The notes under the pieces: generated by a model
Told to the model about the DNA's origin: nothing
Seen by the model: only the letters and a program-made list of their open reading frames with translations
Database searches by the model: none
Position numbers and translations under genes: made by a program
Part shown: positions 1 to 64,000 of the stretch, piece after piece
Layout of the letters: every line of letters begins with the position of its first letter
Numbering within the stretch: position 1 is the stretch's first letter
DNA from: a virus
Lineage: Duplodnaviria > Caudoviricetes
Virus record (IMG/VR): IMGVR_UViG_3300036987_000310
Coordinates: 192,001-256,000 of that record
DNA: 64,000 nucleotides
Direction: 5' to 3' (one strand)

Positions 1-22
1 TGATTCAAGCGTAATGTGCTAA

Positions 23-670
23 ATGGAGCAAGACCCGAAATTGTGGAAGATTCCAGCAAAAAGCAAAATCACCGTCTTGTCTGCTGATGACGGTTCTGAG
101 GATGAATATAGCGTGTTCACCCCAGTCAAGTCTGACATAGCGTCAGGAATCAGATTCTCCGTGACAGAAAAAATCGGGATGGCGGTGATAAACCCTAGTG
201 TCGCCAAAATGATGCAGCGCGAGTCGATGAATGTTTGTGCAACGCTCGGCAAATCGGGATGGAGTCTAAAAGCCAACATCCACGAAACCGGGCGTTCTCC
301 AGCCTACGCATCCATATCTCTTGAAACGGGCGACTTCAGCACTCACGTCATGAATGTTACGTCAAGCCTGAACTTGCCGATTCTGAATTCACTGCCGATT
401 CTAAATTTGCCAATTCTTGAAAAGCGCGTTGACTCTGAGACAAGCGGCATGTTTCAACTCGTGGAAGCCAGCAACGTCGACAGTGTTAAGGTTTTTGCTC
501 TGCTCGTGATGGAAAAAGCTGAAAACGCCTGCAGCCCCGCTTGTGGAAACATGCTTCCGTCGCAAAGATCAAAAATTAAACATCTTCCCCCTCTGGAGTG
601 GGAAGGATGGTCTTTATTCTTGAACGATGTGTCAAGAGCGATCGAGGTGTTTGACGTGATGATTCGGTAA
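23..670 (+). CDS. hypothetical protein with shared C-terminal tag
   Basis: 215-aa ORF ending IEVFDVMIR*. Confidence 0.65.
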   Translation: MEQDPKLWKIPAKSKITVLSADDGSEDEYSVFTPVKSDIASGIRFSVTEKIGMAVINPSVAKMMQRESMNVCATLGKSGWSLKANIHETGRSPAYASISLETGDFSTHVMNVTSSLNLPILNSLPILNLPILEKRVDSETSGMFQLVEASNVDSVKVFALLVMEKAENACSPACGNMLPSQRSKIKHLPPLEWEGWSLFLNDVSRAIEVFDVMIR

Positions 671-678
671 GCGTCGGC

Positions 679-1179
679 TTAACTGAGCTGGACAGCCTTG
701 ACTTTGTTCAGCCTATCTCGGTTTTTCTGAATGGTCTTTGACACTTCGTCGCCGTTTTTTCTCCACCACTCCGACGATTTCAGCTTCTGGCTGAGAGTCC
801 TTACCATGAGCGGCCGGAAGTCTTCCAATCTGAATATGTTCTCCATCACTTTGGAGAAGTGGTTTGAAAAGTGTTCCATGGCTTTTCCGGAAAGATTTTC
901 GTCTTTTCCCCCGAAAAGCTCTTCAAATTTTCCAGATCCGGCAAAATCCTTGAACTTTTCCATCAAGTCCGTTTGTTTAAGAATCTCGTCGCCCAACTGG
1001 TGGTCATGAAGAGTTGTGTAGCTGTCGGCAAAGTTCATCTCTTGGGCGTATTCGTCCATGTCGACGAGATGCATAAACTCCTCCAGCATTTTTCTGGCGA
1101 TGTCTGTTGCCATGCTGATTGCGTCCAATCGCGTCTGAATTTGAGAAACGAGCATGCTACGGTATTTCTCACGTCTCAT
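679..1179 (-). CDS. hypothetical helical protein with C-terminal tag
   Basis: 166 aa, ends KVKAVQLS*. Confidence 0.7.
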   Translation of the reverse strand: MRREKYRSMLVSQIQTRLDAISMATDIARKMLEEFMHLVDMDEYAQEMNFADSYTTLHDHQLGDEILKQTDLMEKFKDFAGSGKFEELFGGKDENLSGKAMEHFSNHFSKVMENIFRLEDFRPLMVRTLSQKLKSSEWWRKNGDEVSKTIQKNRDRLNKVKAVQLS

Positions 1180-1284
1180 TGAGCCTCAATTATGCACACG
1201 CAAGCTTGATCCACCACAAAAGGGATGGTTCCCTCGGGGCATGGTTTACCCCCGCACATTGAGTGCTGTCGACACCCGGAGAAA

Positions 1285-1749
1285 CTAAGAACAAGAACGA
1301 TTGCCCCCAGAGTCATTGCCTTCATGCTCTATTGTTACAACGAACTCGCGCGATCCGCCAGGAAGACGCTTGTCGTGAAATTCGATCCTCCCGTTGTCGA
1401 TGGAAATGTTGTCGTTTTGCAATGAAGCGTCAATGCCCAAGAGTTCCAAACACCGAATCAATGCATGGTCCGGATGGACTCCAGAGCGGTGGCCGTCTGT
1501 GCACCACATGAACTGTTGCGTCTCTGGGTAGACGTCCAAAAATTGAAGAAGCGAATCGTTCACCTTCAGGCAGACGCCGACACCCACGCGAGGAAAACCA
1601 ACTTTCCATGTCAAGCCGTACGGAATCAACATGAACTGGACGCAGGTTTTAGTCCAGTCGTCGAGCGACTCTAGCGGAGCCTCTTCAAAACGAATTTGAC
1701 CAAGCTGGACCAAGCGCTCAAACTCTTCGGAAATTTCAAGAATGTTCAT
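1285..1749 (-). CDS. hypothetical protein
   Basis: 154-aa ORF abutting the upstream gene. Confidence 0.6.
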   Translation of the reverse strand: MNILEISEEFERLVQLGQIRFEEAPLESLDDWTKTCVQFMLIPYGLTWKVGFPRVGVGVCLKVNDSLLQFLDVYPETQQFMWCTDGHRSGVHPDHALIRCLELLGIDASLQNDNISIDNGRIEFHDKRLPGGSREFVVTIEHEGNDSGGNRSCS

Positions 1750-1750
1750 G

Positions 1751-2245
1751 TTAGCTCTCCATCACGTTTCGAATGTCTCTGGCGTTGATTTCAAAAGCGC
1801 CTTGGTGCGCCGTAGATTTCACGTATTTGAAGCGTGAAACAAGTGAGCCAGATTCAAACGGGTCTTCGCTCTCTTCTAGCTTCCCCATCCTTTGGCACGC
1901 CCACACCAAAGAAGCAAGGAAGCATCCAACAACGCAAACTGTCGTCGCTTCAGACGGCAGCATGGACGGCAAGTCATCACTGGAAAAGAACGTGCTGTCT
2001 CTGTCAGCGACAATGATCGCCAACCTTATGTAAGGAACATTCATCAAGAGTTTTTTGGCATTGACCATTTTTCCGTCCGTGATCTCATTAGTTGGAATAT
2101 TCAAAAACTTTTGCATGGTCATTTGCGGCCTTTCTTCGGGGTCGGAACGTAAAGCCAGTGCAATGGGCCGGAGATTCGAAGCCACATGCCTTTGAGGTTT
2201 CCGTAGACGTCCGACCCGCCCCGACGCATCCACCCGAAACGCCAC
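1751..2245 (-). CDS. hypothetical protein with C-terminal tag
   Basis: ends DIRNVMES*; start uncertain. Confidence 0.7.
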   Translation of the reverse strand: MAFRVDASGRVGRLRKPQRHVASNLRPIALALRSDPEERPQMTMQKFLNIPTNEITDGKMVNAKKLLMNVPYIRLAIIVADRDSTFFSSDDLPSMLPSEATTVCVVGCFLASLVWACQRMGKLEESEDPFESGSLVSRFKYVKSTAHQGAFEINARDIRNVMES

Positions 2246-2343
2246 ACAGATTTCATGTCGTCTTTTTTGTCCATCATGACACGCTACGCCAACAACCGGA
2301 AAATTTCCGCGGAAGTTTGAAAAACCACAAAGTAACGTGCGCC

Positions 2344-2547
2344 ATGACCGACCACAAATGGGTCAGAGCCCAGGACAAATGGGCCGCCGAGGACCGAGTG
2401 GAGCTCTGGTGGATTTGCAAAAATTGCAAAGCAAAGGTTTTCGCCAGTTGGAAACCAGATCGAAGATTTCTGAAAACCCGTGGCGGTTTTGCCAAAGTTG
2501 GTAGAAACTGTGAAGAAGAACTAGCGCGAAGAGTTATGGACAGCTAA
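2344..2547 (+). CDS. small Zn-binding protein (HxW...CxxC...C family B) with C-terminal tag
   Basis: MTDHKW...WICKNCK...NCEEELARRVMDS*; start reassigned within ORF 2092..2547. Confidence 0.7.
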   Translation: MTDHKWVRAQDKWAAEDRVELWWICKNCKAKVFASWKPDRRFLKTRGGFAKVGRNCEEELARRVMDS

Positions 2548-2771
2548 GACTCGTGAACCAGAAACAACATCGCTTCCTCTTCAGATATTTCTTTGGAAAA
2601 TAAGAACCCAATTTCTTCCAACCCGTCATGACACAGCTTACAATAGCATATTACATCATGCGATAGATGATAGCCAGCATCGTTTTCCGATATCGTTTGA
2701 ACAAGCCTAAACCGGGAGGCTTTCAGGCCGCAGCCGCGACTGTGGCAAACGACTTCTTCGCGATCGTTCAA
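2544..2771 (-). CDS. small zinc-finger protein (family A) with C-terminal tag
   Basis: CHSRGC...ASRF...CKLCH...ISEEEAMLFLVHES*. Confidence 0.8.
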   Translation of the reverse strand: MNDREEVVCHSRGCGLKASRFRLVQTISENDAGYHLSHDVICYCKLCHDGLEEIGFLFSKEISEEEAMLFLVHES

Positions 2772-2782
2772 AGCAAGGTGAC

Positions 2783-3526
2783 CTAAGTACGAGTCTTGCT
2801 GCGGGTTTTCATCGTTTCGCGAAGCCTGCTTATGGCTTGGAACTCCACTTGACGAATGCGCTCTCGAGACAGTCCAAACTCTTTCCCAATTTCGTCAAGC
2901 GTGTCTTCATCCCAGAATCTCAGCTTCAAAACTATCTGATCAAAATCAGGAAGCTCAAAAAAAGCTTTTTCCAGCTCTTCCACCTCCAACCCGAGAAGCG
3001 GGTCCTCCGGATTCGGGTCTTCCAGCACCTGAACGAAATCTTCAGAATCTGGGTCATGGTTTTTCTTGACCGGAGAGTCCAGGCTTTTCACGCAGAAAGC
3101 GCACTCTCGCAAATGGACGTCAAGCCGATCCATCCCCAGCTTTTCAGCAATGTTGGCTTGTGTCCATCCTTTATCACGAAGTCTCAAAACCTTTTGAAAC
3201 CTGTGGCTGGTTCTTCCGACTCCGCCGAAAGCTCTTTGCCAAACGCCTTCCCTGATGGAATTTCCCCACATGTGTCTCCAAACATGCCCAGAAAACGATC
3301 CCTTCTCCGGGTCCCAACTTCGAACTGCCGACATAACAGATATCATCGACACTTGTTCAATATCTTCTGGGGCGGCAACCTTGTGCCACTTGCGGGCAAA
3401 CATTCTAGCCATCGGGCGGAACTTTTCTACACATTTTTCCATGGCGTCGCGATCGCCGTTTTTGGCACGCAGAGCCATGTCTAAAACAGCTTCCGAATCT
3501 GACTGGTTATGAGTCAAGTTTGCCAA
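2783..3526 (-). CDS. sigma70-family RNA polymerase sigma factor (group 2/3-like)
   Basis: region 1.2 AKNGDRDAMEK, region 2 EDIEQ...WDPEKGSF, region 3 SLDSPV, region 4.2 TLDEIGKEFGLSRERIRQVE. Confidence 0.92.
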   Translation of the reverse strand: MANLTHNQSDSEAVLDMALRAKNGDRDAMEKCVEKFRPMARMFARKWHKVAAPEDIEQVSMISVMSAVRSWDPEKGSFSGHVWRHMWGNSIREGVWQRAFGGVGRTSHRFQKVLRLRDKGWTQANIAEKLGMDRLDVHLRECAFCVKSLDSPVKKNHDPDSEDFVQVLEDPNPEDPLLGLEVEELEKAFFELPDFDQIVLKLRFWDEDTLDEIGKEFGLSRERIRQVEFQAISRLRETMKTRSKTRT

Positions 3527-3538
3527 GGATGAAGACTT

Positions 3539-4060
3539 TCAGTGATGTTCGATGGCGTCGGCGATCGTGCGGAGCTCCGTTGCAAGCTTGTCCGGCGGGA
3601 GCCCCCGCCCGGTCATGGCAGCACCGCGTCGGTTCAGCATGTAGGCATTCTCTCGATGAAGCCGAGCCGTCTGCGTCGTGTGTGCAAGCACCATCGATAA
3701 CGTGTCGGCACACACGACGCATTTGTCAGAAAAATGCCAATGTGGCCGGCATTCTCCGCAGTACAAACAATGGCGCATGTTTTCAGTCCGAATCCAAACA
3801 GCAATGTCTGACATTCTCCATCCCGAGCGCTTGCAAACTCTGCACCTAACCTTGACGCCATTTCCTTCCCATTTGCACGGACCAAGTCCGAACAACTTGT
3901 GCAACAAGCGCTTAAAAAGCGACGGCTGCAAAGGTGAAAGAACGGCTCCTCGCGGATCATCCCTATATCCGTCGCCACAAATCTTCCTGACGGGCGAATC
4001 CAAGACGACAAACGACTTTAGATCAACATCTGGGTCTACAGCATAATCAGTCCAGTCCAT
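3539..4060 (-). CDS. hypothetical Cys-rich protein
   Basis: CRVC, CLYCGEC and CVVC motifs, 173 aa. Confidence 0.65.
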   Translation of the reverse strand: MDWTDYAVDPDVDLKSFVVLDSPVRKICGDGYRDDPRGAVLSPLQPSLFKRLLHKLFGLGPCKWEGNGVKVRCRVCKRSGWRMSDIAVWIRTENMRHCLYCGECRPHWHFSDKCVVCADTLSMVLAHTTQTARLHRENAYMLNRRGAAMTGRGLPPDKLATELRTIADAIEHH

Positions 4061-4107
4061 ACTCTTAACCTACGTTCGCGGAAGCACACTCGTCCTGTGC
4101 AACACAG

Positions 4108-4569
4108 TCACCCACGGCTTTTCTTCAGCTCTTCTCTAACAGCTTTTTCAACAAAAGCGCGCCGCGTGACTCCGAGCTTTAAAGACATGGCTTCCACTAA
4201 GTTGAATAGTTTTTCATCTATGCTAACATTCAAATCCACCAAGGATGGTTTAACAGTTTCAGGAAATTTGGGCGACATTATCATTTCTCGTTTTTCGGCC
4301 TCGTCTGATATGACTTTTGCCTTATCTACCAATCGGAGAAGCTCTTTCCAGTTAGAACTAGCACCCCTGTCGTAGTTGAACATGACGCTGTCAGCCCAAG
4401 ACCTCAAACTATGGTTGAACGCATCTTCGAGCCGCTGCATCGCACGCCTGTGGCGCGCCGCTTTGCAAAAATCGCAAACTACCGAAACGGCTTGTTCAGC
4501 AACTTCCTTTCGAACTCTAACGTTCATGCTTGGGTCTAATTCTCTCACATACGACATATAAACTCCCAA
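4108..4569 (-). CDS. protein with C-terminal ribbon-helix-helix-like DNA-binding segment
   Basis: C-terminal NVSIDEKLFNLVEAMSLKLGVTRRAFVEKAVREEL matches the CopG/RHH pattern. Confidence 0.55.
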   Translation of the reverse strand: MGVYMSYVRELDPSMNVRVRKEVAEQAVSVVCDFCKAARHRRAMQRLEDAFNHSLRSWADSVMFNYDRGASSNWKELLRLVDKAKVISDEAEKREMIMSPKFPETVKPSLVDLNVSIDEKLFNLVEAMSLKLGVTRRAFVEKAVREELKKSRG

Positions 4570-4578
4570 AGCACTCAG

Positions 4579-4815
4579 TTATGGCAACTGAACCAACATG
4601 ACAATGAACAAAGCTTTGGCTTCTTCAGTTTCGATTTCCCGAAGCGGCTTTCTACAGTTTAGGCGAAACAACCGATCGCACTGAGAACAAGATCCTATGA
4701 GCTTCTTCCCATAAACTACGTCGTCAGCGTTCTCCGGAAGATACCAATGCGCAATTCTTATTTCACATCCTTCTCCTCCCCACACACATTCAAAATCAGG
4801 CTTTTCCATTGTCAA
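4579..4815 (-). CDS. small zinc-finger protein (family A) with C-terminal tag
   Basis: C-x6-C...AHWYL...CSQC...EIETEEAKALFIVMLVQLP*. Confidence 0.75.
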   Translation of the reverse strand: MTMEKPDFECVWGGEGCEIRIAHWYLPENADDVVYGKKLIGSCSQCDRLFRLNCRKPLREIETEEAKALFIVMLVQLP

Positions 4816-5057
4816 GGACGTATCCTTTCTGGCCCCTGGTAGCCGCCGGGGTAGGGCGACCAGTATTGGATACGTTTGACTGAAAACCCGAGCTGTCGTA
4901 GCCCCAAGACGCCTTCGTTCGCGATGACCCCCACAAGGTTAATCTCCAAGCCCGCGTCGTCGGACACGTCGAACATCTCCAGGGCCTTCTCTCGATCTAG
5001 CGTGACTTCGAAGACCTGTCTGACGTGCTTGCAACTGAAGTCTACCTGTAGTTTCAC
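4812..5057 (-). CDS. hypothetical protein
   Basis: 81 aa, ATGA-coupled to the next gene. Confidence 0.6.
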   Translation of the reverse strand: MKLQVDFSCKHVRQVFEVTLDREKALEMFDVSDDAGLEINLVGVIANEGVLGLRQLGFSVKRIQYWSPYPGGYQGPERIRP

Positions 5058-5143
5058 CTGGCCTCTTGCAGCAGATTGCTGGTGCTGAATGTCATATAGA
5101 ATCCTTCTTCGTGTTCATACCTGTCCAAATTGCAAACTTTCGC

Positions 5144-5371
5144 TCAACTAGTCATTACCTCGAACACAGTGACCTCTGGGTCGTTGAAGCTTCTGCTACA
5201 GTTTTTGCAGACGCAAAACGGCCGGCCTTTTGGGAAAACTAACCGATGTGAGGCGTTTGTGCCGCAATAAGGACATTCGACGTCACGGCTGGACTCTTGG
5301 CGTCCACCCCCTGGTGAATACCTCGCGAGTGGCGACAAAGACTGAGAGTTGTGGAGACGGGGCGAATTCAT
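5144..5371 (-). CDS. small CxxC/CxxC protein with C-terminal tag
   Basis: CPYC...CKNC, ends TVFEVMTS*. Confidence 0.75.
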   Translation of the reverse strand: MNSPRLHNSQSLSPLARYSPGGGRQESSRDVECPYCGTNASHRLVFPKGRPFCVCKNCSRSFNDPEVTVFEVMTS

Positions 5372-5766
5372 TTCAACGCTTTTCTTGCTGGCGTTGGCCT
5401 ACCGACCTCCACCATCTGGAATCGAACGACCTCCCAATCGTCCGACACTCTCGTTGCAGGGTGGTACCTGTCCCCACGCCCAATCATTTGAAAATGAGAG
5501 CGCACATCGGACAAGGAAAACCAAACTTTCCCCACAGGCAGCATGCGGAGGTCCCATCCGCCCGTGGAGAACAGACCGGTTTTCTTGTCTCTAACCATGA
5601 AGAGCGACAAACCTTCAGGCTCCATGGCCTGTTCGCACAGGTTGAGAATGTCGTCTTCCGATATGCCCTTGGACTCGAGCAGACGTGACAAAACCCGGTT
5701 GAGAGTCAGAACTTGAGAAATCGACATGATCTTCTCGTCCGACATGCGTCTCTTCTTTTTCGTCAT
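5368..5766 (-). CDS. hypothetical protein
   Basis: 132 aa, coupled overlaps on both sides. Confidence 0.65.
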   Translation of the reverse strand: MTKKKRRMSDEKIMSISQVLTLNRVLSRLLESKGISEDDILNLCEQAMEPEGLSLFMVRDKKTGLFSTGGWDLRMLPVGKVWFSLSDVRSHFQMIGRGDRYHPATRVSDDWEVVRFQMVEVGRPTPARKALK

Positions 5767-6212
5767 AAGACGGTGTCTTTCTTTGCAGCTTCCATGAAGT
5801 CGAAGTCGTAAATGTTTCCACAGAGCGAGGTGGAAGAAGGCGAAACATTGCTCAAATGGTCGAGCGTCTCTTTGTCGTCGTAAGAAAACCCGAGTTCCCT
5901 GAGCAACAAGACGCAGTGCGCGGCAGCAAGCATGTGGTGTTCGTCAGGGTCTCCGCGAGGGCCGCCAAGCAATCCGACCACCATCGACTCAATCCGTTTG
6001 CGCACGGACAAAGGCGCTGGCGCTTCGCAAGTGGCAACAAGCCTGGCAACAAGTTCAACCATCAGCTTGTCTTGATCGCGCGCTTCCCAATCTTCGTCAA
6101 GCCATTTGTGCACAAGCTTGATTTGCTTGCGCGAAAGCAGACCCTTTCTTTTCACAAAGTCTTTTAGCGCCATCAAAATCTCCTTCAGCTTCGGCCGAAG
6201 GTTACATTGCAT
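5763..6212 (-). CDS. hypothetical protein
   Basis: 149 aa, ATGA overlap. Confidence 0.65.
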   Translation of the reverse strand: MQCNLRPKLKEILMALKDFVKRKGLLSRKQIKLVHKWLDEDWEARDQDKLMVELVARLVATCEAPAPLSVRKRIESMVVGLLGGPRGDPDEHHMLAAAHCVLLLRELGFSYDDKETLDHLSNVSPSSTSLCGNIYDFDFMEAAKKDTVL

Positions 6213-6218
6213 AGTTGG

Positions 6219-6419
6219 TCAGTCCTCCATGACGGACCTGACGCAGCACAGACTGCAATCTTGAAACACGCTTGAATCTGTAAACGCGGACACCATCCGT
6301 CCACACTCCGGACATGGGTTTCCAACCATGTCTGCATAGTCCCTCTCGTTCATGAAATATTTCGAACGTTTCAACGGGACTTTGTCAATCAACGCGAAAA
6401 TTTCCGCCAATGTTTTCAT
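6219..6419 (-). CDS. small CxxC protein with C-terminal tag
   Basis: MKTLAEIF... start by ATGA overlap; CPEC...CSLCCVRSVMED*. Confidence 0.7.
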   Translation of the reverse strand: MKTLAEIFALIDKVPLKRSKYFMNERDYADMVGNPCPECGRMVSAFTDSSVFQDCSLCCVRSVMED

Positions 6420-6715
6420 GATCGCATGACTTCTTCGACGCAGGAGCATCGTTCAGGAAATTGATTGTCGCAGACGATACAAAAAAACCGAGATTCAAAT
6501 CGGGACTTGTGATCGTAGGCGCGAATCTCGACGACGCCGCCACGCTTGACCGCAGAGACCATGCGAACGGCTTTTCCATGCTTTTCAATTTCTGCCATGA
6601 CGTCGCAAACGTTGGCGGAAAAGTGTTTGCCAGCTTCACGCGGAGCGTGAAAATTGCTGTATAAGGTGCATCCGAGAAAGGCGAAAAACATGCCGAGGGG
6701 AAGACTTTCGGTCAC
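6416..6715 (-). CDS. hypothetical protein with C-terminal tag
   Basis: ends CIVC...CSCVEEVMRS*. Confidence 0.7.
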   Translation of the reverse strand: MTESLPLGMFFAFLGCTLYSNFHAPREAGKHFSANVCDVMAEIEKHGKAVRMVSAVKRGGVVEIRAYDHKSRFESRFFCIVCDNQFPERCSCVEEVMRS

Positions 6716-7020
6716 AAGCTTAGAACCCCTGTCGAATAGGCGCGCAAAAACGCCAACTCCTGACCATCGTCAATGCGCACGATTGCGGCACCAGACGTTA
6801 AGCTGGACGAGTCTAGCGCACGCTTGGCCCCGTTTGGCCCTGAAAAATCAGCAAAGCACTCGACGACGACGCCGTTGGCATCAGACATGAAGTATCGGGC
6901 GCTTTCGAACGGAAGGTTAGCACGAACTCTTTTGGCTAAAGCTTTCAGCGCCAAGCGCCGCTTCTTTAAAGCAGTCGACTCTCGGGGAGGATCGAAAACT
7001 TGTCCTGGCATGTGAACCAT
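6712..7020 (-). CDS. hypothetical protein
   Basis: 102 aa, coupled overlap. Confidence 0.6.
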   Translation of the reverse strand: MVHMPGQVFDPPRESTALKKRRLALKALAKRVRANLPFESARYFMSDANGVVVECFADFSGPNGAKRALDSSSLTSGAAIVRIDDGQELAFLRAYSTGVLSL

Positions 7021-7064
7021 GCAGAAAAGTTACAACGCGCCAAACTCCGCACAAAGCAAAGATT

Positions 7065-7505
7065 TCATTCTCGCATGATCTTGCTGACGAAGTAGAAGCG
7101 TTGTTCTTCAAACATTCGCTTTCGCATGCTGTTCTTTGAACCAGTGCTAACAATTTCCCAACATGACGATGGACCCTGCCACTTGAATGGAACGACGATC
7201 CACTCGGGGGCCCATGCGACGTCGCGATTCAAAAGAACTTCGCGCTTCAAAAGAACGTGCTTCACTTCAGGCGAACCTTTTCTGAAAATCTCGAAGGTTC
7301 GGGCCCCGTCACGAGACACGAGAAGCTCGCCAGGCTCGCCAGGCTCCAATTGAATTGTGCCGTCGCAAATCTTGAGCCAGCAAAAAGGGCAACAGGCCAG
7401 GATTGAGCCTTCAGCAAAGAGCCAGCGAGTTGGCGGCGGACAGGAAACCTCCCCGGACGGATTCCACTCGCAAACGTCCAGGCCCGGCCGCACTTTTTTC
7501 CTCAT
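7065..7505 (-). CDS. hypothetical protein with C-terminal tag
   Basis: ends FYFVSKIMRE*. Confidence 0.7.
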   Translation of the reverse strand: MRKKVRPGLDVCEWNPSGEVSCPPPTRWLFAEGSILACCPFCWLKICDGTIQLEPGEPGELLVSRDGARTFEIFRKGSPEVKHVLLKREVLLNRDVAWAPEWIVVPFKWQGPSSCWEIVSTGSKNSMRKRMFEEQRFYFVSKIMRE

Positions 7506-7513
7506 AACCCCTC

Positions 7514-7753
7514 CTAGGCTCGGGCCCGAGGGACCTTCACCGCGCCACGCTCTATGAGGTATCCCTTGATTCGGTCGATGTCCAGTCGCGTCTTGAACAG
7601 GGCCAGGTACTCTCCCCTGGCCTCCAAGTAGGACTCCCCGGCCTCGGCATTCTCTAAGAGCCGCTTCAAACCCGCGGTGTCAACAAAATCCCCGCGGTCG
7701 AATAGCTTCCACAGTTCACGAAGGGTCATGCCCACTCCCCCATTCCTTTGCAT
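7514..7753 (-). CDS. hypothetical protein
   Basis: 79-aa ORF directly downstream of the SET gene. Confidence 0.6.
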   Translation of the reverse strand: MQRNGGVGMTLRELWKLFDRGDFVDTAGLKRLLENAEAGESYLEARGEYLALFKTRLDIDRIKGYLIERGAVKVPRARA

Positions 7754-8193
7754 TCAAAGAGCCTCGAACCACAGAGGAGTTTTTTGTCCTCAGGATCCCC
7801 GTTGTAGTTGACGAAGATCTCTCGGCCTCTAGGAATGTCTACAAGGGCAGTGAACATGATCGCCATGTCTTTCTTGGAGGCGTCGTACCTGGCGTTGGGC
7901 TTCTGGCTGTGGTTGTATAGAGAGCCAAACCCGAGAGCCATTGCACCCCGGCCGCGCGCCCACTCGAACGTGAGCTCCTGAATGGAAGGCATGGAGTCCA
8001 AAAAGGCGATCGGGACAAGAACGACCGGGCAAATCTCGATGCACTCGCCTGCTCGAAAGCGCCTGGCGGCAAAAACGCCCCGGCCGCGCCCCCTGGACTG
8101 CCTGATTGTCAAATTGCTCGTGGAAAAATTCACTGGACAAAACTCCATTTTATGGTGAGCGGTCCTTCGCATGTTTTCCCCTGCTGGTCGCAT
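7726..8193 (-). CDS. SET-domain protein-lysine methyltransferase
   Basis: GRGVFAARRF..GECIE (motif I), SLYNHSQKPN (NHxxxPN), DIPRGREIFVNY (GEELxxxY). Confidence 0.92.
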   Translation of the reverse strand: MRPAGENMRRTAHHKMEFCPVNFSTSNLTIRQSRGRGRGVFAARRFRAGECIEICPVVLVPIAFLDSMPSIQELTFEWARGRGAMALGFGSLYNHSQKPNARYDASKKDMAIMFTALVDIPRGREIFVNYNGDPEDKKLLCGSRLFECKGMGEWA

Positions 8194-8368
8194 AGGAAAG
8201 GGCCGGCGTAAACTGGGCGCTTGAGGAAGGGCGACAACAGATGCTGCTCATGCAGCATAAGCGGATGTTTAAACAAACATCCGTCCAAACATGCGGCCAG
8301 GATGGGCGAAGTTGGCAGCGATGGCAAACAACAGCATGTTTGGACCATGCAACATTCCCTAGACAAAG

Positions 8369-8602
8369 TCACATGTCCTCCCAATGCGTTCCAGGAGGGC
8401 CTACAGGGGCACGCTTCCACTGGTGGGTCAACGTGTCTTGCGTGCGGAGCCAATACCAGCCTTCTGGCGTCTTTGCCCACCAGTCAAGGTTTCCCATGAC
8501 AAAGCGCAGCCGCAAAATGGGAAGATAAGGAGGTAGTGGCAACCCTCTGTCTTGAAGAATTTTCACATTGTTTTCGCATTCGAACGAACTTGTTGGGGAC
8601 AT
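8369..8602 (-). CDS. hypothetical Trp-rich protein
   Basis: 77-aa ORF in operon context. Confidence 0.5.
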   Translation of the reverse strand: MSPTSSFECENNVKILQDRGLPLPPYLPILRLRFVMGNLDWWAKTPEGWYWLRTQDTLTHQWKRAPVGPPGTHWEDM

Positions 8603-8611
8603 GTCGAAAAA

Positions 8612-9193
8612 TCACCTCCCAGGCGGCTTTAGCGGCCGATTCTTCTCCCAATCGAACACTGGCGCGCTCTTTGGAGCGGAAACCTTGCCGCTCTTGACAC
8701 GTTTCGCTTGCTGCAGGTCAGGGCGCAATTGCTCGTACGTGGTGTTCAACCAGCCTCGCTGCCGATAGCTGAGCGTGCAGTACTTCTGCAAGAGAAGCTG
8801 CTGCTGCATGTCTTCGAACGCCTTCCTATCGCTGTCCGCAAGATCTTCGCATTCCAAGAGAGCCTCGAGAATCTCGCCGTCCCTCAACTTTGCCCAAGCT
8901 GCAGTTGTTTCCATGCGCGCTCCTTGCTTATTTGTGTCCATGCACAGCCGGGTCACCTGCAAAGGCACGTATGGGGCAATGATCGCATCGTTTTTGTGCT
9001 GCTCCCACCACGTTTCCCAGCATTCGTCGGAACAGTACCCGGAGCGCACCCCGTCGCGCTGCTCCTTAGTCTCCTTGCCACACATGCAGCACAACGCAGC
9101 CATCCCAAACATCGCTTTTTCCTTTTGAACGGTTACAGCAAAAGCGCCAAGATTTCCGCCTGTCAGAGGGTGTGATCGAAGCTGATGGCTCAA
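8612..9193 (-). CDS. hypothetical protein with CxxC...CxxxC motif
   Basis: CCMCG...YCSDECW; start uncertain. Confidence 0.6.
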   Translation of the reverse strand: MSHQLRSHPLTGGNLGAFAVTVQKEKAMFGMAALCCMCGKETKEQRDGVRSGYCSDECWETWWEQHKNDAIIAPYVPLQVTRLCMDTNKQGARMETTAAWAKLRDGEILEALLECEDLADSDRKAFEDMQQQLLLQKYCTLSYRQRGWLNTTYEQLRPDLQQAKRVKSGKVSAPKSAPVFDWEKNRPLKPPGR

Positions 9194-9268
9194 ATGTAGT
9201 TTTAAGGTAGTTCGCAGCTAGTTGAAAGCTAGCCGGTGAACAGGTCAACCATCTGAAAGGAAGAAACA

Positions 9269-9691
9269 ATGCCTATTCAACAACATGAACCTCTTGAGTC
9301 TGGGCCTGGTCTGATGTCAGAAGCTAAGCGCCAATGGTGGGCCGCCCCGCGATCTGGAGGACCCTTCAAGCAGCCGCGCTTGGCAGTGTTTCAGCACGCC
9401 ATGAACACGACCCCGAGGCCGACTGCGCCGAACGAGTCGATCGCCCACGGATATGTCAACAACAACAAGTTTCACGACAGGGAGCCCGGCCTAGTTCGAG
9501 AAGCAATGGAAGCAATTGAACCAAGCTTTTTCAACACGTTCCCGCGAAAAGATTTGAAAGAGCCGATGGCCAACCAGTCGAAAGACGCAGCAGTTGGAGA
9601 AGCCGCTCGAGCATTCTACCGCCATGGGTTGGCAGCGTATGGAAAGCCCGGCCTGCGCGGATCGGCCGACCAGCCCCTGACCGCCCTGTAG
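9269..9691 (+). CDS. hypothetical protein
   Basis: 140 aa, AAGGAAG upstream. Confidence 0.5.
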   Translation: MPIQQHEPLESGPGLMSEAKRQWWAAPRSGGPFKQPRLAVFQHAMNTTPRPTAPNESIAHGYVNNNKFHDREPGLVREAMEAIEPSFFNTFPRKDLKEPMANQSKDAAVGEAARAFYRHGLAAYGKPGLRGSADQPLTAL

Positions 9692-9727
9692 CCGCACAAC
9701 TGCGCCAACCGCATTTCTGGATTCTTG

Positions 9728-9925
9728 TCACCACCCCCTAATTGGCGTCTCCTCAACGCGCAGGATGTCCTCGGAGGGGAAGCTTGTTCGCTTGCCCCAT
9801 TCGTCCTCGACAACGACGAACGCTCCCTTATAGGTCAGCGACTTGGTGTAGCTCCCGCCCGACCGCCCCTTGTGGGGAAAGTCGTGCACGGTTCCGTCCT
9901 TCATGAACACTTTGATGTTCGCCAT
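9728..9925 (-). CDS. hypothetical protein
   Basis: MANIKVFMKDG..., GGAG SD. Confidence 0.65.
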   Translation of the reverse strand: MANIKVFMKDGTVHDFPHKGRSGGSYTKSLTYKGAFVVVEDEWGKRTSFPSEDILRVEETPIRGW

Positions 9926-9926
9926 G

Positions 9927-10133
9927 TCAGGGCTTCTCCTCGTCCACAACCAGGAAGCGAGGGCCGGTGGCTACGTAGTCGCGCGTCATCCTCAGCGGCG
10001 GAGCCTTCTCCAAGCCAGCCTCCCACAGCTCGTGATGATGCTCACACAGAACCGATCCCTCTTTGCGAGGCTGCGCGCAATTCCCGGCCGATTCGGCGCA
10101 GGCTCCATGCAGACATTTGCCGTCATACTTCAT
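9927..10133 (-). CDS. small Cys/His protein
   Basis: MKYDGKC...CEHH; GGAGG SD; start reassigned. Confidence 0.55.
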   Translation of the reverse strand: MKYDGKCLHGACAESAGNCAQPRKEGSVLCEHHHELWEAGLEKAPPLRMTRDYVATGPRFLVVDEEKP

Positions 10134-10135
10134 GC

Positions 10136-10474
10136 TCAACCTCCAACTAGAAGAGCACCCCCGCAAGGAACAACATGGTTTGAACGTCCGGCGGGCCATG
10201 TTATCCCACGCCACGCATGCCCTGAGCACCCGGTCATGGCAGCGCAGGGAATGGTGTCCATCTGAAGCAAAATGTCGACGTGCTCGATGTGGGGCGCGTT
10301 GTGGAGGAACGGCCTTCCCCTGCATGCGCGCTCTTCCAGCTCGGGCGGATCCGGCTGTAGCCGCCCAGAGCGCCACTCCTGAAGCTCTAGCTCTGCGGCA
10401 TGCGCCCGTTGCTCCCACTCTCCAGCAATTCGCTCCCACTCTCCAGCAATTCGCTCCCACGCTTTCTTTTTCAT
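10136..10474 (-). CDS. hypothetical protein with WERIAGE heptad duplication
   Basis: ATGA-coupled start; 21-bp tandem repeat 10411-10460. Confidence 0.6.
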   Translation of the reverse strand: MKKKAWERIAGEWERIAGEWEQRAHAAELELQEWRSGRLQPDPPELEERACRGRPFLHNAPHIEHVDILLQMDTIPCAAMTGCSGHAWRGITWPAGRSNHVVPCGGALLVGG

Positions 10475-10656
10475 CGCCAACTCCATCCGGGAGGGTGCTT
10501 GCACCATTGAGCAATTTCGTGAGGGGTGAACAGCACATCGGGCCGGGGAACGCATTGGCACCACCCGTCCACGATTCGTTGCTTGGGGTGGGGGCACTGC
10601 ACGCCGCGCTCGATCTGCTTGCCGGTCAAGCCAACCCCCGGGTAGCAAAGGTTCAC
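10471..10656 (-). CDS. small Cys-containing protein
   Basis: 61 aa, coupled to the next gene. Confidence 0.5.
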   Translation of the reverse strand: MNLCYPGVGLTGKQIERGVQCPHPKQRIVDGWCQCVPRPDVLFTPHEIAQWCKHPPGWSWR

Positions 10657-10829
10657 TCCGTTGATCTCGTCGGGTTTGTCGGCGTAAGACTACATCAGGC
10701 TCTTGTCCGTCCAGACCAAGCTATTCGAGTCCTGCCAGCAGTCTTGGGCCGACTGTTGACACCCAAGAGCGAGGAAAGTTAAAAAGTGCAGAGCTAGCTT
10801 CATGCATTGACTCCTTTCGCCCGGCAGCG

Positions 10830-11423
10830 CTAAGGGACTAGAGCGTTGCCGCGGGCCGAGGCCATTTCCTTAGCCTGTGTTGCTTCTTTCCTGGCTTTGG
10901 CAAGCTCGCGCTCCAACTGCCTCACCCTGGAGCGTTGAAACCTTTTGGAAGCCTCGGCTTCAGCGTCCTGGCGCGAGCGCTCGCGGCTTTGGTCAGCCTG
11001 CAACCGCTGCATTTTCAAAGCCTTGGCCGCAACGCGGCCGTCCCACAGCCAAAGGCCCCACAGCGTTGCAAGCCCTAGCGCAGTGCCGATCGCCACCCCT
11101 GCTTGCTCCGCCGGGCTTGACGCTTCGGCAATTTGCGCAACGAAGTTTATGAGGTACATGGCCGTAAGCCCAAGAGGGCCGACGATGAAGCGCAGGTAGA
11201 CCATGAGGCAAAGGGCGGACGCGACCATGGAGGCAAGAACCAGGTGCGCTTGCCCTTGCAGCAGAAACGCGATGGGAGCAAGGGCGTTCAGAACGGCTCC
11301 TGCGATTGCGACGAAGGAAAGCAGGCGGCTTCGCTGTCTCATTGGAAGCGTTACGGCTGAAAATGCTGAACTTTCGGCAGCCGTTGCGTCTTTCATTTGA
11401 GCCTCGCTTTCGCGGTCGTGCAA
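10830..11423 (-). CDS. membrane protein with C-terminal coiled coil
   Basis: about 4 hydrophobic segments followed by an R/E/A-rich helix. Confidence 0.7.
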   Translation of the reverse strand: MHDRESEAQMKDATAAESSAFSAVTLPMRQRSRLLSFVAIAGAVLNALAPIAFLLQGQAHLVLASMVASALCLMVYLRFIVGPLGLTAMYLINFVAQIAEASSPAEQAGVAIGTALGLATLWGLWLWDGRVAAKALKMQRLQADQSRERSRQDAEAEASKRFQRSRVRQLERELAKARKEATQAKEMASARGNALVP

Positions 11424-11424
11424 A

Positions 11425-11649
11425 TCATTCGAACATTGTCTTTCGAATTTGAGACAGGAGGACGAGGCTGCAGTCCGAGAGCACCGGAGCCCTCTTCCAT
11501 TTGCCGCGCCGATCGCAAAACTGCATCTCCGACCCCCCAGGCTTCGGAACAGCCCACGACATGATCCTGGAGCGGCAAGCCAAGCATTCCCACCCGTGGC
11601 CCAAAACGTCCGAAAACAGCTCCATTTTTTCCCAATCGTGCTGTTGCAT
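11425..11649 (-). CDS. small Zn-binding protein (family B) with C-terminal tag
   Basis: HDW...WECLAC...DCSLVLLSQIRKTMFE*. Confidence 0.75.
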   Translation of the reverse strand: MQQHDWEKMELFSDVLGHGWECLACRSRIMSWAVPKPGGSEMQFCDRRGKWKRAPVLSDCSLVLLSQIRKTMFE

Positions 11650-11666
11650 CGCGAGCCTCAGATTGG

Positions 11667-11873
11667 TCAGCTTTCGTGCACGGACTGCAAAAGCTCTTTT
11701 TCAAGAAACTTGAGGCCAGCTTCGAAAGAAATTTTTTCGCCCTTCCACCCTGAAGAGCACTCGGCGCACCTGGGCTCGAAGAAGCCTGAGCGGCGCTTGA
11801 CAAAGCAAACAGCCGAAACCTGCCTCGAGCGCGTCCTCAAGCACCAGTCGCACAGGACGCGCTTTTCAAACAT
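11667..11873 (-). CDS. small zinc-finger protein (family A) with C-terminal tag
   Basis: CDWC...CAEC...KISFEAG...LLQSVHES*; start reassigned. Confidence 0.75.
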   Translation of the reverse strand: MFEKRVLCDWCLRTRSRQVSAVCFVKRRSGFFEPRCAECSSGWKGEKISFEAGLKFLEKELLQSVHES

Positions 11874-12066
11874 GGTCCTCATACTTGGGCAAGACAACTC
11901 TGCCAACCAGCTTGCAACTGTTGTCAAGCCTAGGCTCGACCAAGCCTTCAGAAAGGCGCAAGCTTTTGTTCCCGACATAGGCTTGACGAAGATCGGGAAG
12001 CACCAAATACCTGTTTCCATTGGACACTTCGATCACGTCTCCTGGCACAGCTTCTTTTTCAACCAT
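11866..12066 (-). CDS. hypothetical protein
   Basis: MVEKEAVPGDVI..., GAGG SD. Confidence 0.55.
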   Translation of the reverse strand: MVEKEAVPGDVIEVSNGNRYLVLPDLRQAYVGNKSLRLSEGLVEPRLDNSCKLVGRVVLPKYEDHV

Positions 12067-12076
12067 TGCAGCCTCC

Positions 12077-12316
12077 TCACGCAGTCCCTTTGAACCGAAT
12101 TGGGCGAGGGCCCGTTTGCTCCTCGACGACGAGCACAAGCGGCTCGGAGCAGCAGAGCCTAGCCGCCAGCTGCCTTTCAGCTTCCTTCAAACGCTCAGGG
12201 GGCCCTTCAAACGCGCATTTGGCACACACGTCCGACCCGTTCGGCCCATACGGGCGCAGCTCGCGAGGCCCGACGCCCCCAGACAGTCCGCAATGGATGC
12301 AAGCTCGCTCAGCCAT
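12077..12316 (-). CDS. small CxxC protein (ELRPYGP motif)
   Basis: CIHCG...ELRPYGPNG..VCAKC. Confidence 0.65.
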   Translation of the reverse strand: MAERACIHCGLSGGVGPRELRPYGPNGSDVCAKCAFEGPPERLKEAERQLAARLCCSEPLVLVVEEQTGPRPIRFKGTA

Positions 12317-12317
12317 T

Positions 12318-12806
12318 TTAACCCCTTTGCCCCGGCCAACTGCGCGAATGGGCGTTGAAAAACTCGGAAGACTTGACGCTTTTAACAGCAGCTTCCCTGG
12401 AAACAATGTCCAGGAGAAACTCGGAAGACTTGTGCACATATTTAACCACCCAAAAGGGCTCGCCCGTCGAATCGTTTTTCCAGACAAAGTTCAAGAAACC
12501 TGACGTGTCAAATGAAGGCGGCTCATTGGGCTTCGCAATTGAAGACCCTGGAAACACTTCCACGTAAGTCCACCCGGATTCTGTCGCCCCCACTCCGTAT
12601 CTTTCATACGTGTCCGGCCGGAGCTGGCTGACATACTCGACCATGCCGTCGAGCACCACGGAGCCATGGCGCATCGTCTCTGGAACGAGATGTTTGGTGG
12701 CGAACACGATTTTGTTGCCACGATCGAGGAAAATCGCATGCCCATTCAGCTGCCTGGAAAAGCAAACTTTTCGCGAAAAGGCTTCCCTATGGCTCACATT
12801 GTCCAT
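12318..12806 (-). CDS. hypothetical protein
   Basis: start reassigned to MDNVSH. Confidence 0.6.
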   Translation of the reverse strand: MDNVSHREAFSRKVCFSRQLNGHAIFLDRGNKIVFATKHLVPETMRHGSVVLDGMVEYVSQLRPDTYERYGVGATESGWTYVEVFPGSSIAKPNEPPSFDTSGFLNFVWKNDSTGEPFWVVKYVHKSSEFLLDIVSREAAVKSVKSSEFFNAHSRSWPGQRG

Positions 12807-12823
12807 TGGCGCCGCTCCTGTTC

Positions 12824-13444
12824 TCAAACATCTGGCGCCTGGCAATTGGCGCGGACAGCTTCTGCGCAGTCGCCTGACGCTTCCCCGAGGCTGCACCCCC
12901 AAAGCTTGGCGAGGTTGTTCAAAACTGCCCCGCACTGTTTCTTGACGTCAGCCTCGCTTTTTTCCTTCAGAACCTCAACCGTTTTCACGCCCTTGATTTG
13001 CATGATCGCGCCAACAGTGGCGGAGACGTCTGCCGCGTTGTCTTTGTCGATTGTGACCAGATACTGCGCCCGCCCGTTCGCGCTGTCAGTTTCAGCTTCA
13101 AATGGCGGAGTTTGCTGGGGAGGCGGGCTTTGAACGGCTCTGCGCCTCACATATGGCCTAATGGGCGCAGGCGCATGTTCAGAATGATTTTTGCAGAACT
13201 CGACGTAGTCCCTTGCCATCAAAGGGTACGGGAACTCCTTCGAGAATTTGACCGTGACGATTCCGTTCCTGTGACGAATTACCTTGACATGCTCAGCAAA
13301 CTCGTGACATTTCCCATCTTTGTACATCTTGCCAGCCAGCAAATTTTCGACAAATCCTTGCCCCTTTTTCTTGTCCCTTCGAAAGAGATGTTCGCCACGA
13401 AGCTTTTGCTCTTCATTCATGGTCACAACCCATTGCCATCTCAT
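12824..13444 (-). CDS. hypothetical protein
   Basis: GGAGGAG SD before MRWQW; the longer ORF runs into repeats. Confidence 0.65.
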   Translation of the reverse strand: MRWQWVVTMNEEQKLRGEHLFRRDKKKGQGFVENLLAGKMYKDGKCHEFAEHVKVIRHRNGIVTVKFSKEFPYPLMARDYVEFCKNHSEHAPAPIRPYVRRRAVQSPPPQQTPPFEAETDSANGRAQYLVTIDKDNAADVSATVGAIMQIKGVKTVEVLKEKSEADVKKQCGAVLNNLAKLWGCSLGEASGDCAEAVRANCQAPDV

Positions 13445-13485
13445 GAAATCTCCTCCTTGACCGGGAACAGCAAGGCTCCCATGCC

Positions 13486-13629
13486 GTCCCAGTTGGGACC
13501 GTGCCAACTGGGAAAACCGTGAAAAATTGTGCCGACTAGACAAATTAGGAAAACCGTGAAAATTGTGCCAATTAGGAAAAACCGCGAAAGATCTATGCCA
13601 ATTAGGAAAGACTCGTGCCAATTAGGAAA
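13486..13629. repeat. non-coding TGCCAA(T/C)T(A/G)GGAAA direct-repeat cluster
   Basis: copies at 13502, 13566, 13596, 13616 plus an interrupted copy at 13529-13552. Confidence 0.85.
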
Positions 13630-13682
13630 AAACCAAGTTTTTACACAGCGGGTCCTTTTTTTAAAGAAAGACCCATATTGCT

Positions 13683-13856
13683 TTATTCTTGCCGCTCGAC
13701 GTCCAGTTGAGCCCTGGCCTGTTGACGGGCCCGCTTTCTGGACCTGCGAAGGAAGGCAACATGAACCTTGCGGCCTCCGATTCGCAAGGTGCCGCGAGAA
13801 CAGCACCCGTACTTGCAGGAGATGTTCTCGGTTCTTTTGTTGCCATACGGTTTCAT
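13683..13856 (-). CDS. small basic Cys-containing protein
   Basis: hand-translated MKPYGNKR...CKYGCC...ERQE*, GGGGA SD. Confidence 0.5.
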   Translation of the reverse strand: MKPYGNKRTENISCKYGCCSRGTLRIGGRKVHVAFLRRSRKRARQQARAQLDVERQE

Positions 13857-13870
13857 TGGAGTCCCCTGTT

Positions 13871-13993
13871 CTATTTGGAGACAGCAACGAGACAGGTGCC
13901 GAGGAAGAATATGACAGTGAGCAAGCCGATGATGGATAGGCAGCCCATGCTGCTGTTGGAGTCCACTTCTTCAACGATGAACTTTTTGCCCAT
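13871..13993 (-). CDS. 40-aa single-pass membrane peptide
   Basis: hand-translated MGKKFIVEEVDSNSSMGCLSIIGLLTVIFFLGTCLVAVSK*; GGAGGT SD. Confidence 0.6.
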   Translation of the reverse strand: MGKKFIVEEVDSNSSMGCLSIIGLLTVIFFLGTCLVAVSK

Positions 13994-14018
13994 GAGACCT
14001 CCTGAAGAATTGTACACT

Positions 14019-14084
14019 GTGCCAAGATCGGCTCAAATATGTGCCAAGACCTGCTCAAATATATGCCATATATTTGAGCCGATC
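14019..14084. repeat. 22-bp tandem direct repeat plus 15-bp inverted repeat
   Basis: GTGCCAAGA(TCG/CCT)GCTCAAATAT x2; 14026-14040 inverted at 14070-14084. Confidence 0.8.
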
Positions 14085-14093
14085 CCCTGCCAT

Positions 14094-14118
14094 ATACTCG
14101 GACGCGCACGAAATTTTC
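14094..14118 (-). promoter_or_regulatory. conserved promoter-like motif GAAAAT-N13-GAGTAT
   Basis: motif copy upstream of 13871..13993. Confidence 0.55.
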
Positions 14119-14120
14119 GG

Positions 14121-14399
14121 TCAGGACTCGTGCACGTCCCACAAGCTCAGCTGGTTTTCAATTGCCCGGATGGCTTTGTTTAATCGAACGAGTTCTAGCC
14201 GGGTTTTTTCTTGACTGTTTTTTTGCCAAGAGCCGATTTGCAAGCAAAGGGAAAGTTCTAGACGCTTGCTGTTTTGCCGAAGTCTTGGGAGAAAGCGTCG
14301 CCGCTCTGCAGCGTCCATCCGGTCTTGGACTGGGGTGCCAACAACCTTTTTCCAGTTGTTGGTAAGCCATTGTAAGGCGGCGACATCCATTCCCGGCAT
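14121..14399 (-). CDS. hypothetical protein with C-terminal tag
   Basis: ends LSLWDVHES*. Confidence 0.7.
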   Translation of the reverse strand: MPGMDVAALQWLTNNWKKVVGTPVQDRMDAAERRRFLPRLRQNSKRLELSLCLQIGSWQKNSQEKTRLELVRLNKAIRAIENQLSLWDVHES

Positions 14400-14402
14400 T
14401 GC

Positions 14403-14666
14403 TCAGCGACGGGTTTTCTTTGCCGGAGCGCGCTTGGCCTTCTTTGCCGGAGCCTTCTTGGGCGGGCGTAAGTTCACGGTTCGGGCGGCTTTCGGCCCAA
14501 CTTCGATGCGCAGCGCGGTTTCCAGCTGTTCCAGCATCTTGCGAGCCGCGGTCTTTTGCCGGCTCCACTCTTCGGGGGTTCGGCGGGACAGGACGAAGGC
14601 GAGAAAGTCCCTGGCCTTCGCGGCTTGAGTGGCGTCCATTTGAAACGTAACTTTTTTCGAAGCCAT
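14403..14666 (-). CDS. basic protein with histone-H1-like PAKK tail
   Basis: ends PPKKAPAKKAKRAPAKKTRR. Confidence 0.75.
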   Translation of the reverse strand: MASKKVTFQMDATQAAKARDFLAFVLSRRTPEEWSRQKTAARKMLEQLETALRIEVGPKAARTVNLRPPKKAPAKKAKRAPAKKTRR

Positions 14667-14757
14667 GATCGCTCTCCGTTTGCGTTTGGCGCTTTGGCGC
14701 CGGATGGTGCTGGGACGTGGCGAGCCGCAGACGGCCTCCGCCCCAGTCGGTTATAGA

Positions 14758-14940
14758 CTACGTTACCAGTCCGGACAGCAAATTGCCTGTTCCCAAACGA
14801 CGCCCATGAGCGTCAAGGGTTGTGTTCGTCTTGGAGTCATATGTTCCCAAGAGCCTTCCCTGGGCGTCGTATGCCTTTTGACGAGACCCTTGGTCTTTGA
14901 TTTCCCCAATTCTTTTGCCCGATGAGTCTTTGAGGACCAT
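14758..14940 (-). CDS. small beta-hairpin repeat protein
   Basis: three D-x-x-G-x-x-(I/L)-G repeats; AGGAG SD. Confidence 0.7.
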   Translation of the reverse strand: MVLKDSSGKRIGEIKDQGSRQKAYDAQGRLLGTYDSKTNTTLDAHGRRLGTGNLLSGLVT

Positions 14941-14964
14941 TTTTGCGAGCTCCTTTAAACCGGG

Positions 14965-14989
14965 ATACTCGCTTTTGGCAAAAATTTTC
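14965..14989 (-). promoter_or_regulatory. conserved promoter-like motif GAAAAT-N13-GAGTAT
   Basis: upstream of 14758..14940. Confidence 0.6.
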
Positions 14990-15015
14990 GTAGGGGATTT
15001 TCGCGGGGAACGATG

Positions 15016-15161
15016 GCCTTTGAAGTTTGTTCAAAGGCAAGGCGGCTTTTGAAGGCTCGTTTAAACGGGGAGGGAGGTTACCCCCTTTGAATGGCAACGC
15101 AAAGTCGTCGGGGGGGGGGCGGATCTGACTCTGCGTTGCCCTTCAAAGGGGGCGTTTAAAC
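15016..15161. other. structured non-coding element (two hairpins, G10 run)
   Basis: 9-bp IR 15016-15038; long stem 15081-15152; GTTTAAAC at 15059 and 15154. Confidence 0.7.
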
Positions 15162-15176
15162 CGGTGCAATTAAAGC

Positions 15177-15425
15177 CTAATAACTTTGAAATTTGCTTTC
15201 AATAGTGATTTTTGACACGAGTCTACCCGGCGATTTTCTCCAAACCTCATTTTCTTGAAATTCTCTCTGTTGGAACGGTCGGACGTTTTTCACTGCTCGC
15301 TCGTATCTCTGGGCTTCTCGCTTGAGATAGCCACCCTTGCGGGCTTCGTGACAGCAGTGCGAGATTGTGGCAAAAATTGCCTCAGTGTGCTGGACCTGGA
15401 CCGGTTGGAGAATTTCAAGGAGCAA
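15177..15425 (-). CDS. hypothetical protein
   Basis: 82-aa ORF only. Confidence 0.4.
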   Translation of the reverse strand: MLLEILQPVQVQHTEAIFATISHCCHEARKGGYLKREAQRYERAVKNVRPFQQREFQENEVWRKSPGRLVSKITIESKFQSY

Positions 15426-15616
15426 AGGCCTGGAGGCCGGGTCTTATTCAAACATTTGACTGTTCGAACTCGGGTGCGATCGCACCAACTCAGGTCGCTT
15501 CAGCTCGGCTATTCCGACTTATCCTAGGCAATCGGTACGGCTCCGCTTCCACGACATTAAATGTCGGCCATAAAAAGTTTGTTGTGGGGTGGGGTTTCTG
15601 GTGGGGGGAGATTTCG

Positions 15617-16345
15617 CTAGAACTTGAGAGCGGGTTCGACGCGCTTGACGCATTGCGCAAGAAGAGCGCGGGTTGCGTCATCCACTTCGCGAATGGCCTT
15701 CTCGTAGGTCTTGGTTGCCGACACCTTCACATCGGTGTCGAACAGCGTGAGCATTGCGTTTTCGAGGTCGTCGCCCTGCATTCCGAGCTCGCCCAGCAGG
15801 CCTCGAACCAGCTCTTCGGCGTTCGCCTTGAGTCGCTTGGACTCCTCGACCACGAACAGCTTCGCGAAATCCGTGGTGGCCACTGCTCCCGAGTCCCTGA
15901 GCGACAGCACCGTGTCCTTTTGGCACGTGTAGCGGTTGGTGCACACCACCGAAACGTACTTGGTTTCGCGTCCAGGGGTGTCGGAGTCTTCGCAGGCAGG
16001 CACTTCGACCGAGTAGGGCACGCTCATGGTGGTCACGTCGGCCTTGAAGGTGTCGTTGTACAGGTCCCTCTTTTCGACTCCATACTGGCGCATGTCGGTT
16101 TGCACCATGGCGAACCGGGCCTCCGCCTCTTCGAGCGCAGCCTTCAGCTCGGCGACTTCCTGAGCCTTGTCGGACATTGCCGGATCGAACCCGAGGCGCA
16201 CCACGTTCTTGTCGCGGCGGGCCCCTGCGAGGGCTGGGTCCTGAAGCTGGGTGGTCAGCGCGCTCGCGGGACCTCCCTCAGCGTTCTTCTTGCTGGCGAG
16301 CTTCTTGAGGGTGTCCAAGGCGCTGATTTTCGGGGGATTTGCCAT
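15617..16345 (-). CDS. hypothetical coiled-coil protein (GC-rich codon usage)
   Basis: own promoter motif and GGAG SD before MANPPKIS. Confidence 0.8.
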   Translation of the reverse strand: MANPPKISALDTLKKLASKKNAEGGPASALTTQLQDPALAGARRDKNVVRLGFDPAMSDKAQEVAELKAALEEAEARFAMVQTDMRQYGVEKRDLYNDTFKADVTTMSVPYSVEVPACEDSDTPGRETKYVSVVCTNRYTCQKDTVLSLRDSGAVATTDFAKLFVVEESKRLKANAEELVRGLLGELGMQGDDLENAMLTLFDTDVKVSATKTYEKAIREVDDATRALLAQCVKRVEPALKF

Positions 16346-16385
16346 CTCGTCATCTCCTGGGTTGTGGTGGCCGTCTCGCGATCCG

Positions 16386-16410
16386 GTACTCGCGACCCTG
16401 CGCGATCTGC
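16386..16410 (-). promoter_or_regulatory. promoter-like motif GCAGAT-N13-GAGTAC
   Basis: upstream of 15617..16345. Confidence 0.65.
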
Positions 16411-16419
16411 GTTCTCCTT

Positions 16420-16881
16420 TCACGCCGACATGACTTTTTGAACTAAGAGATTTTCCTTCGCTTGCTCAGTTTGCTCCTTTGTTGCAAACTTATGGACAAT
16501 TTTCTTTAAATTGAACTTTTTCGTTCTGAGAACCGTCAGATCTGCTCCGTGTTCTAGGAGCAGTTTGCACACTTCAAAGTGCCCTGCTCGTGCAACACAC
16601 CGGAGCGCCCAATCATCATCTGCATGAACGTTCGCTCCGTGTTCTAGAAGCAGTTTGCACACTTCCAAGTGCTTACCCTTTGCAGCATATTGAAGTGCCC
16701 AGTCATCATTTGCATGAACGTTCGCCCCGTTTTCTAGAAACAATCTGCACACTTCTAAGTGCCCCCATGCTGCAGCATACTGGAGCGCCAAATCGTTTTT
16801 CGCGTGAACATCTGCTCCGTGTTCCAAGAGCAGTTTGCACGTCTCTAGATACCCAAGTTTTGCAGCTTTGGTCAGATCCAT
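16420..16881 (-). CDS. ankyrin-repeat protein (4 repeats) with conserved tail and C-terminal tag
   Basis: ALQYAA..GHLEVCKLLLEHGA repeats; ends LLVQKVMSA*. Confidence 0.95.
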   Translation of the reverse strand: MDLTKAAKLGYLETCKLLLEHGADVHAKNDLALQYAAAWGHLEVCRLFLENGANVHANDDWALQYAAKGKHLEVCKLLLEHGANVHADDDWALRCVARAGHFEVCKLLLEHGADLTVLRTKKFNLKKIVHKFATKEQTEQAKENLLVQKVMSA

Positions 16882-16890
16882 CCAGTCACC

Positions 16891-17262
16891 TCATGCGCTC
16901 ATGACTTTTTGAATGGAAAGAGTTTTTCTTGCTTGCTCAATTTGTTCTTTCGTTGCAAATTCTTTGACAGTTTTCATTAAATTGAACTTTTTCGTTCTGA
17001 AAACTGTCAAATCTGCTCCGTATTCTAGGAGCAGTTTGCACACTTCCGTGTGTCTTTCTGACGTAGCACACCGGAGCGCATAATTGTTGTCTGCATGAAC
17101 GTTCGCTCCATTTTCCAAGAGCAATTTGCACACTTCCAAGTGCCCATTCCGTGCAGCATGCTGAAGCGCCCAGTCTTTATTTGCGTGAACGTTTGCCCCG
17201 TTTTCTAGGAGCAATTTGCACACTTCCAAGTGCCTATGTGCTGCAGCTTTGATCAGATCCAT
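16891..17262 (-). CDS. ankyrin-repeat protein (3 repeats) with C-terminal tag
   Basis: same repeat consensus; ends LSIQKVMSA*. Confidence 0.95.
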   Translation of the reverse strand: MDLIKAAAHRHLEVCKLLLENGANVHANKDWALQHAARNGHLEVCKLLLENGANVHADNNYALRCATSERHTEVCKLLLEYGADLTVFRTKKFNLMKTVKEFATKEQIEQARKTLSIQKVMSA

Positions 17263-17271
17263 CCAGTCACC

Positions 17272-17913
17272 TCAAGTGTTCATGACTTTTTGAACGGAAA
17301 GTTCACTTTTTGCTTGCTCAGTTTGCTCTTTCGTTGCAAATTTATTAACGACCTTTTTCAAATTGAACTTTTTCGTTCTGAAAATTGTCAGATTTGCTCC
17401 GTTTTCCAAAAGCAGTTTGCACACTTCAAAGTGTCCGTTTGACGCAGCGTATCGGAGCACATAATCGTTATCTACATGAATGTCTGCTCCGTTTTCCAGA
17501 AGCAGTTTGCACACTTCCAGATGCCCATTCCGTGCAGCATACTGGAGTGCATAATTGTTATCTACATGAATGTCTGCTCCATGTTCTAGGAGCAATTTGC
17601 ACACTTCTGGGTGCCCGTTTGACGCAGCGCGTCGGAGCGACCAGTCATTACCTACATGAACGTTCGCCCCATGTTCTAGGAACAATTTGCACACTTCCAA
17701 GTGCCCATTTAACGCAGCAATTTGAAGCGCCCAGTCATCATCTGCATGAATGTCTGCTCCGTGTTCCAAGAGCAATTTGCACACTTCCAGATGCCCATTC
17801 CGTGCAGCTTGTTGGAGCGCCCAGTCACTGTGTGCGTGAATGTCTGCTCCGTTCTCTAGGAACAGTTTGCACACTTCCAAGTGCCCATTCTGTGCGGCTT
17901 CGATCAGACCCAT
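17272..17913 (-). CDS. ankyrin-repeat protein (6 repeats) with C-terminal tag
   Basis: ends LSVQKVMNT*. Confidence 0.95.
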   Translation of the reverse strand: MGLIEAAQNGHLEVCKLFLENGADIHAHSDWALQQAARNGHLEVCKLLLEHGADIHADDDWALQIAALNGHLEVCKLFLEHGANVHVGNDWSLRRAASNGHPEVCKLLLEHGADIHVDNNYALQYAARNGHLEVCKLLLENGADIHVDNDYVLRYAASNGHFEVCKLLLENGANLTIFRTKKFNLKKVVNKFATKEQTEQAKSELSVQKVMNT

Positions 17914-17933
17914 CCAGTCACCTCCGCGATCGA

Positions 17934-17958
17934 ATACTCGCGATCGGCGCTGGCTTGC
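17934..17958 (-). promoter_or_regulatory. promoter-like motif GCAAGC-N13-GAGTAT
   Basis: heads the ankyrin triplet; followed by GGAGGTGA. Confidence 0.7.
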
Positions 17959-17983
17959 GTTTTATTGTGAACGGAATGATGAA

Positions 17984-18346
17984 CTACGCGCGGTTGCCGA
18001 AGTTCTCGCGCGCGTCGTCGACGTGGTCGTCGTTGGTGTTGGCGCCGTTGGTGTTGGCGCCATAGTCTCGCGTCCCCGCTCCGGGCCGTTGGCGCCGTTG
18101 CCTCATGTTGTCCGCGGGCCTTGGGGCGCCTACTGACCTGGCCGGTCGCATGTGCACGTACACGGGCGAGCCTTCTGTGTCCTCGTCCGGAATCGGACAA
18201 GAGCAATGCAGTTCCATCATTCCGAGCGGGATGGTGAAGTCAAGCATTTCGACGCCGCTTTGAGCGACTCTCAGCTTTGCTTGAAGCACCACTTGATTGA
18301 CGTTGGCGTACTTGTTTGGCGGGCCGCTTTTCTCAAAATTGTTCAT
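17984..18346 (-). CDS. hypothetical protein with low-complexity acidic C-terminus
   Basis: GAGGA SD; GANTN duplication. Confidence 0.65.
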   Translation of the reverse strand: MNNFEKSGPPNKYANVNQVVLQAKLRVAQSGVEMLDFTIPLGMMELHCSCPIPDEDTEGSPVYVHMRPARSVGAPRPADNMRQRRQRPGAGTRDYGANTNGANTNDDHVDDARENFGNRA

Positions 18347-18370
18347 TGAATCCTCTAACGAATTGTTGCT

Positions 18371-18754
18371 TTATTCCAACTGAATTTTTCCGACGTATCC
18401 TTCTTTATCGAGAGCCTCCGGAGTTGGTCGGCCGAGTTGTAGGCCGATGATTTCTGTCAGCACCATCGCATCATCGTCGCTTGTCAGGCGCAATTTTTCT
18501 CTGACGTATGAAGGGCTCAGAAATCCGTTTTTCGCGGTGAAAATTGCCGAGCCGCTGAGGACCCCATCGCCCAACAGAGACACCACCCATGAATTTTCTT
18601 GGCACCCAAGAAGTTTGCAAGCGGAGGCGGGGACCCTGGCGAATGACATGACGTACCTCGTTCCATTCCCTGGCTGGTACTCCATTATTTTACAATACGG
18701 AGCCGGATCGTCGACAATCCATTTTATGGCTTCTTGTATTTCTTTGGTTCTCAT
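18371..18754 (-). CDS. hypothetical protein
   Basis: GAGGTGA SD, 127 aa. Confidence 0.7.
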   Translation of the reverse strand: MRTKEIQEAIKWIVDDPAPYCKIMEYQPGNGTRYVMSFARVPASACKLLGCQENSWVVSLLGDGVLSGSAIFTAKNGFLSPSYVREKLRLTSDDDAMVLTEIIGLQLGRPTPEALDKEGYVGKIQLE

Positions 18755-18766
18755 TTCGTCACCTCT

Positions 18767-18997
18767 TTAAAAGTCGTGAATTTCCAAAGCCATCGACTGA
18801 AACGTCAGCCAGGCGTCGCGGTCCACCTCGTGCGGGTGCGGCGCGTTCCAACATTTGTCGCACCACGTCAGCAAGTACAGGGCGCCGGGCTCGATTTCCG
18901 CCGTCCAGTGCGTCGCTTTCCCACGGCAGGTGTCGCACTCGTCCGACCTGATTGCAATCATCGCCTTGACCTCGCCATTGTCAGTTCTGACAATCAT
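18767..18997 (-). CDS. small zinc-finger protein (family A) with C-terminal tag
   Basis: CDTC..KATHW...CDKCW...EVDRDAW...ALEIHDF*. Confidence 0.75.
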   Translation of the reverse strand: MIVRTDNGEVKAMIAIRSDECDTCRGKATHWTAEIEPGALYLLTWCDKCWNAPHPHEVDRDAWLTFQSMALEIHDF

Positions 18998-19284
18998 GTT
19001 TCGTGCACTTCTTTGAGCAAGACGTCTGGATGCGCAACTTCAGCCCAATACAATTTCGTGAGCTCGTCGAGATCCTTCCGACACTTGAACTCGCTGCTGT
19101 GAATCAATGAAATTAGCGTCACAATTCCGCCGCGAGTCTGCCCGGCAATTTTGACACAAGCCTCCCTGGTGTGCCAGTATTGATCCCAGCTATGTTTGAC
19201 TAGCCCGGCTTTCAAAATGCAAGCGGCCAGAGCGGGCAAGTTTCTCCGTGCTTCTTCAATCAGGGCATCATCGGCGTCGTTCAT
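18994..19284 (-). CDS. hypothetical protein with C-terminal tag
   Basis: ATGA-coupled; ends VLLKEVHET*. Confidence 0.75.
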   Translation of the reverse strand: MNDADDALIEEARRNLPALAACILKAGLVKHSWDQYWHTREACVKIAGQTRGGIVTLISLIHSSEFKCRKDLDELTKLYWAEVAHPDVLLKEVHET

Positions 19285-19613
19285 TTCTTTCCCTTCTTGG
19301 CCAGTTCTCTCATGTGGGCTCGTGCTGCCTTGACGCAGGCTCCCCACACCTTCAGAGCGTCGTCCTCGTTGTCGGCGTACACGTAGTGTCGGAATTCTTC
19401 CGTGTCCCCGTATCCCGAAAACACTGACTTGTCAGACGGGCAACGCATCGCCATGCCAAACCCGAATTCGACGGCGGAATTCGTATCGTTATCGCCGAAA
19501 GTCGTCATTCCGGCATATCCCGGATGTTGGTCGAGGTATTCCCACTCGTTGCTTCCTAGTTTCTCAACGGCCGCGTCAAGCTTTTTCGAATAGTTGATTT
19601 CGCCCCGTTTCAT
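19281..19613 (-). CDS. hypothetical protein
   Basis: 110 aa, coupled. Confidence 0.65.
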   Translation of the reverse strand: MKRGEINYSKKLDAAVEKLGSNEWEYLDQHPGYAGMTTFGDNDTNSAVEFGFGMAMRCPSDKSVFSGYGDTEEFRHYVYADNEDDALKVWGACVKAARAHMRELAKKGKK

Positions 19614-20038
19614 TTCTCGTGAACTCCTTCCACGATCGACTCGCGGATTAGCTGGAATAGCTGGTTTTTCGTAAGTCCTCTGTCCATTAGGTCCGCGGCA
19701 GCCTTCTTGAAAGCTTCTTCCTTCTTTGTGCGCACTCGGCGCAGCAGCGCGCTCCGGCTTTTCTCGGCGCCGCTTTGAATCCTTTTGACAGCTGCTTCGA
19801 GCTCGCGAAGCTGTTGCGGGTCCTGCCGGGCTTTCTCCGCTGTCGAGAGAATCGTGAGAACGAGCTTATTGCTGTCAACGTGACTGGGCGCTGCGTGCTG
19901 CAGCTTGCCCAAAACATCTTCAGCTTTGTCCTCTGGGTAGAGCAGGAGCTTCACTGTGCATTCAGGTTCCAAAACAATTGTCACGCTCACCCTGCTCGAT
20001 CCATCCAGCCAAAGCTTTCCGCTAATCTTGTGCGACAT
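19610..20038 (-). CDS. hypothetical protein with helical-hairpin tail and C-terminal tag
   Basis: ends GLTKNQLFQLIRESIVEGVHEK*. Confidence 0.75.
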   Translation of the reverse strand: MSHKISGKLWLDGSSRVSVTIVLEPECTVKLLLYPEDKAEDVLGKLQHAAPSHVDSNKLVLTILSTAEKARQDPQQLRELEAAVKRIQSGAEKSRSALLRRVRTKKEEAFKKAAADLMDRGLTKNQLFQLIRESIVEGVHEK

Positions 20039-20603
20039 TGCCGGGACTCCTTCTTCCCCTGTCCGATACGCGCACAATCGGCCGAGCTGCGCCGTGATTC
20101 AGGAGTGGCCACCCGCCTTCGAGGTCGTCAATCAGGGATCCGGCTGCCTGCCTGTCGATCATTCTGCTCAGCACGTAGTTTCGATTAAATGGAACGCCAA
20201 AGTACTCGCGCTCGTCCAACCACGTTCCAATTACGCGATCTGGCAGTTGGCGGCGCCGGGCGCAGACCTTTGAGCGCATCGTGACGTCCACCACTTTTCC
20301 ACCGATCTCCAGCCATCCGTGCAGCACCGGCAGCACTGCGTGCACGCAGTATCCCTCCACGTATGTGAATCGAGACTCTGGGTCCATTGTTGCCAAAATT
20401 ATTTGGCTGTTGTAGTAGCATTGCTTGATCGGAAATCTGCCGCGACGCAAAACCCGCATGACATAAGCCGTCTCGTTCTTCGTCAATTCTTGCGACAAAG
20501 TTGGGCGGCCCTCGCGAAGCACGTACCCCTCAAAGGAATCCGGGCGTCCCATCTGGTCGGCCATCCATTTCATTTGCTCGAGATATTGACGCAGCTCATT
20601 CAT
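20022..20603 (-). CDS. transglutaminase/papain-like fold protein (putative Cys-His-Asp triad)
   Basis: QCYYNS...YVEGY...VLHGW...VVDVT. Confidence 0.6.
   Translation of the reverse strand: MNELRQYLEQMKWMADQMGRPDSFEGYVLREGRPTLSQELTKNETAYVMRVLRRGRFPIKQCYYNSQIILATMDPESRFTYVEGYCVHAVLPVLHGWLEIGGKVVDVTMRSKVCARRRQLPDRVIGTWLDEREYFGVPFNRNYVLSRMIDRQAAGSLIDDLEGGWPLLNHGAARPIVRVSDRGRRSPGNVAQD
20066..20090 (-). promoter_or_regulatory. promoter-like motif GCAGCT-N13-GCGTAT
   Basis: upstream of 19610..20038. Confidence 0.7.
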
Positions 20604-20917
20604 GGCCGAAACCACAGTGACGCGACACCCAAATTTTGGGCATTTTCTGACACGAGCAGCGCGTTTCCGAAAGCCACCATGTGCAGCGAGCACTGGGAAC
20701 ATGTGACACGCTTTCCATGGTCCAGCTTCTCGACATTGGCGTTGCACCGGGGACACCGTGCGCCAACTTCTTCCTTGACGATGCAAGACGGGTCGATTCG
20801 GCTTCGAAGCGTGGCGAGCACAACGTATCGATTGCGCGGAAGCCGTTCGACGCAGGAATCGCTGGTCGCAACAAATTTCCCCGGCATGAACGCTGGGGCA
20901 ATTCTGTAATCGTTCAT
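20600..20917 (-). CDS. CxxC/CxxC protein
   Basis: CPRC...CSQC; coupled. Confidence 0.65.
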   Translation of the reverse strand: MNDYRIAPAFMPGKFVATSDSCVERLPRNRYVVLATLRSRIDPSCIVKEEVGARCPRCNANVEKLDHGKRVTCSQCSLHMVAFGNALLVSENAQNLGVASLWFRP

Positions 20918-21477
20918 GATAGCGTGACCTCCGCGACCTGAATCAGGTCCTCTAGCTCTTGCTCAGTTTCGGGAACTGTTTTGTGAGTCAGGAGTTGGCA
21001 CACGAGGCCGAACTTGGACGTTTTCGGCAGCTTGTTGACCAGTTCTTGCACGGACATCGTGCGAGTTGTTCTCAAGTCTTCTATATAGAAGCCTGCAGCT
21101 TGCACCAGCTCTCTGATGGACAACCGTTTTTCGTTGTCCAAAATCAAGTCCCTTGACCTAGACCGGCAAATGAACTCGTTAACCAGCTCTTTCGGGATCG
21201 GGCGCGTTTTAGCACATTTGCGCTCGTACGACATTGCCAGTTTGGCAAGGCTCTCAGTAACGCGACCTCCAAACTTCGGATTCATGCGCCTTTCAAGATA
21301 GCGGCGCACAGCTTCGGTCGGATCGCATTGGGGGCAGTTTGCGACGTGATTTTTGACAATTGGATACAGAATGATGTTGTCCACCATGAACTGACTTACC
21401 GGGCCAGTCTTGTCTGTTTTGAAGTGTCCGTTCTTGCCATGCCCGTCGCCTTTGACTGTGATGACGCAGTCGAACAT
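20914..21477 (-). CDS. hypothetical protein (near-tag ending)
   Basis: CPQC; ends LIQVAEVTLS*. Confidence 0.7.
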   Translation of the reverse strand: MFDCVITVKGDGHGKNGHFKTDKTGPVSQFMVDNIILYPIVKNHVANCPQCDPTEAVRRYLERRMNPKFGGRVTESLAKLAMSYERKCAKTRPIPKELVNEFICRSRSRDLILDNEKRLSIRELVQAAGFYIEDLRTTRTMSVQELVNKLPKTSKFGLVCQLLTHKTVPETEQELEDLIQVAEVTLS

Positions 21478-21497
21478 TCAGTCACCTCCGCCGCCCG

Positions 21498-21522
21498 ATA
21501 CTCGCGATCGCTGCGAGTTTGC
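21498..21522 (-). promoter_or_regulatory. promoter-like motif GCAAAC-N13-GAGTAT
   Basis: followed by GGAGGTGA SD of 20914..21477. Confidence 0.7.
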
Positions 21523-21581
21523 AACTTCATTCAGTCGTCATGGACTTGTGCTTGCACGGCGGCAAGACTCGCTTGAAACCT

Positions 21582-22109
21582 TCAAGCCTCCTGCACCGAT
21601 TTGATGAGCTTGACCCGGTCACGATATAGCGAATCGTGTTGCAGTTCGTACCGGATGTCGAGGCACTGGGATAGCTTCGCCCAGAATCGAAGCTTCTGCG
21701 CAGTCTTCCCATTCTTGACCACTTTCCATGTGATGGAATCGTAGTCTTTGTCGTCCTTGAGCGCCGATTTGCTGAAAGCCCTGATGTAGACCCGGTCGCA
21801 TTCGAGCACCAGGCCGGCCGGCAGCGAAACTTGAGCTCGTTTGAGGGATCCGCCATAGCGCTGGCCGGGAGGCGGATCCTCGTACACGCTCCACTGCCTC
21901 GACTCCGGGTCGATCAGTCCGAGAGCCTTAGCAAAGTTGAGGTTTCGCCTCTCGAAATAGAGCGTGAATTCCCAAGGCGCGGCAAGCACGAGCCTGTCGC
22001 CACATGCGGGGATGAACAGCCGCTGCTTGTCAGTCAAGTTGTCGAAGGCCACTGTCAACTTGCTCAGATCAACTGTTGCGGACTTTGCTTCCTTCTTTGC
22101 TTTTGCCAT
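21582..22109 (-). CDS. hypothetical protein with C-terminal tag
   Basis: ends VKLIKSVQEA*. Confidence 0.8.
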   Translation of the reverse strand: MAKAKKEAKSATVDLSKLTVAFDNLTDKQRLFIPACGDRLVLAAPWEFTLYFERRNLNFAKALGLIDPESRQWSVYEDPPPGQRYGGSLKRAQVSLPAGLVLECDRVYIRAFSKSALKDDKDYDSITWKVVKNGKTAQKLRFWAKLSQCLDIRYELQHDSLYRDRVKLIKSVQEA

Positions 22110-22490
22110 TCATGCCTCCATCACGTTTTCCATGATCAATTCGTCCAAGGCTGATTGCAAATCGTCCAAATGCGCGTATGGCTTGCCTTCTCCGAAGGCA
22201 CATGACCCGTCCACGACTCGAAGGTTCTGCCCGAGCTCCAACACCCATACGCGCATTCGGGTCCCCACGTCGTCGTCAATATACTGGGCGCTATCCACCC
22301 ATCTGATGGAAAACTGGTTCTCGCCAACGCGCAGCGGGGTGCCGCTTTTGAACTCGAGGGACCTATCTTGGCGCGACCATCGCCTCAACCGGTTCCAAAG
22401 CCGATTCCACCCTTCCACCACTTCAGGACGGACGCACTCTGGAATCGTGGAAGGCGTGTGATACGGCCGGACGCCAGATCTTTTCCTCAT
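22110..22490 (-). CDS. hypothetical protein with C-terminal tag
   Basis: ends LIMENVMEA*. Confidence 0.75.
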   Translation of the reverse strand: MRKRSGVRPYHTPSTIPECVRPEVVEGWNRLWNRLRRWSRQDRSLEFKSGTPLRVGENQFSIRWVDSAQYIDDDVGTRMRVWVLELGQNLRVVDGSCAFGEGKPYAHLDDLQSALDELIMENVMEA

Positions 22491-22861
22491 GTTTCATGAA
22501 CCTCTCTCACCGAGTTCAGCTCGTCTGCAATCTTGCAAGCTTCAGAATAGCTGTCGGCCTCGTTGACGACAGCGTCGTCGCATTTGACTGTTGTGGACAG
22601 GGCTCGGTACCAACCCGAGGCGTCTTGCAACACAAGCCAGGGCTTGGACGCACGGCGCGGATCCTCGTGTTTGCCATACTGCTTTTTGGTGATGATCAAG
22701 AGTTTTGCCGACCTCACGATTGCCGTCGGCCCAAAACCGTCAAATTTGACGCGACAAATTAAGGATGTCGTGCCTGTGGTTTTGCCCCATCTGTCTTTTG
22801 AGCAAGTGACTGATGCAGACGGGTCTTCTTTCACCAAAAAGACGTATCTCACTCGCATCAC
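22487..22861 (-). CDS. hypothetical protein with C-terminal tag
   Basis: GGAGGTGA SD; ends NSVREVHET*. Confidence 0.75.
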   Translation of the reverse strand: MMRVRYVFLVKEDPSASVTCSKDRWGKTTGTTSLICRVKFDGFGPTAIVRSAKLLIITKKQYGKHEDPRRASKPWLVLQDASGWYRALSTTVKCDDAVVNEADSYSEACKIADELNSVREVHET

Positions 22862-22930
22862 CTCCTCAGTCCAGATGCATGCTCCTATCAGTTGCCCGTT
22901 CGAGTGTCACTTTCACGATTCGAATGATCA

Positions 22931-23227
22931 TCATGCTCCTCGGTTCACTGGCTTCGGCCCAAGCATTGGGCACTCGCCCGGAACATCTTCAGGAATTGGG
23001 GGCGCACGCTGGACGTTGACATGCAGTTCTACCCCATCGCCTTCGTCTTCCATCGTCGTCATGATGCCGTACGTGGAAACCACGTACTCGTTTCCGTTGG
23101 AAAGCATGGTGACTACAATCGAAGCGGAGTGACTGACGCCTTCGGCTTCCTGCTTGTCCATGAATTCCTGAAACCTTCGCGCGAACTTCCACGCTGTGGC
23201 ATCGGCATCGGATCGTGTTTTCCTCAT
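22931..23227 (-). CDS. hypothetical protein
   Basis: GGGAG SD before MRKTRS. Confidence 0.6.
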   Translation of the reverse strand: MRKTRSDADATAWKFARRFQEFMDKQEAEGVSHSASIVVTMLSNGNEYVVSTYGIMTTMEDEGDGVELHVNVQRAPPIPEDVPGECPMLGPKPVNRGA

Positions 23228-23304
23228 TCGTAGCTCCCTTCGCACGCGTGTTGGGTCCAGACCGCGATCGGATACCCACGCGAGTCGCGCAATTCCGCCG
23301 GCCT

Positions 23305-24090
23305 TCAGACCACGTGCTTCCACTTTTGACCACTTCGTATACCGCGAACCAAAGCGTTGCTTACGCCGAAAAGCTCGGCAATTTTTCGTGTTCCGAGACC
23401 AGTCATGCTCCGTATTTGACGAATGTCTTCATCATGAAGTTTTGAACCCCGTCTGTCTGACCCGATGGCATTTTCTAAATATGGAGGTCTGACCCCACGA
23501 GCTTTCGAATTTCTGCTTAGCAGCTCGGCCACACATTCATCGCTGCATACTTTCGTTGGTCTGTTTGAAAACTTAGCAAACTGGGACCCGCACACAACAC
23601 ATGTAGCTGGCTTGGCGGGTATGTACTCGTGCTCTATTCCAGCTTTTACTGCCAAGCCGTGCATGAACTGAGAAGGGACATTCGAGTACAGACCATCGGT
23701 CAGTTTGGACTGAATAAAATAAACGTCATTGTTCTTCGGCGAAACATGAAGAACGAGCACGGGCATTTTCATGGCTTCGACGAACCACATCTTCGTCGCC
23801 ATCTTTTTGGCAACAGCAGAGGTTATCTCAATGAGGAAGCGTTGCCCGTCTCGGCTAGCCACTGCGTCTATCGGGAAACTATGAGAATTTTCTGATAACC
23901 AGAATATGTCGCTGAACCCTTCTTTCGGAAGGATTGTGTGGACAGCACGCTGCTCGACAGTGCGTCCGGCGTTTGTTTTATCGGACGGCGATGCACCAGA
24001 CTGGACAGCATAGCCCCACACTTCTCCGTGCAGCCACCGTTCGAACTTACACCATTTTTTGATTTTGTCGAGTGATTCCGGAGTGCTCAT
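23305..24090 (-). CDS. PD-(D/E)xK-type endonuclease with Zn motif and C-terminal HTH (homing-endonuclease-like)
   Basis: PIDAVASRDGQRFLIEIT; CVVCG...VCSDEC; TRKIAELFGVSNALVRGIRSGQKW. Confidence 0.65.
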   Translation of the reverse strand: MSTPESLDKIKKWCKFERWLHGEVWGYAVQSGASPSDKTNAGRTVEQRAVHTILPKEGFSDIFWLSENSHSFPIDAVASRDGQRFLIEITSAVAKKMATKMWFVEAMKMPVLVLHVSPKNNDVYFIQSKLTDGLYSNVPSQFMHGLAVKAGIEHEYIPAKPATCVVCGSQFAKFSNRPTKVCSDECVAELLSRNSKARGVRPPYLENAIGSDRRGSKLHDEDIRQIRSMTGLGTRKIAELFGVSNALVRGIRSGQKWKHVV

Positions 24091-24113
24091 ATGAGCACTC
24101 CGGTATTAAAGAC

Positions 24114-25328
24114 TCATTCATGATCGCGTGTCGCCACATAGCTCGCACATTTGGGGAGGCCATCGTCCGTCATGTCTGCAAAGCGGTACGTGATGGTCGA
24201 GCCGATCGCCGGAGGGTTCTCCCGATCCTTGGCAGTCAGTCCGGTGCCGACGTTGAAGGTCTTGCCGTTCGGCATCCGAACAATCAGGCCGCCGGTCTTG
24301 CCCTTGTTCGCCTTCTTGCCAGCCTCATGCCCGATGACAACGGCCTCGGCATCCTGAAACGGCTTGAACTTCAACAGAGTGCTGGACCTTCGCGGCTCGT
24401 AGCGGCTTCCCGGCTTGCGAAACATGAGCCCCTCGGCTCCTGCGGCTGCCGCAGCCTTCAAACTGGCCTCTGCCTCTTGGCGGCTCTTGCACTCCGTGTG
24501 CGAATGAGCGTAGGCGTACTTCATGCTGGACATTCCGCAAAGGTGTGTCAGACGCTGCTCGAATCCCCCGGGGAAATTCGGGGCGTCGAACATGACGAAT
24601 CGGACCTGCTCCCAGGCACGGCCGGAACCGGCGCTCTTAACAACCGAGATGGTCTTCTGGAACATCTTGCGGCCCATCCACAACTCCCCGTCGAGAGGCT
24701 CCTGCGGCAGCCCGGCGGTGAAGAATCCGGGCGCGGCGTAGACGTTGCCTTGTCTTGAGATGAACACCTCGCCGTTCCAATAGGCCCGCACGCCGTCGAG
24801 CTTTTCAGACTCCAGCCACCCGGTCGGGTCGAAATCGTCCTCGACCGTGTTCGCCAGAAGTACAGGCGGTCCGAACAAATCGGTCTTTTCGTCCTGGCGG
24901 AGCTTTCGTCCCTTGCGGGCCTCTTCTTCGGCCACGATGGCGGCTTTCTCCTCCTCGGAAAAGGGGATGAACCCGCCAAATTTGTTGACCCGCCGCGCCT
25001 TGTCGCGCGCCGCTGCCCCGCTCTGGCCCGTCGCGGGGTTGCCGCGCGCCTCGCCGGACCGGGCAGCTACCTCGGCCACTGCCGGAGCGGCGAGCACGTC
25101 CGTGCCACCTCCGGACGCCGCAGCTGGCTTGCCTCCAGTGCGGGCATCTTCAACCGCTTGGCCTCGCTGTGCAATGATATGTTTGCACGTGCGAAGATCG
25201 ATTGGTTTGCTCTGTCGGGTCCAGGCCGGGCACGAGCAGCTATATACCTCTCCGCGCCGGAGCAGCTTGTAGGGCTTGGCCCCGGAACCTTGAACATATC
25301 GGATTTCGCCGTCTTGCCAGTCAGACAT
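24114..25328 (-). CDS. lig: ATP-dependent DNA ligase with N-terminal SWIM zinc finger
   Basis: SEKLDGVRA (KxDG), LDGELW, EGLMFRK, LLKFK motifs plus OB fold; N-terminal YSCSCPAW...CKH. Confidence 0.95.
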   Translation of the reverse strand: MSDWQDGEIRYVQGSGAKPYKLLRRGEVYSCSCPAWTRQSKPIDLRTCKHIIAQRGQAVEDARTGGKPAAASGGGTDVLAAPAVAEVAARSGEARGNPATGQSGAAARDKARRVNKFGGFIPFSEEEKAAIVAEEEARKGRKLRQDEKTDLFGPPVLLANTVEDDFDPTGWLESEKLDGVRAYWNGEVFISRQGNVYAAPGFFTAGLPQEPLDGELWMGRKMFQKTISVVKSAGSGRAWEQVRFVMFDAPNFPGGFEQRLTHLCGMSSMKYAYAHSHTECKSRQEAEASLKAAAAAGAEGLMFRKPGSRYEPRRSSTLLKFKPFQDAEAVVIGHEAGKKANKGKTGGLIVRMPNGKTFNVGTGLTAKDRENPPAIGSTITYRFADMTDDGLPKCASYVATRDHE

Positions 25329-25476
25329 TTGTCACCTCATTCGAGTCGTCTTTCGCCTTATTGACGGCGAAAGACGCTGCTTCAAGTTCCTGAGTCAACC
25401 GTTCCTGCCAAGTCTTGCGCAACTCTTTAGACTCTAGGCGTTCATCGGTCAATTCCACGATAGTGCAAGTCTTCAT
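25321..25476 (-). CDS. 51-aa hypothetical protein
   Basis: hand-translated; GAGGTGA SD; overlaps the ligase start. Confidence 0.55.
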   Translation of the reverse strand: MKTCTIVELTDERLESKELRKTWQERLTQELEAASFAVNKAKDDSNEVTNV

Positions 25477-25497
25477 ATTTGTCACCTCTCGCGTCCG

Positions 25498-25522
25498 ATA
25501 CGCGGCGCGCGGCCCGATCGTC
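25498..25522 (-). promoter_or_regulatory. promoter-like motif GACGAT-N13-GCGTAT
   Basis: heads the ligase unit. Confidence 0.6.
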
Positions 25523-25600
25523 GCTCGGCCTCAGGTTGCATGCTCTGTTTGGCAGGATTTCAGGCGTTTGGCGACATCAGACTCGGTACCGAAGAACATC

Positions 25601-25656
25601 AGCGTCATGACCGTCCAGTTCGACACAGAAGCATTGAACTGGACGGTCATGACGCT
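25601..25656. repeat. perfect 21-bp inverted repeat (14-nt loop)
   Basis: AGCGTCATGACCGTCCAGTTC / GAACTGGACGGTCATGACGCT. Confidence 0.9.
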
Positions 25657-26081
25657 TGCACCTCCTCCACTAACTCTTCCAACACCGCCGTGACGGCCAG
25701 CCCCCTGATTTTGGCCACCACATGCGGCGGAAACAGCTCGACATCCCCGATCCACTCCCACAAAACCCTGTGTTGCATCGCGCCCATCAACGCTCCCTGC
25801 GGGTCGCAGAGGAACGTGGGAACATGGACGTCCAGCCCGGCATCATGCAAGAATGGCTCGAGTTTCATGGTGATGTTGATGAATGTTGAGCTGACTGTCG
25901 GGACGCGGTGTGGGGCGAAGAGTAAATGGTTGTCTGTTTCTTTGACTCGCGAAATTTTGAATTTGGCCCGGCTCCAAGCCGAAGCCAAATGTTGGCTCAA
26001 ATAATCTTTTTGAGCTTGATATAAACTGAGCCGGGCGTTGTCGAATTGGTCCTGGATGACCTGGTATTCACGCTTGGTCAT
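25647..26081 (-). CDS. hypothetical protein with C-terminal tag
   Basis: ends ELVEEVQAS*. Confidence 0.75.
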   Translation of the reverse strand: MTKREYQVIQDQFDNARLSLYQAQKDYLSQHLASAWSRAKFKISRVKETDNHLLFAPHRVPTVSSTFINITMKLEPFLHDAGLDVHVPTFLCDPQGALMGAMQHRVLWEWIGDVELFPPHVVAKIRGLAVTAVLEELVEEVQAS

Positions 26082-26443
26082 GACGCTTGCACCCCCATCA
26101 CGAGCAAGTCTGGGCGATGCTCTTGGAGCAGCTTCTCAAGAAGCTCTGCTGGGTCTTCGCGCCAGAACGTCAGGTTCAGATACCCTCCGTTGCCTTTGTG
26201 CCAGGTCACCCAGACGTCCCCGCCTCCGGCAGCTTCCCACCCTTGCAGAAAACATCGGTTTGGGTAGCTCATTTCCCAGTTTTCTGTCTTCTTGGACCAG
26301 GAGTTGTTCTGGTTTGCTCCATCAGAAAACAGTGCCGCCTCGCCCACGATGGAGCGAAACTCGCCGATCTTCTTGAGCCCAGTCGTGCAGAAAATTAGCC
26401 AGACGAGGTCCTGCGCCTTCTTGGAAGCATCGTTCACTTTCAT
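26078..26443 (-). CDS. hypothetical protein with C-terminal tag
   Basis: GGAGGA SD; ends LLVMGVQAS*. Confidence 0.75.
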   Translation of the reverse strand: MKVNDASKKAQDLVWLIFCTTGLKKIGEFRSIVGEAALFSDGANQNNSWSKKTENWEMSYPNRCFLQGWEAAGGGDVWVTWHKGNGGYLNLTFWREDPAELLEKLLQEHRPDLLVMGVQAS

Positions 26444-26447
26444 GTCA

Positions 26448-26678
26448 TTAGTCCTCCAGCTCGGGGTGGTCTTGCAGAAAGAGAGCACCATCGGCGCCAT
26501 ATCCCTCAGCGGAGGCGACTTCAGCGAGATTTCCCGGGAACCCACCTGGGTCGTTCATGAGGTCAGACGCCGAGTATTTTGTGCCGTTGATTACCCACCC
26601 GTAATCGTCCGGGTCTCCGCCGTTTGACCAGCCCACGACACTCGAAAATTCCAATTGTTCCTTCGTGATCTTCGGCAT
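26448..26678 (-). CDS. small acidic protein
   Basis: GAGGTGA SD and promoter motif. Confidence 0.7.
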   Translation of the reverse strand: MPKITKEQLEFSSVVGWSNGGDPDDYGWVINGTKYSASDLMNDPGGFPGNLAEVASAEGYGADGALFLQDHPELED

Positions 26679-26695
26679 TTGTCACCTCTTGGTCG

Positions 26696-26720
26696 GTACG
26701 CGCCGAGCGCGCGGATCTGC
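26696..26720 (-). promoter_or_regulatory. promoter-like motif GCAGAT-N13-GCGTAC
   Basis: upstream of 26448..26678. Confidence 0.7.
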
Positions 26721-26775
26721 GCAGCGCTTCAAAAGGTCTTAAGCTATGCGATACGGGCACATACGTCTTGAAGGA

Positions 26776-27018
26776 TCACTTGGTTTTTTGTTCTAGGTTT
26801 TTTGCTGCTTTAATGCAAGCGGCTGCAATGCGTCGCAATTGTTTGGCACTGAAATACCCGGTGGCGTCGACAGTCATGAACTTGTCGTTGGAGGTTATTG
26901 ATATCGCCACTGTGTCCACAACATCGCTTGAAACTTCATGGCTTGCTTGTTGAAGCGGTTCTCCAATTTCAAAGTTGGCGTGATCGTATGGGTCGCCAGC
27001 CACAGCACGAATTATCAT
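26776..27018 (-). CDS. hypothetical protein
   Basis: AAGGA SD, 80 aa. Confidence 0.55.
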   Translation of the reverse strand: MIIRAVAGDPYDHANFEIGEPLQQASHEVSSDVVDTVAISITSNDKFMTVDATGYFSAKQLRRIAAACIKAAKNLEQKTK

Positions 27019-27108
27019 TTTAACATCCTTCCTTGCACGGAAAATCGATCGCTCGGCTCATTTTGTCACTTTGATCATGACGGAACTCGTGGTGGTATTC
27101 ACGCTTGG

Positions 27109-27411
27109 TTATCTGGTATTTGCGGGCCTTGCGCGATCCCAAACCTGCTGCGTGAGCTTCCTGACTTTGGAGACGGAAGCCTCTTCGAACGATGGAAGCC
27201 AGCTTCCCTCCATCTCGACCGGCTCTGTCGTGTTCACAAACGCGTATGCGTTTCGAACCTCGGCAACGCTTTCTCGGTCGAACTGGACTTCGATCGAAAT
27301 TGGCGTCCTTTTCTTGCCTTCCACCGCTTCGGCTGCCACTTCGTAGCTGGCTACGAAGTGGGCTGATTCTGCTCGAAGCACAATCTTTTTCACCCGAATT
27401 GTTGCCGACAT
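27109..27411 (-). CDS. hypothetical protein
   Basis: GGAGGTGA SD. Confidence 0.7.
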   Translation of the reverse strand: MSATIRVKKIVLRAESAHFVASYEVAAEAVEGKKRTPISIEVQFDRESVAEVRNAYAFVNTTEPVEMEGSWLPSFEEASVSKVRKLTQQVWDRARPANTR

Positions 27412-27431
27412 TCCGTCACCTCCATGACCGA

Positions 27432-27456
27432 ATATGCGAGATCACGCCCGATCGCC
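27432..27456 (-). promoter_or_regulatory. variant promoter-like motif GGCGAT-N13-GCATAT
   Basis: upstream of 27109..27411. Confidence 0.45.
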
Positions 27457-27539
27457 GCTTTACCCTCCCACCCGGTATGTGCGCGATCGGTCGACTGCCA
27501 ACGCGCTCCAGGAGTTATGCACTTTTTAGGCTAAATACC

Positions 27540-28088
27540 TCATGTGCCCATGACTTTTTGAACGGAAAGAATTTTCTTCGCTTGCTCAATCTGCTCTTTC
27601 GTTGCAAATTCCCGAGCTAACCTTTTCAAATTGAAGTTTTCCGTTCTGAGAACCGTTAGGTCTGCCCCGTGTTCTAGGAGCAATTTGCACACTTCAAAAT
27701 TCTCATATTGTGCGGCCCACCGGAGTGAACGATCATTGTGTGCGTGAACGTCTGCCCCATGTTCTAGGAGCAGTTTGCACACTTCCAGGTGCCCATTGTG
27801 CGCAGCACACTCTAACGCATAATCGTCCGCACGAATACCTGCTCCATGTTCTAGGAACAGCTTACATACTTCAAAATGCCCGTTTGATGCAGCAAACTGG
27901 AGCGCCTGATCACCGTCTGCATGAACGTTCGCCCCGTTTTCTAGAAGCAGTTTGCACACTTTAGGGTGTCCGTTTGACGCAGCCCACTGGAGCGCCAAGT
28001 CGTTCTTTGCATGGACGTCCTCCCCGTTCTCTAGAAACAGTTTGCACGCCTCAAAGTCACCAAGTTTTGCGGCTTCGATCAGACCCAT
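27540..28088 (-). CDS. ankyrin-repeat protein (5 repeats) with C-terminal tag
   Basis: start MGLIEAA by homology to paralogs; ends LSVQKVMGT*. Confidence 0.95.
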   Translation of the reverse strand: MGLIEAAKLGDFEACKLFLENGEDVHAKNDLALQWAASNGHPKVCKLLLENGANVHADGDQALQFAASNGHFEVCKLFLEHGAGIRADDYALECAAHNGHLEVCKLLLEHGADVHAHNDRSLRWAAQYENFEVCKLLLEHGADLTVLRTENFNLKRLAREFATKEQIEQAKKILSVQKVMGT

Positions 28089-28098
28089 GGTTTGGCTT

Positions 28099-28539
28099 TC
28101 ACGCTTCTTCCCGAACAGTTTGCACGAGCTCGGAAAGCTTGTTCGCCAGGTCTCTGAGCTCTCCTTCAGGCAATTCCTGCGCAGCCTCGAACAGAGTTTG
28201 CACTCGATCCTTCGGGCGTCGCTCAATTACCTCGAGCGACAACAGCTCCCCGACTTCCGGGTTGAAGGTCCTATACCCGCCTTCGTGGAGCTTCTCCCCC
28301 GTCAGCTTGTCCCGGTTGTAAGCCATGATCGTGAGCACCTTCTGGCCTCGGCGCGTGGTCCACAGGGCTTCCAAGGTCCCCACGTAGTGGCGCCTGTTGC
28401 AGCCTTCCTCGTGAACGGCGCGCTCCGATTCGAGCATTTGCCTGTCTGTTGGCGGCTCCCCGGCCTTGTAAGACACAAAGAGCAAGGAGCCTCGGCCGCA
28501 GTCCCTGAGCTTGTTCACCATCTGGCTCGTTGTCAACAT
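28099..28539 (-). CDS. hypothetical protein
   Basis: promoter motif plus GGAGGTGA. Confidence 0.75.
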   Translation of the reverse strand: MLTTSQMVNKLRDCGRGSLLFVSYKAGEPPTDRQMLESERAVHEEGCNRRHYVGTLEALWTTRRGQKVLTIMAYNRDKLTGEKLHEGGYRTFNPEVGELLSLEVIERRPKDRVQTLFEAAQELPEGELRDLANKLSELVQTVREEA

Positions 28540-28559
28540 TTCGTCACCTCCGCAATCGG

Positions 28560-28584
28560 ATACGCGCGGCAGAGTGCAGGCTTC
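28560..28584 (-). promoter_or_regulatory. promoter-like motif GAAGCC-N13-GCGTAT
   Basis: upstream of 28099..28539. Confidence 0.6.
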
Positions 28585-28592
28585 GCCATCCT

Positions 28593-28775
28593 TCAGTCCA
28601 GATTTACGTCTCTTACCAGGTTTAGATCGTCTGCCAATCGGTAAGCTTCGTTTCTCCGCATGTTCTCGTCAACCAGTTGTTCGTAGCTTCTCAAGCTGTG
28701 TCCGAACCCAAAAACGAGGTATGCCTTCACTCGCGAATCATACACGACCGACCATGCTCCTTGAGTTTCTTTCAT
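28593..28775 (-). CDS. hypothetical protein
   Basis: ATGA-coupled MKETQG...; ends VRDVNLD*. Confidence 0.55.
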   Translation of the reverse strand: MKETQGAWSVVYDSRVKAYLVFGFGHSLRSYEQLVDENMRRNEAYRLADDLNLVRDVNLD

Positions 28776-29119
28776 TCTTGCATGAGGTTTCTGGCTTCGC
28801 CCAAGTTGTGCCACTCTCGAATCTGATATGCCAAGTCTTCTGCTGACAGCTCCTTGCCCAAGAAGACTTGTTGCTCGCAATGGGAAAAGACCGATTCCAG
28901 TCCGCGCGGGTCGATGTTGCTGTCGTCGTTGCAAACTAGAACAGTGTATTCGTCGGTCAGTCCCGGATCCGGCTCATACTCGATGCATTGGGTGACATAC
29001 CACCATTTCCCCCAGAACCATCCAATGAACGCCATGGAGTTGATGCCGGCGTCGTCGCAATCGGTTTCTTCCATGGAGCCCATGGCTCTTTCGCAAGCAT
29101 CGAGAACAACGTCTTTCAT
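28772..29119 (-). CDS. acidic hypothetical protein with C-terminal tag
   Basis: GGAGGTGA SD; ends EARNLMQE*. Confidence 0.7.
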   Translation of the reverse strand: MKDVVLDACERAMGSMEETDCDDAGINSMAFIGWFWGKWWYVTQCIEYEPDPGLTDEYTVLVCNDDSNIDPRGLESVFSHCEQQVFLGKELSAEDLAYQIREWHNLGEARNLMQE

Positions 29120-29145
29120 CCTGGTCACCTCCGATCCCACGCACA

Positions 29146-29619
29146 TTATGCGCTCATGACTTTTTGAACGGCAAGTTCACTTTTCGCTTGCTCAATTTGT
29201 TCTTCTGTCGCAAACTCTTTAACGACCTTTTTCAAATTGAACTTTTTTGTTCTCAGAACTGTTAGGTCTGCCCCGTGTTTTAGGAGCAGTTTGCACACTT
29301 CAAAGTGCCCATGTGTTGCAGCATATTGGAGCGTCCAATCGTCTTCTGCATGAACGTTTGCTCCATGTTCCAGGAGCAGTTTGCACACTTCCAGATGCCC
29401 ATAGCATGCAGCCCGCTGGAGCGCCCAGTCGTTTTCTGCATAGACGTTTGCTCCGTGTTCCAAGAGCAGTTTGCAAATTTCCAAGTGCCCACTGTATGCA
29501 GCATTTTGGAGCGCACGATCGTTCTTTGCATGGACATCCGCCCCGTTTTCCAGGAGCAGTTTGCACACTTCCAGGTGCCCATTCTGTGCGGCTTCGATCA
29601 GGTCATTGTCGTTTCCCAT
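29146..29619 (-). CDS. ankyrin-repeat protein (4 repeats) with C-terminal tag
   Basis: ends LAVQKVMSA*. Confidence 0.95.
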   Translation of the reverse strand: MGNDNDLIEAAQNGHLEVCKLLLENGADVHAKNDRALQNAAYSGHLEICKLLLEHGANVYAENDWALQRAACYGHLEVCKLLLEHGANVHAEDDWTLQYAATHGHFEVCKLLLKHGADLTVLRTKKFNLKKVVKEFATEEQIEQAKSELAVQKVMSA

Positions 29620-29629
29620 TTTTGGTCGC

Positions 29630-30193
29630 CTAAATTTCCTGAACGTGCGCCACGGCTTCTTCAGCCATGACTGTTCGCGCCAATTTGTTCAGCTGTCGGG
29701 GAGTTGCTCCAGAGCGGCGCGCAGACCGCATGGCAGCTAAAGCTCGATTCAAGTCCCCCTGAATTTTTCGAGCTTCGCGCTTTTTCTCGGGCTCTCTGCT
29801 AACTCGCAAAGTCCTGAGCTGGGCGGCCAACTTGTTGAAGCCGCCTCCTCCGCCACGCCTCGTGAGCTCTTCCTTCATCTCTCTTTGTATGTAGTGGCGC
29901 GTGATTGAACGACTGCGCGAGAGCGACCAGTCGCGCCATTCGGGGCGCAGGCCGAACTTCTTGAAGAGGGACCAGATCAGTTGCGAGTCTGCGTCAAACT
30001 GGTCCAAATCTGGGATTCGCGCGGCAACTTTCACGGTCTTCTTGTCAAATCGCAAGCCGACGTGCACGATCGTGAAAGACTTGTTGTAGGACGGCTTGAT
30101 CAGCTTGGCGTTGGCGAGGAATGCCACGATGAGAGACGCCTTGGCGTCGTTCTCGTCGCAGAATTCTTTCGTCGTTTTCCCGAATTCGTCCAT
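29630..30193 (-). CDS. hypothetical protein with C-terminal tag
   Basis: ends GATPRQL...EEAVAHVQEI*. Confidence 0.8.
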   Translation of the reverse strand: MDEFGKTTKEFCDENDAKASLIVAFLANAKLIKPSYNKSFTIVHVGLRFDKKTVKVAARIPDLDQFDADSQLIWSLFKKFGLRPEWRDWSLSRSRSITRHYIQREMKEELTRRGGGGGFNKLAAQLRTLRVSREPEKKREARKIQGDLNRALAAMRSARRSGATPRQLNKLARTVMAEEAVAHVQEI

Positions 30194-30213
30194 TCGGCCA
30201 CCTCCGAGATCGA

Positions 30214-30238
30214 ATACGCGGCGAGCTCGCGCAGCTCC
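30214..30238 (-). promoter_or_regulatory. promoter-like motif GGAGCT-N13-GCGTAT
   Basis: consensus copy upstream of 29630..30193. Confidence 0.75.
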
Positions 30239-30241
30239 GAC

Positions 30242-30514
30242 TTACCCTGACTGGACTTTTTTCACTCGGCGAAGATTGATCGCGTCTTGGGCTTCTTGAA
30301 CAGTCATTTTGTGTACAGCTGTTTTGTAGCGACGCACGAACTTCAGCATCATGTCGTACGACACAGGGTTGTGCAAAATGTCTTTCATCAAGGCGAGCAA
30401 GACTTCTGGGTTTTTGTCCAAAATCTCCCCATAGTCGCAAAAACCAGTGTCCGCGAACCAGTCAGCGAGCACCGCCGAAAACTCTTCTTTCACGCCTTGT
30501 TTGGAAACTTTCAT
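30242..30514 (-). CDS. hypothetical protein with C-terminal tag
   Basis: ends RRVKKVQSG*. Confidence 0.75.
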   Translation of the reverse strand: MKVSKQGVKEEFSAVLADWFADTGFCDYGEILDKNPEVLLALMKDILHNPVSYDMMLKFVRRYKTAVHKMTVQEAQDAINLRRVKKVQSG

Positions 30515-30540
30515 GACTCACGACTCCCGAGTTTCTGGCT

Positions 30541-30966
30541 TCATTTGCTCATCACCGACATCAGGCGAAACTCGTCCCATGCCATTTTGAAGACTTCGGG
30601 CCAGTGGTCTGCCAAAGCGGCATTTTTCTGAGTGCACATGACTCGCAAGAAATTTCTCTTGGCATCGTTCATGTGCAGCTGCAGTTTTTCGTCTTCCACG
30701 CTAGACCCGTTGTCGGGCTCCACGCTGGAGACGTCTCCCCTGCGGCGAAGCACGAGCTTTCCGCCCCACCGGGTGCCGTCGTACCCGTACCCGCTTGGAG
30801 TGTGCTTGTCTCGAGCACACTCCTCGCAAAACCCCATCACGTCTTCGTACACTCCGTTGTCGCGCCACAAGTGGGAGTACTTCACCCGGAAAAAGATCTT
30901 GGCTTGACGCCCACAGTTCTTGGTTCTGTCCTTGTTGGGAATTTTTTTCATGCCGTTGCATCGCAT
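30541..30966 (-). CDS. hypothetical protein with C-terminal tag
   Basis: GAGGTGA SD; CEEC; ends EFRLMSVMSK*. Confidence 0.75.
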   Translation of the reverse strand: MRCNGMKKIPNKDRTKNCGRQAKIFFRVKYSHLWRDNGVYEDVMGFCEECARDKHTPSGYGYDGTRWGGKLVLRRRGDVSSVEPDNGSSVEDEKLQLHMNDAKRNFLRVMCTQKNAALADHWPEVFKMAWDEFRLMSVMSK

Positions 30967-30986
30967 TGCGTCACCTCTCGCGTCCG

Positions 30987-31011
30987 ATACCGCGCTGCGA
31001 GTCGCGGCTCC
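30987..31011 (-). promoter_or_regulatory. promoter-like motif GGAGCC-N13-CGGTAT
   Basis: one of a back-to-back divergent pair. Confidence 0.6.
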
Positions 31012-31051
31012 GCCATTTTTTAGAAGTTTGTGCCTAAACAACTGAGGGGGT

Positions 31052-31076
31052 GGAGGTCGCGATCCGATCAGCGTAC
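31052..31076 (+). promoter_or_regulatory. promoter-like motif GGAGGT-N13-GCGTAC
   Basis: upstream of the BRCT gene. Confidence 0.65.
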
Positions 31077-31095
31077 CGGACAGCGGAGGTGTCGC

Positions 31096-31413
31096 ATGGC
31101 GCGAAAGAACGACAAGACAGACGTTTTGGACATGATCGAAGTGATGGAAGTGGAGGGTAGGCCCCTGGCCCACATGCGCATTTGCATCACTGGCCACCTG
31201 GCCAAATCTCGGGACGAAATTGTGAAGCTCATCAAGCAAGGCGGAGGAGAGTTTCACTCCTCGATGAAGTACCACACGACCCATCTGCTCACCAACGCGG
31301 ACTGGACAAAGAACTCTGTCGACGGAACGTCTTCCAAGTTCAAGAAGGCAAAGGAATATGGGGTCAAGGTCATCAACGAAGAGCAGTTTCTGGCCCTGCT
31401 GACCGGTCCATGA
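31096..31413 (+). CDS. stand-alone BRCT-domain protein
   Basis: ICITGHL...RDEI..LI..GGG....TTHLL...SSKFKKAKEYGVKVINEEQF (LigA-type BRCT). Confidence 0.88.
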   Translation: MARKNDKTDVLDMIEVMEVEGRPLAHMRICITGHLAKSRDEIVKLIKQGGGEFHSSMKYHTTHLLTNADWTKNSVDGTSSKFKKAKEYGVKVINEEQFLALLTGP

Positions 31414-31598
31414 AGTGCGAAAGCTTCGATTGCGTCGGCTCTTTTGACGAGCACGAATGCGAAGAAGAAGCTGTCTACTTTTTCGCATGGGGTGATGACG
31501 CGATCGCCGTTTGCGATCGCCATTCCCACATTTATCTCGGAGACAGCACCGAGATGTCTGAAACAGAATTCCTGATCGCCAGAATCCATCAACAGTGA
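31410..31598 (+). CDS. small zinc-finger protein (family A) with C-terminal tag
   Basis: C...CEEEAVYFF...VCDRH...MSETEFLIARIHQQ*. Confidence 0.75.
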   Translation: MKCESFDCVGSFDEHECEEEAVYFFAWGDDAIAVCDRHSHIYLGDSTEMSETEFLIARIHQQ

Positions 31599-31607
31599 GG
31601 TGGCTGA

Positions 31608-32351
31608 ATGAAGCGCTTTTGCATTGACAACAAATCGGATCCAGACTTGGTAAGACAAGCTGTTGTCGATCTCAAAAGAACAGTTCGGCTTGGAAAAAGG
31701 GCTGAAAAAGTTTTGCAGGCTCTGAAGCAAGACGGACACTTTGACGGGGATGTCCCGATTGTCGCCAAAAACGGATACCTCGGATACGTCGCTTCTGTCC
31801 ACAAGTTTCCCGCGTACCAGCCGATTTCCCGCGACGACATCCCGGGGTGGAGCGAGATTTCCGTCGAATGCGACGAGAGGCGCACTGGCGAGCATGGTGG
31901 TTCGAAGTTTTACACCATGCCCGTCTTCTTGAGAGGTCAAGCTCTGTACGCTCAGCTCGACGATGACAACATGCTCACCGGAAAAATTGCGCAAAAGCTC
32001 CAAAAGTTGAAGATCGCGTCGGCAAGGCTTGGCGAATGCCGTCTCAAGTCAAACGGAACGGTCACGTTCGCCGTGAGCGACAGGTACTATTGCGGCGCTG
32101 TTTTTCGCGTCAGGCGCAACATCAACGCGTCTGCTAATGCCAAAGCGGATGCTAAGGCTTTCGCCAGCATCCTGGCTCAAGCTTTGGTTCAGTTCGACGA
32201 CCGAGACTGGCACGCAAAGGCTCGCACCCCGCAAAAATTGCTTGACTTGCGGCAAACGGTTCCTTCATGGCTGATTGAAGACGGGCATGTCGAGCGCATG
32301 TTCAACGACATGTTGGACGCGATTGAAATCGTAAATGTTATGGGAGTTTAG
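31608..32351 (+). CDS. hypothetical protein, paralog of 47088..47813, with C-terminal tag
   Basis: shared AL..DGHFD...FP motif; ends IEIVNVMGV*. Confidence 0.8.
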   Translation: MKRFCIDNKSDPDLVRQAVVDLKRTVRLGKRAEKVLQALKQDGHFDGDVPIVAKNGYLGYVASVHKFPAYQPISRDDIPGWSEISVECDERRTGEHGGSKFYTMPVFLRGQALYAQLDDDNMLTGKIAQKLQKLKIASARLGECRLKSNGTVTFAVSDRYYCGAVFRVRRNINASANAKADAKAFASILAQALVQFDDRDWHAKARTPQKLLDLRQTVPSWLIEDGHVERMFNDMLDAIEIVNVMGV

Positions 32352-32484
32352 TGGATTGGGTCTAGCAAACCACAATCTTCGTGTAAATCGAGCGAGTGAG
32401 CAAGCGAGTTTAACAGGCGGGGGCCCGCCTCCAAGTCGGAGGGTCAGTCTGCCCTAGAAACGGTCCCGCATCAGCATTCAAACA

Positions 32485-32532
32485 CGAATTTGGCGGATCG
32501 TCAAGTTTAAGTCTGACGATCCGCCAAATTCG
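32485..32532. terminator. perfect 19-bp hairpin between convergent genes
   Basis: CGAATTTGGCGGATCGTCA-N10-TGACGATCCGCCAAATTCG; no clear U tract. Confidence 0.5.
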
Positions 32533-32583
32533 ACATCCCAGTTGGCGATTCGCTATCGCCGCTTATCCCAAATTCTTCCGTCC

Positions 32584-32697
32584 GCCTACTGCGCAGCCGT
32601 CGGGTCTTCGCTTGCGCCATCAGCCAATTCCCAGTTTCAAATGGGGAACCCCCATATAAAGCCTACTGCGCAGTTGTTGGGTCCTCGCTTGCGCCAT
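32584..32697. repeat. 37-bp direct repeat (33/37 identical)
   Basis: 32584-32620 versus 32661-32697. Confidence 0.85.
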
Positions 32698-32757
32698 GAC
32701 TGGCCCAGACTAAAAGGTGTTTTTGCCTCACGTAGTGTCCAGCATATCATCCTCCTC

Positions 32758-33114
32758 TCACATTGTCATGACTTGTCGAACCTGTGCCTGCTTAAGCCAT
32801 CCTATAAGAATGCAAGAAACCTTTCGAGGAGAGTCTGTGCTGTTCAATCCGAAAACGTGCACAAACGGGCCCCCGCCAGCAAGTGCTCGAAGCTCCAAGC
32901 CTCTCCTGATTTTTGTTTTTGAAATCAGGAGGAGGCCGACGCTCACTCCGTTGGCTGACAGCATCCAACGACCCGTCGTCTCATTCCACCAACAGCAGTC
33001 GGGCTGGGTTTGGAACCCAGCTTTGTTTAATCGAGACAGAATGCACTGCGTCACCTCCTTGGCTAGAGTGTCCAACGCTTTGGATGTGTCTGCCAAGGGC
33101 TTTCTTGTTCTCAT
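32758..33114 (-). CDS. hypothetical protein with C-terminal tag
   Basis: ATGA-coupled; ends QVRQVMTM*. Confidence 0.7.
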   Translation of the reverse strand: MRTRKPLADTSKALDTLAKEVTQCILSRLNKAGFQTQPDCCWWNETTGRWMLSANGVSVGLLLISKTKIRRGLELRALAGGGPFVHVFGLNSTDSPRKVSCILIGWLKQAQVRQVMTM

Positions 33115-33326
33115 GTGGTTTGAACTTCTTGAATTATCCACTCTTCAAAGCCATCGTCGAACGAAACCTTTTCAATTCCTGTTGGAAGATGGCGCCGAAG
33201 AAAATCGTTCAAACAATCTGAGCACACGGGGCGAAGCTTCATGCTGTCCTTGAAACGTATGAAGCAGTCAGCGTTGTTTTCCCTGCCCCTAATCCAGCAC
33301 GTGTAGCACGTCGGGCGCGTCACCAT
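33111..33326 (-). CDS. small zinc-finger protein (family A) with C-terminal tag
   Basis: CYTC...RPVCSDC...VSFDDGFEEWIIQEVQTT*. Confidence 0.8.
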   Translation of the reverse strand: MVTRPTCYTCWIRGRENNADCFIRFKDSMKLRPVCSDCLNDFLRRHLPTGIEKVSFDDGFEEWIIQEVQTT

Positions 33327-33670
33327 TTGTTCGACCGCCGAGAGCGACGACGTCGCCGCAGGGGCGCCCCGACGGGCTCTAGCGGCTGCGCGCCATGTCG
33401 CTCGATCTCCTCGGCTAGCTGGTTGGTGCCCGCTGCGCGCAAATCGAACAATACCGTGGCACAGTCTGCTCTTCCGTTCCGATCGTGTTTGAGAACAAAC
33501 AGAACCCCGTCGGCCAGCATCTGACTGTCTCCGGACGACGTTTTCTCCTTCAACGGAGTTCCAATTTCAAAAAGCTTCATCATTTCCCTCAGCGCGGCCT
33601 CTCTTGAAGAGTTTGGCATGCGCCTTTCAATGAAGCGATCAATCGCGTGTTCGGTAAAGCTGACCCTCAT
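33320..33670 (-). CDS. putative RelE/BrnT-like (DUF4258-like) fold protein
   Basis: N-terminal VSFTEHAIDRFIER motif. Confidence 0.55.
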   Translation of the reverse strand: MRVSFTEHAIDRFIERRMPNSSREAALREMMKLFEIGTPLKEKTSSGDSQMLADGVLFVLKHDRNGRADCATVLFDLRAAGTNQLAEEIERHGAQPLEPVGAPLRRRRRSRRSNKW

Positions 33671-33737
33671 GGCAAATTTCCTTAAAAGTCACCTCGTTTT
33701 GAGCCGGGGCGGTTCTTTAGACCGCCCCTCCTAAATT

Positions 33738-34715
33738 TTACGCAACAGCCCGTTGGGCGCGCTTGGCGGCTTGTTGGGCATCCCACTCCTCGATGGTGGG
33801 GATTCGGACGGTGCCGTTGGCGGTCTTGGCACATTCCCCAGAGTAGTGGAGCATCATCTGCTTCCACAGGGCGGCCTTGGTCTCCGGGCGCTTCGCCACG
33901 ATCAGGCCACGCTCTGCCTTGTCGTAGAAGCAGTGGGGAATGTTGCGGTAACAGTCCTGGCTCCATTCGCGGGTCCATTCGCGGGTACGCACTCGAACGT
34001 GGTAATGGCCGGGATGCCTTTCCGAGTCCTTGATCCACATCATGGCCAAGGAATCGCGCAAAGCCGCGGCAAGCTTCTTGTACCCCAAGCACTCGATCGC
34101 GTTTGCGCAAGCCGTGTGCACGGGGGACTTGCGGTTCAAGGCCGCGATCCGCACCAAGCCGTTCATCAAGCCGCGCACCCCGAGAGGCTTGTAGTGCTCC
34201 GTGAGGAAGTCCACGAGGGCGGGGTATCCGCTCAGTTCAATCATGGCTCCCATTTCGTCAGGATCCGTGGGCTCCTCGGCGTATCCCTTGGAAGAGCACT
34301 CCGGGCCCATGCCCCGCTCGACAGACACGGCGTCCGTGAGCTTGAGCTTGCAGCGGACGCACTGGGTGCAGATCCCGTTCAGGACCATGTTGCCGTGGAC
34401 CATCTTCTCGGTGGAGATAGCCCCGACCAAAGGCCGATTCAGCTCCAAGCGGTGCGCCTTTTCAGCCGAAGTCTCCTTGACCACAGGGGTTGGGTCCTGA
34501 ACGGACAGGACGGGGGCGGGGTCTGAAGCGGGTGGCGGCTCGCTCGAAGGGGGCTCGGGCTCGGGGGAAACTCCTCGTTCGAAGTCCTTCTCCTGCGCGG
34601 ACAGCCGAAGCTCCAGAGCCTCTTGCTCGCTGTCCGCCACTGCAACGGCATCGTCTTCTTGACCGTTCGCAGCAGCAAGTAGTGCATCCAATTGACTAAC
34701 GAAATCTTGCGACAT
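33738..34715 (-). CDS. DUF6011-like zinc-motif protein
   Basis: CVRCKLKLTDAVSVERGMGPEC; start set by internal promoter plus GGAGGTGA (frame stays open to 34817). Confidence 0.75.
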   Translation of the reverse strand: MSQDFVSQLDALLAAANGQEDDAVAVADSEQEALELRLSAQEKDFERGVSPEPEPPSSEPPPASDPAPVLSVQDPTPVVKETSAEKAHRLELNRPLVGAISTEKMVHGNMVLNGICTQCVRCKLKLTDAVSVERGMGPECSSKGYAEEPTDPDEMGAMIELSGYPALVDFLTEHYKPLGVRGLMNGLVRIAALNRKSPVHTACANAIECLGYKKLAAALRDSLAMMWIKDSERHPGHYHVRVRTREWTREWSQDCYRNIPHCFYDKAERGLIVAKRPETKAALWKQMMLHYSGECAKTANGTVRIPTIEEWDAQQAAKRAQRAVA

Positions 34716-34735
34716 TGCGTCACCTCCACTGTTTG

Positions 34736-34760
34736 GTACTCGTGGCGCGCTCGGGCTTTC
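34736..34760 (-). promoter_or_regulatory. promoter-like motif GAAAGC-N13-GAGTAC
   Basis: upstream of MSQDFV start at 34715. Confidence 0.65.
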
Positions 34761-34832
34761 GATCATTTCCAAGCGCCGTTCTTCCTCTTCAATCATTTGC
34801 TGTTTTACTGCTCCCATAGCGACCCCGTACGT

Positions 34833-34877
34833 TCAAAACTGTTGAACTTCCATGATGATCGCTTCGTCCCGAAACAT
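34833..34877 (-). pseudogene. orphan tag-only mini-ORF MFRDEAIIMEVQQF*
   Basis: hand-translated directly downstream of 34895..35116. Confidence 0.5.
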
Positions 34878-34894
34878 TTTTGAAAACCAGTTGT

Positions 34895-35116
34895 CTAGCT
34901 TTCCATGATTTCCTTGACGTGCTCCACTTCGCGTTGGTGTTTCCATTCGTCCATGCCGTCTTCCAGCGATTGACATAGAATGTGGGACTTTCTTTGTAGA
35001 AGGCACAAGTCACAAGCCGGCACCAAAGTTCCGCTTTCCAGTCTAAGAAACACAGTGGCTTCCTGCCATGTGTGCACCCCGTTGCGAAATCCTGTCGAGC
35101 ATATTCGACACTTCAT
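34895..35116 (-). CDS. small zinc-finger protein (family A) with C-terminal tag
   Basis: CRIC...ATVFL...ACDLC...EHVKEIMES*. Confidence 0.8.
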   Translation of the reverse strand: MKCRICSTGFRNGVHTWQEATVFLRLESGTLVPACDLCLLQRKSHILCQSLEDGMDEWKHQREVEHVKEIMES

Positions 35117-35127
35117 GGCTAACTCAG

Positions 35128-35922
35128 CTATGAGTCCATGAGCTCTTTGACGCCCGCCAAGTCGAGAGCTGCTTTGAAATCGCCTTCATCAATGAAGGCG
35201 GCATCCGCTTGATTTCGGCGGCAGAAGTTCAACAGGTTGGACATTGCGTCGAAGTGGTCTCGCGCGAATTGAAAAGTCTTGAACATGTCCTCGGAGCTCA
35301 TGCCCGTCAGTTCGTTGCGGTTCTTCATCAGTTCTTTCACCAGCTTGGCCTGGAAATTCAGCCTCTGGCGTCCGCCAAGCTTGTCAATGTACCGATCGAC
35401 TTCCGCCGGAAATGCGGCAGCTTGCTTGTCCCATTCGGCGCGAACCCTTGCGTCAAGCTCGCGGAGCTCCGCGCAGTTGTTTTCCAACCATGTGCCGAGG
35501 GGTTCAGTGTTGTACTGGCTGTACCCAGTCACTTCAAACGGCTTTCCCACCAAGATGGTTGGCAAGGCAGGCTTTGAAAAATTGGGGTTGAACTCTTGCA
35601 GCGGCGTGGTTGGACTGTAGTCGTATTCAATTACGTACGGCGTCACGGCGTATTTGTGAACTGCGGCAATTATGGTCGACCCGTCGGTGATGAACACCTT
35701 CGGAAAGCCCCACAACCCGCGGCGAGTCAGCGAACTGTGGCTGCTGCCCCGGTTTGGCGGCTTCTTTGAGACGCCGATTTTCTTGACTTCGACGCGAGCT
35801 CGTTTCAAAAATGCGACGCTCAACTCCATCTTGACAACAGTTTCGTTGCAAGTCTTTTCATGCCACAACATTTGGCTGCATTCTTGTTCGGCCCACTCGT
35901 CCACTGCTTGTTTCAAATCCAT
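35128..35922 (-). CDS. hypothetical protein with C-terminal tag
   Basis: GAGGTGA SD; ends AGVKELMDS*. Confidence 0.8.
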   Translation of the reverse strand: MDLKQAVDEWAEQECSQMLWHEKTCNETVVKMELSVAFLKRARVEVKKIGVSKKPPNRGSSHSSLTRRGLWGFPKVFITDGSTIIAAVHKYAVTPYVIEYDYSPTTPLQEFNPNFSKPALPTILVGKPFEVTGYSQYNTEPLGTWLENNCAELRELDARVRAEWDKQAAAFPAEVDRYIDKLGGRQRLNFQAKLVKELMKNRNELTGMSSEDMFKTFQFARDHFDAMSNLLNFCRRNQADAAFIDEGDFKAALDLAGVKELMDS

Positions 35923-35940
35923 CTCTTCACCTCGACAGCC

Positions 35941-36159
35941 CTAAGACGACATTGTTTCCTGAACCAGCCACTCGTCCCATCCATCCTCGATGGACACTCG
36001 TTTGGCGACGTCATCAAACGAATTGTCCAGGCATTCGCGACATAGCGGCCTGAGCTTGCCATTCATGGTGCGCATGAACAAGGCTGCCTGCTTCGAGCAC
36101 GTCGAGCGCTCAGCAAACCTGACGTCCCACTCAGGAATCTTCCTGGCGCACTTCACCAT
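35941..36159 (-). CDS. small zinc-finger protein (family A) with C-terminal tag
   Basis: C...CSKQAALF...PLCREC...VSIEDGWDEWLVQETMSS*. Confidence 0.8.
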   Translation of the reverse strand: MVKCARKIPEWDVRFAERSTCSKQAALFMRTMNGKLRPLCRECLDNSFDDVAKRVSIEDGWDEWLVQETMSS

Positions 36160-36188
36160 TCAATTTCTCCTCAGTCTTCCGTGATCGA

Positions 36189-36213
36189 ATACGCGGGCGA
36201 GCGGGTGAGCTAC
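36189..36213 (-). promoter_or_regulatory. promoter-like motif GTAGCT-N13-GCGTAT
   Basis: upstream of 35941..36159. Confidence 0.65.
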
Positions 36214-36221
36214 GATCGGGC

Positions 36222-37106
36222 TCAGAGCTTTTTTCTCTCAAGATAGTCGGCCAGGTTGCAGCTGAAACACAGCACGCGGTATCCGTCCGGAAAACCTTCG
36301 CGTTTCAACCATCGATAAAACTGAACGCCGCCAATGACTTTGATTCTCTTTCGGTGTGCAGCTCCGTCCATGTTTGGGTGATCAATGCTGAGGACTCGAA
36401 CATCACCATTTCCACACTGAGCACATCTACACTCACCATTCGAATACCTTGCCAAAACCTCTTTTTTCAGGAGCAGTTCTTGCTCATACCTTCGCGCCAG
36501 ATCCGGCCTGGAACTGCGTGTTGGCCATGATTTGAGAGAGTTGCAATTGTGACATAAAACCTGAAATCCTTCAGGGAACTCGTTCTTTTCCAACCACAGA
36601 TAAAGCTTGGATCCTCCATCTGGTCCTTTGCGATTCTTGTCGTCGATGTGATCGATGGCGAGAGCATAGAGCCTGGATTCGCCGCATGCGCATTTCATGC
36701 TCCCGTTTGAATAACGCGCAAGCACCCGTATCTTGCGTTTCAAAATTCGCTCACGACTTTTTGGTTGAATTTTATCTCGACGTTTGTGATGACTTTTCCT
36801 GTGTTGGGCCTTGCGCTTCTCCGGGTCGCGAGCTGATTCATATCCTGCGCATTGTTCAGGTCGGTCTGCGCGATATTTTCGCAAATAGTCATTGCGACAG
36901 GTGGCACATGCTCCGGCCTTCGTCCATCCATCTGGCGGGTTCGCACCATGTATGGCACACGGTTTCGGCACCCTTGCCATGGCAGCCTCGCGCATACACT
37001 GTTTGCATTCGCGAGCCACTCTGTCTCCGCGACGACGGACATAACACTGCTCTTCGGTCAAGTTGCCGTGTTTCGCACAGGTTCTGATGAACTCCATTAG
37101 AAACAC
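36222..37106 (-). CDS. tandem HNH (Cys-His) endonuclease, homing-endonuclease-like
   Basis: two C..CG...L.IDH...GF(Q)/GYR VLC..CN modules. Confidence 0.85.
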   Translation of the reverse strand: MFLMEFIRTCAKHGNLTEEQCYVRRRGDRVARECKQCMREAAMARVPKPCAIHGANPPDGWTKAGACATCRNDYLRKYRADRPEQCAGYESARDPEKRKAQHRKSHHKRRDKIQPKSRERILKRKIRVLARYSNGSMKCACGESRLYALAIDHIDDKNRKGPDGGSKLYLWLEKNEFPEGFQVLCHNCNSLKSWPTRSSRPDLARRYEQELLLKKEVLARYSNGECRCAQCGNGDVRVLSIDHPNMDGAAHRKRIKVIGGVQFYRWLKREGFPDGYRVLCFSCNLADYLERKKL

Positions 37107-37186
37107 TACCGAATGCAGGTTAAACTTCCGTGTTAGAAGGTGTTATAGGAAGGATGTTAGAGAATGTTAGAGGAAGCTGGAGAAAA

Positions 37187-38722
37187 TTACGGACGGTCAA
37201 TGCGAAGCGGCGCAACCCTACCGAACGCGGGCTTGAACCCCGTGTTGTTGCGCGTAAGCACCCACACCACGTCCATTCCTTTGGGACGCAGCTCGTAGGG
37301 CACCGTGCCGCAGTCGCCGTCCGTCAGGACGACAATCACGTCGAAATCCGTGCCCAGGTGCTTCGGGAAGTCCCGAAAAAACTCGTCGAATACGGTCCCT
37401 CCACGTCCGACCACCTTGGTGCGCTTGAGATCTTCCACCTTTTCCACACGGTGGACCCCCGCCCAGTGGGGAGACGCATCGCAGGGGATGACGTATCCTT
37501 CGGTGTTGTTCCCCAGGACCTGCAGCTGGGAGATTCCGTAAGCCATGTCGTCGTCGCCCATGGACCCTGAGGTGTCGAGCATTGCCAGCCAACGGGGCTT
37601 GTGCATGTAGCGCCGAGGCAGGTACATCTTGGGGTTGGTGCCCAAGAACCGCCGCCTGATGCGCTTCCAATCGTTGTTCAACCCCGCGTCCTGGACCTTC
37701 TTGAGCAGGGCGCTGCGAACGATGTCGGTGAACTTCAGGGTTGGCTTCTTCAACTCGCCGAGCATGCCTTCGATTTCCGACGGCAGACTGCCTCTCATCT
37801 GAGTCGCCTGGTCAGCCGCTCGCATGAGATCTGCCTGGACTTCTTGCTGGGTCATGTCGGTGTCGATGTGAGAATCCATGCCGCCCAGTCGGTCCATGGG
37901 CGACCCACATTTTCCGCATTCATGGCCATGCTCGTGAGGATGCTGTCCGCATCCGCTGCTGGGATTCTGTCCAGGCTGGTTCCCGTCTCCTCCATCCCCG
38001 TCTTCCTCTCCAGGCTGGTCTCCAGGCTGATCCCCAGGGGACTTGCCCTTTTGACCTTGCCCCTGATTGCCCTTTTGCTTCTGGCCGTCTGCGCCCATGG
38101 ACAGGTTTCCGCACTGGGGGCACTTGCGCGGGGACTTGTTCCAGTGGTCGATGATCTCGTCGTAGATGGACTCGGGCGACCGGCCGTGCAGCGACTTGTC
38201 CGCGAAGCAGAACTCCCCTTTCGGAAGCTCCTGCTTGCCGTCGATGAACGACAGGAGGGTGGCGAAGCTCAGGGGCTCCCCGATGTTGCCGCCAAACAGC
38301 TGGCCCTTGCGGTGCGTCTTTTCGTGGTCGGTCCACAGGCACGCGTTGACCACATAGTCCACCGAGATGTTCCACACCTGATGCATCTTCCCCTTGCCTC
38401 GCTTCGGGTGGAAGAAGATGATGTGGTAACCCTCGTGCTGCATGACAGTGGCCAGCTCGTCGGGCGTGAGCTTGTTGAGGAATTCTGGGTTCCAGTAGTA
38501 GGTGCGGCCGTCGGTGGCCGCCGTGTCGATGGGCTGTCCGTGCAGTTCAGTGCACAGCTCGTGCGGCTTGGGCGCCGAGTATGCGAACAAGAATGGGTTT
38601 CCACCGTTCTCCGGCTTGCGGAAAAGCCGGGTCATGCAGGAAGAGACCTTCTCCTGCATGGAGTTGAGCTGGGCGCCGTTGGGCGCCACCTTCCTGGGGT
38701 CCGAGAGTCGTGAACCGATCAT
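37187..38722 (-). CDS. VWA-domain protein with N-terminal HExxH metallopeptidase-like domain (DUF2201-like)
   Basis: TAATDG, HEGYH, MIDAS LDTSGSM, GRGGT, LTDG. Confidence 0.9.
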   Translation of the reverse strand: MIGSRLSDPRKVAPNGAQLNSMQEKVSSCMTRLFRKPENGGNPFLFAYSAPKPHELCTELHGQPIDTAATDGRTYYWNPEFLNKLTPDELATVMQHEGYHIIFFHPKRGKGKMHQVWNISVDYVVNACLWTDHEKTHRKGQLFGGNIGEPLSFATLLSFIDGKQELPKGEFCFADKSLHGRSPESIYDEIIDHWNKSPRKCPQCGNLSMGADGQKQKGNQGQGQKGKSPGDQPGDQPGEEDGDGGDGNQPGQNPSSGCGQHPHEHGHECGKCGSPMDRLGGMDSHIDTDMTQQEVQADLMRAADQATQMRGSLPSEIEGMLGELKKPTLKFTDIVRSALLKKVQDAGLNNDWKRIRRRFLGTNPKMYLPRRYMHKPRWLAMLDTSGSMGDDDMAYGISQLQVLGNNTEGYVIPCDASPHWAGVHRVEKVEDLKRTKVVGRGGTVFDEFFRDFPKHLGTDFDVIVVLTDGDCGTVPYELRPKGMDVVWVLTRNNTGFKPAFGRVAPLRIDRP

Positions 38723-38742
38723 TCTGTCACCTCCACAATCTG

Positions 38743-38767
38743 ATACTCGCGGATCGGCGAGAGCTCC
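38743..38767 (-). promoter_or_regulatory. promoter-like motif GGAGCT-N13-GAGTAT
   Basis: upstream of the VWA gene, followed by GGAGGTGA. Confidence 0.75.
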
Positions 38768-38782
38768 ACCGCGATTTGAGCT

Positions 38783-38980
38783 TCATTCTGGCAGGGTCCA
38801 GCCTTGAACATATCCTACACGAAATCGGTGACGCAGCTCCACCAAGGAGAACACGATTTTGTCGGGTTCTCCTGAAACCATGACGTCGAGCGAATCTGGC
38901 TCGATTTTGAGACCTTGACCCTGAAGGAATTTGACAATTTTGTTACGGGCTCGTTTCGTGGTTTGAATCTGTGCCTTCAT
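38783..38980 (-). CDS. hypothetical protein
   Basis: ATGA-coupled MKAQIQ. Confidence 0.55.
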   Translation of the reverse strand: MKAQIQTTKRARNKIVKFLQGQGLKIEPDSLDVMVSGEPDKIVFSLVELRHRFRVGYVQGWTLPE

Positions 38981-39543
38981 GCTGTCATCACCACCTTCAC
39001 CGAGTACAGGTCCCATCCCTTTTGGATAGCTTTCGAGGTTATTTCCTTGCGCCTGAGGACCAAATCCAGCTTCTCTGCCCTCTCCTTGATGCGCCAGGAG
39101 AGCTGTTTGTACCTTTGGAGCCCGTCTTCGAGGTCCGACCGCTGCGGAATCGGCACTGTTGCTCGTGCAGAATTTGCAACCCAAGCATTCTCCTCTTCGA
39201 TGGACTCGTGCAGCCTGCACAACCGCAGGGCGATCATCTTGGCAATGACGGTTGCGGGCGTTGGCGTTTTCTTGACGATCTTCGGCACCACTTCCGAAAT
39301 TTTCTTCAAAACGGCCGCCTCGTCGCCGAAGAACACGAGATTGGACGTGACGCTTCCTCGCTGAAGCGAGCCCCAAACCATGTCTGGCGTCTGCACCCCT
39401 CCTCGAGTTTCGAGGGAACTCATGAAAGCGGACACCTTTTGGAAGTGTCCGTGGGCGCTGTGAAAAGAGAAATCCTTGATCTGCTTGAAGCAGTCTTGTT
39501 TTGCTTTCAGCGCATTGGAAATTGCCTGAGAATATTTCAGCAT
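38977..39543 (-). CDS. hypothetical protein with C-terminal tag
   Basis: ends YSVKVVMTA*. Confidence 0.8.
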   Translation of the reverse strand: MLKYSQAISNALKAKQDCFKQIKDFSFHSAHGHFQKVSAFMSSLETRGGVQTPDMVWGSLQRGSVTSNLVFFGDEAAVLKKISEVVPKIVKKTPTPATVIAKMIALRLCRLHESIEEENAWVANSARATVPIPQRSDLEDGLQRYKQLSWRIKERAEKLDLVLRRKEITSKAIQKGWDLYSVKVVMTA

Positions 39544-39562
39544 TCAATCACCTCCTGGCCCG

Positions 39563-39587
39563 ATACGCGCTCGGATCGCCAACTGCC
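39563..39587 (-). promoter_or_regulatory. promoter-like motif GGCAGT-N13-GCGTAT
   Basis: upstream of 38977..39543. Confidence 0.65.
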
Positions 39588-39595
39588 GATGCGCT

Positions 39596-39835
39596 TCATG
39601 AATTGTGCACAAACTCACACAAGCGCTCGTCGCAGGTTGGCCTTTCGCGAACGTCCGGCGCCCTCAAGTTGCACCGCGCACATCTTCTCTCGCGATAGAT
39701 GATGGTCCTTCCGCGGTCGTCGACGTCTCGAACAACTGTCATTCTCCACTGGTGTCCTTTTTTGTCCGGGGGATCAGGTTTGCTGCCATTCTCCCATTCC
39801 CAGGCTCGCTCATTGTCGACGTGTTGGAAGTTCAC
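39596..39835 (-). CDS. small Zn-binding protein (family B) with C-terminal tag
   Basis: HQW...RCARC...TCDERLCEFVHNS*; GTGA-coupled start. Confidence 0.7.
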   Translation of the reverse strand: MNFQHVDNERAWEWENGSKPDPPDKKGHQWRMTVVRDVDDRGRTIIYRERRCARCNLRAPDVRERPTCDERLCEFVHNS

Positions 39836-40095
39836 GACTCCATCACTTCTCGCATGCGGAGCTCGTCTCGAGTGACGAATCGAGCTCCTGGCGGCAAGTT
39901 TTCTGCCTTGATCCGGTGAGCGTGGCAAAGAGCTCTCCACATTTCAAGGCCGTTGTCGAGCCTCAAAATCCACTGAGACGCTTTCTTCTGGCAGCAAAAG
40001 CATTTTTTGCCTGGCAAAGTTTTGCAGCGAGGGATTTTTATATGGGAAATTTTAAATGTTCCGTTGAAAAAATCAGGTGGGAATCTTTTTGGCAT
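39832..40095 (-). CDS. small zinc-finger protein (family A) with C-terminal tag
   Basis: CFCCQKKASQWIL...LCHAH...VTRDELRMREVMES*. Confidence 0.75.
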   Translation of the reverse strand: MPKRFPPDFFNGTFKISHIKIPRCKTLPGKKCFCCQKKASQWILRLDNGLEMWRALCHAHRIKAENLPPGARFVTRDELRMREVMES

Positions 40096-40493
40096 CAGTC
40101 CCTCATTATGTCTCGGATGTTGTCCATGAGGCACTTGTTCGGGTCGTGAAAATCTCGGCGCCCGTGGCGCCTTTTGATTGCTCTGCCGCATCCGGGGCAC
40201 TGAACCGGCTTCTTTTCCGGCTTCTCTTCTTGCGGAAACATGACGAGGGGGGCCTCAGAATACGGGCGATAGCTAACTTTCCACCGTAGACGGAACACCT
40301 CTTTCAGAGAAGCATGCTTCTTTCTTTTCGGAGCGATTGCCCACCCGATGGCGGCAGCCTGCTTCAAACACTCCCAAATGTGTTCTGGCGGCTCTGCCAA
40401 GAAATCGGCCACGTCTTTTGCAGAGAATTCTTTCAAGTTCGGATCCGACAGGATCCTTTCGATTCTCGGCATGAGGTCAGGCCGTGCAGACAA
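40095..40493 (-). CDS. HTH-like plus CxxC-H-H-C protein with C-terminal tag
   Basis: paralog of 40505..41176; ends NIRDIMRD*; TTG start inferred. Confidence 0.7.
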   Translation of the reverse strand: MSARPDLMPRIERILSDPNLKEFSAKDVADFLAEPPEHIWECLKQAAAIGWAIAPKRKKHASLKEVFRLRWKVSYRPYSEAPLVMFPQEEKPEKKPVQCPGCGRAIKRRHGRRDFHDPNKCLMDNIRDIMRD

Positions 40494-40504
40494 TGTGTGC
40501 CTCG

Positions 40505-41176
40505 CTAGTCTTTCATGATCAGCGCGATCATGGTCATCCTGCATTGCTCGGGGTCGTGCACTTCGGCTCTTGCGTGCCGACGAGCTGGACAGTTGCACCA
40601 CGGACAACGCCCGTTGCCGCGAGCGGGGCGAGGTGCCCGGCTCGCGGGCTTCCAAACGAAATGACGACGATCGACCAGACGATACAAGACGCCGCTTGCT
40701 GCCGCAAGATCTTGAGGAACCGTGACGAATGGCACGGCGCCAGACCAGGTAATGACCCCGCTTTCTCTCAACTGCTCCAAATATTTTTCGACATCATGGA
40801 TGCCAGCAAAGTCAGCAGCGCTTGCGACCCCGACCTTTTCGAAAACCCGCCGCATTTTGAGAACGATTGACGGGTCGAGCTTTTCTCGCTTCTTTGGCTT
40901 TGGCGGCACAGCGGGAGGCGGAGCTGCAAAGCTGTTTTCATGCCTCACTGCGCCGCCACGAAGGGCCAAAGCGTCCAAACAATCTTGGACGTCTTCCACG
41001 TGTTCGCGAAGTTCTTTGGCGAGGACCGCGGGAGACGTCGTGCGAGCCCAGTCCAAAGCCTGGAGCTTCTTGCCGACTTGAATCAACAAGTCTGGGCGCG
41101 CTTTTCGGACTGGCGGAGGGTCGCCCTTTGCGGGCTTGGGCTTAGGGTCCTTTCGCCGGTCTCGGTTCTTTGCCAT
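40505..41176 (-). CDS. tandem HTH-like plus CxxC-H-H-C protein with C-terminal tag
   Basis: ARPDL...CPWC...RRH...HDPEQC...MIALIMKD*. Confidence 0.75.
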   Translation of the reverse strand: MAKNRDRRKDPKPKPAKGDPPPVRKARPDLLIQVGKKLQALDWARTTSPAVLAKELREHVEDVQDCLDALALRGGAVRHENSFAAPPPAVPPKPKKREKLDPSIVLKMRRVFEKVGVASAADFAGIHDVEKYLEQLRESGVITWSGAVPFVTVPQDLAAASGVLYRLVDRRHFVWKPASRAPRPARGNGRCPWCNCPARRHARAEVHDPEQCRMTMIALIMKD

Positions 41177-41200
41177 GGCGTCACCAGTTCATTCTTTGGT

Positions 41201-41716
41201 TTATTCTTCGTGCACCAATTTGAGCAAACAACTGCGCGTGCGGCATTCGTTCAGCGGTTTCCCGAAAGCTCTATGCTTCGGGTCTGTGCACCGTTTCACT
41301 GGCCATGAGCGAACACGAAGAGCCACGTCCTGTGCTTGGGAAAGTAGCGCGGTCGCAAGTTTTGGATCCTTGGCAGCGCGAAGCATCGTTTCTTTGTCCG
41401 TTAGAACGTTGTAAAAGTTCACCGGGTCTTTGGCTTTTTCCATCAGATTGCAGATCGTGCGGAAAACCACGCTGTCTGTTTGATTCCTGACCCCGACAGC
41501 CAGAAACATGCGCTTCTGCATGTTTCTGACCATATCTCTTTCCAAGTTTTCGGCCTGTTTTCGTCGACACTCAGCCCAGTAATTTCGTTTGACGCCAGCC
41601 TCTCCATATTCTTCTAGCGCCTTTTTTCCTTCCCACAAACGTCGAAGTTTCAGTTCATGGTCTTCGACACCGAAATGACGCCGAGTCAAAGCGCGAAATC
41701 TTTTGAAGGACATCAT
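41201..41716 (-). CDS. hypothetical protein with C-terminal tag
   Basis: ends CLLKLVHEE*. Confidence 0.75.
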   Translation of the reverse strand: MMSFKRFRALTRRHFGVEDHELKLRRLWEGKKALEEYGEAGVKRNYWAECRRKQAENLERDMVRNMQKRMFLAVGVRNQTDSVVFRTICNLMEKAKDPVNFYNVLTDKETMLRAAKDPKLATALLSQAQDVALRVRSWPVKRCTDPKHRAFGKPLNECRTRSCLLKLVHEE

Positions 41717-41720
41717 GGCG

Positions 41721-42026
41721 TCACCTAGACATTACTTCGTACACGGTGAAATCTCCAGGAGCGAGACCATCGAGATGAAAAATCACCACCTGGCGAAAGT
41801 TTTTCGTCAACGTGTCAAAAAACACGGGGGCACAGTCGCTGCACACGAGCTTTACCTTCCCGGCGTGCGGGCTTCCTGGCTTGAAGCGCGCGAAATCTGC
41901 TTCGTTCAGATCGTACAAAACAGCCACAGCAATGCTGTGCCCGTTTGAAGACGGAAGCGCAGTCGAGTTTAAGCCGCAAGCGATCACGGCCTGGGCTAGA
42001 GCCTCGTCGAACTGGCACTGGTTCAT
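41721..42026 (-). CDS. hypothetical protein with C-terminal tag
   Basis: ATGA-coupled; ends TVYEVMSR*. Confidence 0.7.
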   Translation of the reverse strand: MNQCQFDEALAQAVIACGLNSTALPSSNGHSIAVAVLYDLNEADFARFKPGSPHAGKVKLVCSDCAPVFFDTLTKNFRQVVIFHLDGLAPGDFTVYEVMSR

Positions 42027-42235
42027 TCGGTCGCCCACGATTCGGTCGCTATGGTCAGGTTTGACCAAACAGTTGTCCGGACTGTGTAGCCTCTCGTCTC
42101 AAGATCCGCCACGTTGACGCTTCCATCTTTGTGGTCGATGATCAGCCTCACAAGCTTTCCGGACGAAATCTCTTTGAACACGCCGGACAGGCCGCGTTCG
42201 TGCACTTCCGCCACAATCGCGTCGTTTTCGTTCAT
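42023..42235 (-). CDS. hypothetical protein
   Basis: GAGGAG SD. Confidence 0.7.
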   Translation of the reverse strand: MNENDAIVAEVHERGLSGVFKEISSGKLVRLIIDHKDGSVNVADLETRGYTVRTTVWSNLTIATESWATE

Positions 42236-42284
42236 GACTTGTGACTCCTCGACGAATCGGAGACCGTGTGATCTCCGCGATTGA

Positions 42285-42309
42285 ATACTGCGCGATCGCC
42301 GCGAGTTTC
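42285..42309 (-). promoter_or_regulatory. variant promoter-like motif GAAACT-N13-CAGTAT
   Basis: upstream of 42023..42235. Confidence 0.5.
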
Positions 42310-42456
42310 ACTGTTCGTGAATGCAAACTCCATTAAGCACAGGAATTCGTAAGCGTCTATGTCATGTGACATATATGTGGGTGGGGACTCGCTGTAGTGC
42401 TCCACATTTCGAACAAGTCCATTTGTCAGGAATTTGGCAGGTAGGAGCAGGATGGG

Positions 42457-42500
42457 TGACAGGTTCGGTTTATGGTGAAAACCCGCAACCGAACCTGTCA
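42457..42500. terminator. 14-bp hairpin just downstream of the AAA+ gene
   Basis: TGACAGGTTCGGTT...AACCGAACCTGTCA with inner GGT-GAAA-ACC; no U tract. Confidence 0.5.
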
Positions 42501-42510
42501 ATCGTACTGA

Positions 42511-43617
42511 TCAGTCGTTCAAGCTTTTTCTGATTTTCACGTATGTGGCCATCAGCTCCGGGACGCGGGTGAGCTTCCAGTCCTGGATGATCTTCATGCT
42601 CAGGACGGACTTCACGGCACCGATGGCGAACTCCGGAGGAATCTCTCCCAACCATCCGAAGACATTCTTGGTGACCTTGAGAATCCTCTCCTCCTGCTTC
42701 GCCTTCTCTGCGCCGGACTTCTGGTCTCGGCCGAGCTGGGAGATGATGTTGCAGCCCGCGATGGCGCAGACCATGATGCGGTCCACGGTCATGTTCTCGA
42801 TGTTGGGCTTCTTGCCGTCCTTGACCAGAGCATCGATGATGGGCTCGATGTGCCGGTAGTGGTCGAGCCACACCCTGAACTTGATTGCGGCAGCCTGGCC
42901 CACGCGGCCTGCCACGAGCATGGTCTGGAAGTCGACCGTCTCCTTCATCACCAGGTCCAGGTCCCTGGCCGCCATGGTCCAGGCGCGAGGGGACGGGTGG
43001 CAGTAAGCCGTGTCGTCGCCCTCGGGAGGCGGCATGAGCAGGTATTCCTGGTTCTTGCTCAAGAAGCCGACGATGAGGCCGTTCACGCCCTCTTCTGCGG
43101 CCCAGATCTGCCACGGCTCGAAGCTCGACTCCACCTTGTACACCATGCACCTGTTGGTCAGGGCGTGGGAGACGGGGAGCGAGAAGGCGCCTTCCTCGGG
43201 CAGGTTGCCCGTCGAGATGATGCTGTGAATGTCCAGCGGACGCCCGTTGATCGTCCTGAACTGGAACAGTTCCAGCATCGGGTTCTGCAGCTCGGGCTTG
43301 GCCTTGTCGATCTCGTCCACCACGAGAACGACGCCCTTGTCGCGCGTGCCCTTGATCGGGAGGAACTTGGGCGTGGCGTACTCGGAGAGCTTGGTCTCCG
43401 GGTCGATCATCGGCAGGCCGTTGAGGTCGGGGGCCTCGAGAACGGAGAGGTTGAGGTAGACGGCCTCGCGGCCCTTCTCCTTGGCCGCCTGGAAGGCCAT
43501 TTCAGTCTTGCCCGTACCGGCCGCGCCGAAAATCATGATGTTGCCGCCGGAGTCGATGCTGAAGCGGTAGAGGGTCTTGAGCGTTGCCTGATCTACGTTG
43601 TGGATTCCCGTGAGCAT
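42511..43617 (-). CDS. MoxR-like AAA+ ATPase
   Basis: Walker A GAAGTGKT, Walker B LVVDEIDK, sensor TGN, ALTNR, PSPRAW. Confidence 0.92.
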   Translation of the reverse strand: MLTGIHNVDQATLKTLYRFSIDSGGNIMIFGAAGTGKTEMAFQAAKEKGREAVYLNLSVLEAPDLNGLPMIDPETKLSEYATPKFLPIKGTRDKGVVLVVDEIDKAKPELQNPMLELFQFRTINGRPLDIHSIISTGNLPEEGAFSLPVSHALTNRCMVYKVESSFEPWQIWAAEEGVNGLIVGFLSKNQEYLLMPPPEGDDTAYCHPSPRAWTMAARDLDLVMKETVDFQTMLVAGRVGQAAAIKFRVWLDHYRHIEPIIDALVKDGKKPNIENMTVDRIMVCAIAGCNIISQLGRDQKSGAEKAKQEERILKVTKNVFGWLGEIPPEFAIGAVKSVLSMKIIQDWKLTRVPELMATYVKIRKSLND

Positions 43618-43658
43618 GTGTCACCTCGTTGTGGGCCGCTCCATCGCGGCATGGCTGG

Positions 43659-43683
43659 ATACGCGGCGGACGACGCGGCTTCC
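43659..43683 (-). promoter_or_regulatory. promoter-like motif GGAAGC-N13-GCGTAT
   Basis: upstream of the AAA+ gene. Confidence 0.7.
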
Positions 43684-43749
43684 GACCCGGTTTGAATTTC
43701 GTGGTTTCGATTCAAGCGCCTCGCCCGGCTCCACTAGCAATACGCAGCA

Positions 43750-44526
43750 GTGCGCTGCGCTTCCGACTGTTTTGAAACAGTATCGTATTATATGGAACCG
43801 AAATTGTGTGTCAAACATCTCAAACACTGCGAAATGAAGTTGCAAGGTCGAGTTTGGAAATGCCCTGCGTGTTACAACAAGAGGAGGCGGGAGCGGTACG
43901 CTGAGAGAAAGGACGACCCGAAGCGCAAGGAGCTTGCTGCCTCTTGGCGAAATCGTCTTCGCCCGAAGATGCGCGAATGGCGAGAATCTTACAACGAAAA
44001 GTTGAAACGATCCGCGTTCGAAGCATACGGAGGCGTCAGGTGCAAATTGTGTGGGGAGAACGAAATTGACAGGCTGGCGCTCGACCATGTCGCAAACGAT
44101 GGACATGCCGATCGTTCTGCGACAAAAAGATCTGGCACGAAGCTTTATTCTTTCCTCAAAACGCACGGGTGGCCCCCAGGTTTTCAAGTGCTTTGCCACA
44201 ATTGCAACATCTTGAAGCGCGCAGCCAGGTATTCAGAATGCGCAAAGACGCGCAAACAGCAAGCCACTCTTGCTAGGGCCAAGTGGATCAAAACGCAGGT
44301 TGTTGTTCATTATGGCGGCGGATTCGCCGCATGCGTCAAATGCGGGTACGACAAACTTGAGGCCCTTACTCTTGATCACGTGAACAATGACGGTTATGCA
44401 ACCCGCGGGAACCTCAGCCCCGGGAGGACCGCATACCTCAAACTTATGAACAGCGGCTACCCTCCTGGGTACCAAACTTTGTGTTTCTGCTGCAACATGG
44501 AAAAGGAAATCATGCTGCGCAGGTGA
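43750..44526 (+). CDS. tandem HNH (Cys-His) endonuclease, homing-endonuclease-like
   Basis: CKLCG...LALDH...GFQVLCHNCN and CVKCG...LTLDH...GYQTLCFCCN. Confidence 0.85.
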   Translation: MRCASDCFETVSYYMEPKLCVKHLKHCEMKLQGRVWKCPACYNKRRRERYAERKDDPKRKELAASWRNRLRPKMREWRESYNEKLKRSAFEAYGGVRCKLCGENEIDRLALDHVANDGHADRSATKRSGTKLYSFLKTHGWPPGFQVLCHNCNILKRAARYSECAKTRKQQATLARAKWIKTQVVVHYGGGFAACVKCGYDKLEALTLDHVNNDGYATRGNLSPGRTAYLKLMNSGYPPGYQTLCFCCNMEKEIMLRR

Positions 44527-44653
44527 TCTCCGGTGTGGCTCAAGACTGTACATTGAAGACTGCGCTTTGCTGTGTCGCACAGCCAGCAATACCCAGCAGG
44601 CCGCCGAGCCTTCGATCCCGTCTAAAGCCGCCTCGTCCCTGTTCAAACAGGGC

Positions 44654-44678
44654 GCAAGTCTGGCGATTCGTCGAGTAC
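44654..44678 (+). promoter_or_regulatory. promoter-like motif GCAAGT-N13-GAGTAC
   Basis: upstream of 44698..45447, GAGGTGA SD. Confidence 0.7.
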
Positions 44679-44697
44679 CCGCGCCAAGAGGTGACGA

Positions 44698-45447
44698 ATG
44701 CCCAAGCCGAGAACAACGAACCCCAAAATTGAGTTTGTCCACTCGGAGCGAGCAAGAAACGCTGTTCTGGCCCGCGTGGGCGCTCTAAACGCCCAAGGCA
44801 ACGACCGGGACGTATCCAACGTTGTTTACGCGCTGCGCGACAGAGCGCGAGTGTCCGCCCGTTACGTGTGCTGGAATAAGGTGGACTCAAAGCGAGTGTC
44901 CACCCACTACGTTCTTTGGAGCGATGGGTCCCCAAAAAAGGACGACTGCCTTCCAAAGAGCGTTGTCAACGGAGTGAAGAAGGACTTTCCAGGAGAAACT
45001 GGTTTCTCCTGCGTCTTGTTCAGACACGTTTGGGCAGCCCAAGCGGAACCCAGCAGCGGATTTCTGCTGGCTTTCCCTGGGAGCGAAGACGACCTCCTTC
45101 TCGAGATCGAGCAAACGTGGATGGAAGAAGACATGGAGCAAGAGCTAGCCCCGCTCTTGCGCGAAGAATTCAAGCATGAGGTGCACCAGTTTTTGGCGTC
45201 GAGAGCCCTGTACTCGATTCGAGGTGGAATGCATCAGGCTCGCGAGAAGATGATCGAATTTGCTCACGGCTACACCCTAGCCTGGAACAAGTTCGGTGGC
45301 GAAAAAGTTCACCCGCGTCCATACGTGATTTCGCCGCGATACGGAAAAGGATCGCAAGGGGTTGCCTATATGCTCACGATTCCCCCGAAACAGCTTCTTG
45401 AAGAAGCGCAAGACGAGTTCGCTTACCAAATTGTGATGGAATCGTGA
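44698..45447 (+). CDS. hypothetical protein with C-terminal tag
   Basis: ends EFAYQIVMES*. Confidence 0.8.
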   Translation: MPKPRTTNPKIEFVHSERARNAVLARVGALNAQGNDRDVSNVVYALRDRARVSARYVCWNKVDSKRVSTHYVLWSDGSPKKDDCLPKSVVNGVKKDFPGETGFSCVLFRHVWAAQAEPSSGFLLAFPGSEDDLLLEIEQTWMEEDMEQELAPLLREEFKHEVHQFLASRALYSIRGGMHQAREKMIEFAHGYTLAWNKFGGEKVHPRPYVISPRYGKGSQGVAYMLTIPPKQLLEEAQDEFAYQIVMES

Positions 45448-45462
45448 CCTTCAAGGCGCGTT

Positions 45463-45487
45463 GGAGCTGCAGCGGCGCGGCGAGTAT
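45463..45487 (+). promoter_or_regulatory. promoter-like motif GGAGCT-N13-GAGTAT
   Basis: upstream of 45508. Confidence 0.75.
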
Positions 45488-45507
45488 TCGATCGCGGAGG
45501 TGACGCA

Positions 45508-46128
45508 ATGGGACAATCGAGCTACGAGAAAATTTACGAGGCGCTGGCTGCCACGAAGCAGTGCAAAGCGCTCGTGGCAGCCATCCCGGAGAAGTTCGCA
45601 CAAGTTCGCGTGACGGGCGTGGAATTCACTCTCAAGCGCCCGAACGAGTTCGGACAACCCGCGGAAGCCATTCCCCACTACAAAGTAGTCGGTCCGAACG
45701 GGTACGTGTTGAACACGCAAGACGGCCATGTTTGGCTATCGGTTTCGATACTCGTGAATGATGAAGTCCTCGCCCCGTTGGTGAACGAGGTGTTCGGCGT
45801 CAAGGGCGGCGTGCCCACGTACTTCTGCAACAAGGAAGTCGTTCTCGGCAAGAAGAACCGCCGGGACACCGACTCGTTTGGCGACTGGTTGTGCAGGCGG
45901 GTTCGCTCCCAGTTCGAACAGGACATTTTGAGCGCCCAAAAGCGCGTTCAAGAGCAAGTTCGGCAGATGGCGGCAAGCGAGGAAACTGCTCAGCTCGGGC
46001 GAGAGTTCCTCGTCCGATGCGCCGTCGACGACATCAAGAAGGCCTTGGGCGCCTATGACCACCTCGGCAAGGAAGTTTTGTCCGAGGCCATTGACGAGTT
46101 TCTCGTCCACAGCATCACGGACAGTTGA
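45508..46128 (+). CDS. hypothetical protein (near-tag ending)
   Basis: ends DEFLVHSITDS*. Confidence 0.8.
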   Translation: MGQSSYEKIYEALAATKQCKALVAAIPEKFAQVRVTGVEFTLKRPNEFGQPAEAIPHYKVVGPNGYVLNTQDGHVWLSVSILVNDEVLAPLVNEVFGVKGGVPTYFCNKEVVLGKKNRRDTDSFGDWLCRRVRSQFEQDILSAQKRVQEQVRQMAASEETAQLGREFLVRCAVDDIKKALGAYDHLGKEVLSEAIDEFLVHSITDS

Positions 46129-46147
46129 AGCTCTAGGGAGGTGACAA

Positions 46148-47026
46148 GTGGATTCGAAAGAGCTGACCTTTTGGGAAAACGTCCACAAAGACGCCAAGCG
46201 TCGAGCTGCCTTGAAATGGGGCGAGACGCACGACATATGCTGTCATAACGGGTGGGACAAATATGGAGCCAGCAAGAGTGACATCGCTGGCGCTGTGGAG
46301 GCTGCGGTTGGCCAAATGTTGTACGTGGCGGAGTCAATCGGCTGCAGCATGGCCAAATTCGGGTATGTGGAACTGAATGAGCATGGCTGCGCCGGCATAA
46401 GGCTGTTCGAGGACAACCCGTCCGTCGAACAGTTGGCGGAATGGTTCGCCAGAGGGTCGACCTCATTCGACGACGCCATTGTCAACGCAGTGAAATGGGA
46501 CAAAGTTGACCTGCGCGGCGTGCCGCTGGCAAGCCAATCGGACGTTGACGTCGGCAAAACATTGATTGAGCTCAACGGCGGGCTGCCCGTTCCCGTGACT
46601 GAAGAAGCGCTTGAGAGAATCGCGCTGAAAGTCGCGGCGTCATATGACGCGAAGCTTTTCCAAACAATTCAGATAAACCAGTTTGACATAGATTTGAGCT
46701 CCATCAAGGAGCCCAAATTCGTCGACTGCGTGATTGAGATTGGTCGGCTGTTGATCGAGCTCAATGGTGGTCCTGCCTCCGCGACGCCCGCCAGGTTCGC
46801 CCATCGAGTTGGTTGGGTCTATCTGCGACAGGGTTTGCAACGATTCACCGGCAAGCTTGGCAGCGTGGAGATTCGGGAAGGCAAACCGTTCAACAGCCTG
46901 ACGAACAATGGCTCCACCCGGATTAGCCATGGTAACAAAGCATTCTTCATCGAGGGCAAAGAAATCCGAGCTGCTTCGCTCAGGTCTGCCCGCGAGAAGT
47001 ATGTGAATTTGGTGCAGGACGGGTAA
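46148..47026 (+). CDS. hypothetical protein with C-terminal tag
   Basis: GGAGGTGA SD; ends YVNLVQDG*. Confidence 0.8.
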   Translation: MDSKELTFWENVHKDAKRRAALKWGETHDICCHNGWDKYGASKSDIAGAVEAAVGQMLYVAESIGCSMAKFGYVELNEHGCAGIRLFEDNPSVEQLAEWFARGSTSFDDAIVNAVKWDKVDLRGVPLASQSDVDVGKTLIELNGGLPVPVTEEALERIALKVAASYDAKLFQTIQINQFDIDLSSIKEPKFVDCVIEIGRLLIELNGGPASATPARFAHRVGWVYLRQGLQRFTGKLGSVEIREGKPFNSLTNNGSTRISHGNKAFFIEGKEIRAASLRSAREKYVNLVQDG

Positions 47027-47087
47027 TGACCGGGTTATGCTCATGAGATTTGCGATCCTAAGGCTACTGGCTGGTGGAGGTGACTGA

Positions 47088-47813
47088 ATGACTGACGAAA
47101 CAAACAGCCGTCCAACTTACGTTGTTGGCAACGATTCCAACCCGGCGCACATTCGCGCTGCGGTCGAGGGCTTGCGCAAGATGGCAAAAATGGGGGAAAA
47201 AGCGCGCCAGGCCCTCGAAGCTCTAGAGCGGGATGGGCATTTTGACCAGCTGGTTCATTGGGTGGACGGCGAAGACAAGTCGTACAAGACAATCAAGTGC
47301 AACCGCTTTCCCCGGTTCGTCGAAGTCAGCGCGGCGGACATGCCAATCCTGGACAGCCTGTGGCTGGCGTTCGGTCCCGTTGTCAAAACTCAGTATGGGG
47401 GCCACGGGTGCGTGGAGTACACTCTGTCGCTGCGCGGCGACAGATTCTATCAGAAAAAGGACCGCTCGCTCGTTTTGCAGCCGATCCCAGATCGCATTCG
47501 AGTCGGCACGCTTCGAGTTTCTAAGAAAAAGATCTCCTATCTGTCGTACGGGTCCAAAGCCGCCTATCCAGTCACCGAGAAGAAAGCCACTGTCGAGGCC
47601 ACAGTGTCGCGCATCAGCAAATGCGATGCTTTAGTCCCTCTGAGCGAAATGTGTTCCAACTTTCTTGTCGTGACAGGAGAGGGCCTACTGAATCAGCGCG
47701 CCAGGGACATGCGAGCAGGGTCTTGCCGGTGGATGACTGACGGAGGGCACGCGCAAAGGATGCTGGAAGACGCTGTTCGGACATTGTGGATCGAGGGCGT
47801 GCACGAGTCCTGA
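47088..47813 (+). CDS. hypothetical protein, paralog of 31608..32351, with C-terminal tag
   Basis: ends LWIEGVHES*. Confidence 0.8.
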   Translation: MTDETNSRPTYVVGNDSNPAHIRAAVEGLRKMAKMGEKARQALEALERDGHFDQLVHWVDGEDKSYKTIKCNRFPRFVEVSAADMPILDSLWLAFGPVVKTQYGGHGCVEYTLSLRGDRFYQKKDRSLVLQPIPDRIRVGTLRVSKKKISYLSYGSKAAYPVTEKKATVEATVSRISKCDALVPLSEMCSNFLVVTGEGLLNQRARDMRAGSCRWMTDGGHAQRMLEDAVRTLWIEGVHES

Positions 47814-47842
47814 CAGCTAAGCTGTTTGTGGCCTTTTTGCAC

Positions 47843-48247
47843 ATGGCACACACAGTCGTCTTCACCGGAACGCTTCAGTGGACCCCGCCAGCAGCTCCTG
47901 CGAACTCTGGACAAAGCTCGTTCACCGTTCAGGCGAGCTACAACTCGCACAACGTCGGGTCGCTCGACGTTCCAAGCGGAACTGCTCCCGCTACTGAAAT
48001 CGCGATCCCGTTTGGCCAAGTGAGCGAAGCCCGGTTCATGGTTGTGAAGAACCTCATGACAACCGACGTGGATCTCAAGCTGAACGGGTCGGCTGACCTG
48101 ATTTCAATCCCGCCTCAAGGTCAGCACATGCACATTTGTCCGGTCGACTTGACGGACGGAGCGAACCCGCTGACCGGGGCAAGCGTCACCGTTTTGGCAA
48201 CGCCCACTTCCGTGCAAAACATTTTGTTCTGGGTCTACGGCGACTAG
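47843..48247 (+). CDS. beta-strand-rich protein, possibly virion-associated
   Basis: T/S/P/G/V-rich, low charge, no SD. Confidence 0.6.
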   Translation: MAHTVVFTGTLQWTPPAAPANSGQSSFTVQASYNSHNVGSLDVPSGTAPATEIAIPFGQVSEARFMVVKNLMTTDVDLKLNGSADLISIPPQGQHMHICPVDLTDGANPLTGASVTVLATPTSVQNILFWVYGD

Positions 48248-48265
48248 CTTTGTTTGACTAGTGCC

Positions 48266-48290
48266 GGAGCTGCGCGAGCTCGCCGCGTAT
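48266..48290 (+). promoter_or_regulatory. promoter-like motif GGAGCT-N13-GCGTAT
   Basis: upstream of 48310. Confidence 0.75.
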
Positions 48291-48309
48291 TGCCGCGCGG
48301 AGGTGACGC

Positions 48310-48687
48310 GTGGCAAACTTCGTGAACGTTCCGCCCGAGGCGATCGAGGACCCGCTCAAGCAGCTCGGCTTCTTCCGCTCAGTGGAAGGCGCGCAGGTCG
48401 TGTACGAGAAGCGTCATGACTGCGACCCGAGCGTGCGCGTCAAGGTGTACACTTCCATCAGCTCCGATGGAGTCCAAGTCCGCCGTCGGGGCAAGGACTC
48501 CATCCGCGTGTGCACCATTGTTCAAAGCTGGAACAAGACATACGGCATCGGAAAGTTTCCGTACATTGCCCGCGTCTCAAGCGTCGACCACGTAGTCAAA
48601 AAGTTGCTCACCACTGTGAAGGCCGCTTGGGAGCGCGGGGCTGAGTGGCACGCTGAGCAAACAGTCAAGAAGGTGATGGGCGCATGA
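48310..48687 (+). CDS. hypothetical protein with C-terminal tag
   Basis: VKVYTSI...GKDSIRV; ends TVKKVMGA*. Confidence 0.8.
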   Translation: MANFVNVPPEAIEDPLKQLGFFRSVEGAQVVYEKRHDCDPSVRVKVYTSISSDGVQVRRRGKDSIRVCTIVQSWNKTYGIGKFPYIARVSSVDHVVKKLLTTVKAAWERGAEWHAEQTVKKVMGA

Positions 48688-49124
48688 ACGTTCAACTCTT
48701 GAAGCTAAAATCCGAACATGGGTATCCAGGACCATACCTGAAAGTTACGCTTCGGGTTCGACGCCCGCGCGGCAAAAAACATTGGGACGTGAGATGGCAC
48801 GAGGGTTACCACATTCTCTACAATGATCATGGGCTGCGTGTGGACGAGCGCGCTGACGTCATACGCCAGGCGCGGCAAATCTTGCAAGACCCCATTGTGC
48901 AGACGCAGCTGACCCCAATTCGGACGCAGCTGGCCGACATGAAGCGTCAACATGATGAAAACACGCTTCAACAATATGCCGCGGCCAAGCCAGTCCGCGA
49001 CGCAGAGCATGTGAAGAACTTCCAGGACGAAATCAAATACCTCACGCAAGAGATGGGGGCTTCTCTGGAGGATATGCACCGATGGCTCGACGAAGTGGTG
49101 GCAGAGCTAGTGATGGGGAGTTGA
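48684..49124 (+). CDS. hypothetical protein with helical-hairpin tail and C-terminal tag
   Basis: ends GASLEDMHRWLDEVVAELVMGS*. Confidence 0.75.
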   Translation: MNVQLLKLKSEHGYPGPYLKVTLRVRRPRGKKHWDVRWHEGYHILYNDHGLRVDERADVIRQARQILQDPIVQTQLTPIRTQLADMKRQHDENTLQQYAAAKPVRDAEHVKNFQDEIKYLTQEMGASLEDMHRWLDEVVAELVMGS

Positions 49125-49441
49125 AGGTGACGTTTCTTCGTCGGCTGGAGCTGCACGAAGTCGAGTCGTCCATACTGTTCATGGACGATCCGGACTTCCC
49201 GGAAGAACGCACGGCCATTGTTCGAGTCAAATGGAACGGTTTTCAAGGAACGGCCAGCGGCGGCCCTTTCTGGTTCGACTCTGAAGAAAAGTTCAGCCGC
49301 TCTCCACAGCATGCAGCTCTGTGCGTTGAGGCTCTGGAAAACTTGCAAGCATTTCTCGACAAGATGGCCGAGCGGCTCGAGCCGCTAGTCACGAAAGAGT
49401 CGTTTGACAACTGGACTGTGAAAAAAGTGCAAGACGGATGA
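49121..49441 (+). CDS. hypothetical protein, paralog of 54054..54437, with C-terminal tag
   Basis: WNGF.G motif; ends DNWTVKKVQDG*. Confidence 0.75.
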   Translation: MKVTFLRRLELHEVESSILFMDDPDFPEERTAIVRVKWNGFQGTASGGPFWFDSEEKFSRSPQHAALCVEALENLQAFLDKMAERLEPLVTKESFDNWTVKKVQDG

Positions 49442-49605
49442 AGTGTTCCATTTGTCACGATCCTGAGGTTGTTCAGTTCATCTTGGACTGGAGCGACGGC
49501 GTGTTTTGTCGCTGCAAATACCACGTTGTCAACATCGATGGGCGAAAAGACTTGAAAAACATAACTTTAGAAGAAGCGTTCATTGCCTCAGTGCAAGGAG
49601 AATGA
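49438..49605 (+). CDS. 55-aa zinc-finger protein (family A) with C-terminal tag
   Basis: hand-translated MKCSICH...CRCKYH...ITLEEAFIASVQGE*. Confidence 0.75.
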   Translation: MKCSICHDPEVVQFILDWSDGVFCRCKYHVVNIDGRKDLKNITLEEAFIASVQGE

Positions 49606-49638
49606 CGCGAGGACTTAGTGCGTGCTCTGAAGTGCGTT

Positions 49639-49663
49639 GGAGCTCGCGCGGTTGTCCGAGTAT
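49639..49663 (+). promoter_or_regulatory. promoter-like motif GGAGCT-N13-GAGTAT
   Basis: upstream of 49684. Confidence 0.75.
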
Positions 49664-49683
49664 CAGACTGTGGAGGTGAAAGA

Positions 49684-50130
49684 ATGAAGCTTTCCGAGAT
49701 GACCACTGCGCGTTTGGCTTTCAAACGCACCCAGATCGACAAGATCTTGGCAAAGCGGCGCAGGTTGTTCGCAGAAGCGCTTGTGGCTAATCACAAAAAA
49801 CTCTTGCGGCTGCACAAGAAATCCGGCGGCAGGATCTTCCGAGGCACGTTCGCAGAACTGCTGAACTTTCTCGGTGACGCAGTGTACGGGCGACAGGGCC
49901 ACCCGCCTTACGCCCACTTTGCCGCCAACATGCGAGAGGACCCGGACGCCAATTCAATCTTCGGAGAGTGTGCCTACAAACAAGATGAACACCCGTTCGA
50001 ATGGGTTGACCACAATGAAGTTGGGGAGGACGTTGTGCGCGAGTGGATGTTGGCACTGGATGGGAATCCGCTGAATGTGGCCGAAGCCCGCGCGTTGCTG
50101 CGCGTAGCGGGGGTGGAGGTGACGGAATGA
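49684..50130 (+). CDS. MKLSEMT-family protein
   Basis: shared N-terminal helix with 57098 and 59396. Confidence 0.75.
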   Translation: MKLSEMTTARLAFKRTQIDKILAKRRRLFAEALVANHKKLLRLHKKSGGRIFRGTFAELLNFLGDAVYGRQGHPPYAHFAANMREDPDANSIFGECAYKQDEHPFEWVDHNEVGEDVVREWMLALDGNPLNVAEARALLRVAGVEVTE

Positions 50131-50417
50131 ACTTATATAGAGCGAAACATTCACGTGGCGTCGAATTGATCGTAGCGGAAGACGAGGACGCTGTCAAAGA
50201 GATGGCGGAAGGCTTTCCCTGCGAGGTGTCTCTTCTTCGAGAAGACGTCGATGAGGACGATGGACTCGAATTGAGCGAGTACGTCGTCTACCACGCAGAC
50301 AGATATTCCAATCACGAAACACGCGTGGAAGCTATCGACGAAAAAGATGCCATACAACAAGTTGGAGAAATGGGCGTGCTAGACAGCAGTTACACCCATT
50401 GGGCTGAATTGGCCTGA
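50127..50417 (+). CDS. acidic protein with two A-x-D-E-x-x-A motifs
   Basis: coupled start. Confidence 0.65.
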   Translation: MNLYRAKHSRGVELIVAEDEDAVKEMAEGFPCEVSLLREDVDEDDGLELSEYVVYHADRYSNHETRVEAIDEKDAIQQVGEMGVLDSSYTHWAELA

Positions 50418-50432
50418 GGCTGCATCATACGA

Positions 50433-50816
50433 ATGGAAAGGGTCATGGCAGTGAACAAGTTGCAACCGTTGGTGCAGATGCAACCGTGCGTCGAGATCTT
50501 GTTGGGGCGCGAGCTCCCGGACATGCGCGGCGCGTTTAAGCGGACGAAGATCGTTGTCGGTCGCGTCGCCACAAAGGCTATGGCCGATGAAGTCGTTGGC
50601 AGAATTCCACTCCGCGATGAAGCGGAGGAGCCAAACTCATCTTGGCTTGAATGCAGGAACGCTGTTGCGCCCGTTGGACGCAAGGTACACACCAGTGTGG
50701 ATGAAGGCGTGAAGGCAGTCATCGCGAAGCTTGTCGGCAAACGCGCCATGGACGACGTGGGGGACTATTGCGGCGTGCTTGTGTTGGCAAATGATATGGA
50801 AGGAGTGACGGAATGA
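50433..50816 (+). CDS. hypothetical protein
   Basis: 127 aa, coupled to the next gene. Confidence 0.65.
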   Translation: MERVMAVNKLQPLVQMQPCVEILLGRELPDMRGAFKRTKIVVGRVATKAMADEVVGRIPLRDEAEEPNSSWLECRNAVAPVGRKVHTSVDEGVKAVIAKLVGKRAMDDVGDYCGVLVLANDMEGVTE

Positions 50817-51739
50817 AGTTGGACGAAGAAAATGTGCGAAAGCACGTGATCGCAGTCGTAAAAGACGACCCAACGATCCCGGAAGACGAACTGCGCGACG
50901 GTCTTCCGGTGGTCTCCATCGACGGAGTGAAGTGTGCCGTGGACACCAACAACGGGGTGATCCAAACGGGAGAGGGCCGCGAGCAGCGCTGGTTCGAGCT
51001 GCACTTGCGCGACGTGACCCCCAAGCGGTTTCTGTCGCGCGAGCAGCAAGAGGCCATGGCTGCCGAGCAAGAGGACTGGTGGCTCGTCAGCTCTTCCCAG
51101 CGCTCGTGCTTCGTGCGAAACAAGAAGCGCTCCGGAGCCATCATGGACTTCCTCATGCGATTTCCGGGCGAGGCGGCGTTTGGGATGGATATGCCCGAGG
51201 CCGAGCTGGCGAGGGGCTTCGAGTTCATCGACGATGAAGGGGACCGGATTCGGACCGAGTTCATCGCCAAAGAAGTCATGGAGACGGTGGCTGACCCGCC
51301 CGATCCGCCTCAGCGCCCGCAGGCGGCCACGCCTCAAACGCCCACGGGCTCCATGGGATGCCCTCCAGGCCAATGCGTTTGCGGCGGATGCTACCCCGAT
51401 CCAACAGAAGCTTCGCCCGAGCCGGACAGGCCGGACTTCAAGCCTGAGGACTTCTACTTCGGCGTGGCAGAAGCGTCCACCTTCGGCGGAGACACGAACG
51501 ACAAGTGGCTGACCGTCTGTCCGAAGAAGCATTGGGATGAGCACCACATCCCGTATGATGGGCACCTGGACGTCGAACATCTGTTTCCCGAGTATCTGCA
51601 GTACCCCGCGGACATGGAAGCCATCTGGATCCTGCCCGACAACGCGATGACCGAGGACGTGGCCATCGACATGACCGTTCTCGGATTCGAGCGCAACCTA
51701 GAGCTGGAGGGGCTGCTCGACGAGGTTCACGAGTCATGA
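50813..51739 (+). CDS. acidic multidomain protein with C-terminal tag
   Basis: 308 aa, Pro/Cys linker; ends LLDEVHES*. Confidence 0.8.
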   Translation: MKLDEENVRKHVIAVVKDDPTIPEDELRDGLPVVSIDGVKCAVDTNNGVIQTGEGREQRWFELHLRDVTPKRFLSREQQEAMAAEQEDWWLVSSSQRSCFVRNKKRSGAIMDFLMRFPGEAAFGMDMPEAELARGFEFIDDEGDRIRTEFIAKEVMETVADPPDPPQRPQAATPQTPTGSMGCPPGQCVCGGCYPDPTEASPEPDRPDFKPEDFYFGVAEASTFGGDTNDKWLTVCPKKHWDEHHIPYDGHLDVEHLFPEYLQYPADMEAIWILPDNAMTEDVAIDMTVLGFERNLELEGLLDEVHES

Positions 51740-51754
51740 GAGGAGAGTGACAAA

Positions 51755-52021
51755 ATGGATTCATATCAAGTGGTGACTTTCCTAGATTGGGATGTGTCTG
51801 TGGTGGAGCACACCGACCCGGTGCAAGCAGTCAACATGGCCATCGATGCCACTTTCCCAGGAGACCAAACTCGGGCCGAGTACTTCATGGCTGACCCTCA
51901 CGAGTGGGAAGCTGGGGAAGAGAACCTCATGGCCATCGGTCCGACGGACTTCGCGTTGTTGATCATCGTAGGTGAAGTTAACCCATACCCATATCCGTTG
52001 GGAATCATCCGAAAAAAGTGA
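51755..52021 (+). CDS. hypothetical protein
   Basis: GAGGAG SD. Confidence 0.65.
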   Translation: MDSYQVVTFLDWDVSVVEHTDPVQAVNMAIDATFPGDQTRAEYFMADPHEWEAGEENLMAIGPTDFALLIIVGEVNPYPYPLGIIRKK

Positions 52022-52027
52022 CGGCAG

Positions 52028-52095
52028 ATGAGCACAAAATGCGCTGTTTGCACCACTCGTGAAGAGTAGCTTGTGGCAAAATTATGTCGGAGTGA
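52028..52095 (+). pseudogene. decayed family-A zinc finger/tag remnant
   Basis: MSTKCAVC-TTREE*LVAK then, after a one-base frameshift, IMSE*. Confidence 0.55.
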
Positions 52096-52101
52096 GGCAG
52101 T

Positions 52102-52518
52102 ATGAAGTCGTCACAGTCGTCCTCAATAAGCCCATACCAAGCTCAGGTTTTGGTTCTTCTGGACTGGTGGGTGGAGTCCAAGCGCGACAGGATTCTTGAC
52201 ATGCTGAAAGACGCTGACCCTGATGGAGTCAACGGAACGACAATTGAAGCCGTAGGCCTCTGCCTCATGAGACTCTGGGACTGGGAAACAGAATTCTTTC
52301 AAGATGTCCAAAACAATGACTTGGCGCTCTTGATTTGGACCCGTTACTCCCCCTGGTGGCTTTCAACCGGACACATGGACAATCGGCATCTCGACTGGGA
52401 GGTTGCCGGCCGAATCGGTGCAATCGCCAAGGGCCAGGGTTGGATTGAAAAACATCGCAAGGCGCTCGAACGCGCCGGCAGACGATTGCGCGCCGTAAAG
52501 AAAATCCAGGAGGCGTGA
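52102..52518 (+). CDS. hypothetical protein with C-terminal tag
   Basis: ends RAVKKIQEA*. Confidence 0.75.
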   Translation: MKSSQSSSISPYQAQVLVLLDWWVESKRDRILDMLKDADPDGVNGTTIEAVGLCLMRLWDWETEFFQDVQNNDLALLIWTRYSPWWLSTGHMDNRHLDWEVAGRIGAIAKGQGWIEKHRKALERAGRRLRAVKKIQEA

Positions 52519-52526
52519 GGCCAGTC

Positions 52527-52551
52527 GGAACTGCGCGAATTCGCCGCGTAT
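52527..52551 (+). promoter_or_regulatory. promoter-like motif GGAACT-N13-GCGTAT
   Basis: upstream of 52602. Confidence 0.7.
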
Positions 52552-52601
52552 CGGTCCGTGGGGTGGACCGGCTAAAATGGCCACCCTGCTAGTGCAAACA
52601 C

Positions 52602-52799
52602 ATGTCTGATCTGTGCTCATGGTGCCAACGCAGGCTGGCGACCCGCTGGACTTTCTGGACCCAGAAGCCAGACGGGTCTGGGCAGACGTATCTGTACTGC
52701 GCCTGCGACGACTGCTGGAAAAATCTGGCGAACAATCAGTATGAAGAGCACGAAGTGAGTCGCGACGAGTGGCTCGTTGCGAAAACTCAGGCAACGTGA
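52602..52799 (+). CDS. small zinc-finger protein (family A) with C-terminal tag
   Basis: CSWC..RLATRW...CACDDCW...EVSRDEWLVAKTQAT*. Confidence 0.8.
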   Translation: MSDLCSWCQRRLATRWTFWTQKPDGSGQTYLYCACDDCWKNLANNQYEEHEVSRDEWLVAKTQAT

Positions 52800-52826
52800 G
52801 GCTCCACAAACACGAGGACGCAGCAC

Positions 52827-53324
52827 ATGATCAAGACGAAGGTTTTTGTCGTGGCCAGAATCGAGGGGTGGCAGAACAGTCTTGCCGAACGGATCGCCAC
52901 AACGCTCGGCTTGCCTCCAGGCAGCGTGCAAGTGAAATTGCGCCGCGGAACAATCGAGGCTCGGGTGGAAGCCCGAGCGATGAAGCCCGAATCGAAATTC
53001 GCAACCGAAGCGGTGAAGCTAATCCTCTTTCTGACAGAGAACCACTGGCCGTCTCGTTGCCCGCCCGAGGTCATTCTGCGCGGCCCTTGGCAGACATCCC
53101 TTTGCTCCCTACACAGTTGGCAAGAAACGAGGGCGAGGGAAAGGGCTTCCTTCGTCGAGAGAAATTACAACCCAGACAAAATCCGCAAAATCGTTCGAGA
53201 CAAATCGTCTCCGATCCGAAGCAAGCTTGCCTCGGCTGCGAAGCACTTGTCAGACGCCGAATTGCAGGACGTGTTCAGGGAGGCACTAGAAAAATCGAAG
53301 GTGACGGCAAACAATCATTCGTGA
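52827..53324 (+). CDS. hypothetical protein
   Basis: 165 aa, GAGGA SD. Confidence 0.7.
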   Translation: MIKTKVFVVARIEGWQNSLAERIATTLGLPPGSVQVKLRRGTIEARVEARAMKPESKFATEAVKLILFLTENHWPSRCPPEVILRGPWQTSLCSLHSWQETRARERASFVERNYNPDKIRKIVRDKSSPIRSKLASAAKHLSDAELQDVFREALEKSKVTANNHS

Positions 53325-53403
53325 AGAGTGGCTTGTGGTAAAACCCGCAGTCCGACTGGGCCATCAGGATCAAGGTCAAGCCGCAGCTCATCTGAAGCCC
53401 ACC

Positions 53404-53428
53404 AAAGATCGCGCACAGCTGCGCGTAT
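53404..53428 (+). promoter_or_regulatory. promoter-like motif AAAGAT-N13-GCGTAT
   Basis: upstream of 53450, GGAGGTGA. Confidence 0.65.
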
Positions 53429-53449
53429 TCCCCGATCGGAGGTGACTGC

Positions 53450-53971
53450 ATGCTCGACTGCACGATAACAGTTCCCGGCGGAGGCAGCGGCCAGGGGTGC
53501 CTGAAGGAGAACAAGATGGAGAAAGTGACGCTCAAAAAATACTACTCCTGGACGGTCAGTGTGGAGATCGAGGCAGACCACGTGGACCTCGACATCTTCT
53601 TCAAGAAGAACGGGGTCCAGGTTATGTATAACCAGTGCTGCTCCAGCTTCATGCTGCAACAGTGGGACGAAAAGAAGGCCTGGGCCATCTGCCGCACCAT
53701 GCTGGACAAAGCGGTCGACCCGGATCCGCCCAGGAGCTACACGGAGGACGCGAAGAAGCGCAAGAGGGTGCTTCAACGCATGCTCCGAGACGCCAGCTCC
53801 GGGCCGTCCGGCCCTCTGTTCGATCTGATCCGCCAAGCCTGGGATGAGTGGCAGCAACAGCAAAAGCGGGCTCAGACCGAGCAGTTGCGGCAAGTCGTGC
53901 GGCACTTGTCGCCTGATGAGGTGGAAGTCGCAGTCGCCGAAGCTCAGGTGGCAGATGTCCATAGCCGATAG
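53450..53971 (+). CDS. hypothetical protein with C-terminal tag
   Basis: ends AQVADVHSR* (TAG). Confidence 0.75.
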   Translation: MLDCTITVPGGGSGQGCLKENKMEKVTLKKYYSWTVSVEIEADHVDLDIFFKKNGVQVMYNQCCSSFMLQQWDEKKAWAICRTMLDKAVDPDPPRSYTEDAKKRKRVLQRMLRDASSGPSGPLFDLIRQAWDEWQQQQKRAQTEQLRQVVRHLSPDEVEVAVAEAQVADVHSR

Positions 53972-54037
53972 CCAAAGGATGAAGAGCACGAAGTGAGTCG
54001 CAACGAGCCACTCGTCGCGAAAACTCAGGCAACGTGA
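53972..54037 (+). pseudogene. orphan second tag in frame after the amber stop
   Basis: PKDEEHEVSRNEPLVAKTQAT*; 55/60 nt identical to 52741-52800. Confidence 0.7.
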
Positions 54038-54053
54038 GTCGGATGAGGTGCAA

Positions 54054-54437
54054 ATGTCAACGTTCATCCGTTTCCCCGAAATTGATCAAGTCAAGTTTCA
54101 GACGAGGCCGGAGGAAGAGGATTACCCTCCGGACTTCGACGACCCGGAGATGAACCGCTCCATTCAGGAGAAGGTTCAAAGCGGCAACGAATGGGCCTGG
54201 TGCACAATCGTCGTGAGCGCCGTGTGGAACGGGTTTGTCGGGGAGGCCCGTCTTGGCGGGTGTTCTTACGAATCTGAGGAAAACTTCCTCGAGGACTATG
54301 CCCAACACGACTGGATGATGTGCGACGCCTACAACGATCTGTTGGGAGCTTTGGAGAAGACGGCGAAGAGTTTGGAGCCGCTCATGACGCGCGAGTCAGT
54401 TAACGAGTGGCTCGTTTCTCAAGTTCAAGAAATGTGA
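54054..54437 (+). CDS. hypothetical protein, paralog of 49121..49441, with C-terminal tag
   Basis: ends NEWLVSQVQEM*. Confidence 0.8.
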   Translation: MSTFIRFPEIDQVKFQTRPEEEDYPPDFDDPEMNRSIQEKVQSGNEWAWCTIVVSAVWNGFVGEARLGGCSYESEENFLEDYAQHDWMMCDAYNDLLGALEKTAKSLEPLMTRESVNEWLVSQVQEM

Positions 54438-54506
54438 AACAATCGGGACGAGCTTCCGGAAAGCCTTCAAGGCTACAAGGCGCAGAAATCGATGGAGTAG
54501 GTGATA

Positions 54507-54734
54507 ATGGACAAGAAAACAAGCAAACACCCATCGTCTGACAAAACACGAAAAATGACTGTGAAACAGTTGATGGAAAAACTTCAACAGCAGGATCCAG
54601 ACGCCGAGGTTTCCATCAGCGTTTCCTTTTGGCTCGACGATGTTCCTTCTGATTCAGACGCAATTGTCGGGTCTTCTTCCCTCGAACATACGTCGCTGAC
54701 GGCAAATTCAACATCACGGGGTTTAACGACCTGA
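54507..54734 (+). CDS. small protein (MTVKQL...DPDAEV motif)
   Basis: AGGTGA SD. Confidence 0.6.
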   Translation: MDKKTSKHPSSDKTRKMTVKQLMEKLQQQDPDAEVSISVSFWLDDVPSDSDAIVGSSSLEHTSLTANSTSRGLTT

Positions 54735-54759
54735 CGAAGAGCGTCTCCTGAAGCAGATC

Positions 54760-54784
54760 GGAAGCGCGTCGATCGCGCGCGTAT
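54760..54784 (+). promoter_or_regulatory. promoter-like motif GGAAGC-N13-GCGTAT
   Basis: upstream of the tRNA leader. Confidence 0.7.
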
Positions 54785-54858
54785 CGATGAGTGAGGCGGC
54801 ACCTGCTGCGTTCGGCGCCTGGCTGGCTCCCCGGCGCAGAAAGGCCCGCCTCGCTAAT

Positions 54859-54934
54859 GGGATCGTGACGCAATGGTAGCGTACCAGCCTTTTAAGCTGT
54901 GTTGTTGTGGGTTCGAGTCCCACCGGTCCCACCA
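54859..54934 (+). tRNA. trnK: tRNA-Lys(UUU)
   Basis: acceptor GGGATCG/CGGTCCC, D stem ACGC/GCGT, anticodon loop CTTTTAA, T arm GTGGG-TTCGAGT-CCCAC, encoded CCA. Confidence 0.93.
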
Positions 54935-54965
54935 CCATTGGTTCCGAACACAGTGGGGTGACGAA

Positions 54966-55190
54966 ATGAACGTATCGGTTTCAGACAGCTCCGTAACCTT
55001 CCAGGGAGTGGACTCCTACAATCCGCCAGCGTGGATTGACGAGGCAGTCCAATTTCTTCAGAAAGAACTGGGCATGTGCTTCGTCGAAGGAAACAACGAC
55101 CGGGGAACGATCACAGTGACGTTCGCTGAACCATTCGACGAAGAAAAAATCGAACAAGTGTTGGAAACGCTGGAGGCGAGGTTTTCATAA
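54966..55190 (+). CDS. small acidic protein
   Basis: GGGGTGA SD. Confidence 0.65.
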   Translation: MNVSVSDSSVTFQGVDSYNPPAWIDEAVQFLQKELGMCFVEGNNDRGTITVTFAEPFDEEKIEQVLETLEARFS

Positions 55191-55571
55191 TTGAACGCGA
55201 TTAAAACGATTGCAGAGGTCATGGAGTTCAACTCCGACCTTCTTCCGCCCGACGGGCTGTCCGAGCGCGCCATGCAAGCCTGGGCGTGCGTGACGGACTT
55301 TGTTGCCAAGCACGATCTGACGTACACTGGAGGGTGCAAAGCATTTCACAACCCCGCCAGCTGGGATGGAGACTACGGCAAAGATTCTGTTCTCGTCGTA
55401 GTTTACGACGGAGGGTCAGTGGGATCGGCGTTTGACTTCGACAGGGAAGACTACGCGACGATCGAGGCAATGCAGAGCGAGCTGGCGAAGCTGGGCTTGT
55501 TTTCTGAGCAATGCACTTCTTGGTATTCGGCAATCTACGAAATGTCGGTAGTTCCGCCGCAACTTGGTTGA
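55191..55571 (+). CDS. hypothetical protein
   Basis: 126 aa abutting the previous stop. Confidence 0.65.
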   Translation: MNAIKTIAEVMEFNSDLLPPDGLSERAMQAWACVTDFVAKHDLTYTGGCKAFHNPASWDGDYGKDSVLVVVYDGGSVGSAFDFDREDYATIEAMQSELAKLGLFSEQCTSWYSAIYEMSVVPPQLG

Positions 55572-55639
55572 CACCAAAGACAAACCCTTAAAACATATTT
55601 CGCAAATATGTGCCAAGATGTGCGCGCTTGAGCATGACC

Positions 55640-55664
55640 GAAGGCGCGCATCTTGCGCGCGTAT
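55640..55664 (+). promoter_or_regulatory. promoter-like motif GAAGGC-N13-GCGTAT
   Basis: upstream of 55683. Confidence 0.6.
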
Positions 55665-55682
55665 CGGCAGCGGAGGTTACAA

Positions 55683-56087
55683 ATGGCAAAGTTGGTTTCC
55701 GTTCCGCTGATTCAGCTTCAGCTTGGCAAAACCAGAATTCGCATTAGCTCGAAGAAGGGCTACGTCTGGTGTGATTCGAGCGAAACAGTTGTGAAAATTC
55801 GCGGCATGAAAGATGCTGAACTTCTTGAAGACTTCGCGCGCCACATGGAGTTCAAGAACGTCAGCTCCGGGAAGTTCGAGAAGTTCAGGTTTCTAAGCTA
55901 TTCGCATAGGCAGAATTCGACCGACGAGGAGATGTCGTGCGACGGCCATTATTGTGTTCAGATCGTCCGTCAGTTCATCCGGAACGAGACGGAGTATAGC
56001 GCCGTGGAGGTCAGGAGGGTCAAATGTCCCGTCTGGTCGAGGTGCAGGAGTTGTGAAGACAATGGAGCTCAACATTCAGGTGCCTGA
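55683..56087 (+). CDS. hypothetical protein
   Basis: GGAGGT SD. Confidence 0.65.
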   Translation: MAKLVSVPLIQLQLGKTRIRISSKKGYVWCDSSETVVKIRGMKDAELLEDFARHMEFKNVSSGKFEKFRFLSYSHRQNSTDEEMSCDGHYCVQIVRQFIRNETEYSAVEVRRVKCPVWSRCRSCEDNGAQHSGA

Positions 56088-56379
56088 CGATTACGCGCCG
56101 TCTGACGGCGAGGTGGACAACCTCGTGTATTTGACTTGCAAGTACACGTGCGGCTGGCCCATGAGAAGCGTTGACCTTTTGATTTGTCGACAAATGGCCG
56201 GCGACATGCGGGGAGCTGAAGGAATTTCCAAGCTTGTCAAAGTCGCTTGCGAATACTGTTGGGATCACGTCTGCGGGGAGCCCGACGACGTTTCGGTTGA
56301 AGCGTTTTTCGAGCACGTCAAGCATTTCCTTGAACACTGGTATGAGAACACAACCCCGCAAGAGCGTTCCAAGACATGA
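56062..56379 (+). CDS. hypothetical protein
   Basis: AGGAG SD. Confidence 0.6.
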   Translation: MELNIQVPDDYAPSDGEVDNLVYLTCKYTCGWPMRSVDLLICRQMAGDMRGAEGISKLVKVACEYCWDHVCGEPDDVSVEAFFEHVKHFLEHWYENTTPQERSKT

Positions 56380-56520
56380 GGCAAAATTGAAGCTCTGCGT
56401 CTAAAACCCCGCCTTCCATCCAAGTCTTTAACTCCGCTTTCAAAGCAACCCGCTTCAAAAGATGGCCTTCAAAGACCGCGGTCGAAGACTGTCTTTTGAA
56501 GGCTCCCTTCAACGCGGTGC

Positions 56521-56545
56521 GGAAGGCGGTCGATCGCGCGCGTAT
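56521..56545 (+). promoter_or_regulatory. promoter-like motif GGAAGG-N13-GCGTAT
   Basis: near-duplicate of the 56763 module. Confidence 0.7.
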
Positions 56546-56584
56546 CGGAGGTGCGAGACGAACCAACACGCGAAGGAGCCAGCC

Positions 56585-56761
56585 ATGAGACTGAAAGTTG
56601 AAAACCTACCGATGGCTTGGCGAGAGGCTTGTCAAGCCATCGCTGACCCGCAACGGGTTCCTCAAACGCATGTGCGCCTAACGCCCCTCCCCGATCGACC
56701 AGGGTGGATTCTTGAGGATGCGTCAGACCCTATGGAAGAACGGGCTCCCCTCGACGCATAG
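56585..56761 (+). CDS. 58-aa hypothetical protein
   Basis: AAGGAG SD. Confidence 0.55.
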   Translation: MRLKVENLPMAWREACQAIADPQRVPQTHVRLTPLPDRPGWILEDASDPMEERAPLDA

Positions 56762-56762
56762 C

Positions 56763-56787
56763 GCAAGGCGGGCGATCGCGCGCGTAT
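56763..56787 (+). promoter_or_regulatory. promoter-like motif GCAAGG-N13-GCGTAT
   Basis: followed by a structured ORF-free segment. Confidence 0.7.
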
Positions 56788-56861
56788 CGGGAGGTGCGAG
56801 ACGGCGAAACCAGAGAGACACATAATATTTTTCACCGCTACGCCAAGGAGAGTGAGAAAAT

Positions 56862-57019
56862 GGGGCATTAGCGATTGCCCAGATCGATCTTTGTCCCCCT
56901 CGGGGGTCGATCCTATGGGCCAACAGCGGAGGGGGCGGGCGGCCTGATCAACCACCCGATGGCCGAAGCGGGCCGGGCTCCCTCATGGGACCCGGCCATC
57001 GGCTTGTCGGGGATGCCCT
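56862..57019 (+). ncRNA. candidate structured non-coding RNA
   Basis: closing stem GGGGCAT/ATGCCCT plus internal helices 56877-56920 and 56956-57002. Confidence 0.45.
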
Positions 57020-57031
57020 TTGAAAGCCACG

Positions 57032-57056
57032 GGAAGTCGGCGCGATTCGCGCGTAC
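57032..57056 (+). promoter_or_regulatory. promoter-like motif GGAAGT-N13-GCGTAC
   Basis: upstream of 57098. Confidence 0.7.
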
Positions 57057-57097
57057 CGGTCCGTGGCGGGCACTCACAAATGCGGCAGGAGATGACA

Positions 57098-57586
57098 ATG
57101 AAGCTTTCCGAGATGACACTGGAGCAGTTGAAAGCCAAACGCGCCCAGATCGAGAAGTTCATAACCGAGCGCATGGAAGAGAAGCTGGCTCTCCCCGCCA
57201 GCATACCTGCTTCGATCGGCGCGTGGACAAAGGACGAAAACGATGAGTTGTCCGATTTTGAAGGAACCGAAGTACTGCACAACCAGTATTCGTTTCTGAA
57301 CGACGACGGCATCGAGGCTGTCGATTTCCGCATCCGCGTCTTCCGCGTTGGCAAGGACCTTGTCGCGCACGGGGAATACTGGCTGCACATGCGGGCTTAT
57401 TGCTATGGTCTTGTGGCCTGCCAAATCAAAATGCTCGGAACCCCGCACATCGACAACGCGATCCCGTGCGACGAAGACGAGTTGTCATCGCTGGACTTGA
57501 AGAACGCTTTGGAAGTGGGCAAATTCTGCAAACGCCATTTCGGCGTGAACGCGGACCCGGCCACCTTTATCCACTGCAGCTTTTGA
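57098..57586 (+). CDS. MKLSEMT-family protein
   Basis: MKLSEMTLEQLKAKRAQIEKFI. Confidence 0.75.
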   Translation: MKLSEMTLEQLKAKRAQIEKFITERMEEKLALPASIPASIGAWTKDENDELSDFEGTEVLHNQYSFLNDDGIEAVDFRIRVFRVGKDLVAHGEYWLHMRAYCYGLVACQIKMLGTPHIDNAIPCDEDELSSLDLKNALEVGKFCKRHFGVNADPATFIHCSF

Positions 57587-57611
57587 CGAATTGTGTCCCA
57601 TGGAGGTGACG

Positions 57612-58034
57612 ATGAAGCTGAAACTAACACCCGAAGAAAAAATCGTCGTGATGCGAATTGTCCTCTCTGCTCAGGAGTCATTTTACTCTGCGCCGGAGGC
57701 GTTTGCCGAGAACGGGAAAGAGAAAGAGGCGTTCAAAAGCGCCGTTTCCAAGCTCAAGAACGGCTGCGGAATCGAAGAGACTTCCAACATGACAAGTTTC
57801 GTTTGCTCGCAACTTGAGACTTGTCATGCAAACGACGACGCCGATGCCGTGTATGCCTATTTCCGCACCGAGCCAAACCCTGCCGACTGGGAAGAAGCTG
57901 TAGAATCCGAGCAGGATGGCAGCATCGGTCTCATCAAAAGTGAGGCTTGCGGATGGGAAGAGCGCGAAGAAGTCCCAACGCCACTGTCGAAGGCGTCGGG
58001 GTTTAAGCGCTATTACCTGGGTGGTGCTGGCTGA
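57612..58034 (+). CDS. two-part protein; C-terminal half paralogous to 62335..62550
   Basis: FVCSQLETC...DAVYAYFR.EP...KRYYLG. Confidence 0.75.
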   Translation: MKLKLTPEEKIVVMRIVLSAQESFYSAPEAFAENGKEKEAFKSAVSKLKNGCGIEETSNMTSFVCSQLETCHANDDADAVYAYFRTEPNPADWEEAVESEQDGSIGLIKSEACGWEEREEVPTPLSKASGFKRYYLGGAG

Positions 58035-58055
58035 GCACTGCTCTGACTGGGCCGT

Positions 58056-58080
58056 GGGAGTCGGCGCGATTCGCGCGTAT
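58056..58080 (+). promoter_or_regulatory. promoter-like motif GGGAGT-N13-GCGTAT
   Basis: upstream of 58092. Confidence 0.65.
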
Positions 58081-58091
58081 CGGACGGGGAG

Positions 58092-58298
58092 ATGCCAATG
58101 TGCAACCACGAAAAAGCCCACACGAAACGCTACGTCGGCTCAACTGACGTCTACCGGTTCTGCCCTTCCTGCTTCTCGACCTTCGACGGCGAGGAGTCTG
58201 CGGTCAAGAAAGCGCTCATCAATGATGCGTGCAAGGCCAACGTGACTGAGGCGGACGAAGTCGACGGCCGAATGACTGTCGAATCGGAGTGGTCATGA
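58092..58298 (+). CDS. small C-x-H...CxxC protein
   Basis: CNH...FCPSC. Confidence 0.65.
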   Translation: MPMCNHEKAHTKRYVGSTDVYRFCPSCFSTFDGEESAVKKALINDACKANVTEADEVDGRMTVESEWS

Positions 58299-58699
58299 TT
58301 CGCAAAGCGTTCATCGTCGGCGGGTTTTTGGCGTCCATCATGCTCTTGTGCATGGCGTTCGTTCTCGTGTGCGCCATCAACCTGGTGCTAAACGGGTACA
58401 ACCCAAAGTGCGGGCCTCTCCCCGAGCGAATTTGGCGCAACGCCATCCCGTTCATGTGCTCTCCCAAGCAGAATCTCCCGGAAAGCCGCGTTCAAACAGT
58501 TCGCTGGCACAGCCCTCCAGCAAAAACCCAAAAGCCGAATCGCGCCCCAACGCCCCGTTCTGCGCCAACTCGGCGCCCGTCGCGTTGCGCTCCTCTTCAG
58601 CAAGAGCCCTACCGAGTTCAATGCGATCGCGGAGTGTGCTATCACGATCCGGGGTACCGCGCCAACTGCGGACTTGCGGACAACTGGAAAGGAAACTGA
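58295..58699 (+). CDS. membrane-anchored Cys/Pro-rich protein
   Basis: N-terminal hydrophobic helix. Confidence 0.6.
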   Translation: MIRKAFIVGGFLASIMLLCMAFVLVCAINLVLNGYNPKCGPLPERIWRNAIPFMCSPKQNLPESRVQTVRWHSPPAKTQKPNRAPTPRSAPTRRPSRCAPLQQEPYRVQCDRGVCYHDPGYRANCGLADNWKGN

Positions 58700-58702
58700 C
58701 CT

Positions 58703-58861
58703 ATGGCAAAGTTTAAAGTGACAGTGTCGTTCATCGTGGAAGCCGAGGACGAGGACGAAGCCGAGGATAAGGTGGAGTTTGCTCTTGGGCTGACTTCAGC
58801 GGCAAATGAAGCCGAGGATATAGTTTTTGATGAGTATTGCACAACTGATGTGACGGAATGA
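58703..58861 (+). CDS. 52-aa acidic protein (VEAEDEDEA motif)
   Basis: hand-translated; AAGGA SD. Confidence 0.6.
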   Translation: MAKFKVTVSFIVEAEDEDEAEDKVEFALGLTSAANEAEDIVFDEYCTTDVTE

Positions 58862-58862
58862 A

Positions 58863-59135
58863 GTGTTCGCGATGAACATTCAAGACGAAGCGCAAGCGAT
58901 TTTCGACAAATGGATGGACGGCGACTGCGCCACAGCCCTTCTTGCTCTTGAAAAGCATGGGGGGCTTCTTGGCCATGCGATCTGCGCCCAGCTTGTGCTG
59001 CTCATAATCGATGCGGACGAGTCGAACCGCACAAGGGGTTTAACTCGCATTAGCCTCCCCAACTTCATAGAAATGATTGAAGAAGCGGCGTTTGACCGCC
59101 GCATCCTAGAAGTCGGGGAGACCATGGAGAGGTAG
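58863..59135 (+). CDS. hypothetical protein
   Basis: 90-aa ORF in operon. Confidence 0.55.
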   Translation: MFAMNIQDEAQAIFDKWMDGDCATALLALEKHGGLLGHAICAQLVLLIIDADESNRTRGLTRISLPNFIEMIEEAAFDRRILEVGETMER

Positions 59136-59155
59136 TTAGACCTGCAAAGGTCGGT

Positions 59156-59180
59156 GCAGATCGCGCTCGTCCCCGCGTAT
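59156..59180 (+). promoter_or_regulatory. promoter-like motif GCAGAT-N13-GCGTAT
   Basis: upstream of 59200, GGAGGTGA. Confidence 0.7.
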
Positions 59181-59199
59181 CGAGCGGGGAGGTGACGAG

Positions 59200-59394
59200 A
59201 TGGGAAAAGTTTGGAATATCGTGGGGCCAGAAGGCGCTCTCTCTGACAAGGAGACCCGGCAGGCGATCAAGCAGCTCAGGCAGCTTCGGGCCGAACGCTT
59301 CATCTTGTTGGAGAGCAAGAAGGAGGATTACAACGAAGCAGTGGCGCTCAACGCGCTGTTCGGTCCGCCACCTAAGCCCGAGCAGCGGAGGTAG
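59200..59394 (+). CDS. small coiled-coil protein
   Basis: promoter plus SD. Confidence 0.7.
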   Translation: MGKVWNIVGPEGALSDKETRQAIKQLRQLRAERFILLESKKEDYNEAVALNALFGPPPKPEQRR

Positions 59395-59395
59395 C

Positions 59396-59785
59396 ATGAA
59401 GCTTTCAGAAATGACGCCAAAACAACTCCGCAAAAAGCGAGATCGAATTGACAAGCTTCTCGTTGAGAAAAGCTCAGTCAAGGTAATCCGATTCAAGTTC
59501 GACTCAGGCGACGACCACACCGTCGGGGCCTTTGAGCTGGAGGCTGACACGCCGCTCGGTCGGCTGGTGGGTAGCGGCACCGTCAACGGCGATTTTGGCG
59601 AAGAGGACTGGGAGCTGAACGGCCAAGAGCTCGTCGAGTGTCCCGCCTTGGGCTTGCCTCAAGCGAATGAGGCCAGCGGCGCGTATTTCGAGGAGCGTTC
59701 AAAAATTTTGCTTGTTGAGGCGCTCGAACAATGGTGTGAAGAGGCGCGGACCCTGCTTGCAAAAGGACGCCGCCTCACCAAGTGA
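59396..59785 (+). CDS. MKLSEMT-family protein
   Basis: MKLSEMTPKQLRKKRDRIDKLL. Confidence 0.75.
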   Translation: MKLSEMTPKQLRKKRDRIDKLLVEKSSVKVIRFKFDSGDDHTVGAFELEADTPLGRLVGSGTVNGDFGEEDWELNGQELVECPALGLPQANEASGAYFEERSKILLVEALEQWCEEARTLLAKGRRLTK

Positions 59786-59805
59786 CTCGGCCCTAGGGGT
59801 GACCA

Positions 59806-60066
59806 ATGGCGTGCACATGGTGCAAATCGAACGATCATCTGGGCATCGAATGCCCGCAACGAAACGCGACCCCACGGACCGAGTCGCCGCCGCACCCAGA
59901 CTCGCGTGCCGTGGCCCAAGCCATCTTAGACCAGTTGTTCTCGGAGTTCGACGGCGAGTTCAGCATCCGCCTCGAGGACGACACGGACCATAAGGTGGAG
60001 ATCAAGTCGCACTGCCTGGTTGCGGCGGGCTACAGATTCCGCTTGGAGTATGGGCCAGATGACTAA
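59806..60066 (+). CDS. N-terminal zinc-knuckle-like protein
   Basis: CTWC...HLGIEC (CxxC-x4-H-x4-C). Confidence 0.6.
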   Translation: MACTWCKSNDHLGIECPQRNATPRTESPPHPDSRAVAQAILDQLFSEFDGEFSIRLEDDTDHKVEIKSHCLVAAGYRFRLEYGPDD

Positions 60067-60083
60067 CCGCCCCAAAGCATGTT

Positions 60084-60108
60084 GGAACTTGGCGCGGTTC
60101 GCACGTAT
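60084..60108 (+). promoter_or_regulatory. promoter-like motif GGAACT-N13-ACGTAT
   Basis: upstream of 60127. Confidence 0.65.
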
Positions 60109-60126
60109 TGGCGAGTGGAGGTTCCC

Positions 60127-60342
60127 ATGGCCCATTCGATCGATCTTCCCGAACTGAATAGCAACTCTGCGGCAGACGAAGTGGCTTCCGCTGTGGAGCT
60201 GATGCTCAAGGGCGTCGTGCAAGACAGCGGCGACGCTTGGCTGGACGAGGATTTCACCTGGCAGCTCCGCGTCGTCGACGGGGAGCTGATCGCCGAGTCT
60301 TCCGATGGCAAGCGGTACCGCATCGAGGTGAAAGCCCGCTGA
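60127..60342 (+). CDS. small acidic protein
   Basis: GGAGGT SD. Confidence 0.65.
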   Translation: MAHSIDLPELNSNSAADEVASAVELMLKGVVQDSGDAWLDEDFTWQLRVVDGELIAESSDGKRYRIEVKAR

Positions 60343-60620
60343 TGCGCAGTCGGCAAAAGCGCTGGGAGAAGCGCCGCCTCCGCAAAGAGGTGCGTCGGGC
60401 CGAAAACGCCCAATTGCAGGAAAGGTCCTGCGCGCTGAGCCTCTTTTGCGACGAGTGCGGCGCCTTGGCAGTCCAGTTCATGCTGGCTGACGAGGGCTTT
60501 CGCCGAAAAGCCCTCGCGCGTTGCCCCCGGCACAGGCTGGTTCCGGGAGGCCACATGTTCGGCACGGTTGAGAAGATCGATGGTGAAGAGTTTTTGGCTT
60601 TCAAGGTGCAAGAGTCATGA
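60342..60620 (+). CDS. small zinc-finger protein (family A) with C-terminal tag
   Basis: CDECGALAVQF...RCPRH...IDGEEFLAFKVQES*. Confidence 0.8.
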   Translation: MRSRQKRWEKRRLRKEVRRAENAQLQERSCALSLFCDECGALAVQFMLADEGFRRKALARCPRHRLVPGGHMFGTVEKIDGEEFLAFKVQES

Positions 60621-60823
60621 AGTGCAAATACGGATGCGGGTGCCAGAAAGAAGCCACCCGCTTCGCCCGAGTTAAAAACTCAGACTCGATGGTCATCCGG
60701 TGCGAAGAGCATTGGGAAAACTTCAAGCAGCACTTGGTCGGCGCTGGCCCGCAGAAAAAGAGCGTCGAGATTGAAGCTTTGACCGAAGACGAAGCTGTAA
60801 TTTTTCAAATTCAAAGAGACTAA
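60617..60823 (+). CDS. small zinc-finger protein (family A) with C-terminal tag
   Basis: CGCQKEATRF...RCEEH...LTEDEAVIFQIQRD*. Confidence 0.8.
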   Translation: MKCKYGCGCQKEATRFARVKNSDSMVIRCEEHWENFKQHLVGAGPQKKSVEIEALTEDEAVIFQIQRD

Positions 60824-60860
60824 GAGCCCCTTGCGCGCGTTGTCGACCGGAGCAGGCGAG

Positions 60861-60998
60861 ATGTTCACAATCAAAATTCCACGCAAGAGACCCCGCAACG
60901 CGCTGTTTTTGGCACAGGCCATGGGCTTGGCTCTCCGTCCCAGGCGGCTTGTCAAAAACAGCAAGCGCGACAAGTCTTGGAAAAAGGAGCAATGGTGA
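60861..60998 (+). CDS. 45-aa basic peptide
   Basis: hand-translated MFTIKIPRKRPRN...KKEQW*. Confidence 0.5.
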   Translation: MFTIKIPRKRPRNALFLAQAMGLALRPRRLVKNSKRDKSWKKEQW

Positions 60999-61153
60999 TG
61001 CACTTCTGCGGCAATCCTTTCCACGACGTTCCCCTGTACATCGTGTTGGCGCTGCCGTTTCTCGCGCCAATCTGGATCTGGCTTCGAGCCCGGTTTGGCC
61101 GTCAAGGGTGCGACTGCGGGCACGACCACGACAACGGGGAGAAGCATCCATGA
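60998..61153 (+). CDS. 51-aa membrane peptide with C/H-rich tail
   Basis: hand-translated; AAGGAG SD; coupled on both sides. Confidence 0.55.
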   Translation: MHFCGNPFHDVPLYIVLALPFLAPIWIWLRARFGRQGCDCGHDHDNGEKHP

Positions 61154-61359
61154 AATGCGACGCCATCATATCCATGTCCGGGCCGCTTGACGATGAAGTC
61201 GAGCGCTGCGGCTGCGGCTGCCGCGCCGTCCAGTTCATCTTGTTTAGCCAGGGCAAACTGTCCTGCCGATGCGAGGAGCATCAACTGCAGACGCAGTTCA
61301 AGGACGTGCGACGCCTCACTGAGGAGGAAGCCCTAGTTCATTCGACGATGGACGAATGA
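61150..61359 (+). CDS. small zinc-finger protein (family A) with C-terminal tag
   Basis: CGCGCRAVQF...RCEEH...LTEEEALVHSTMDE*. Confidence 0.8.
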   Translation: MKCDAIISMSGPLDDEVERCGCGCRAVQFILFSQGKLSCRCEEHQLQTQFKDVRRLTEEEALVHSTMDE

Positions 61360-61676
61360 AGGCTGTGAGAACCCGACCGCCGAAAATCCGGTTTCCGCCT
61401 GGAACGTTCGTCCGCTTGTGGGATGAGCCGGACCGCTTGTGGGAGGTGGTTTGGCTGTACCGGATGCGAGAAGAGCCAAACGTTTGGCTCCACGTGTTGA
61501 AAGTCGCGACACATTTCGAGACCAGTATCGCGCGAGGCGAGGCCCGGATAATCTGGAGCCCGGTTGTTGGACTTCACAACACGGGCATAGACCCATGGTC
61601 GTACAGCCGAATCGTGTCTACGCCGAACATGATTCGGCTAGCTGAGATCGCCATTGACGACATCATGGAGTCTTGA
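61356..61676 (+). CDS. hypothetical protein with C-terminal tag
   Basis: ends IAIDDIMES*. Confidence 0.75.
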   Translation: MKAVRTRPPKIRFPPGTFVRLWDEPDRLWEVVWLYRMREEPNVWLHVLKVATHFETSIARGEARIIWSPVVGLHNTGIDPWSYSRIVSTPNMIRLAEIAIDDIMES

Positions 61677-62191
61677 GACTGTCAGAATCGGGCGCTTTCA
61701 AGCGTCCAAAGTTTATGTGCACGAAAATTCTCCTGAGCCAAATGGAGCAACTGCGATGGGATGGCGTTTCGAGACTCGTTGGCAACGAATGGTCCTTGCA
61801 GTTTTTCACTGACTCCTGGACCAAGGGGCTGGCCGTCACTCTCTACTTGACTGGCTTCAAAAGGGAAAAGAGGAAATGTCTGGTCCTGCGTCAAGGCCAA
61901 CGAGTTAAGCTGATTCGAGAAATGGTTTGCCTCTGGGCGGGGCGCGAGTCTGTCGAGTCGACTGCCTGGATTGGCAAAAGGATCGACAAAGACACGAGAA
62001 TCGGGCCGAATTTGCAGCAGTTCGTCAACGCCATCATGTCCAGGTGGGTCGACGGAAACCAGGTGGCTTGCGACCGGGCCATGGGCCAGCTCAGGCGAGC
62101 TGTGGCGAAGGCTCAAAAAGCAGGGCTGACTGAGGCTGACATGAAGGCTGCCTGGGACGAGGCTTTGCTCGCTCAAATGTTGTTGTCGTGA
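61673..62191 (+). CDS. hypothetical protein with helical-hairpin tail (near-tag ending)
   Basis: ends GLTEADMKAAWDEALLAQMLLS*. Confidence 0.7.
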   Translation: MRLSESGAFKRPKFMCTKILLSQMEQLRWDGVSRLVGNEWSLQFFTDSWTKGLAVTLYLTGFKREKRKCLVLRQGQRVKLIREMVCLWAGRESVESTAWIGKRIDKDTRIGPNLQQFVNAIMSRWVDGNQVACDRAMGQLRRAVAKAQKAGLTEADMKAAWDEALLAQMLLS

Positions 62192-62290
62192 TCAACTAGC
62201 CCATGCCAGAGAGCTGGAAAATACCACTGAAAAGTTGGTATGATTGAGCGATGCAGTCCAGGACTGGCTGATGACTGTTTGAAACGGGTC

Positions 62291-62315
62291 GGAGCTGCCA
62301 GCACGCTGCGCGTAT
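62291..62315 (+). promoter_or_regulatory. promoter-like motif GGAGCT-N13-GCGTAT
   Basis: upstream of 62335. Confidence 0.75.
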
Positions 62316-62334
62316 CGACCGCTGGAGGCACCAC

Positions 62335-62550
62335 ATGAATTTCGTTTGCTCTCAGATCGAGACATGCGGCGGCGCGGATGCCGTGTATGTCTATTTCCGC
62401 CAGGAGCCAACTGAAGCCGACTGGGAAGAAGCGCTAGCTTCTGAGCAGGAAGGAAACCCGGACGAAGCGTGGGAAGACCGAGAAGAAGTTCCCACCGCTT
62501 TGACTGAAGCAATGCAACTCAAGCGATACTACATGGGAAGAGTTGGCTAA
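62335..62550 (+). CDS. small acidic protein, paralog of the 57612 C-terminal half
   Basis: FVCSQIETC...DAVYVYFRQEP...KRYYMG. Confidence 0.75.
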   Translation: MNFVCSQIETCGGADAVYVYFRQEPTEADWEEALASEQEGNPDEAWEDREEVPTALTEAMQLKRYYMGRVG

Positions 62551-63003
62551 ATGGGAAAGCGGGACCCGTTGGCTGCGTGTCCAGATTTTCAGGACTTTGT
62601 TGACTCCATGGACTTCCAACAGTTGACGGAGCTGGAGACGGTTGTGCGCGTCGCAATGGCTCGACAAAAGCGTGACATGGCAAAAGCTGCCGGGTACGCT
62701 TTTAGCGAACGCTTTGCCGATCGCGCACCTGAAAGCTACGTCACAGGCATTTCAGAGCTGCTTTTCAACACTCCAATTGGGTTGTTGAAAGTCGTTGACT
62801 TGGAGTTCGAGGAACCAACAGTTACCTTGAATAACAAGAAGGTTGGAGAAACGGGGGCTATTGGAGCTTTTGAGCTGGATTTGATAGTTCACTTGCATGG
62901 GGCCAGGAACCTAGGGGAAGCTGAGTGGGAAGTTATGCGCTCCGTGCAAAAATACCGCGATGTCATTGACGAATGGACGGTTTCCGCCGTGCAAGAGGAA
63001 TAG
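62551..63003 (+). CDS. hypothetical protein with C-terminal tag
   Basis: ends WTVSAVQEE*. Confidence 0.75.
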   Translation: MGKRDPLAACPDFQDFVDSMDFQQLTELETVVRVAMARQKRDMAKAAGYAFSERFADRAPESYVTGISELLFNTPIGLLKVVDLEFEEPTVTLNNKKVGETGAIGAFELDLIVHLHGARNLGEAEWEVMRSVQKYRDVIDEWTVSAVQEE

Positions 63004-63028
63004 GCAAACCTGGCCCTCAAAAGCTAAC

Positions 63029-63053
63029 GCAGCTCGGCGCGGTTCGCGCGTAT
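63029..63053 (+). promoter_or_regulatory. promoter-like motif GCAGCT-N13-GCGTAT
   Basis: upstream of 63098. Confidence 0.7.
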
Positions 63054-63097
63054 TCCCCGATGCGGCAATAACGCCGCCTGTTTCCCGAGGTGACGAC

Positions 63098-63358
63098 ATG
63101 ACGAAGCTGGACCTGTTGGCGCGGATTGACCGGCTGGTGGAACAGGGCGCAGTGTCAGTGCAGGCGCTGCCCGAGGGCGTCCGGCTGGACGAGCTGGACG
63201 ATTTCGCCTGCGCGGTCGACCTGTTCGGCGATGCCACCCCGGCGATCGACATCGAGCTCGAGCGATATGTCGACGTCCAGCCCACCGGCCATCGCCGCTG
63301 GGACTCGTCCGAGGACTGCGGCGAGCACTTCATCGACAGCGGCTACATCCTGGACTGA
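63098..63358 (+). CDS. small acidic protein
   Basis: GAGGTGA SD. Confidence 0.7.
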   Translation: MTKLDLLARIDRLVEQGAVSVQALPEGVRLDELDDFACAVDLFGDATPAIDIELERYVDVQPTGHRRWDSSEDCGEHFIDSGYILD

Positions 63359-63398
63359 TGCCGGACGAGCCACCACCAGGGGGTGCTGTTCCCCGAGG

Positions 63399-63423
63399 CG
63401 ACATCGCGCGCTTGTCCGAGTAT
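63399..63423 (+). promoter_or_regulatory. promoter-like motif CGACAT-N13-GAGTAT
   Basis: upstream of 63436. Confidence 0.55.
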
Positions 63424-63435
63424 CGGAGCTAGACG

Positions 63436-63645
63436 ATGACTAACTCGAACGGAGAACCCGTGATGAGACACGTTCTTGTGGAATGCGACGGCGAGCACTT
63501 CCTGGTAAAGGTTGCCGACGACAACGAGTGGGAGCAAACCCTTCGGTACTTCAACGACTGCGGCTTGAAATTCTCCACCCGAGAGTTGCTCGAACCGCTT
63601 GTGCCGGGTGAGCTGAGCGACATCCTTGCCCCAAGGGACGAATAG
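63436..63645 (+). CDS. small acidic protein
   Basis: 69-aa ORF after promoter motif. Confidence 0.6.
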   Translation: MTNSNGEPVMRHVLVECDGEHFLVKVADDNEWEQTLRYFNDCGLKFSTRELLEPLVPGELSDILAPRDE

Positions 63646-63665
63646 CGAGGAATGGGAGAAAATCC

Positions 63666-63899
63666 ATGAAGTACGTCGTCATCGTGGGCCATCCTTTGAT
63701 GCAAAGGGACCCCTGCATGTTCACGGACATTCAGGGCGTGGTTGGCTGCCAGTCTCTGGAGCAGGTTCAGGAGGCGATAAATGCCAACCGCGTCCACCGA
63801 AATGGAGACTGGACTGTGTTCGAGCTGGTCGACGGCAAGTTCCAACAGCGGAGCGTCTGCTTCGAGCCTGACGGCAGAACTGTCAAGAATGTCCAATGA
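63666..63899 (+). CDS. hypothetical protein
   Basis: GGGAG SD. Confidence 0.65.
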   Translation: MKYVVIVGHPLMQRDPCMFTDIQGVVGCQSLEQVQEAINANRVHRNGDWTVFELVDGKFQQRSVCFEPDGRTVKNVQ

Positions 63900-64000
63900 C
63901 AACCCGATGCAGTGCGACGGAGTGGACTTTGGCGGAAACTGGAAACGATGCAAAAACAACCCGGTCGAGTACTGGGTGCGAGTTGAACCCAGCTTCCACT
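63889..64000 (+). CDS. partial ORF, probable family-A zinc finger (truncated by window end)
   Basis: MSNDNPMQC...RCKNNPVEYWVRV... Confidence 0.45.
   Translation, partial: MSNDNPMQCDGVDFGGNWKRCKNNPVEYWVRVEPSFH

What the first reader, a model, noticed from the sequence alone, without database searches (positions are those of the whole stretch)
23..63003. A shared C-terminal tag on about 60 unrelated proteins: candidate undescribed docking/targeting system
Seen: by hand count 61 of roughly 145 plausible ORFs, on both strands, end in [VITL]-[MHQ]-x-x-stop. Most also have a hydrophobic residue at -7 and an acidic helix upstream. Examples: DIRNVMES, MLFLVHES, LLQSVHES, LSIQKVMSA, LIKSVQEA, HVKEIMES, LVQETMSS, WIEGVHES, TVKKVQDG, LLDEVHES, LAFKVQES, AIDDIMES. 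A rough background estimate (about 0.25 x 0.08 per gene) predicts only about 3. The signal is at the protein level: Val is GTG/GTT/GTC, terminal Ser is TCN or AGC (11667 GAA AGC; 47813 GAG TCC; 2544 GAG TCT; 1751 GAG AGC), and all three stop codons are used. It is attached to ankyrins, two zinc-finger families, HTH-like proteins and unique domains. It is missing from the ligase, sigma, SET, AAA+, VWA, BRCT and HNH proteins. Known analogies are the T4 gp55/gp33 C-terminal clamp-binding motif, SSB C-tips, Dot/Icm E-block translocation signals, C-degrons and F-box/PRANC adaptor tails; none matches this consensus as far as I recall. Inference: variable binding modules are plugged into one common reader (protease/unfoldase hub, capsid packaging or ejection, phage compartment import, or secretion).
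Basis: partly seen in the sequence, partly recalled or inferred. Interest (0 to 1): 0.96.

Follow-up and report, generated by a model that had tools for sequence, protein, structure and literature searches.

The report
Shared C-terminal address tag, huge phage
About a quarter of the proteins of this 377-kb phage and its uncultured relatives, otherwise unrelated to each other, end in the same short helical peptide; it behaves like an address label for one still unidentified partner and looks most like the peptides that load enzymes into bacterial microcompartments.

Summary
Observation confirmed and extended. The window lies in a 376,674-bp phage genome. 60 ORFs in the window and 123 in the genome end in the motif; 0.5 and 2.6 are expected by chance. 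Consensus: [DE]-E-h-h-[VIL]-x-x-[VI]-[MHQ]-[EDSN]-[SAGTE]-COOH.

The signal is at protein level. Third codon positions are free, nothing is conserved after the stop, and 16 tagged genes are convergent. The motif is locked to the C-terminus. Tagged bodies fall into 83 BLAST-unrelated groups, with ankyrin repeats the only recognised domain.

The tag is clade-wide. One 436-kb relative has at least 89 V-M-[DE]-x-stop ends. One protein family keeps it in about 115 of 120 metagenomic homologues while position -3 toggles M/H/Q/L. The two nearest outgroups, Tunturiibacter phage Tunturi_5 and LR745208, lack it.

New lead: the tag has the register of metabolosome encapsulation peptides. EutC residues 5-16 score like a true tag, and PduP E7/I10/L14 map to -10/-7/-3. 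The phages encode no BMC shell protein.

The best phage-encoded reader candidate is the MoxR-type AAA+ plus HExxH-VWA pair, which co-occurs with the tag.

The scan has noted other, different shared terminal tags in other phages, and this same tag in other windows of this genome.

The parts
23..2771 (.). Five tagged ORFs: 23-670(+), 679-1155(-), 1751-2122(-), 2092-2547(+), 2544-2771(-). Tails: VMIR, VQLS, VMES, VMDS, VHES.
   Evidence: PWM 10.9-15.2 bits. The first two are convergent, so no downstream ribosome-binding site can explain them.
4579..7349 (-). Five tagged small ORFs: 4579-4809, 5144-5371, 6219-6449, 6416-6715, 7065-7349.
   Evidence: PWM 9.8-16.8 bits.
11667..12503 (.). Two weaker tagged ORFs: 11667-12020(-) ending VHES and 12066-12503(+) ending VQET.
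   Evidence: PWM 8.9 and 8.2 bits. Neither was picked by my gene caller.
16420..17913 (-). Three ankyrin-repeat paralogues carrying the tag: 16420-16881, 16891-17262, 17272-17913. All end QKVM[SN][AT].
   Evidence: Pfam Ank E down to 8e-41. PWM 17-19.5 bits. They form a paralogue group of five with 27540-28088 and 29146-29619.
18371..22861 (-). Seven tagged ORFs: 18371-18754, 18994-19284, 19610-20038, 20914-21477, 21582-22109, 22110-22388, 22487-22861.
   Evidence: PWM 10.9-18.1 bits. ORF 21582-22109 has 193 metagenomic homologues that keep the tag. Its AlphaFold2 model shows a beta-rich body, a low-confidence coil and a terminal helix.
25647..26443 (-). Two tagged ORFs, 25647-26081 and 26078-26443, both ending VQAS.
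   Evidence: PWM 15.9 and 13.1 bits.
27540..31041 (-). Five tagged ORFs: 27540-28088 (ankyrin), 29146-29619 (ankyrin), 29630-30193, 30242-30514, 30541-31041.
   Evidence: PWM 11.4-18.3 bits. The orthologue of 30541-31041 in relative G001 keeps the tag.
31608..32351 (+). Tagged 247-aa ORF ending VMGV. It is a paralogue of 47088-47813.
   Evidence: PWM 8.9 bits. The orthologue in G001 ends VMEA.
33111..36156 (-). Four tagged ORFs: 33111-33326, 34895-35116, 35128-35922, 35941-36156.
   Evidence: PWM 14.0-23.1 bits.
37187..38689 (-). Untagged HExxH metallopeptidase plus VWA protein (DUF2201_N + DUF2201). Candidate tag reader.
   Evidence: Pfam 9.6e-24 and 2.5e-10. HEGYH and the DTSGS MIDAS motif are intact. 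It is present in four tag-bearing relatives and absent from two tag-less outgroups.
38977..42068 (-). Seven tagged ORFs lying between the VWA and AAA+ genes: 38977-39543, 39596-39940, 39832-40200, 40095-40472, 40505-41176, 41201-41638, 41721-42068.
   Evidence: PWM 8.0-21.3 bits.
42511..43617 (-). Untagged MoxR-type AAA+ ATPase (AAA_5; N4 gp24-like). Partner of the VWA protein.
   Evidence: Pfam AAA_5 at 8.5e-5. tblastn hits to N4-like ATPases. It has 59-82% identical orthologues in G001, G002, G004 and G005 and none in Tunturi_5 or LR745208.
44698..54437 (+). Thirteen tagged ORFs: 44698-45447, 45508-46128 (weak), 46148-47026, 47088-47813, 48310-48687, 48684-49124, 49121-49441, 49438-49605, 50813-51739, 52150-52518, 52602-52799, 53450-53971, 54048-54437.
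   Evidence: PWM 7.3-18.4 bits. ORF 50813-51739 also has an internal tag at residues 147-158, which suggests a fusion of two tagged genes.
58863..63003 (+). Six tagged ORFs: 58863-59135, 60237-60620, 60617-60823, 60949-61359, 61356-61676, 62551-63003.
   Evidence: PWM 9.0-17.0 bits.

Best explanation
The motif is a portable C-terminal docking peptide, that is, an address tag. It is a two-turn helix followed by two small or acidic residues and the free carboxylate. An N-cap or acidic pair sits at -11/-10 and hydrophobic contacts at -8/-7 and -4, with M/H/Q at -3. In the one family I modelled, the helix hangs on a low-confidence coil behind the folded body.

The tag has been attached to, or kept on, at least 120 mostly small accessory proteins of this phage and hundreds in its relatives. 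This lets one common partner handle them as a group. That much is inferred from the sequence statistics and their conservation.

The mode of binding is inferred by analogy. The tag has the same residue register as metabolosome encapsulation peptides. I therefore expect the -10/-7/-4/-3 face to insert into a hydrophobic groove of an oligomeric partner, or to bundle with like helices.

The phage-encoded partner I consider most likely is the conserved MoxR-type AAA+ ATPase plus HExxH-VWA protein. I give this about 1 chance in 4. Its genes sit among the tagged genes. It could hold, remodel or cleave the tagged proteins through the tag's acidic residue or carboxylate at the VWA metal site. No binding has been shown, and a host protein is equally possible.
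For: Enrichment and strict C-terminal register:
- 123 ORF ends against 2.6 expected.
- Inward shifts of the pattern fall to background.

Protein-level selection:
- Third codon positions are free and nothing is conserved downstream.
- Orthologous tails carry synonymous differences.
- The tag is independent of downstream genes.

Unrelated bodies:
- 83 BLAST components for 91 proteins.
- Ankyrin repeats in five proteins; no Pfam match in the others tested.
- A beta-rich fold with no PDB match in the modelled family.

Conservation:
- Orthologues in three phages end SVQEA, EVMES and SIHES.
- In 120 homologues, -4 is V in 101 and I in 15; -3 is M 51, H 36, L 14, Q 12.

Clade-wide use and absence in outgroups:
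- V-M-[DE]-x-stop gives 89 hits against 2 control in G002, 33 against 1 in G005, and 16 against 1 in G001.
- It gives 0 in Tunturi_5, and 3 in LR745208 that all end in TGG rather than a stop.
- The H/Q variant is enriched in G000, G002 and G004 but not in the outgroups.

Genome-specific -3 preference: chi-square p = 1.3e-4. This fits a co-evolving reader.

Resemblance to encapsulation peptides:
- EutC residues 5-16 score 13.0 bits. That is the best of 12,538 twelve-mers in 48 E. coli proteins, and a score reached by 4e-5 of phage internal 12-mers.
- PduP E7, I10 and L14 are required for encapsulation, and R11 forms a salt bridge (PMC11157265 and PMC12339742). These map to tag positions -10, -7, -3 and -6.

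Structure: AlphaFold2 gives a coil at 156-166 and a helix at 167-174, both at pLDDT 50-60, behind a confident body.

Reader candidate:
- The AAA+/VWA pair is present in G001, G002, G004 and G005, inside or beside the tagged regions. It is also next to tagged genes in two more distant contigs, L125 and L127.
- It is absent from both tag-less outgroups.
- The HExxH and MIDAS motifs are intact.
Against: No partner has been demonstrated.

The co-occurrence of the AAA+/VWA pair with the tag amounts to one clade-level event. Many other clade-specific genes would show the same pattern.

The pair is widespread in phages with no reported tag, such as N4-like phages, Thermus phages and phage G. A more distant phage contig with the pair has 0 of 30 PWM-positive ends, and only about three degenerate tag-like ends.

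The tag-like internal helix of the VWA protein does not co-vary with client tags. L125 has the non-tag-like form yet has 7 tagged genes.

The tag differs from encapsulation peptides in several ways:
- The helix is about 8-10 residues, not 15-20.
- It has a fixed distance to the C-terminus.
- It allows H and Q at the key position.
- EutE's known peptide is not picked up by the matrix.
- A crude hydrophobic-moment test does not separate tagged from untagged tails.

The gene calls are my own, and the PWM was trained on the same termini.
Confidence: 0.6

Rival explanations
1. Timed-removal signal (degron). The tag marks accessory or early proteins for unfolding and proteolysis by a phage or host protease, so that the whole class is cleared or kept at a low level together.
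For: - The tagged genes are small accessory genes lying outside the structural and replication blocks.
- Their upstream signals differ from those of structural genes.
- An HExxH peptidase with an AAA+ partner is encoded among them.
- C-terminal degrons are an established principle (ssrA/ClpXP; my own knowledge).
Against: Known bacterial C-terminal degrons end in non-polar residues. Here the last two residues are acidic or small and polar. No ClpP or Lon search was run. No turnover data exist.
Confidence: 0.15
2. Virion-loading signal. The tag docks proteins onto the inner surface of the procapsid lattice, as cargo peptides do in encapsulins, so that they are injected with the DNA.
For: - The tag resembles peptides that bind grooves between tessellated shell hexamers (PMC11157265).
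- By my own knowledge, encapsulin cargo peptides are C-terminal, and jumbo phage heads carry many proteins.
Against: - A quarter of all genes is far more than any known set of packaged proteins.
- Tagged genes lie in arrays away from the structural module, with different upstream signals.
- No cleavage-site or scaffold link was seen.
Confidence: 0.1
3. Mimic of host microcompartment encapsulation peptides. The tag sends phage proteins to, or onto, a host BMC shell.
For: The EutC encapsulation peptide scores as a true tag, and the PduP key residues share the register.
Against: The host is unknown. Neither this phage nor four relatives encode a BMC-H protein. I see no rationale for sending about 120 different proteins into a metabolic organelle. 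The strict C-terminal register and H/Q at -3 are not features of encapsulation peptides.
Confidence: 0.07
4. No common reader. The tagged genes are one fast-evolving family expanded by tandem duplication, and the C-terminal helix is the only conserved remnant, for example a self-association helix.
For: - The genes form co-directional arrays of small genes.
- There are clear local paralogues: five ankyrin proteins and four pairs.
- In the G002 array, similar sequence extends upstream of the tag.
- Encapsulation-type helices can self-associate into bundles and condensates (PMC12339742).
Against: - There are 83 BLAST-unrelated components.
- Lengths range from about 50 to 315 aa.
- Ankyrin, beta-rich and other bodies occur.
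- One tagged protein shares a domain with untagged proteins.
- A remnant would not be held at an exact distance from the stop in 115 of 120 homologues.
Confidence: 0.12
5. A nucleotide-level or translational signal, such as an embedded ribosome-binding site for the next gene, a termination context, or a recombination linker.
For: Many genes overlap as ATGA, and GGAG can arise from ATG-GAG codons.
Against: - Third codon positions are nearly free.
- M, H and Q codons differ at two bases.
- Nothing is conserved after the stop.
- 16 tagged genes are convergent, and 34 have more than 60 nt to the next called gene.
- Orthologous tails carry synonymous differences.
Confidence: 0.02

Closest known systems
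Encapsulation peptides of catabolic bacterial microcompartments (EutC, PduP, PduD)
   Same: Both are short terminal helices on a linker, attached to unrelated cargo proteins.

The residue register is the same: E, then h-h, then basic, then x, then [VI]-[LM]. EutC residues 5-16 score 13.0 bits with the phage matrix. The PduP residues needed for encapsulation, E7, I10 and L14, map to -10, -7 and -3.

Encapsulation peptides bind a groove between shell hexamers and also bundle with each other.
   Different: - The phages have no BMC shell gene.
- The cargo are not metabolic enzymes.
- The phage helix is about half as long.
- It sits at a fixed two-residue distance from the C-terminus.
- It accepts H and Q at the key position.
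- It occurs on about a quarter of the proteome.
Encapsulin cargo-loading peptides and the T4 capsid-targeting sequence
   Same: A short terminal peptide on unrelated proteins directs them to the inside of an HK97-fold shell. Encapsulin peptides are C-terminal (my own knowledge).
   Different: The sequences differ. The T4 signal is N-terminal and is cleaved. Nothing here links the tag to the capsid or to late genes.
MoxR AAA+ / VWA chaperone pairs (RavA-ViaA, CbbQ-CbbO, NorQ-NorD; peptide capture by VWA proposed in PMC7159879)
   Same: A MoxR-type AAA+ and a VWA protein with an intact metal site are encoded among the tagged genes and co-occur with the tag. VWA domains are proposed to capture a peptide of the client.
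   Different: Known pairs serve one or a few clients, not about 120. The VWA protein here also carries an HExxH peptidase domain. Binding is untested.
Poxvirus ankyrin/PRANC (F-box-like) adaptors and C-terminal docking helices for AAA+ machines (MIM-MIT of ESCRT-III/Vps4; HbYX tails)
   Same: Each has a variable binding module, ankyrin repeats here in five proteins, plus a constant C-terminal element that plugs into one machine. HbYX tails likewise depend on the distance to the free carboxylate (my own knowledge).
   Different: There is no sequence similarity. These are eukaryotic systems. The comparison is by architecture only.

Membership tests
BMC encapsulation peptide | [quoted passage not shown] | tested here: inconclusive
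   It is terminal and helical. AlphaFold2 gives helix 167-174, and helix-breaking residues are depleted from -10 to -3. But the helix is only about 8-10 residues long, and the hydrophobic moment is no higher than in untagged tails.
BMC encapsulation peptide | Separated from the folded domain by a poorly conserved linker | tested here: inconclusive
   In the one family modelled, there is a coil at 156-166 with low pLDDT between body and helix. However, the residues just upstream (YRDRVK) are conserved in that family.
BMC encapsulation peptide | Sequence register of the residues needed for encapsulation (PduP E7, I10, L14) | tested here: met
   Tag positions -10 (E), -7 (V/I/L) and -3 have the same spacing. 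The EutC peptide scores 13.0 bits and is the top hit among 12,538 twelve-mers.
BMC encapsulation peptide | Encoded together with BMC shell proteins (BMC-H, PF00936) | tested here: not met
   No PF00936 match at E <= 1 in this phage or in four relatives. The control genomes gave matches. The host genome is unknown.
MoxR-VWA client | MoxR-type AAA+ and a VWA partner with an intact MIDAS, encoded together with the client | tested here: met
   AAA_5, plus DUF2201_N/DUF2201 with the DTSGS motif. Seven tagged ORFs lie between the two genes.
MoxR-VWA client | Physical capture of the client peptide by the VWA domain | not testable with these tools
   This needs binding assays or complex prediction.
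ssrA-type C-terminal degron | Non-polar last residues recognised by ClpX, FtsH or Tsp | tested here: not met
   Position -2 is E/D/S/N and -1 is S/A/E/G/T.
Clamp-binding or SSB-tip C-terminal motifs | Aromatic or hydrophobic last residues (QLxLF, DDDIPF, T4 LDFLF types) on DNA-handling proteins | tested here: not met
   The tails have no aromatic consensus. The carriers are ankyrin proteins and proteins without known domains, and the ligase and replication proteins are untagged.

The most novel reading that the evidence does not exclude
A clade of huge soil or freshwater phages runs its own protein-sorting system. An encapsulation-peptide-like C-terminal tag gathers about a quarter of the phage proteome into one assembly, which may be a condensate, a proteinaceous compartment, or a client pool around the AAA+/HExxH-VWA machine. 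This would be a virus-encoded organelle-style address code of a scale not described for any phage.
Probability: 0.3. Interest if true: 0.92.

Novelty: new variant of a known kind. Interest (0 to 1): 0.85.

Why it matters
Most genes of huge phages have no known function. Here one simple rule groups about 120 of them in this genome and hundreds in its relatives into a single functional class that can be tested with one experiment, namely finding what binds the tag.

If the partner is found, it would show how a phage organises or disposes of a large set of accessory proteins at once.

The tag is short, portable and resembles microcompartment targeting peptides. It could therefore also serve as a tool for directing proteins to a defined partner.

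Together with the other terminal tags seen in this scan, it suggests that address peptides are a common and overlooked feature of large phage proteomes.

Tried and rejected
- Ribosome-binding-site or other nucleotide-level explanation: rejected.
- A tag-like internal helix in the HExxH-VWA protein (residues 324-335, 13.8 bits, third-best internal hit). It looked like a pseudo-tag. However, it is a conserved family element whose tag-likeness does not track the presence of client tags: L125 has the non-tag-like form yet has 7 tags. I dropped it as evidence.
- A phage-encoded BMC shell: none found.
- Host identification through the phage EF-Tu homologue. The best bacterial hits are only 52-61% identical and scattered over many phyla, so it is uninformative. 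Relatives cannot be drawn for a virus record.
- Whole-record searches of ENA or JGI contigs obtained by the look-up of encoding contigs are not possible. I therefore could not run the necessity test, that is, whether any tag-rich genome lacks the AAA+/VWA pair, beyond three complete relatives.
- Fragmentary relatives G003 and G006-G010 lack the pair but are only 8-64% complete, so they are uninformative.
- A fold search of the modelled tagged protein found no PDB match.
- A strict ECF-like promoter pattern was not enriched: 12 hits against 8 control.
- Literature searches for this tag found nothing.
- megablast of the window against GenBank phages found no match.

Full report
**What the window is.** The window is bases 192,001-256,000 of a single 376,674-bp phage record with terminal repeats and about 51% G+C. 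The portal protein has 67-84% identical relatives on IMG/VR contigs of 240-436 kb. The nearest records in GenBank are an uncultured 485-kb phage (LR745208, 46%), Tunturiibacter phage Tunturi_5 (36%; host an acidobacterium from tundra soil, PMC11924767) and Bacillus phage G (28%). No gene caller was available, so I wrote a three-periodic Markov caller trained on long ORFs. It gives 432 genes.

- 91 of 432 called genes end in [VITL][MHQ]xx, against 8.5 expected from the internal frequency of that pattern. In the window it is 44 of 97.
- Moving the pattern 1-11 residues inward gives 5-25 hits.
- A 12-residue matrix at 6 bits or more finds 60 ORF ends in the window and 123 in the genome. About 0.5 and 2.6 are expected. 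The 16 extra window ORFs are small genes that my conservative caller missed.
- Positions that played no part in the selection are constrained as well. Position -7 is V/I/L in 76 of 91, -10 is E in 33, and -11 is D/E/R.
- With the -3 column removed from the detector, -3 is still M, Q or H in 75 of 80 termini.
- Tagged proteins are small, with a median of about 125 aa and a maximum of about 315. They lie in the accessory part of the genome at 100-280 kb and 360-376 kb, and not in the structural and replication blocks.

**The signal is in the protein, not in the DNA.**
- Third codon positions of the conserved residues carry 0.1-0.2 bit. V uses four codons and S uses both codon families.
- Nothing is conserved after the stop.
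- Six orthologous tails show 21 synonymous differences against 17 identical codons.
- Only 21 of 87 tagged genes have a downstream gene within 15 nt, and 16 are convergent.

**The bodies are mostly unrelated.** After removal of the last 16 residues, the 91 proteins fall into 83 BLAST components at E <= 1e-3. Five are ankyrin-repeat paralogues, and the other large ones tested have no Pfam family. One tagged protein shares a domain with untagged proteins. One 308-aa protein has a second tag in its middle, which suggests a fusion of two tagged genes. Some tandem neighbours are clearly paralogous, especially in relative G002, so 'unrelated' is true of most bodies but not all.

**The tag is a property of a clade.**
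- The strict DNA pattern for V-M-[DE]-x-stop gives 89 hits against 2 control in G002 (436 kb), 33 against 1 in G005, 21 against 2 in this genome, and 16 against 1 in G001.
- Within 18 kb of G002, 38 consecutive small ORFs carry the tag. There the motif extends to [ML]-[ST]-h-[DE]-E-h-h-V-x-x-V-M-E-S.
- Orthologues of window ORF 21582-22109 end SVQEA here, EVMES in G002 and SIHES in G005.
- Among 120 metagenomic homologues of that protein, -4 is V in 101 and I in 15, and -3 is M 51, H 36, L 14, Q 12. All but a few end exactly two residues later.
- The preferred -3 residue differs between genomes: M in G002, H in G004, mixed here (p = 1.3e-4). A more distant contig uses L or I at that position.
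- Tunturi_5 and LR745208 show no enrichment of either the M variant or the H/Q variant.

**Shape.** I modelled ORF 21582-22109 with AlphaFold2 using 99 homologues; mean pLDDT is 82. The model gives a confident beta-rich body, a coil at residues 156-166 and a helix at 167-174, the last two at pLDDT 50-60. This describes a helix that is not packed on the body. Helix-breaking residues are depleted from -10 to -3 and peak at -11 and at the last two positions. The body has no match among solved structures.

**Closest known signal.** The N-terminal targeting peptide of EutC, as printed in PMC3299773, scores 13.0 bits with the phage matrix over residues 5-16. The median of true tags is 14.6. Only 4e-5 of internal phage 12-mers reach that score. 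In a blind scan of 48 E. coli proteins around the eut operon, it is the single best of 12,538 twelve-mers.

The PduP residues required for encapsulation (E7, I10, L14) and its salt-bridge residue R11 have the spacing of tag positions -10, -7, -3 and -6 (PMC11157265, PMC12339742). Encapsulation peptides are terminal helices on linkers that bind a groove between shell hexamers and also bundle into trimers and condensates.

The phage tag is not a member of that family in the strict sense:
- No BMC shell gene is present in five genomes.
- The helix is shorter.
- Its distance to the C-terminus is fixed.
- H and Q are accepted at the key position.
- EutE's peptide is not recognised by the matrix.

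**Who reads it.** This is not settled. The best phage-encoded candidate is the MoxR-type AAA+ (42511-43617) together with the HExxH-VWA protein (37187-38689). Both of its motifs are intact, and seven tagged ORFs lie between the two genes.
- The pair is present in G001, G002, G004 and G005, inside or beside the tagged regions. It also lies next to tagged genes on two more distant contigs: 7 of 30 in L125 and 21 of 43 in L127.
- It is absent from both tag-less outgroups.
- VWA domains are proposed to capture client peptides for their MoxR partner (PMC7159879).
- Against it: this is one clade-level correlation. The pair occurs in many phages without a reported tag. One distant contig with the pair has no clear tags.

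Upstream signals of accessory genes (a strong GGAGGTGA ribosome site and a CGCGTAT element) differ from those of structural genes. This speaks mildly against loading into capsids during assembly.

**Verdict.** This is a real, strongly selected, C-terminus-anchored address tag on about a quarter of the proteome of a clade of huge phages. It works most like a microcompartment encapsulation peptide, and its partner is unknown. I found no description of it in the papers I could search. Earlier notes of this scan saw the same tag in other windows of this genome, and saw different shared terminal tags in other phages.

Noticed in passing
window 45462-45504, 48265-48307, 52526-52568, 62290-62332 (+); 17911-17958, 21475-21522, 38720-38767 and others (-): A repeated promoter-like element sits upstream of many genes in the window. 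It has a GGA(A/G)CT-like box, about 15 nt, then CG(C/A)GTAT(T/C), followed 8-10 nt later by GGAGGTGA and the start codon. The -10-like part plus ribosome site occurs 17 times in the genome against 2 in the control, and 14 of those lie at 200-260 kb. It resembles ECF-type promoters, and a sigma-70-family gene lies at window 2783-3526.
   Followed up: partly
window 50813-51739 (+): This 308-aa protein has a full tag-like motif at residues 147-158 (14.6 bits) as well as one at its end. It looks like a fusion of two formerly separate tagged genes.
   Followed up: no
window 37187-38689 (-), residues 324-335: The HExxH-VWA protein contains an internal helix (VRSALLKKVQDA) that scores 13.8 bits as a tag. 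It is conserved in the closest roughly 80 homologues and replaced by RKAIDVG in others. It did not co-vary with client tags.
   Followed up: yes
L008:1418-2584 (-), genome 141418-142584: The phage encodes a full-length EF-Tu homologue with all three domains (E = 1.8e-51). It is at most 61% identical to any bacterial EF-Tu found.
   Followed up: partly
L007:3407-4843 (-), genome 123407-124843: An RtcB RNA ligase (E = 7e-82) lies in the accessory region. Earlier notes report unusual tRNA-like RNAs about 10 kb upstream.
   Followed up: no
L011:11441-12685 (+), genome 267441-268685: A 414-aa protein ends EVRDGKWG.
   Followed up: no
L009:6001-12437 (-), genome 166001-172437: Three paralogous fibre-like proteins with collagen repeats, one carrying an endosialidase-chaperone (S74) domain, sit inside the accessory region.
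   Followed up: no
genome 174499-174693 (-): A 64-aa ORF has a very strong tag (17.1 bits) twelve residues before its stop. This may be a read-through, a frameshift or a recent loss of the stop codon.
   Followed up: no

What the first reader, a model, noticed from the sequence alone, without database searches (positions are those of the whole stretch)
16420..29619. Five ankyrin genes form a natural DARPin-like repertoire with a constant 40-aa tail ending in the tag
Seen: 22 repeats in five genes (4, 3, 6, 5 and 4) keep a near-invariant framework GH(L/F)EVCKL(L/F)LE(H/N)GA(D/N)(V/I)H. Variation is concentrated in the beta-turn and first helix (for example KNDLALQYAAAW, DNNYALRCATSE, HNDRSLRWAAQY). 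All end in GA(D/N)LT(V/I)(L/F)RT..FNL......FAT(K/E)EQ(I/T)EQA...L.(V/I)QKVM(S/N/G)(A/T). The tandem trio shares identical GGTGACTGG spacers, and the genes look AT-richer than their neighbours. Established: those variable positions form the ankyrin binding face, and poxvirus ANK-PRANC proteins use a variable ANK plus a constant C-terminal adaptor. Inference: a recombination-shuffled binder library coupled to the tag reader.
Basis: partly seen in the sequence, partly recalled or inferred. Interest (0 to 1): 0.72.

Follow-up and report, generated by a model that had tools for sequence, protein, structure and literature searches.

The report
Recombining ankyrin binder family, jumbo phage
A 377-kb uncultured phage carries five small ankyrin-repeat proteins that swap repeats, change repeat number and come and go between near-identical strains while keeping a related tail that ends in the phage's common C-terminal tag; what they bind, and what reads the tag, is not shown.

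Summary
Observation confirmed: five ankyrin genes (4, 3, 6, 5, 4 repeats of 30 aa), the only ones in this 377-kb phage. Shuffling is real. A soil strain carries an A3/A5 mosaic with one whole repeat and the tail exchanged (11 runs against 55 expected, p<1e-5). A coal-sample contig has A3 cut from 6 to 3 repeats at a 33-nt direct repeat. Other strains lack A4/A5 or the trio, or carry further paralogues at sites empty here. A distant relative has its own cluster with the same tail.

Corrections: the tail is 66-79% identical between paralogues, not constant, and only its last ~10 residues are the tag. The identical spacer is the region's ribosome-binding site. Variation at the binding face is generic to ankyrins. 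Positive selection depends on the model (dN/dS 2.2 or 0.9). No retroelement, no PRANC/F-box homology.

Best reading: cytoplasmic binders diversified by ordinary recombination, with a non-standard cap carrying the tag; targets and tag reader are inferred only.

The parts
16420..16881 (-). A1: ankyrin gene, 4 repeats plus tail, 153 aa
   Evidence: model pLDDT 96.6
16891..17262 (-). A2: ankyrin gene, 3 repeats plus tail, 123 aa
17272..17913 (-). A3: ankyrin gene, 6 repeats plus tail, 213 aa; 3-repeat and A3/A5 mosaic alleles in other samples
27540..28088 (-). A4: ankyrin gene, 5 repeats plus tail, 182 aa; first gene of a 1355-nt block absent in strain contig L026
29146..29619 (-). A5: ankyrin gene, 4 repeats plus tail, 157 aa; deleted in L026, leaving its first six codons as a scar
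16420..16536 (-). A1 tail (38 aa): short hairpin and helix, then an 18-residue terminal helix whose last ~10 residues are the tag
16891..17007 (-). A2 tail with tag
17272..17388 (-). A3 tail with tag
27540..27656 (-). A4 tail with tag
29146..29262 (-). A5 tail with tag
16882..16890 (-). 9-nt spacer GGTGACTGG (Shine-Dalgarno plus spacing) before A1
17263..17271 (-). 9-nt spacer GGTGACTGG before A2
17914..17958 (-). Promoter-like intergenic cassette (core GCGAGTAT at 17934-17941) plus the same Shine-Dalgarno spacer, upstream of the trio; function inferred
16386..16393 (-). Second copy of the promoter-like core just downstream of the trio; relatives without the trio have a single copy at this site
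17776..17808 (-). 33-nt exact direct repeat, copy 1 (A3 repeat 2); crossover site of the 270-nt in-frame deletion in L008
17506..17538 (-). 33-nt exact direct repeat, copy 2 (A3 repeat 5)
17475..17595 (-). Stretch of A3 that is replaced by A5-type sequence (A5 29349-29469, same register from the stop) in soil-strain contigs L032/L033
19281..19293 (-). Site empty here; carries a tag-coding remnant, the spacer and a further ankyrin paralogue (B2) in L025
63401..63404 (+). Site empty here; carries paralogue B1 (P0121) in four contigs L010-L013
42511..43617 (-). Context: MoxR-type AAA+ ATPase, candidate tag reader (not shown)
37187..38722 (-). Context: metallopeptidase-vWA (DUF2201) partner of the ATPase

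Best explanation
A young multigene family of small cytoplasmic ankyrin binders in the accessory region of a jumbo phage. Shown: each gene is 3-6 short (30-aa) repeats plus a 38-aa tail; framework and tail are under purifying selection; repeats, tails and whole genes are exchanged, contracted, gained and lost between strains by recombination at short shared stretches. Follows from established knowledge: the variable positions form the ankyrin binding face, so each exchange changes a binding surface while the fold stays. Inferred: (a) the family came recently from an AT-richer member of the same phage clade; (b) the phage's RecA-like protein and microhomology do the shuffling, with no dedicated diversifier; (c) the first ~27 tail residues cap the repeat stack and present a terminal helix; (d) the last ~10 residues dock on the partner that reads the same tag on about 100 other small proteins, most likely the phage's MoxR/vWA-peptidase pair, so that the ankyrins bring host proteins to it or are delivered by it.
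For: Mosaic allele: of 111 sites where A3 and A5 differ, the soil allele follows A3 for 46, A5 for 24 (one full repeat face), A3 for 13, then mostly A5 through the tail; 11 runs against 55 expected, none of 100,000 shuffles as low; the internal tract is in two runs (L032, L033). Contraction: 270-nt in-frame loss at a 33-nt repeat; the same assembly breaks at a 32-nt A4/A5 repeat present twice but runs straight through here, with nothing laid on the skipped part. P0002 has the A1 tail 38/38 but repeats only 20-25/30 like any window repeat. Presence and absence at five sites. dN/dS: framework 0.15-0.29, tail residues 1-27 0.13. Tag: 104 of 526 called genes at the exact offset against 2-7 at most other offsets, 22 at offset 5. 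A 40%-GC relative has at least four ankyrin genes with the same tail and tag. RecA-like gene present. Model: repeats match Mimiviridae short ankyrins at 0.7-0.9 A over 108-114 columns; tail ordered at pLDDT 89-97 in the full protein but about 62 with one repeat only. Face positions are the known specificity positions (PMC1261162).
Against: Face dN/dS falls to 0.87 (p=0.64 against 1) when face codons get their own synonymous rate, and 0.93 at the two fastest sites by pairwise counts. The same positions vary in unrelated 30-aa ankyrins (Spearman 0.58, p=7e-4). The family is dispensable: absent from the region in three ~88-90% relatives and from 10 clade genomes, four of them complete. One allele has lost six N-terminal codons. 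No target is identified. Only about a dozen alleles were seen, all from contigs.
Confidence: 0.55

Rival explanations
1. Near-neutral expansion. One tagged ankyrin gene was acquired, copied in tandem and dispersed; recombination follows from repeat similarity, the face drifts because it is surface, and the copies share one function or add dosage. There is no repertoire.
For: Face dN/dS about 0.9 under the free synonymous model; generic variability profile; frequent loss with scars; absence from most clade genomes.
Against: Every allele seen keeps an open frame, framework and tail; two face positions reach dN/dS 4 and 8 under a shared synonymous rate; a distant relative keeps its own, far more diverged cluster of four.
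Confidence: 0.22
2. The ankyrins are diversified binders that act alone; the tag is a cargo or turnover label (packaging into the virion, export or timed degradation) as on any other tagged protein, and does not act as an adaptor bridge.
For: About 99 non-ankyrin proteins carry the same tag, most too small or unrelated to be adaptors; the ankyrin-specific part of the tail is not shared with them. Iyer et al. propose a virion-assembly role for jumbo-phage MoxR/vWA-peptidase pairs (PMC7824862).
Against: The tag sits on a long terminal helix beyond the binding stack, a layout that would allow target and reader to bind at once. No data on location.
Confidence: 0.2
3. A diversity-generating retroelement or other dedicated mutator rewrites the face codons.
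For: Face codons show more synonymous difference than the second-helix framework.
Against: No RVT_1 reverse transcriptase in the complete genome; no non-coding template copy; near-identical strains differ by long tracts, not scattered adenine changes.
Confidence: 0.03

Closest known systems
Poxvirus ANK/F-box (PRANC, PF09372) proteins (PMC4353913)
   Same: Multi-copy viral ankyrin genes with N-terminal repeats and a shared non-ankyrin C-terminal module proposed to dock on one machine.
   Different: No PRANC or F-box match; tail of 38 aa; prokaryotic virus; the docking end is a tag shared with about 100 non-ankyrin proteins; partner unproven.
Short (30-aa) ankyrin expansions of Mimiviridae, e.g. 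148 copies in Bodo saltans virus (PMC5871332)
   Same: Same short repeat type, best structural matches at 0.7-0.9 A and up to 49% identity; tandem duplication and variable repeat number.
   Different: Here only five copies, in a phage, with a clade-specific tail not found on the giant-virus proteins.
Podospora HNWD WD-repeat receptors (PMC2873952)
   Same: Repeat arrays under concerted evolution, repeat loss and exchange within and between paralogues, novel units from recombination.
   Different: WD not ankyrin; STAND NTPase and effector domains absent here; specificity change shown there, not here.
DARPins (designed ankyrin repeat proteins; positions in PMC1261162)
   Same: Near-constant framework, variation at 33, 13, 14, 26 and the loop; similar size; top PDB matches.
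   Different: Natural; repeats three residues shorter, without TPLH or the full beta-hairpin finger; extra variation at positions 6, 9, 10; non-standard C-terminal end.
PeSL regulatory cassettes of T4-type phages (PMC2839356)
   Same: Dispersed promoter cassettes in accessory regions that bound gene gain and loss; the trio lies between two copies where relatives have one.
   Different: Different motif; the other ankyrin sites have 4-nt microhomology junctions, not cassette junctions.
Ankyphage ANKp (bioRxiv 10.1101/608950)
   Same: Phage-encoded ankyrin protein.
   Different: ANKp modulates eukaryotic immunity in host-associated settings; these proteins have no hydrophobic export signal, come from coal, groundwater and soil samples and form a recombining family.

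Membership tests
Ankyrin repeat proteins (PF00023, PF12796) | Score above curated cut-offs | tested here: met
   All five genes
Ankyrin repeat proteins (PF00023, PF12796) | Stack of helix-turn-helix repeats | tested here: met
   Model pLDDT 96.6; Z 19.4, 1.7 A over 112 residues to AKR2
Canonical 33-aa ankyrin / DARPin module | 33-residue period with TPLH motif and beta-hairpin finger | tested here: not met
   30-aa period, W/Y-A-L-Q/R in place of TPLH
Canonical 33-aa ankyrin / DARPin module | Variation focused on the binding face | tested here: met
   2.19 against 0.58 bits; also true of unrelated controls
Standard ankyrin C-cap | Tail is a capping repeat that continues the stack | tested here: inconclusive
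   No ankyrin family match for the tail; fits of 0.7-1.9 A stop near residue 115 and rise to 3-6 A with the tail; the tail is well modelled only with the stack, so it may still cap it
Poxvirus ANK/PRANC | N-terminal repeats plus shared C-terminal module | tested here: met
Poxvirus ANK/PRANC | C-terminal F-box/PRANC homology | tested here: not met
   Seven tails scanned against Pfam to E=1: no PRANC or F-box
Poxvirus ANK/PRANC | Tail binds a degradation or remodelling machine | not testable with these tools
   Needs pull-downs
Diversity-generating retroelement | Reverse transcriptase | tested here: not met
   0 RVT_1 matches in a complete genome, control rang
Diversity-generating retroelement | Non-coding template repeat | tested here: not met
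   No copy outside the five genes
HNWD-type concerted repeat diversification | Repeat-number variation between isolates | tested here: met
   A3 6 to 3; P0002 3 against A1 4
HNWD-type concerted repeat diversification | Exchange between paralogues | tested here: met
   A3/A5 mosaic
HNWD-type concerted repeat diversification | Positive selection on the binding face | tested here: inconclusive
   dN/dS 2.2 (p 1e-5), 1.7 (p 0.014) or 0.87 (p 0.64) by model
HNWD-type concerted repeat diversification | STAND NTPase and effector domains | tested here: not met
   Proteins are repeats plus tail only
Tagged small proteins of this phage clade | [VI]-x-x-[VI]-[MHQ]-x-x at the exact C-terminus | tested here: met
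   All five, and P0121, P0138, P0139
Ankyphage ANKp | Modulates eukaryotic immune response | not testable with these tools
   Abstract only read; no export signal seen

The most novel reading that the evidence does not exclude
The ankyrins are interchangeable substrate adaptors: the recombining face selects host proteins (for example defence factors) and the tag plugs them into the phage's MoxR/vWA-metallopeptidase machine for remodelling or cleavage, a phage counterpart of poxvirus ANK/F-box adaptors with a natural shuffled binder library.
Probability: 0.22. Interest if true: 0.85.

Novelty: new variant of a known kind. Interest (0 to 1): 0.52.

Why it matters
Recombining repeat-protein families are known from fungi and giant viruses, but my paper searches found none described in a phage, and here the exchanges are caught between near-identical strains. 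These are tagged proteins with a well-understood binding fold, so they offer a direct test of whether the clade-wide tag is an adaptor plug or a cargo label: target and reader can be pulled down from opposite ends of one small protein. If the adaptor reading holds, phages have a programmable route to host-protein remodelling or destruction. If not, this is an ordinary ankyrin expansion with good evidence of concerted evolution.

Tried and rejected
Complex prediction of A1 with two MoxR copies gave no answer (score 0.31, mark 0.32); it is evidence neither way. No RNA holder listed. Tail searches in viral contigs found only generic ankyrin matches; in JGI metagenome contigs none by protein and chance hits by DNA pattern. 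The fold of last repeat plus tail alone was low-confidence (pLDDT 62) and was not searched; the Atlas search of the tail gave scores under 0.9 and TM at most 0.5; no structural match covers the tail cleanly, which does not show a new fold. P0140-P0142 from the representative search are chance repeats. A PHI-like test on the repeats alone was weak (p=0.04), so recombination rests on strain alleles. RecT and ERF were not found. My first promoter regexes were mistyped and redone. The genomes behind L021, L022, L024 are not held, so absence there is shown for the region only. No DNA was served for P0002; its position at the A1 site is inferred from the identical tail and the same 75-nt gap. Rejected: spacer identity as a special element (it is the local ribosome-binding site); retroelement; PRANC membership; 'invariant' tail.
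Full report
Setting. The window is 192001-256000 of a complete 376,674-base virus record with direct terminal repeats. The region holds small, mostly unknown genes, a DNA ligase, a BRCT protein, a MoxR-type ATPase and a metallopeptidase-vWA partner. It is a jumbo phage; the host is unknown. The DNA was laid in coal, soil and wetland samples.

Observation. The five genes, their coordinates, repeat counts (4, 3, 6, 5, 4) and the spacer are as described, and no other ankyrin gene is in the genome. Repeats are 30 residues, lack TPLH and have a loop three residues short. Seven face positions chosen from ankyrin structure have 2.19 bits of entropy against 0.58 for the framework. The genes are AT-richer than their neighbours (GC3 0.44-0.49 against 0.67). 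Three corrections follow. The tail is 66-79% identical between paralogues, like the framework at 76%. The spacer is the region's Shine-Dalgarno cassette, found before 23 genes. The tag is only the last ten or so residues: in 99 non-ankyrin tagged proteins information is confined to positions -10, -7, -4 and -3. The tag itself is real: 104 of 526 called genes have [VI][MHQ] exactly two residues from the end, against 2-7 at most other offsets and 22 at offset 5.

What the repeats are. A model of A1 is confident throughout (pLDDT 96.6). Residues 1-113 superpose on short ankyrins of Mimiviridae at 0.7-0.9 A, better than on DARPins (2.2-2.5 A). Sequence neighbours outside the clade are 30-aa ankyrins without the tail. 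The tail forms a short turn, a small hairpin, a 5-residue helix and an 18-residue terminal helix. It matches no Pfam family, PRANC and F-box included, and among 1.8 billion representatives its profile finds only ankyrin proteins ending in the tag or a near variant, plus chance repeats. It is well modelled only with the stack, which suggests a non-standard cap; this is inference from a model.

Shuffling, shown. (1) Mosaic. In a soil strain about 98% identical to the window, the gene at the A3 site follows A3 for 46 diagnostic sites, A5 for 24 (a tract of at least 121 nt holding one whole repeat face), A3 for 13, then mainly A5 through the tail, all in register from the stop. That is 11 runs against 55 expected, p<1e-5; the internal tract is seen in two runs. 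(2) Contraction. A coal-sample contig otherwise identical to the window lacks 270 nt of A3, in frame, at a 33-nt direct repeat. An assembly collapse is unlikely: the same assembly breaks at a 32-nt repeat shared by A4 and A5, yet passes this one, and nothing lies on the skipped part at depth 12. Reads were not available. (3) Block replacement. P0002 has the A1 tail 38/38 and three repeats unlike any here. Conversely the soil strain's A1 keeps its first repeats (3 differences in 234 nt) but has eight changes in the tail region. (4) Birth and death. The soil strain lacks A4 and A5, the latter leaving a six-codon scar at a 4-nt microhomology, and has paralogues at 19288 and 63404, empty here. The copy at 63404 drags the trio's spacer behind it and the copy at 19288 is preceded by a tag-coding remnant and spacer, so both probably derive from a tandem array (inference). 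Relatives at 88-90% identity have no trio, with one promoter-like cassette where this genome has two flanking it. The genome encodes a RecA-like protein and no reverse transcriptase or template copy.

Selection. Framework dN/dS is 0.15-0.29 and tail residues 1-27 give 0.13, so these are working proteins. The face gives 2.2 (p about 1e-5) if the synonymous rate is shared, 1.7 (p=0.014) on the face block alone, and 0.87 (p=0.64) with its own synonymous rate. Conversion that homogenises the framework would inflate the first figure. The same positions vary in unrelated 30-aa ankyrins (Spearman 0.58), as established for ankyrins in general (PMC1261162).

Distribution and origin. A 40%-GC contig with other tagged genes and homologues of this genome's genes carries at least four ankyrin genes with the same tail, much more diverged. 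Ten clade genomes found through MoxR, four complete, have none (positive control). The family is accessory and patchy; low GC3 and high mutual identity suggest recent gain from an AT-richer relative (inference).

Mechanism. Most likely these are cytoplasmic binders (no hydrophobic export segment) expressed from the region's promoter-like cassettes, whose faces are re-dealt by ordinary recombination while the cap and tag persist. The tag probably engages the partner used by the other tagged proteins. Earlier notes name the MoxR ATPase (e1-5321914); I confirmed the genes exist but not the link. Rivals are near-neutral expansion (0.22), tag as cargo or turnover label (0.2) and a dedicated mutator (0.03).

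Comparison and verdict. It works like HNWD repeat diversification (PMC2873952) and giant-virus ankyrin accordions (PMC5871332), and is laid out like poxvirus ANK/F-box proteins (PMC4353913) without being a member. Searches for ankyrin families in jumbo or huge phages found no description. New variant of a known kind; interest 0.52. The adaptor reading has probability about 0.22 and would deserve 0.85.

Noticed in passing
window 14101-63416, both strands: Promoter-like intergenic motif (G[GC]A[AG][CG], 12-14 nt, [CG]CG[AC]GTA[TC]) followed by GGAGGTGAC; 36 of 94 core matches are intergenic against about 11 expected, most in this region. It resembles ECF-sigma promoters from memory; untested.
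   Followed up: partly
window 45480 (+) and 17941 (-): Two promoter cassettes share an identical 26-nt core-to-RBS stretch on opposite strands.
   Followed up: no
L026:7568-7780; window 28593-28788: Deletion of A5 plus the 124-aa gene fuses A5's first six codons in frame to the next tagged gene, making a new N-terminus.
   Followed up: partly
window 42511-43617 and 37187-38722: MoxR-type ATPase and DUF2201 metallopeptidase-vWA pair, with hundreds of close homologues, separated by mostly tagged small genes.
   Followed up: partly
window 24114-25328 and 31030-31413: ATP-dependent DNA ligase with an N-terminal cysteine/histidine motif, and a stand-alone BRCT protein.
   Followed up: no
window 23305-24090: 261-aa ORF, absent at this site in the soil strain (803-nt skip); looks like a mobile endonuclease gene by its motifs, no Pfam match.
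   Followed up: no
window 40095-41176; L034:2408-2863: Two adjacent tagged paralogues ending in a cysteine/histidine motif, with a homologue beside the ankyrin cluster of the distant relative.
   Followed up: no
P0001, P0003, P0006, P0010, P0012, P0013, P0016, P0017: A widespread metagenomic family with a conserved ~100-aa N-terminal domain of no listed family fused to the same 30-aa ankyrin repeats.
   Followed up: no
L032:1247-1870: The mosaic A3 allele also lacks 18 nt in its first repeat, removing six residues of the N-cap.
   Followed up: partly
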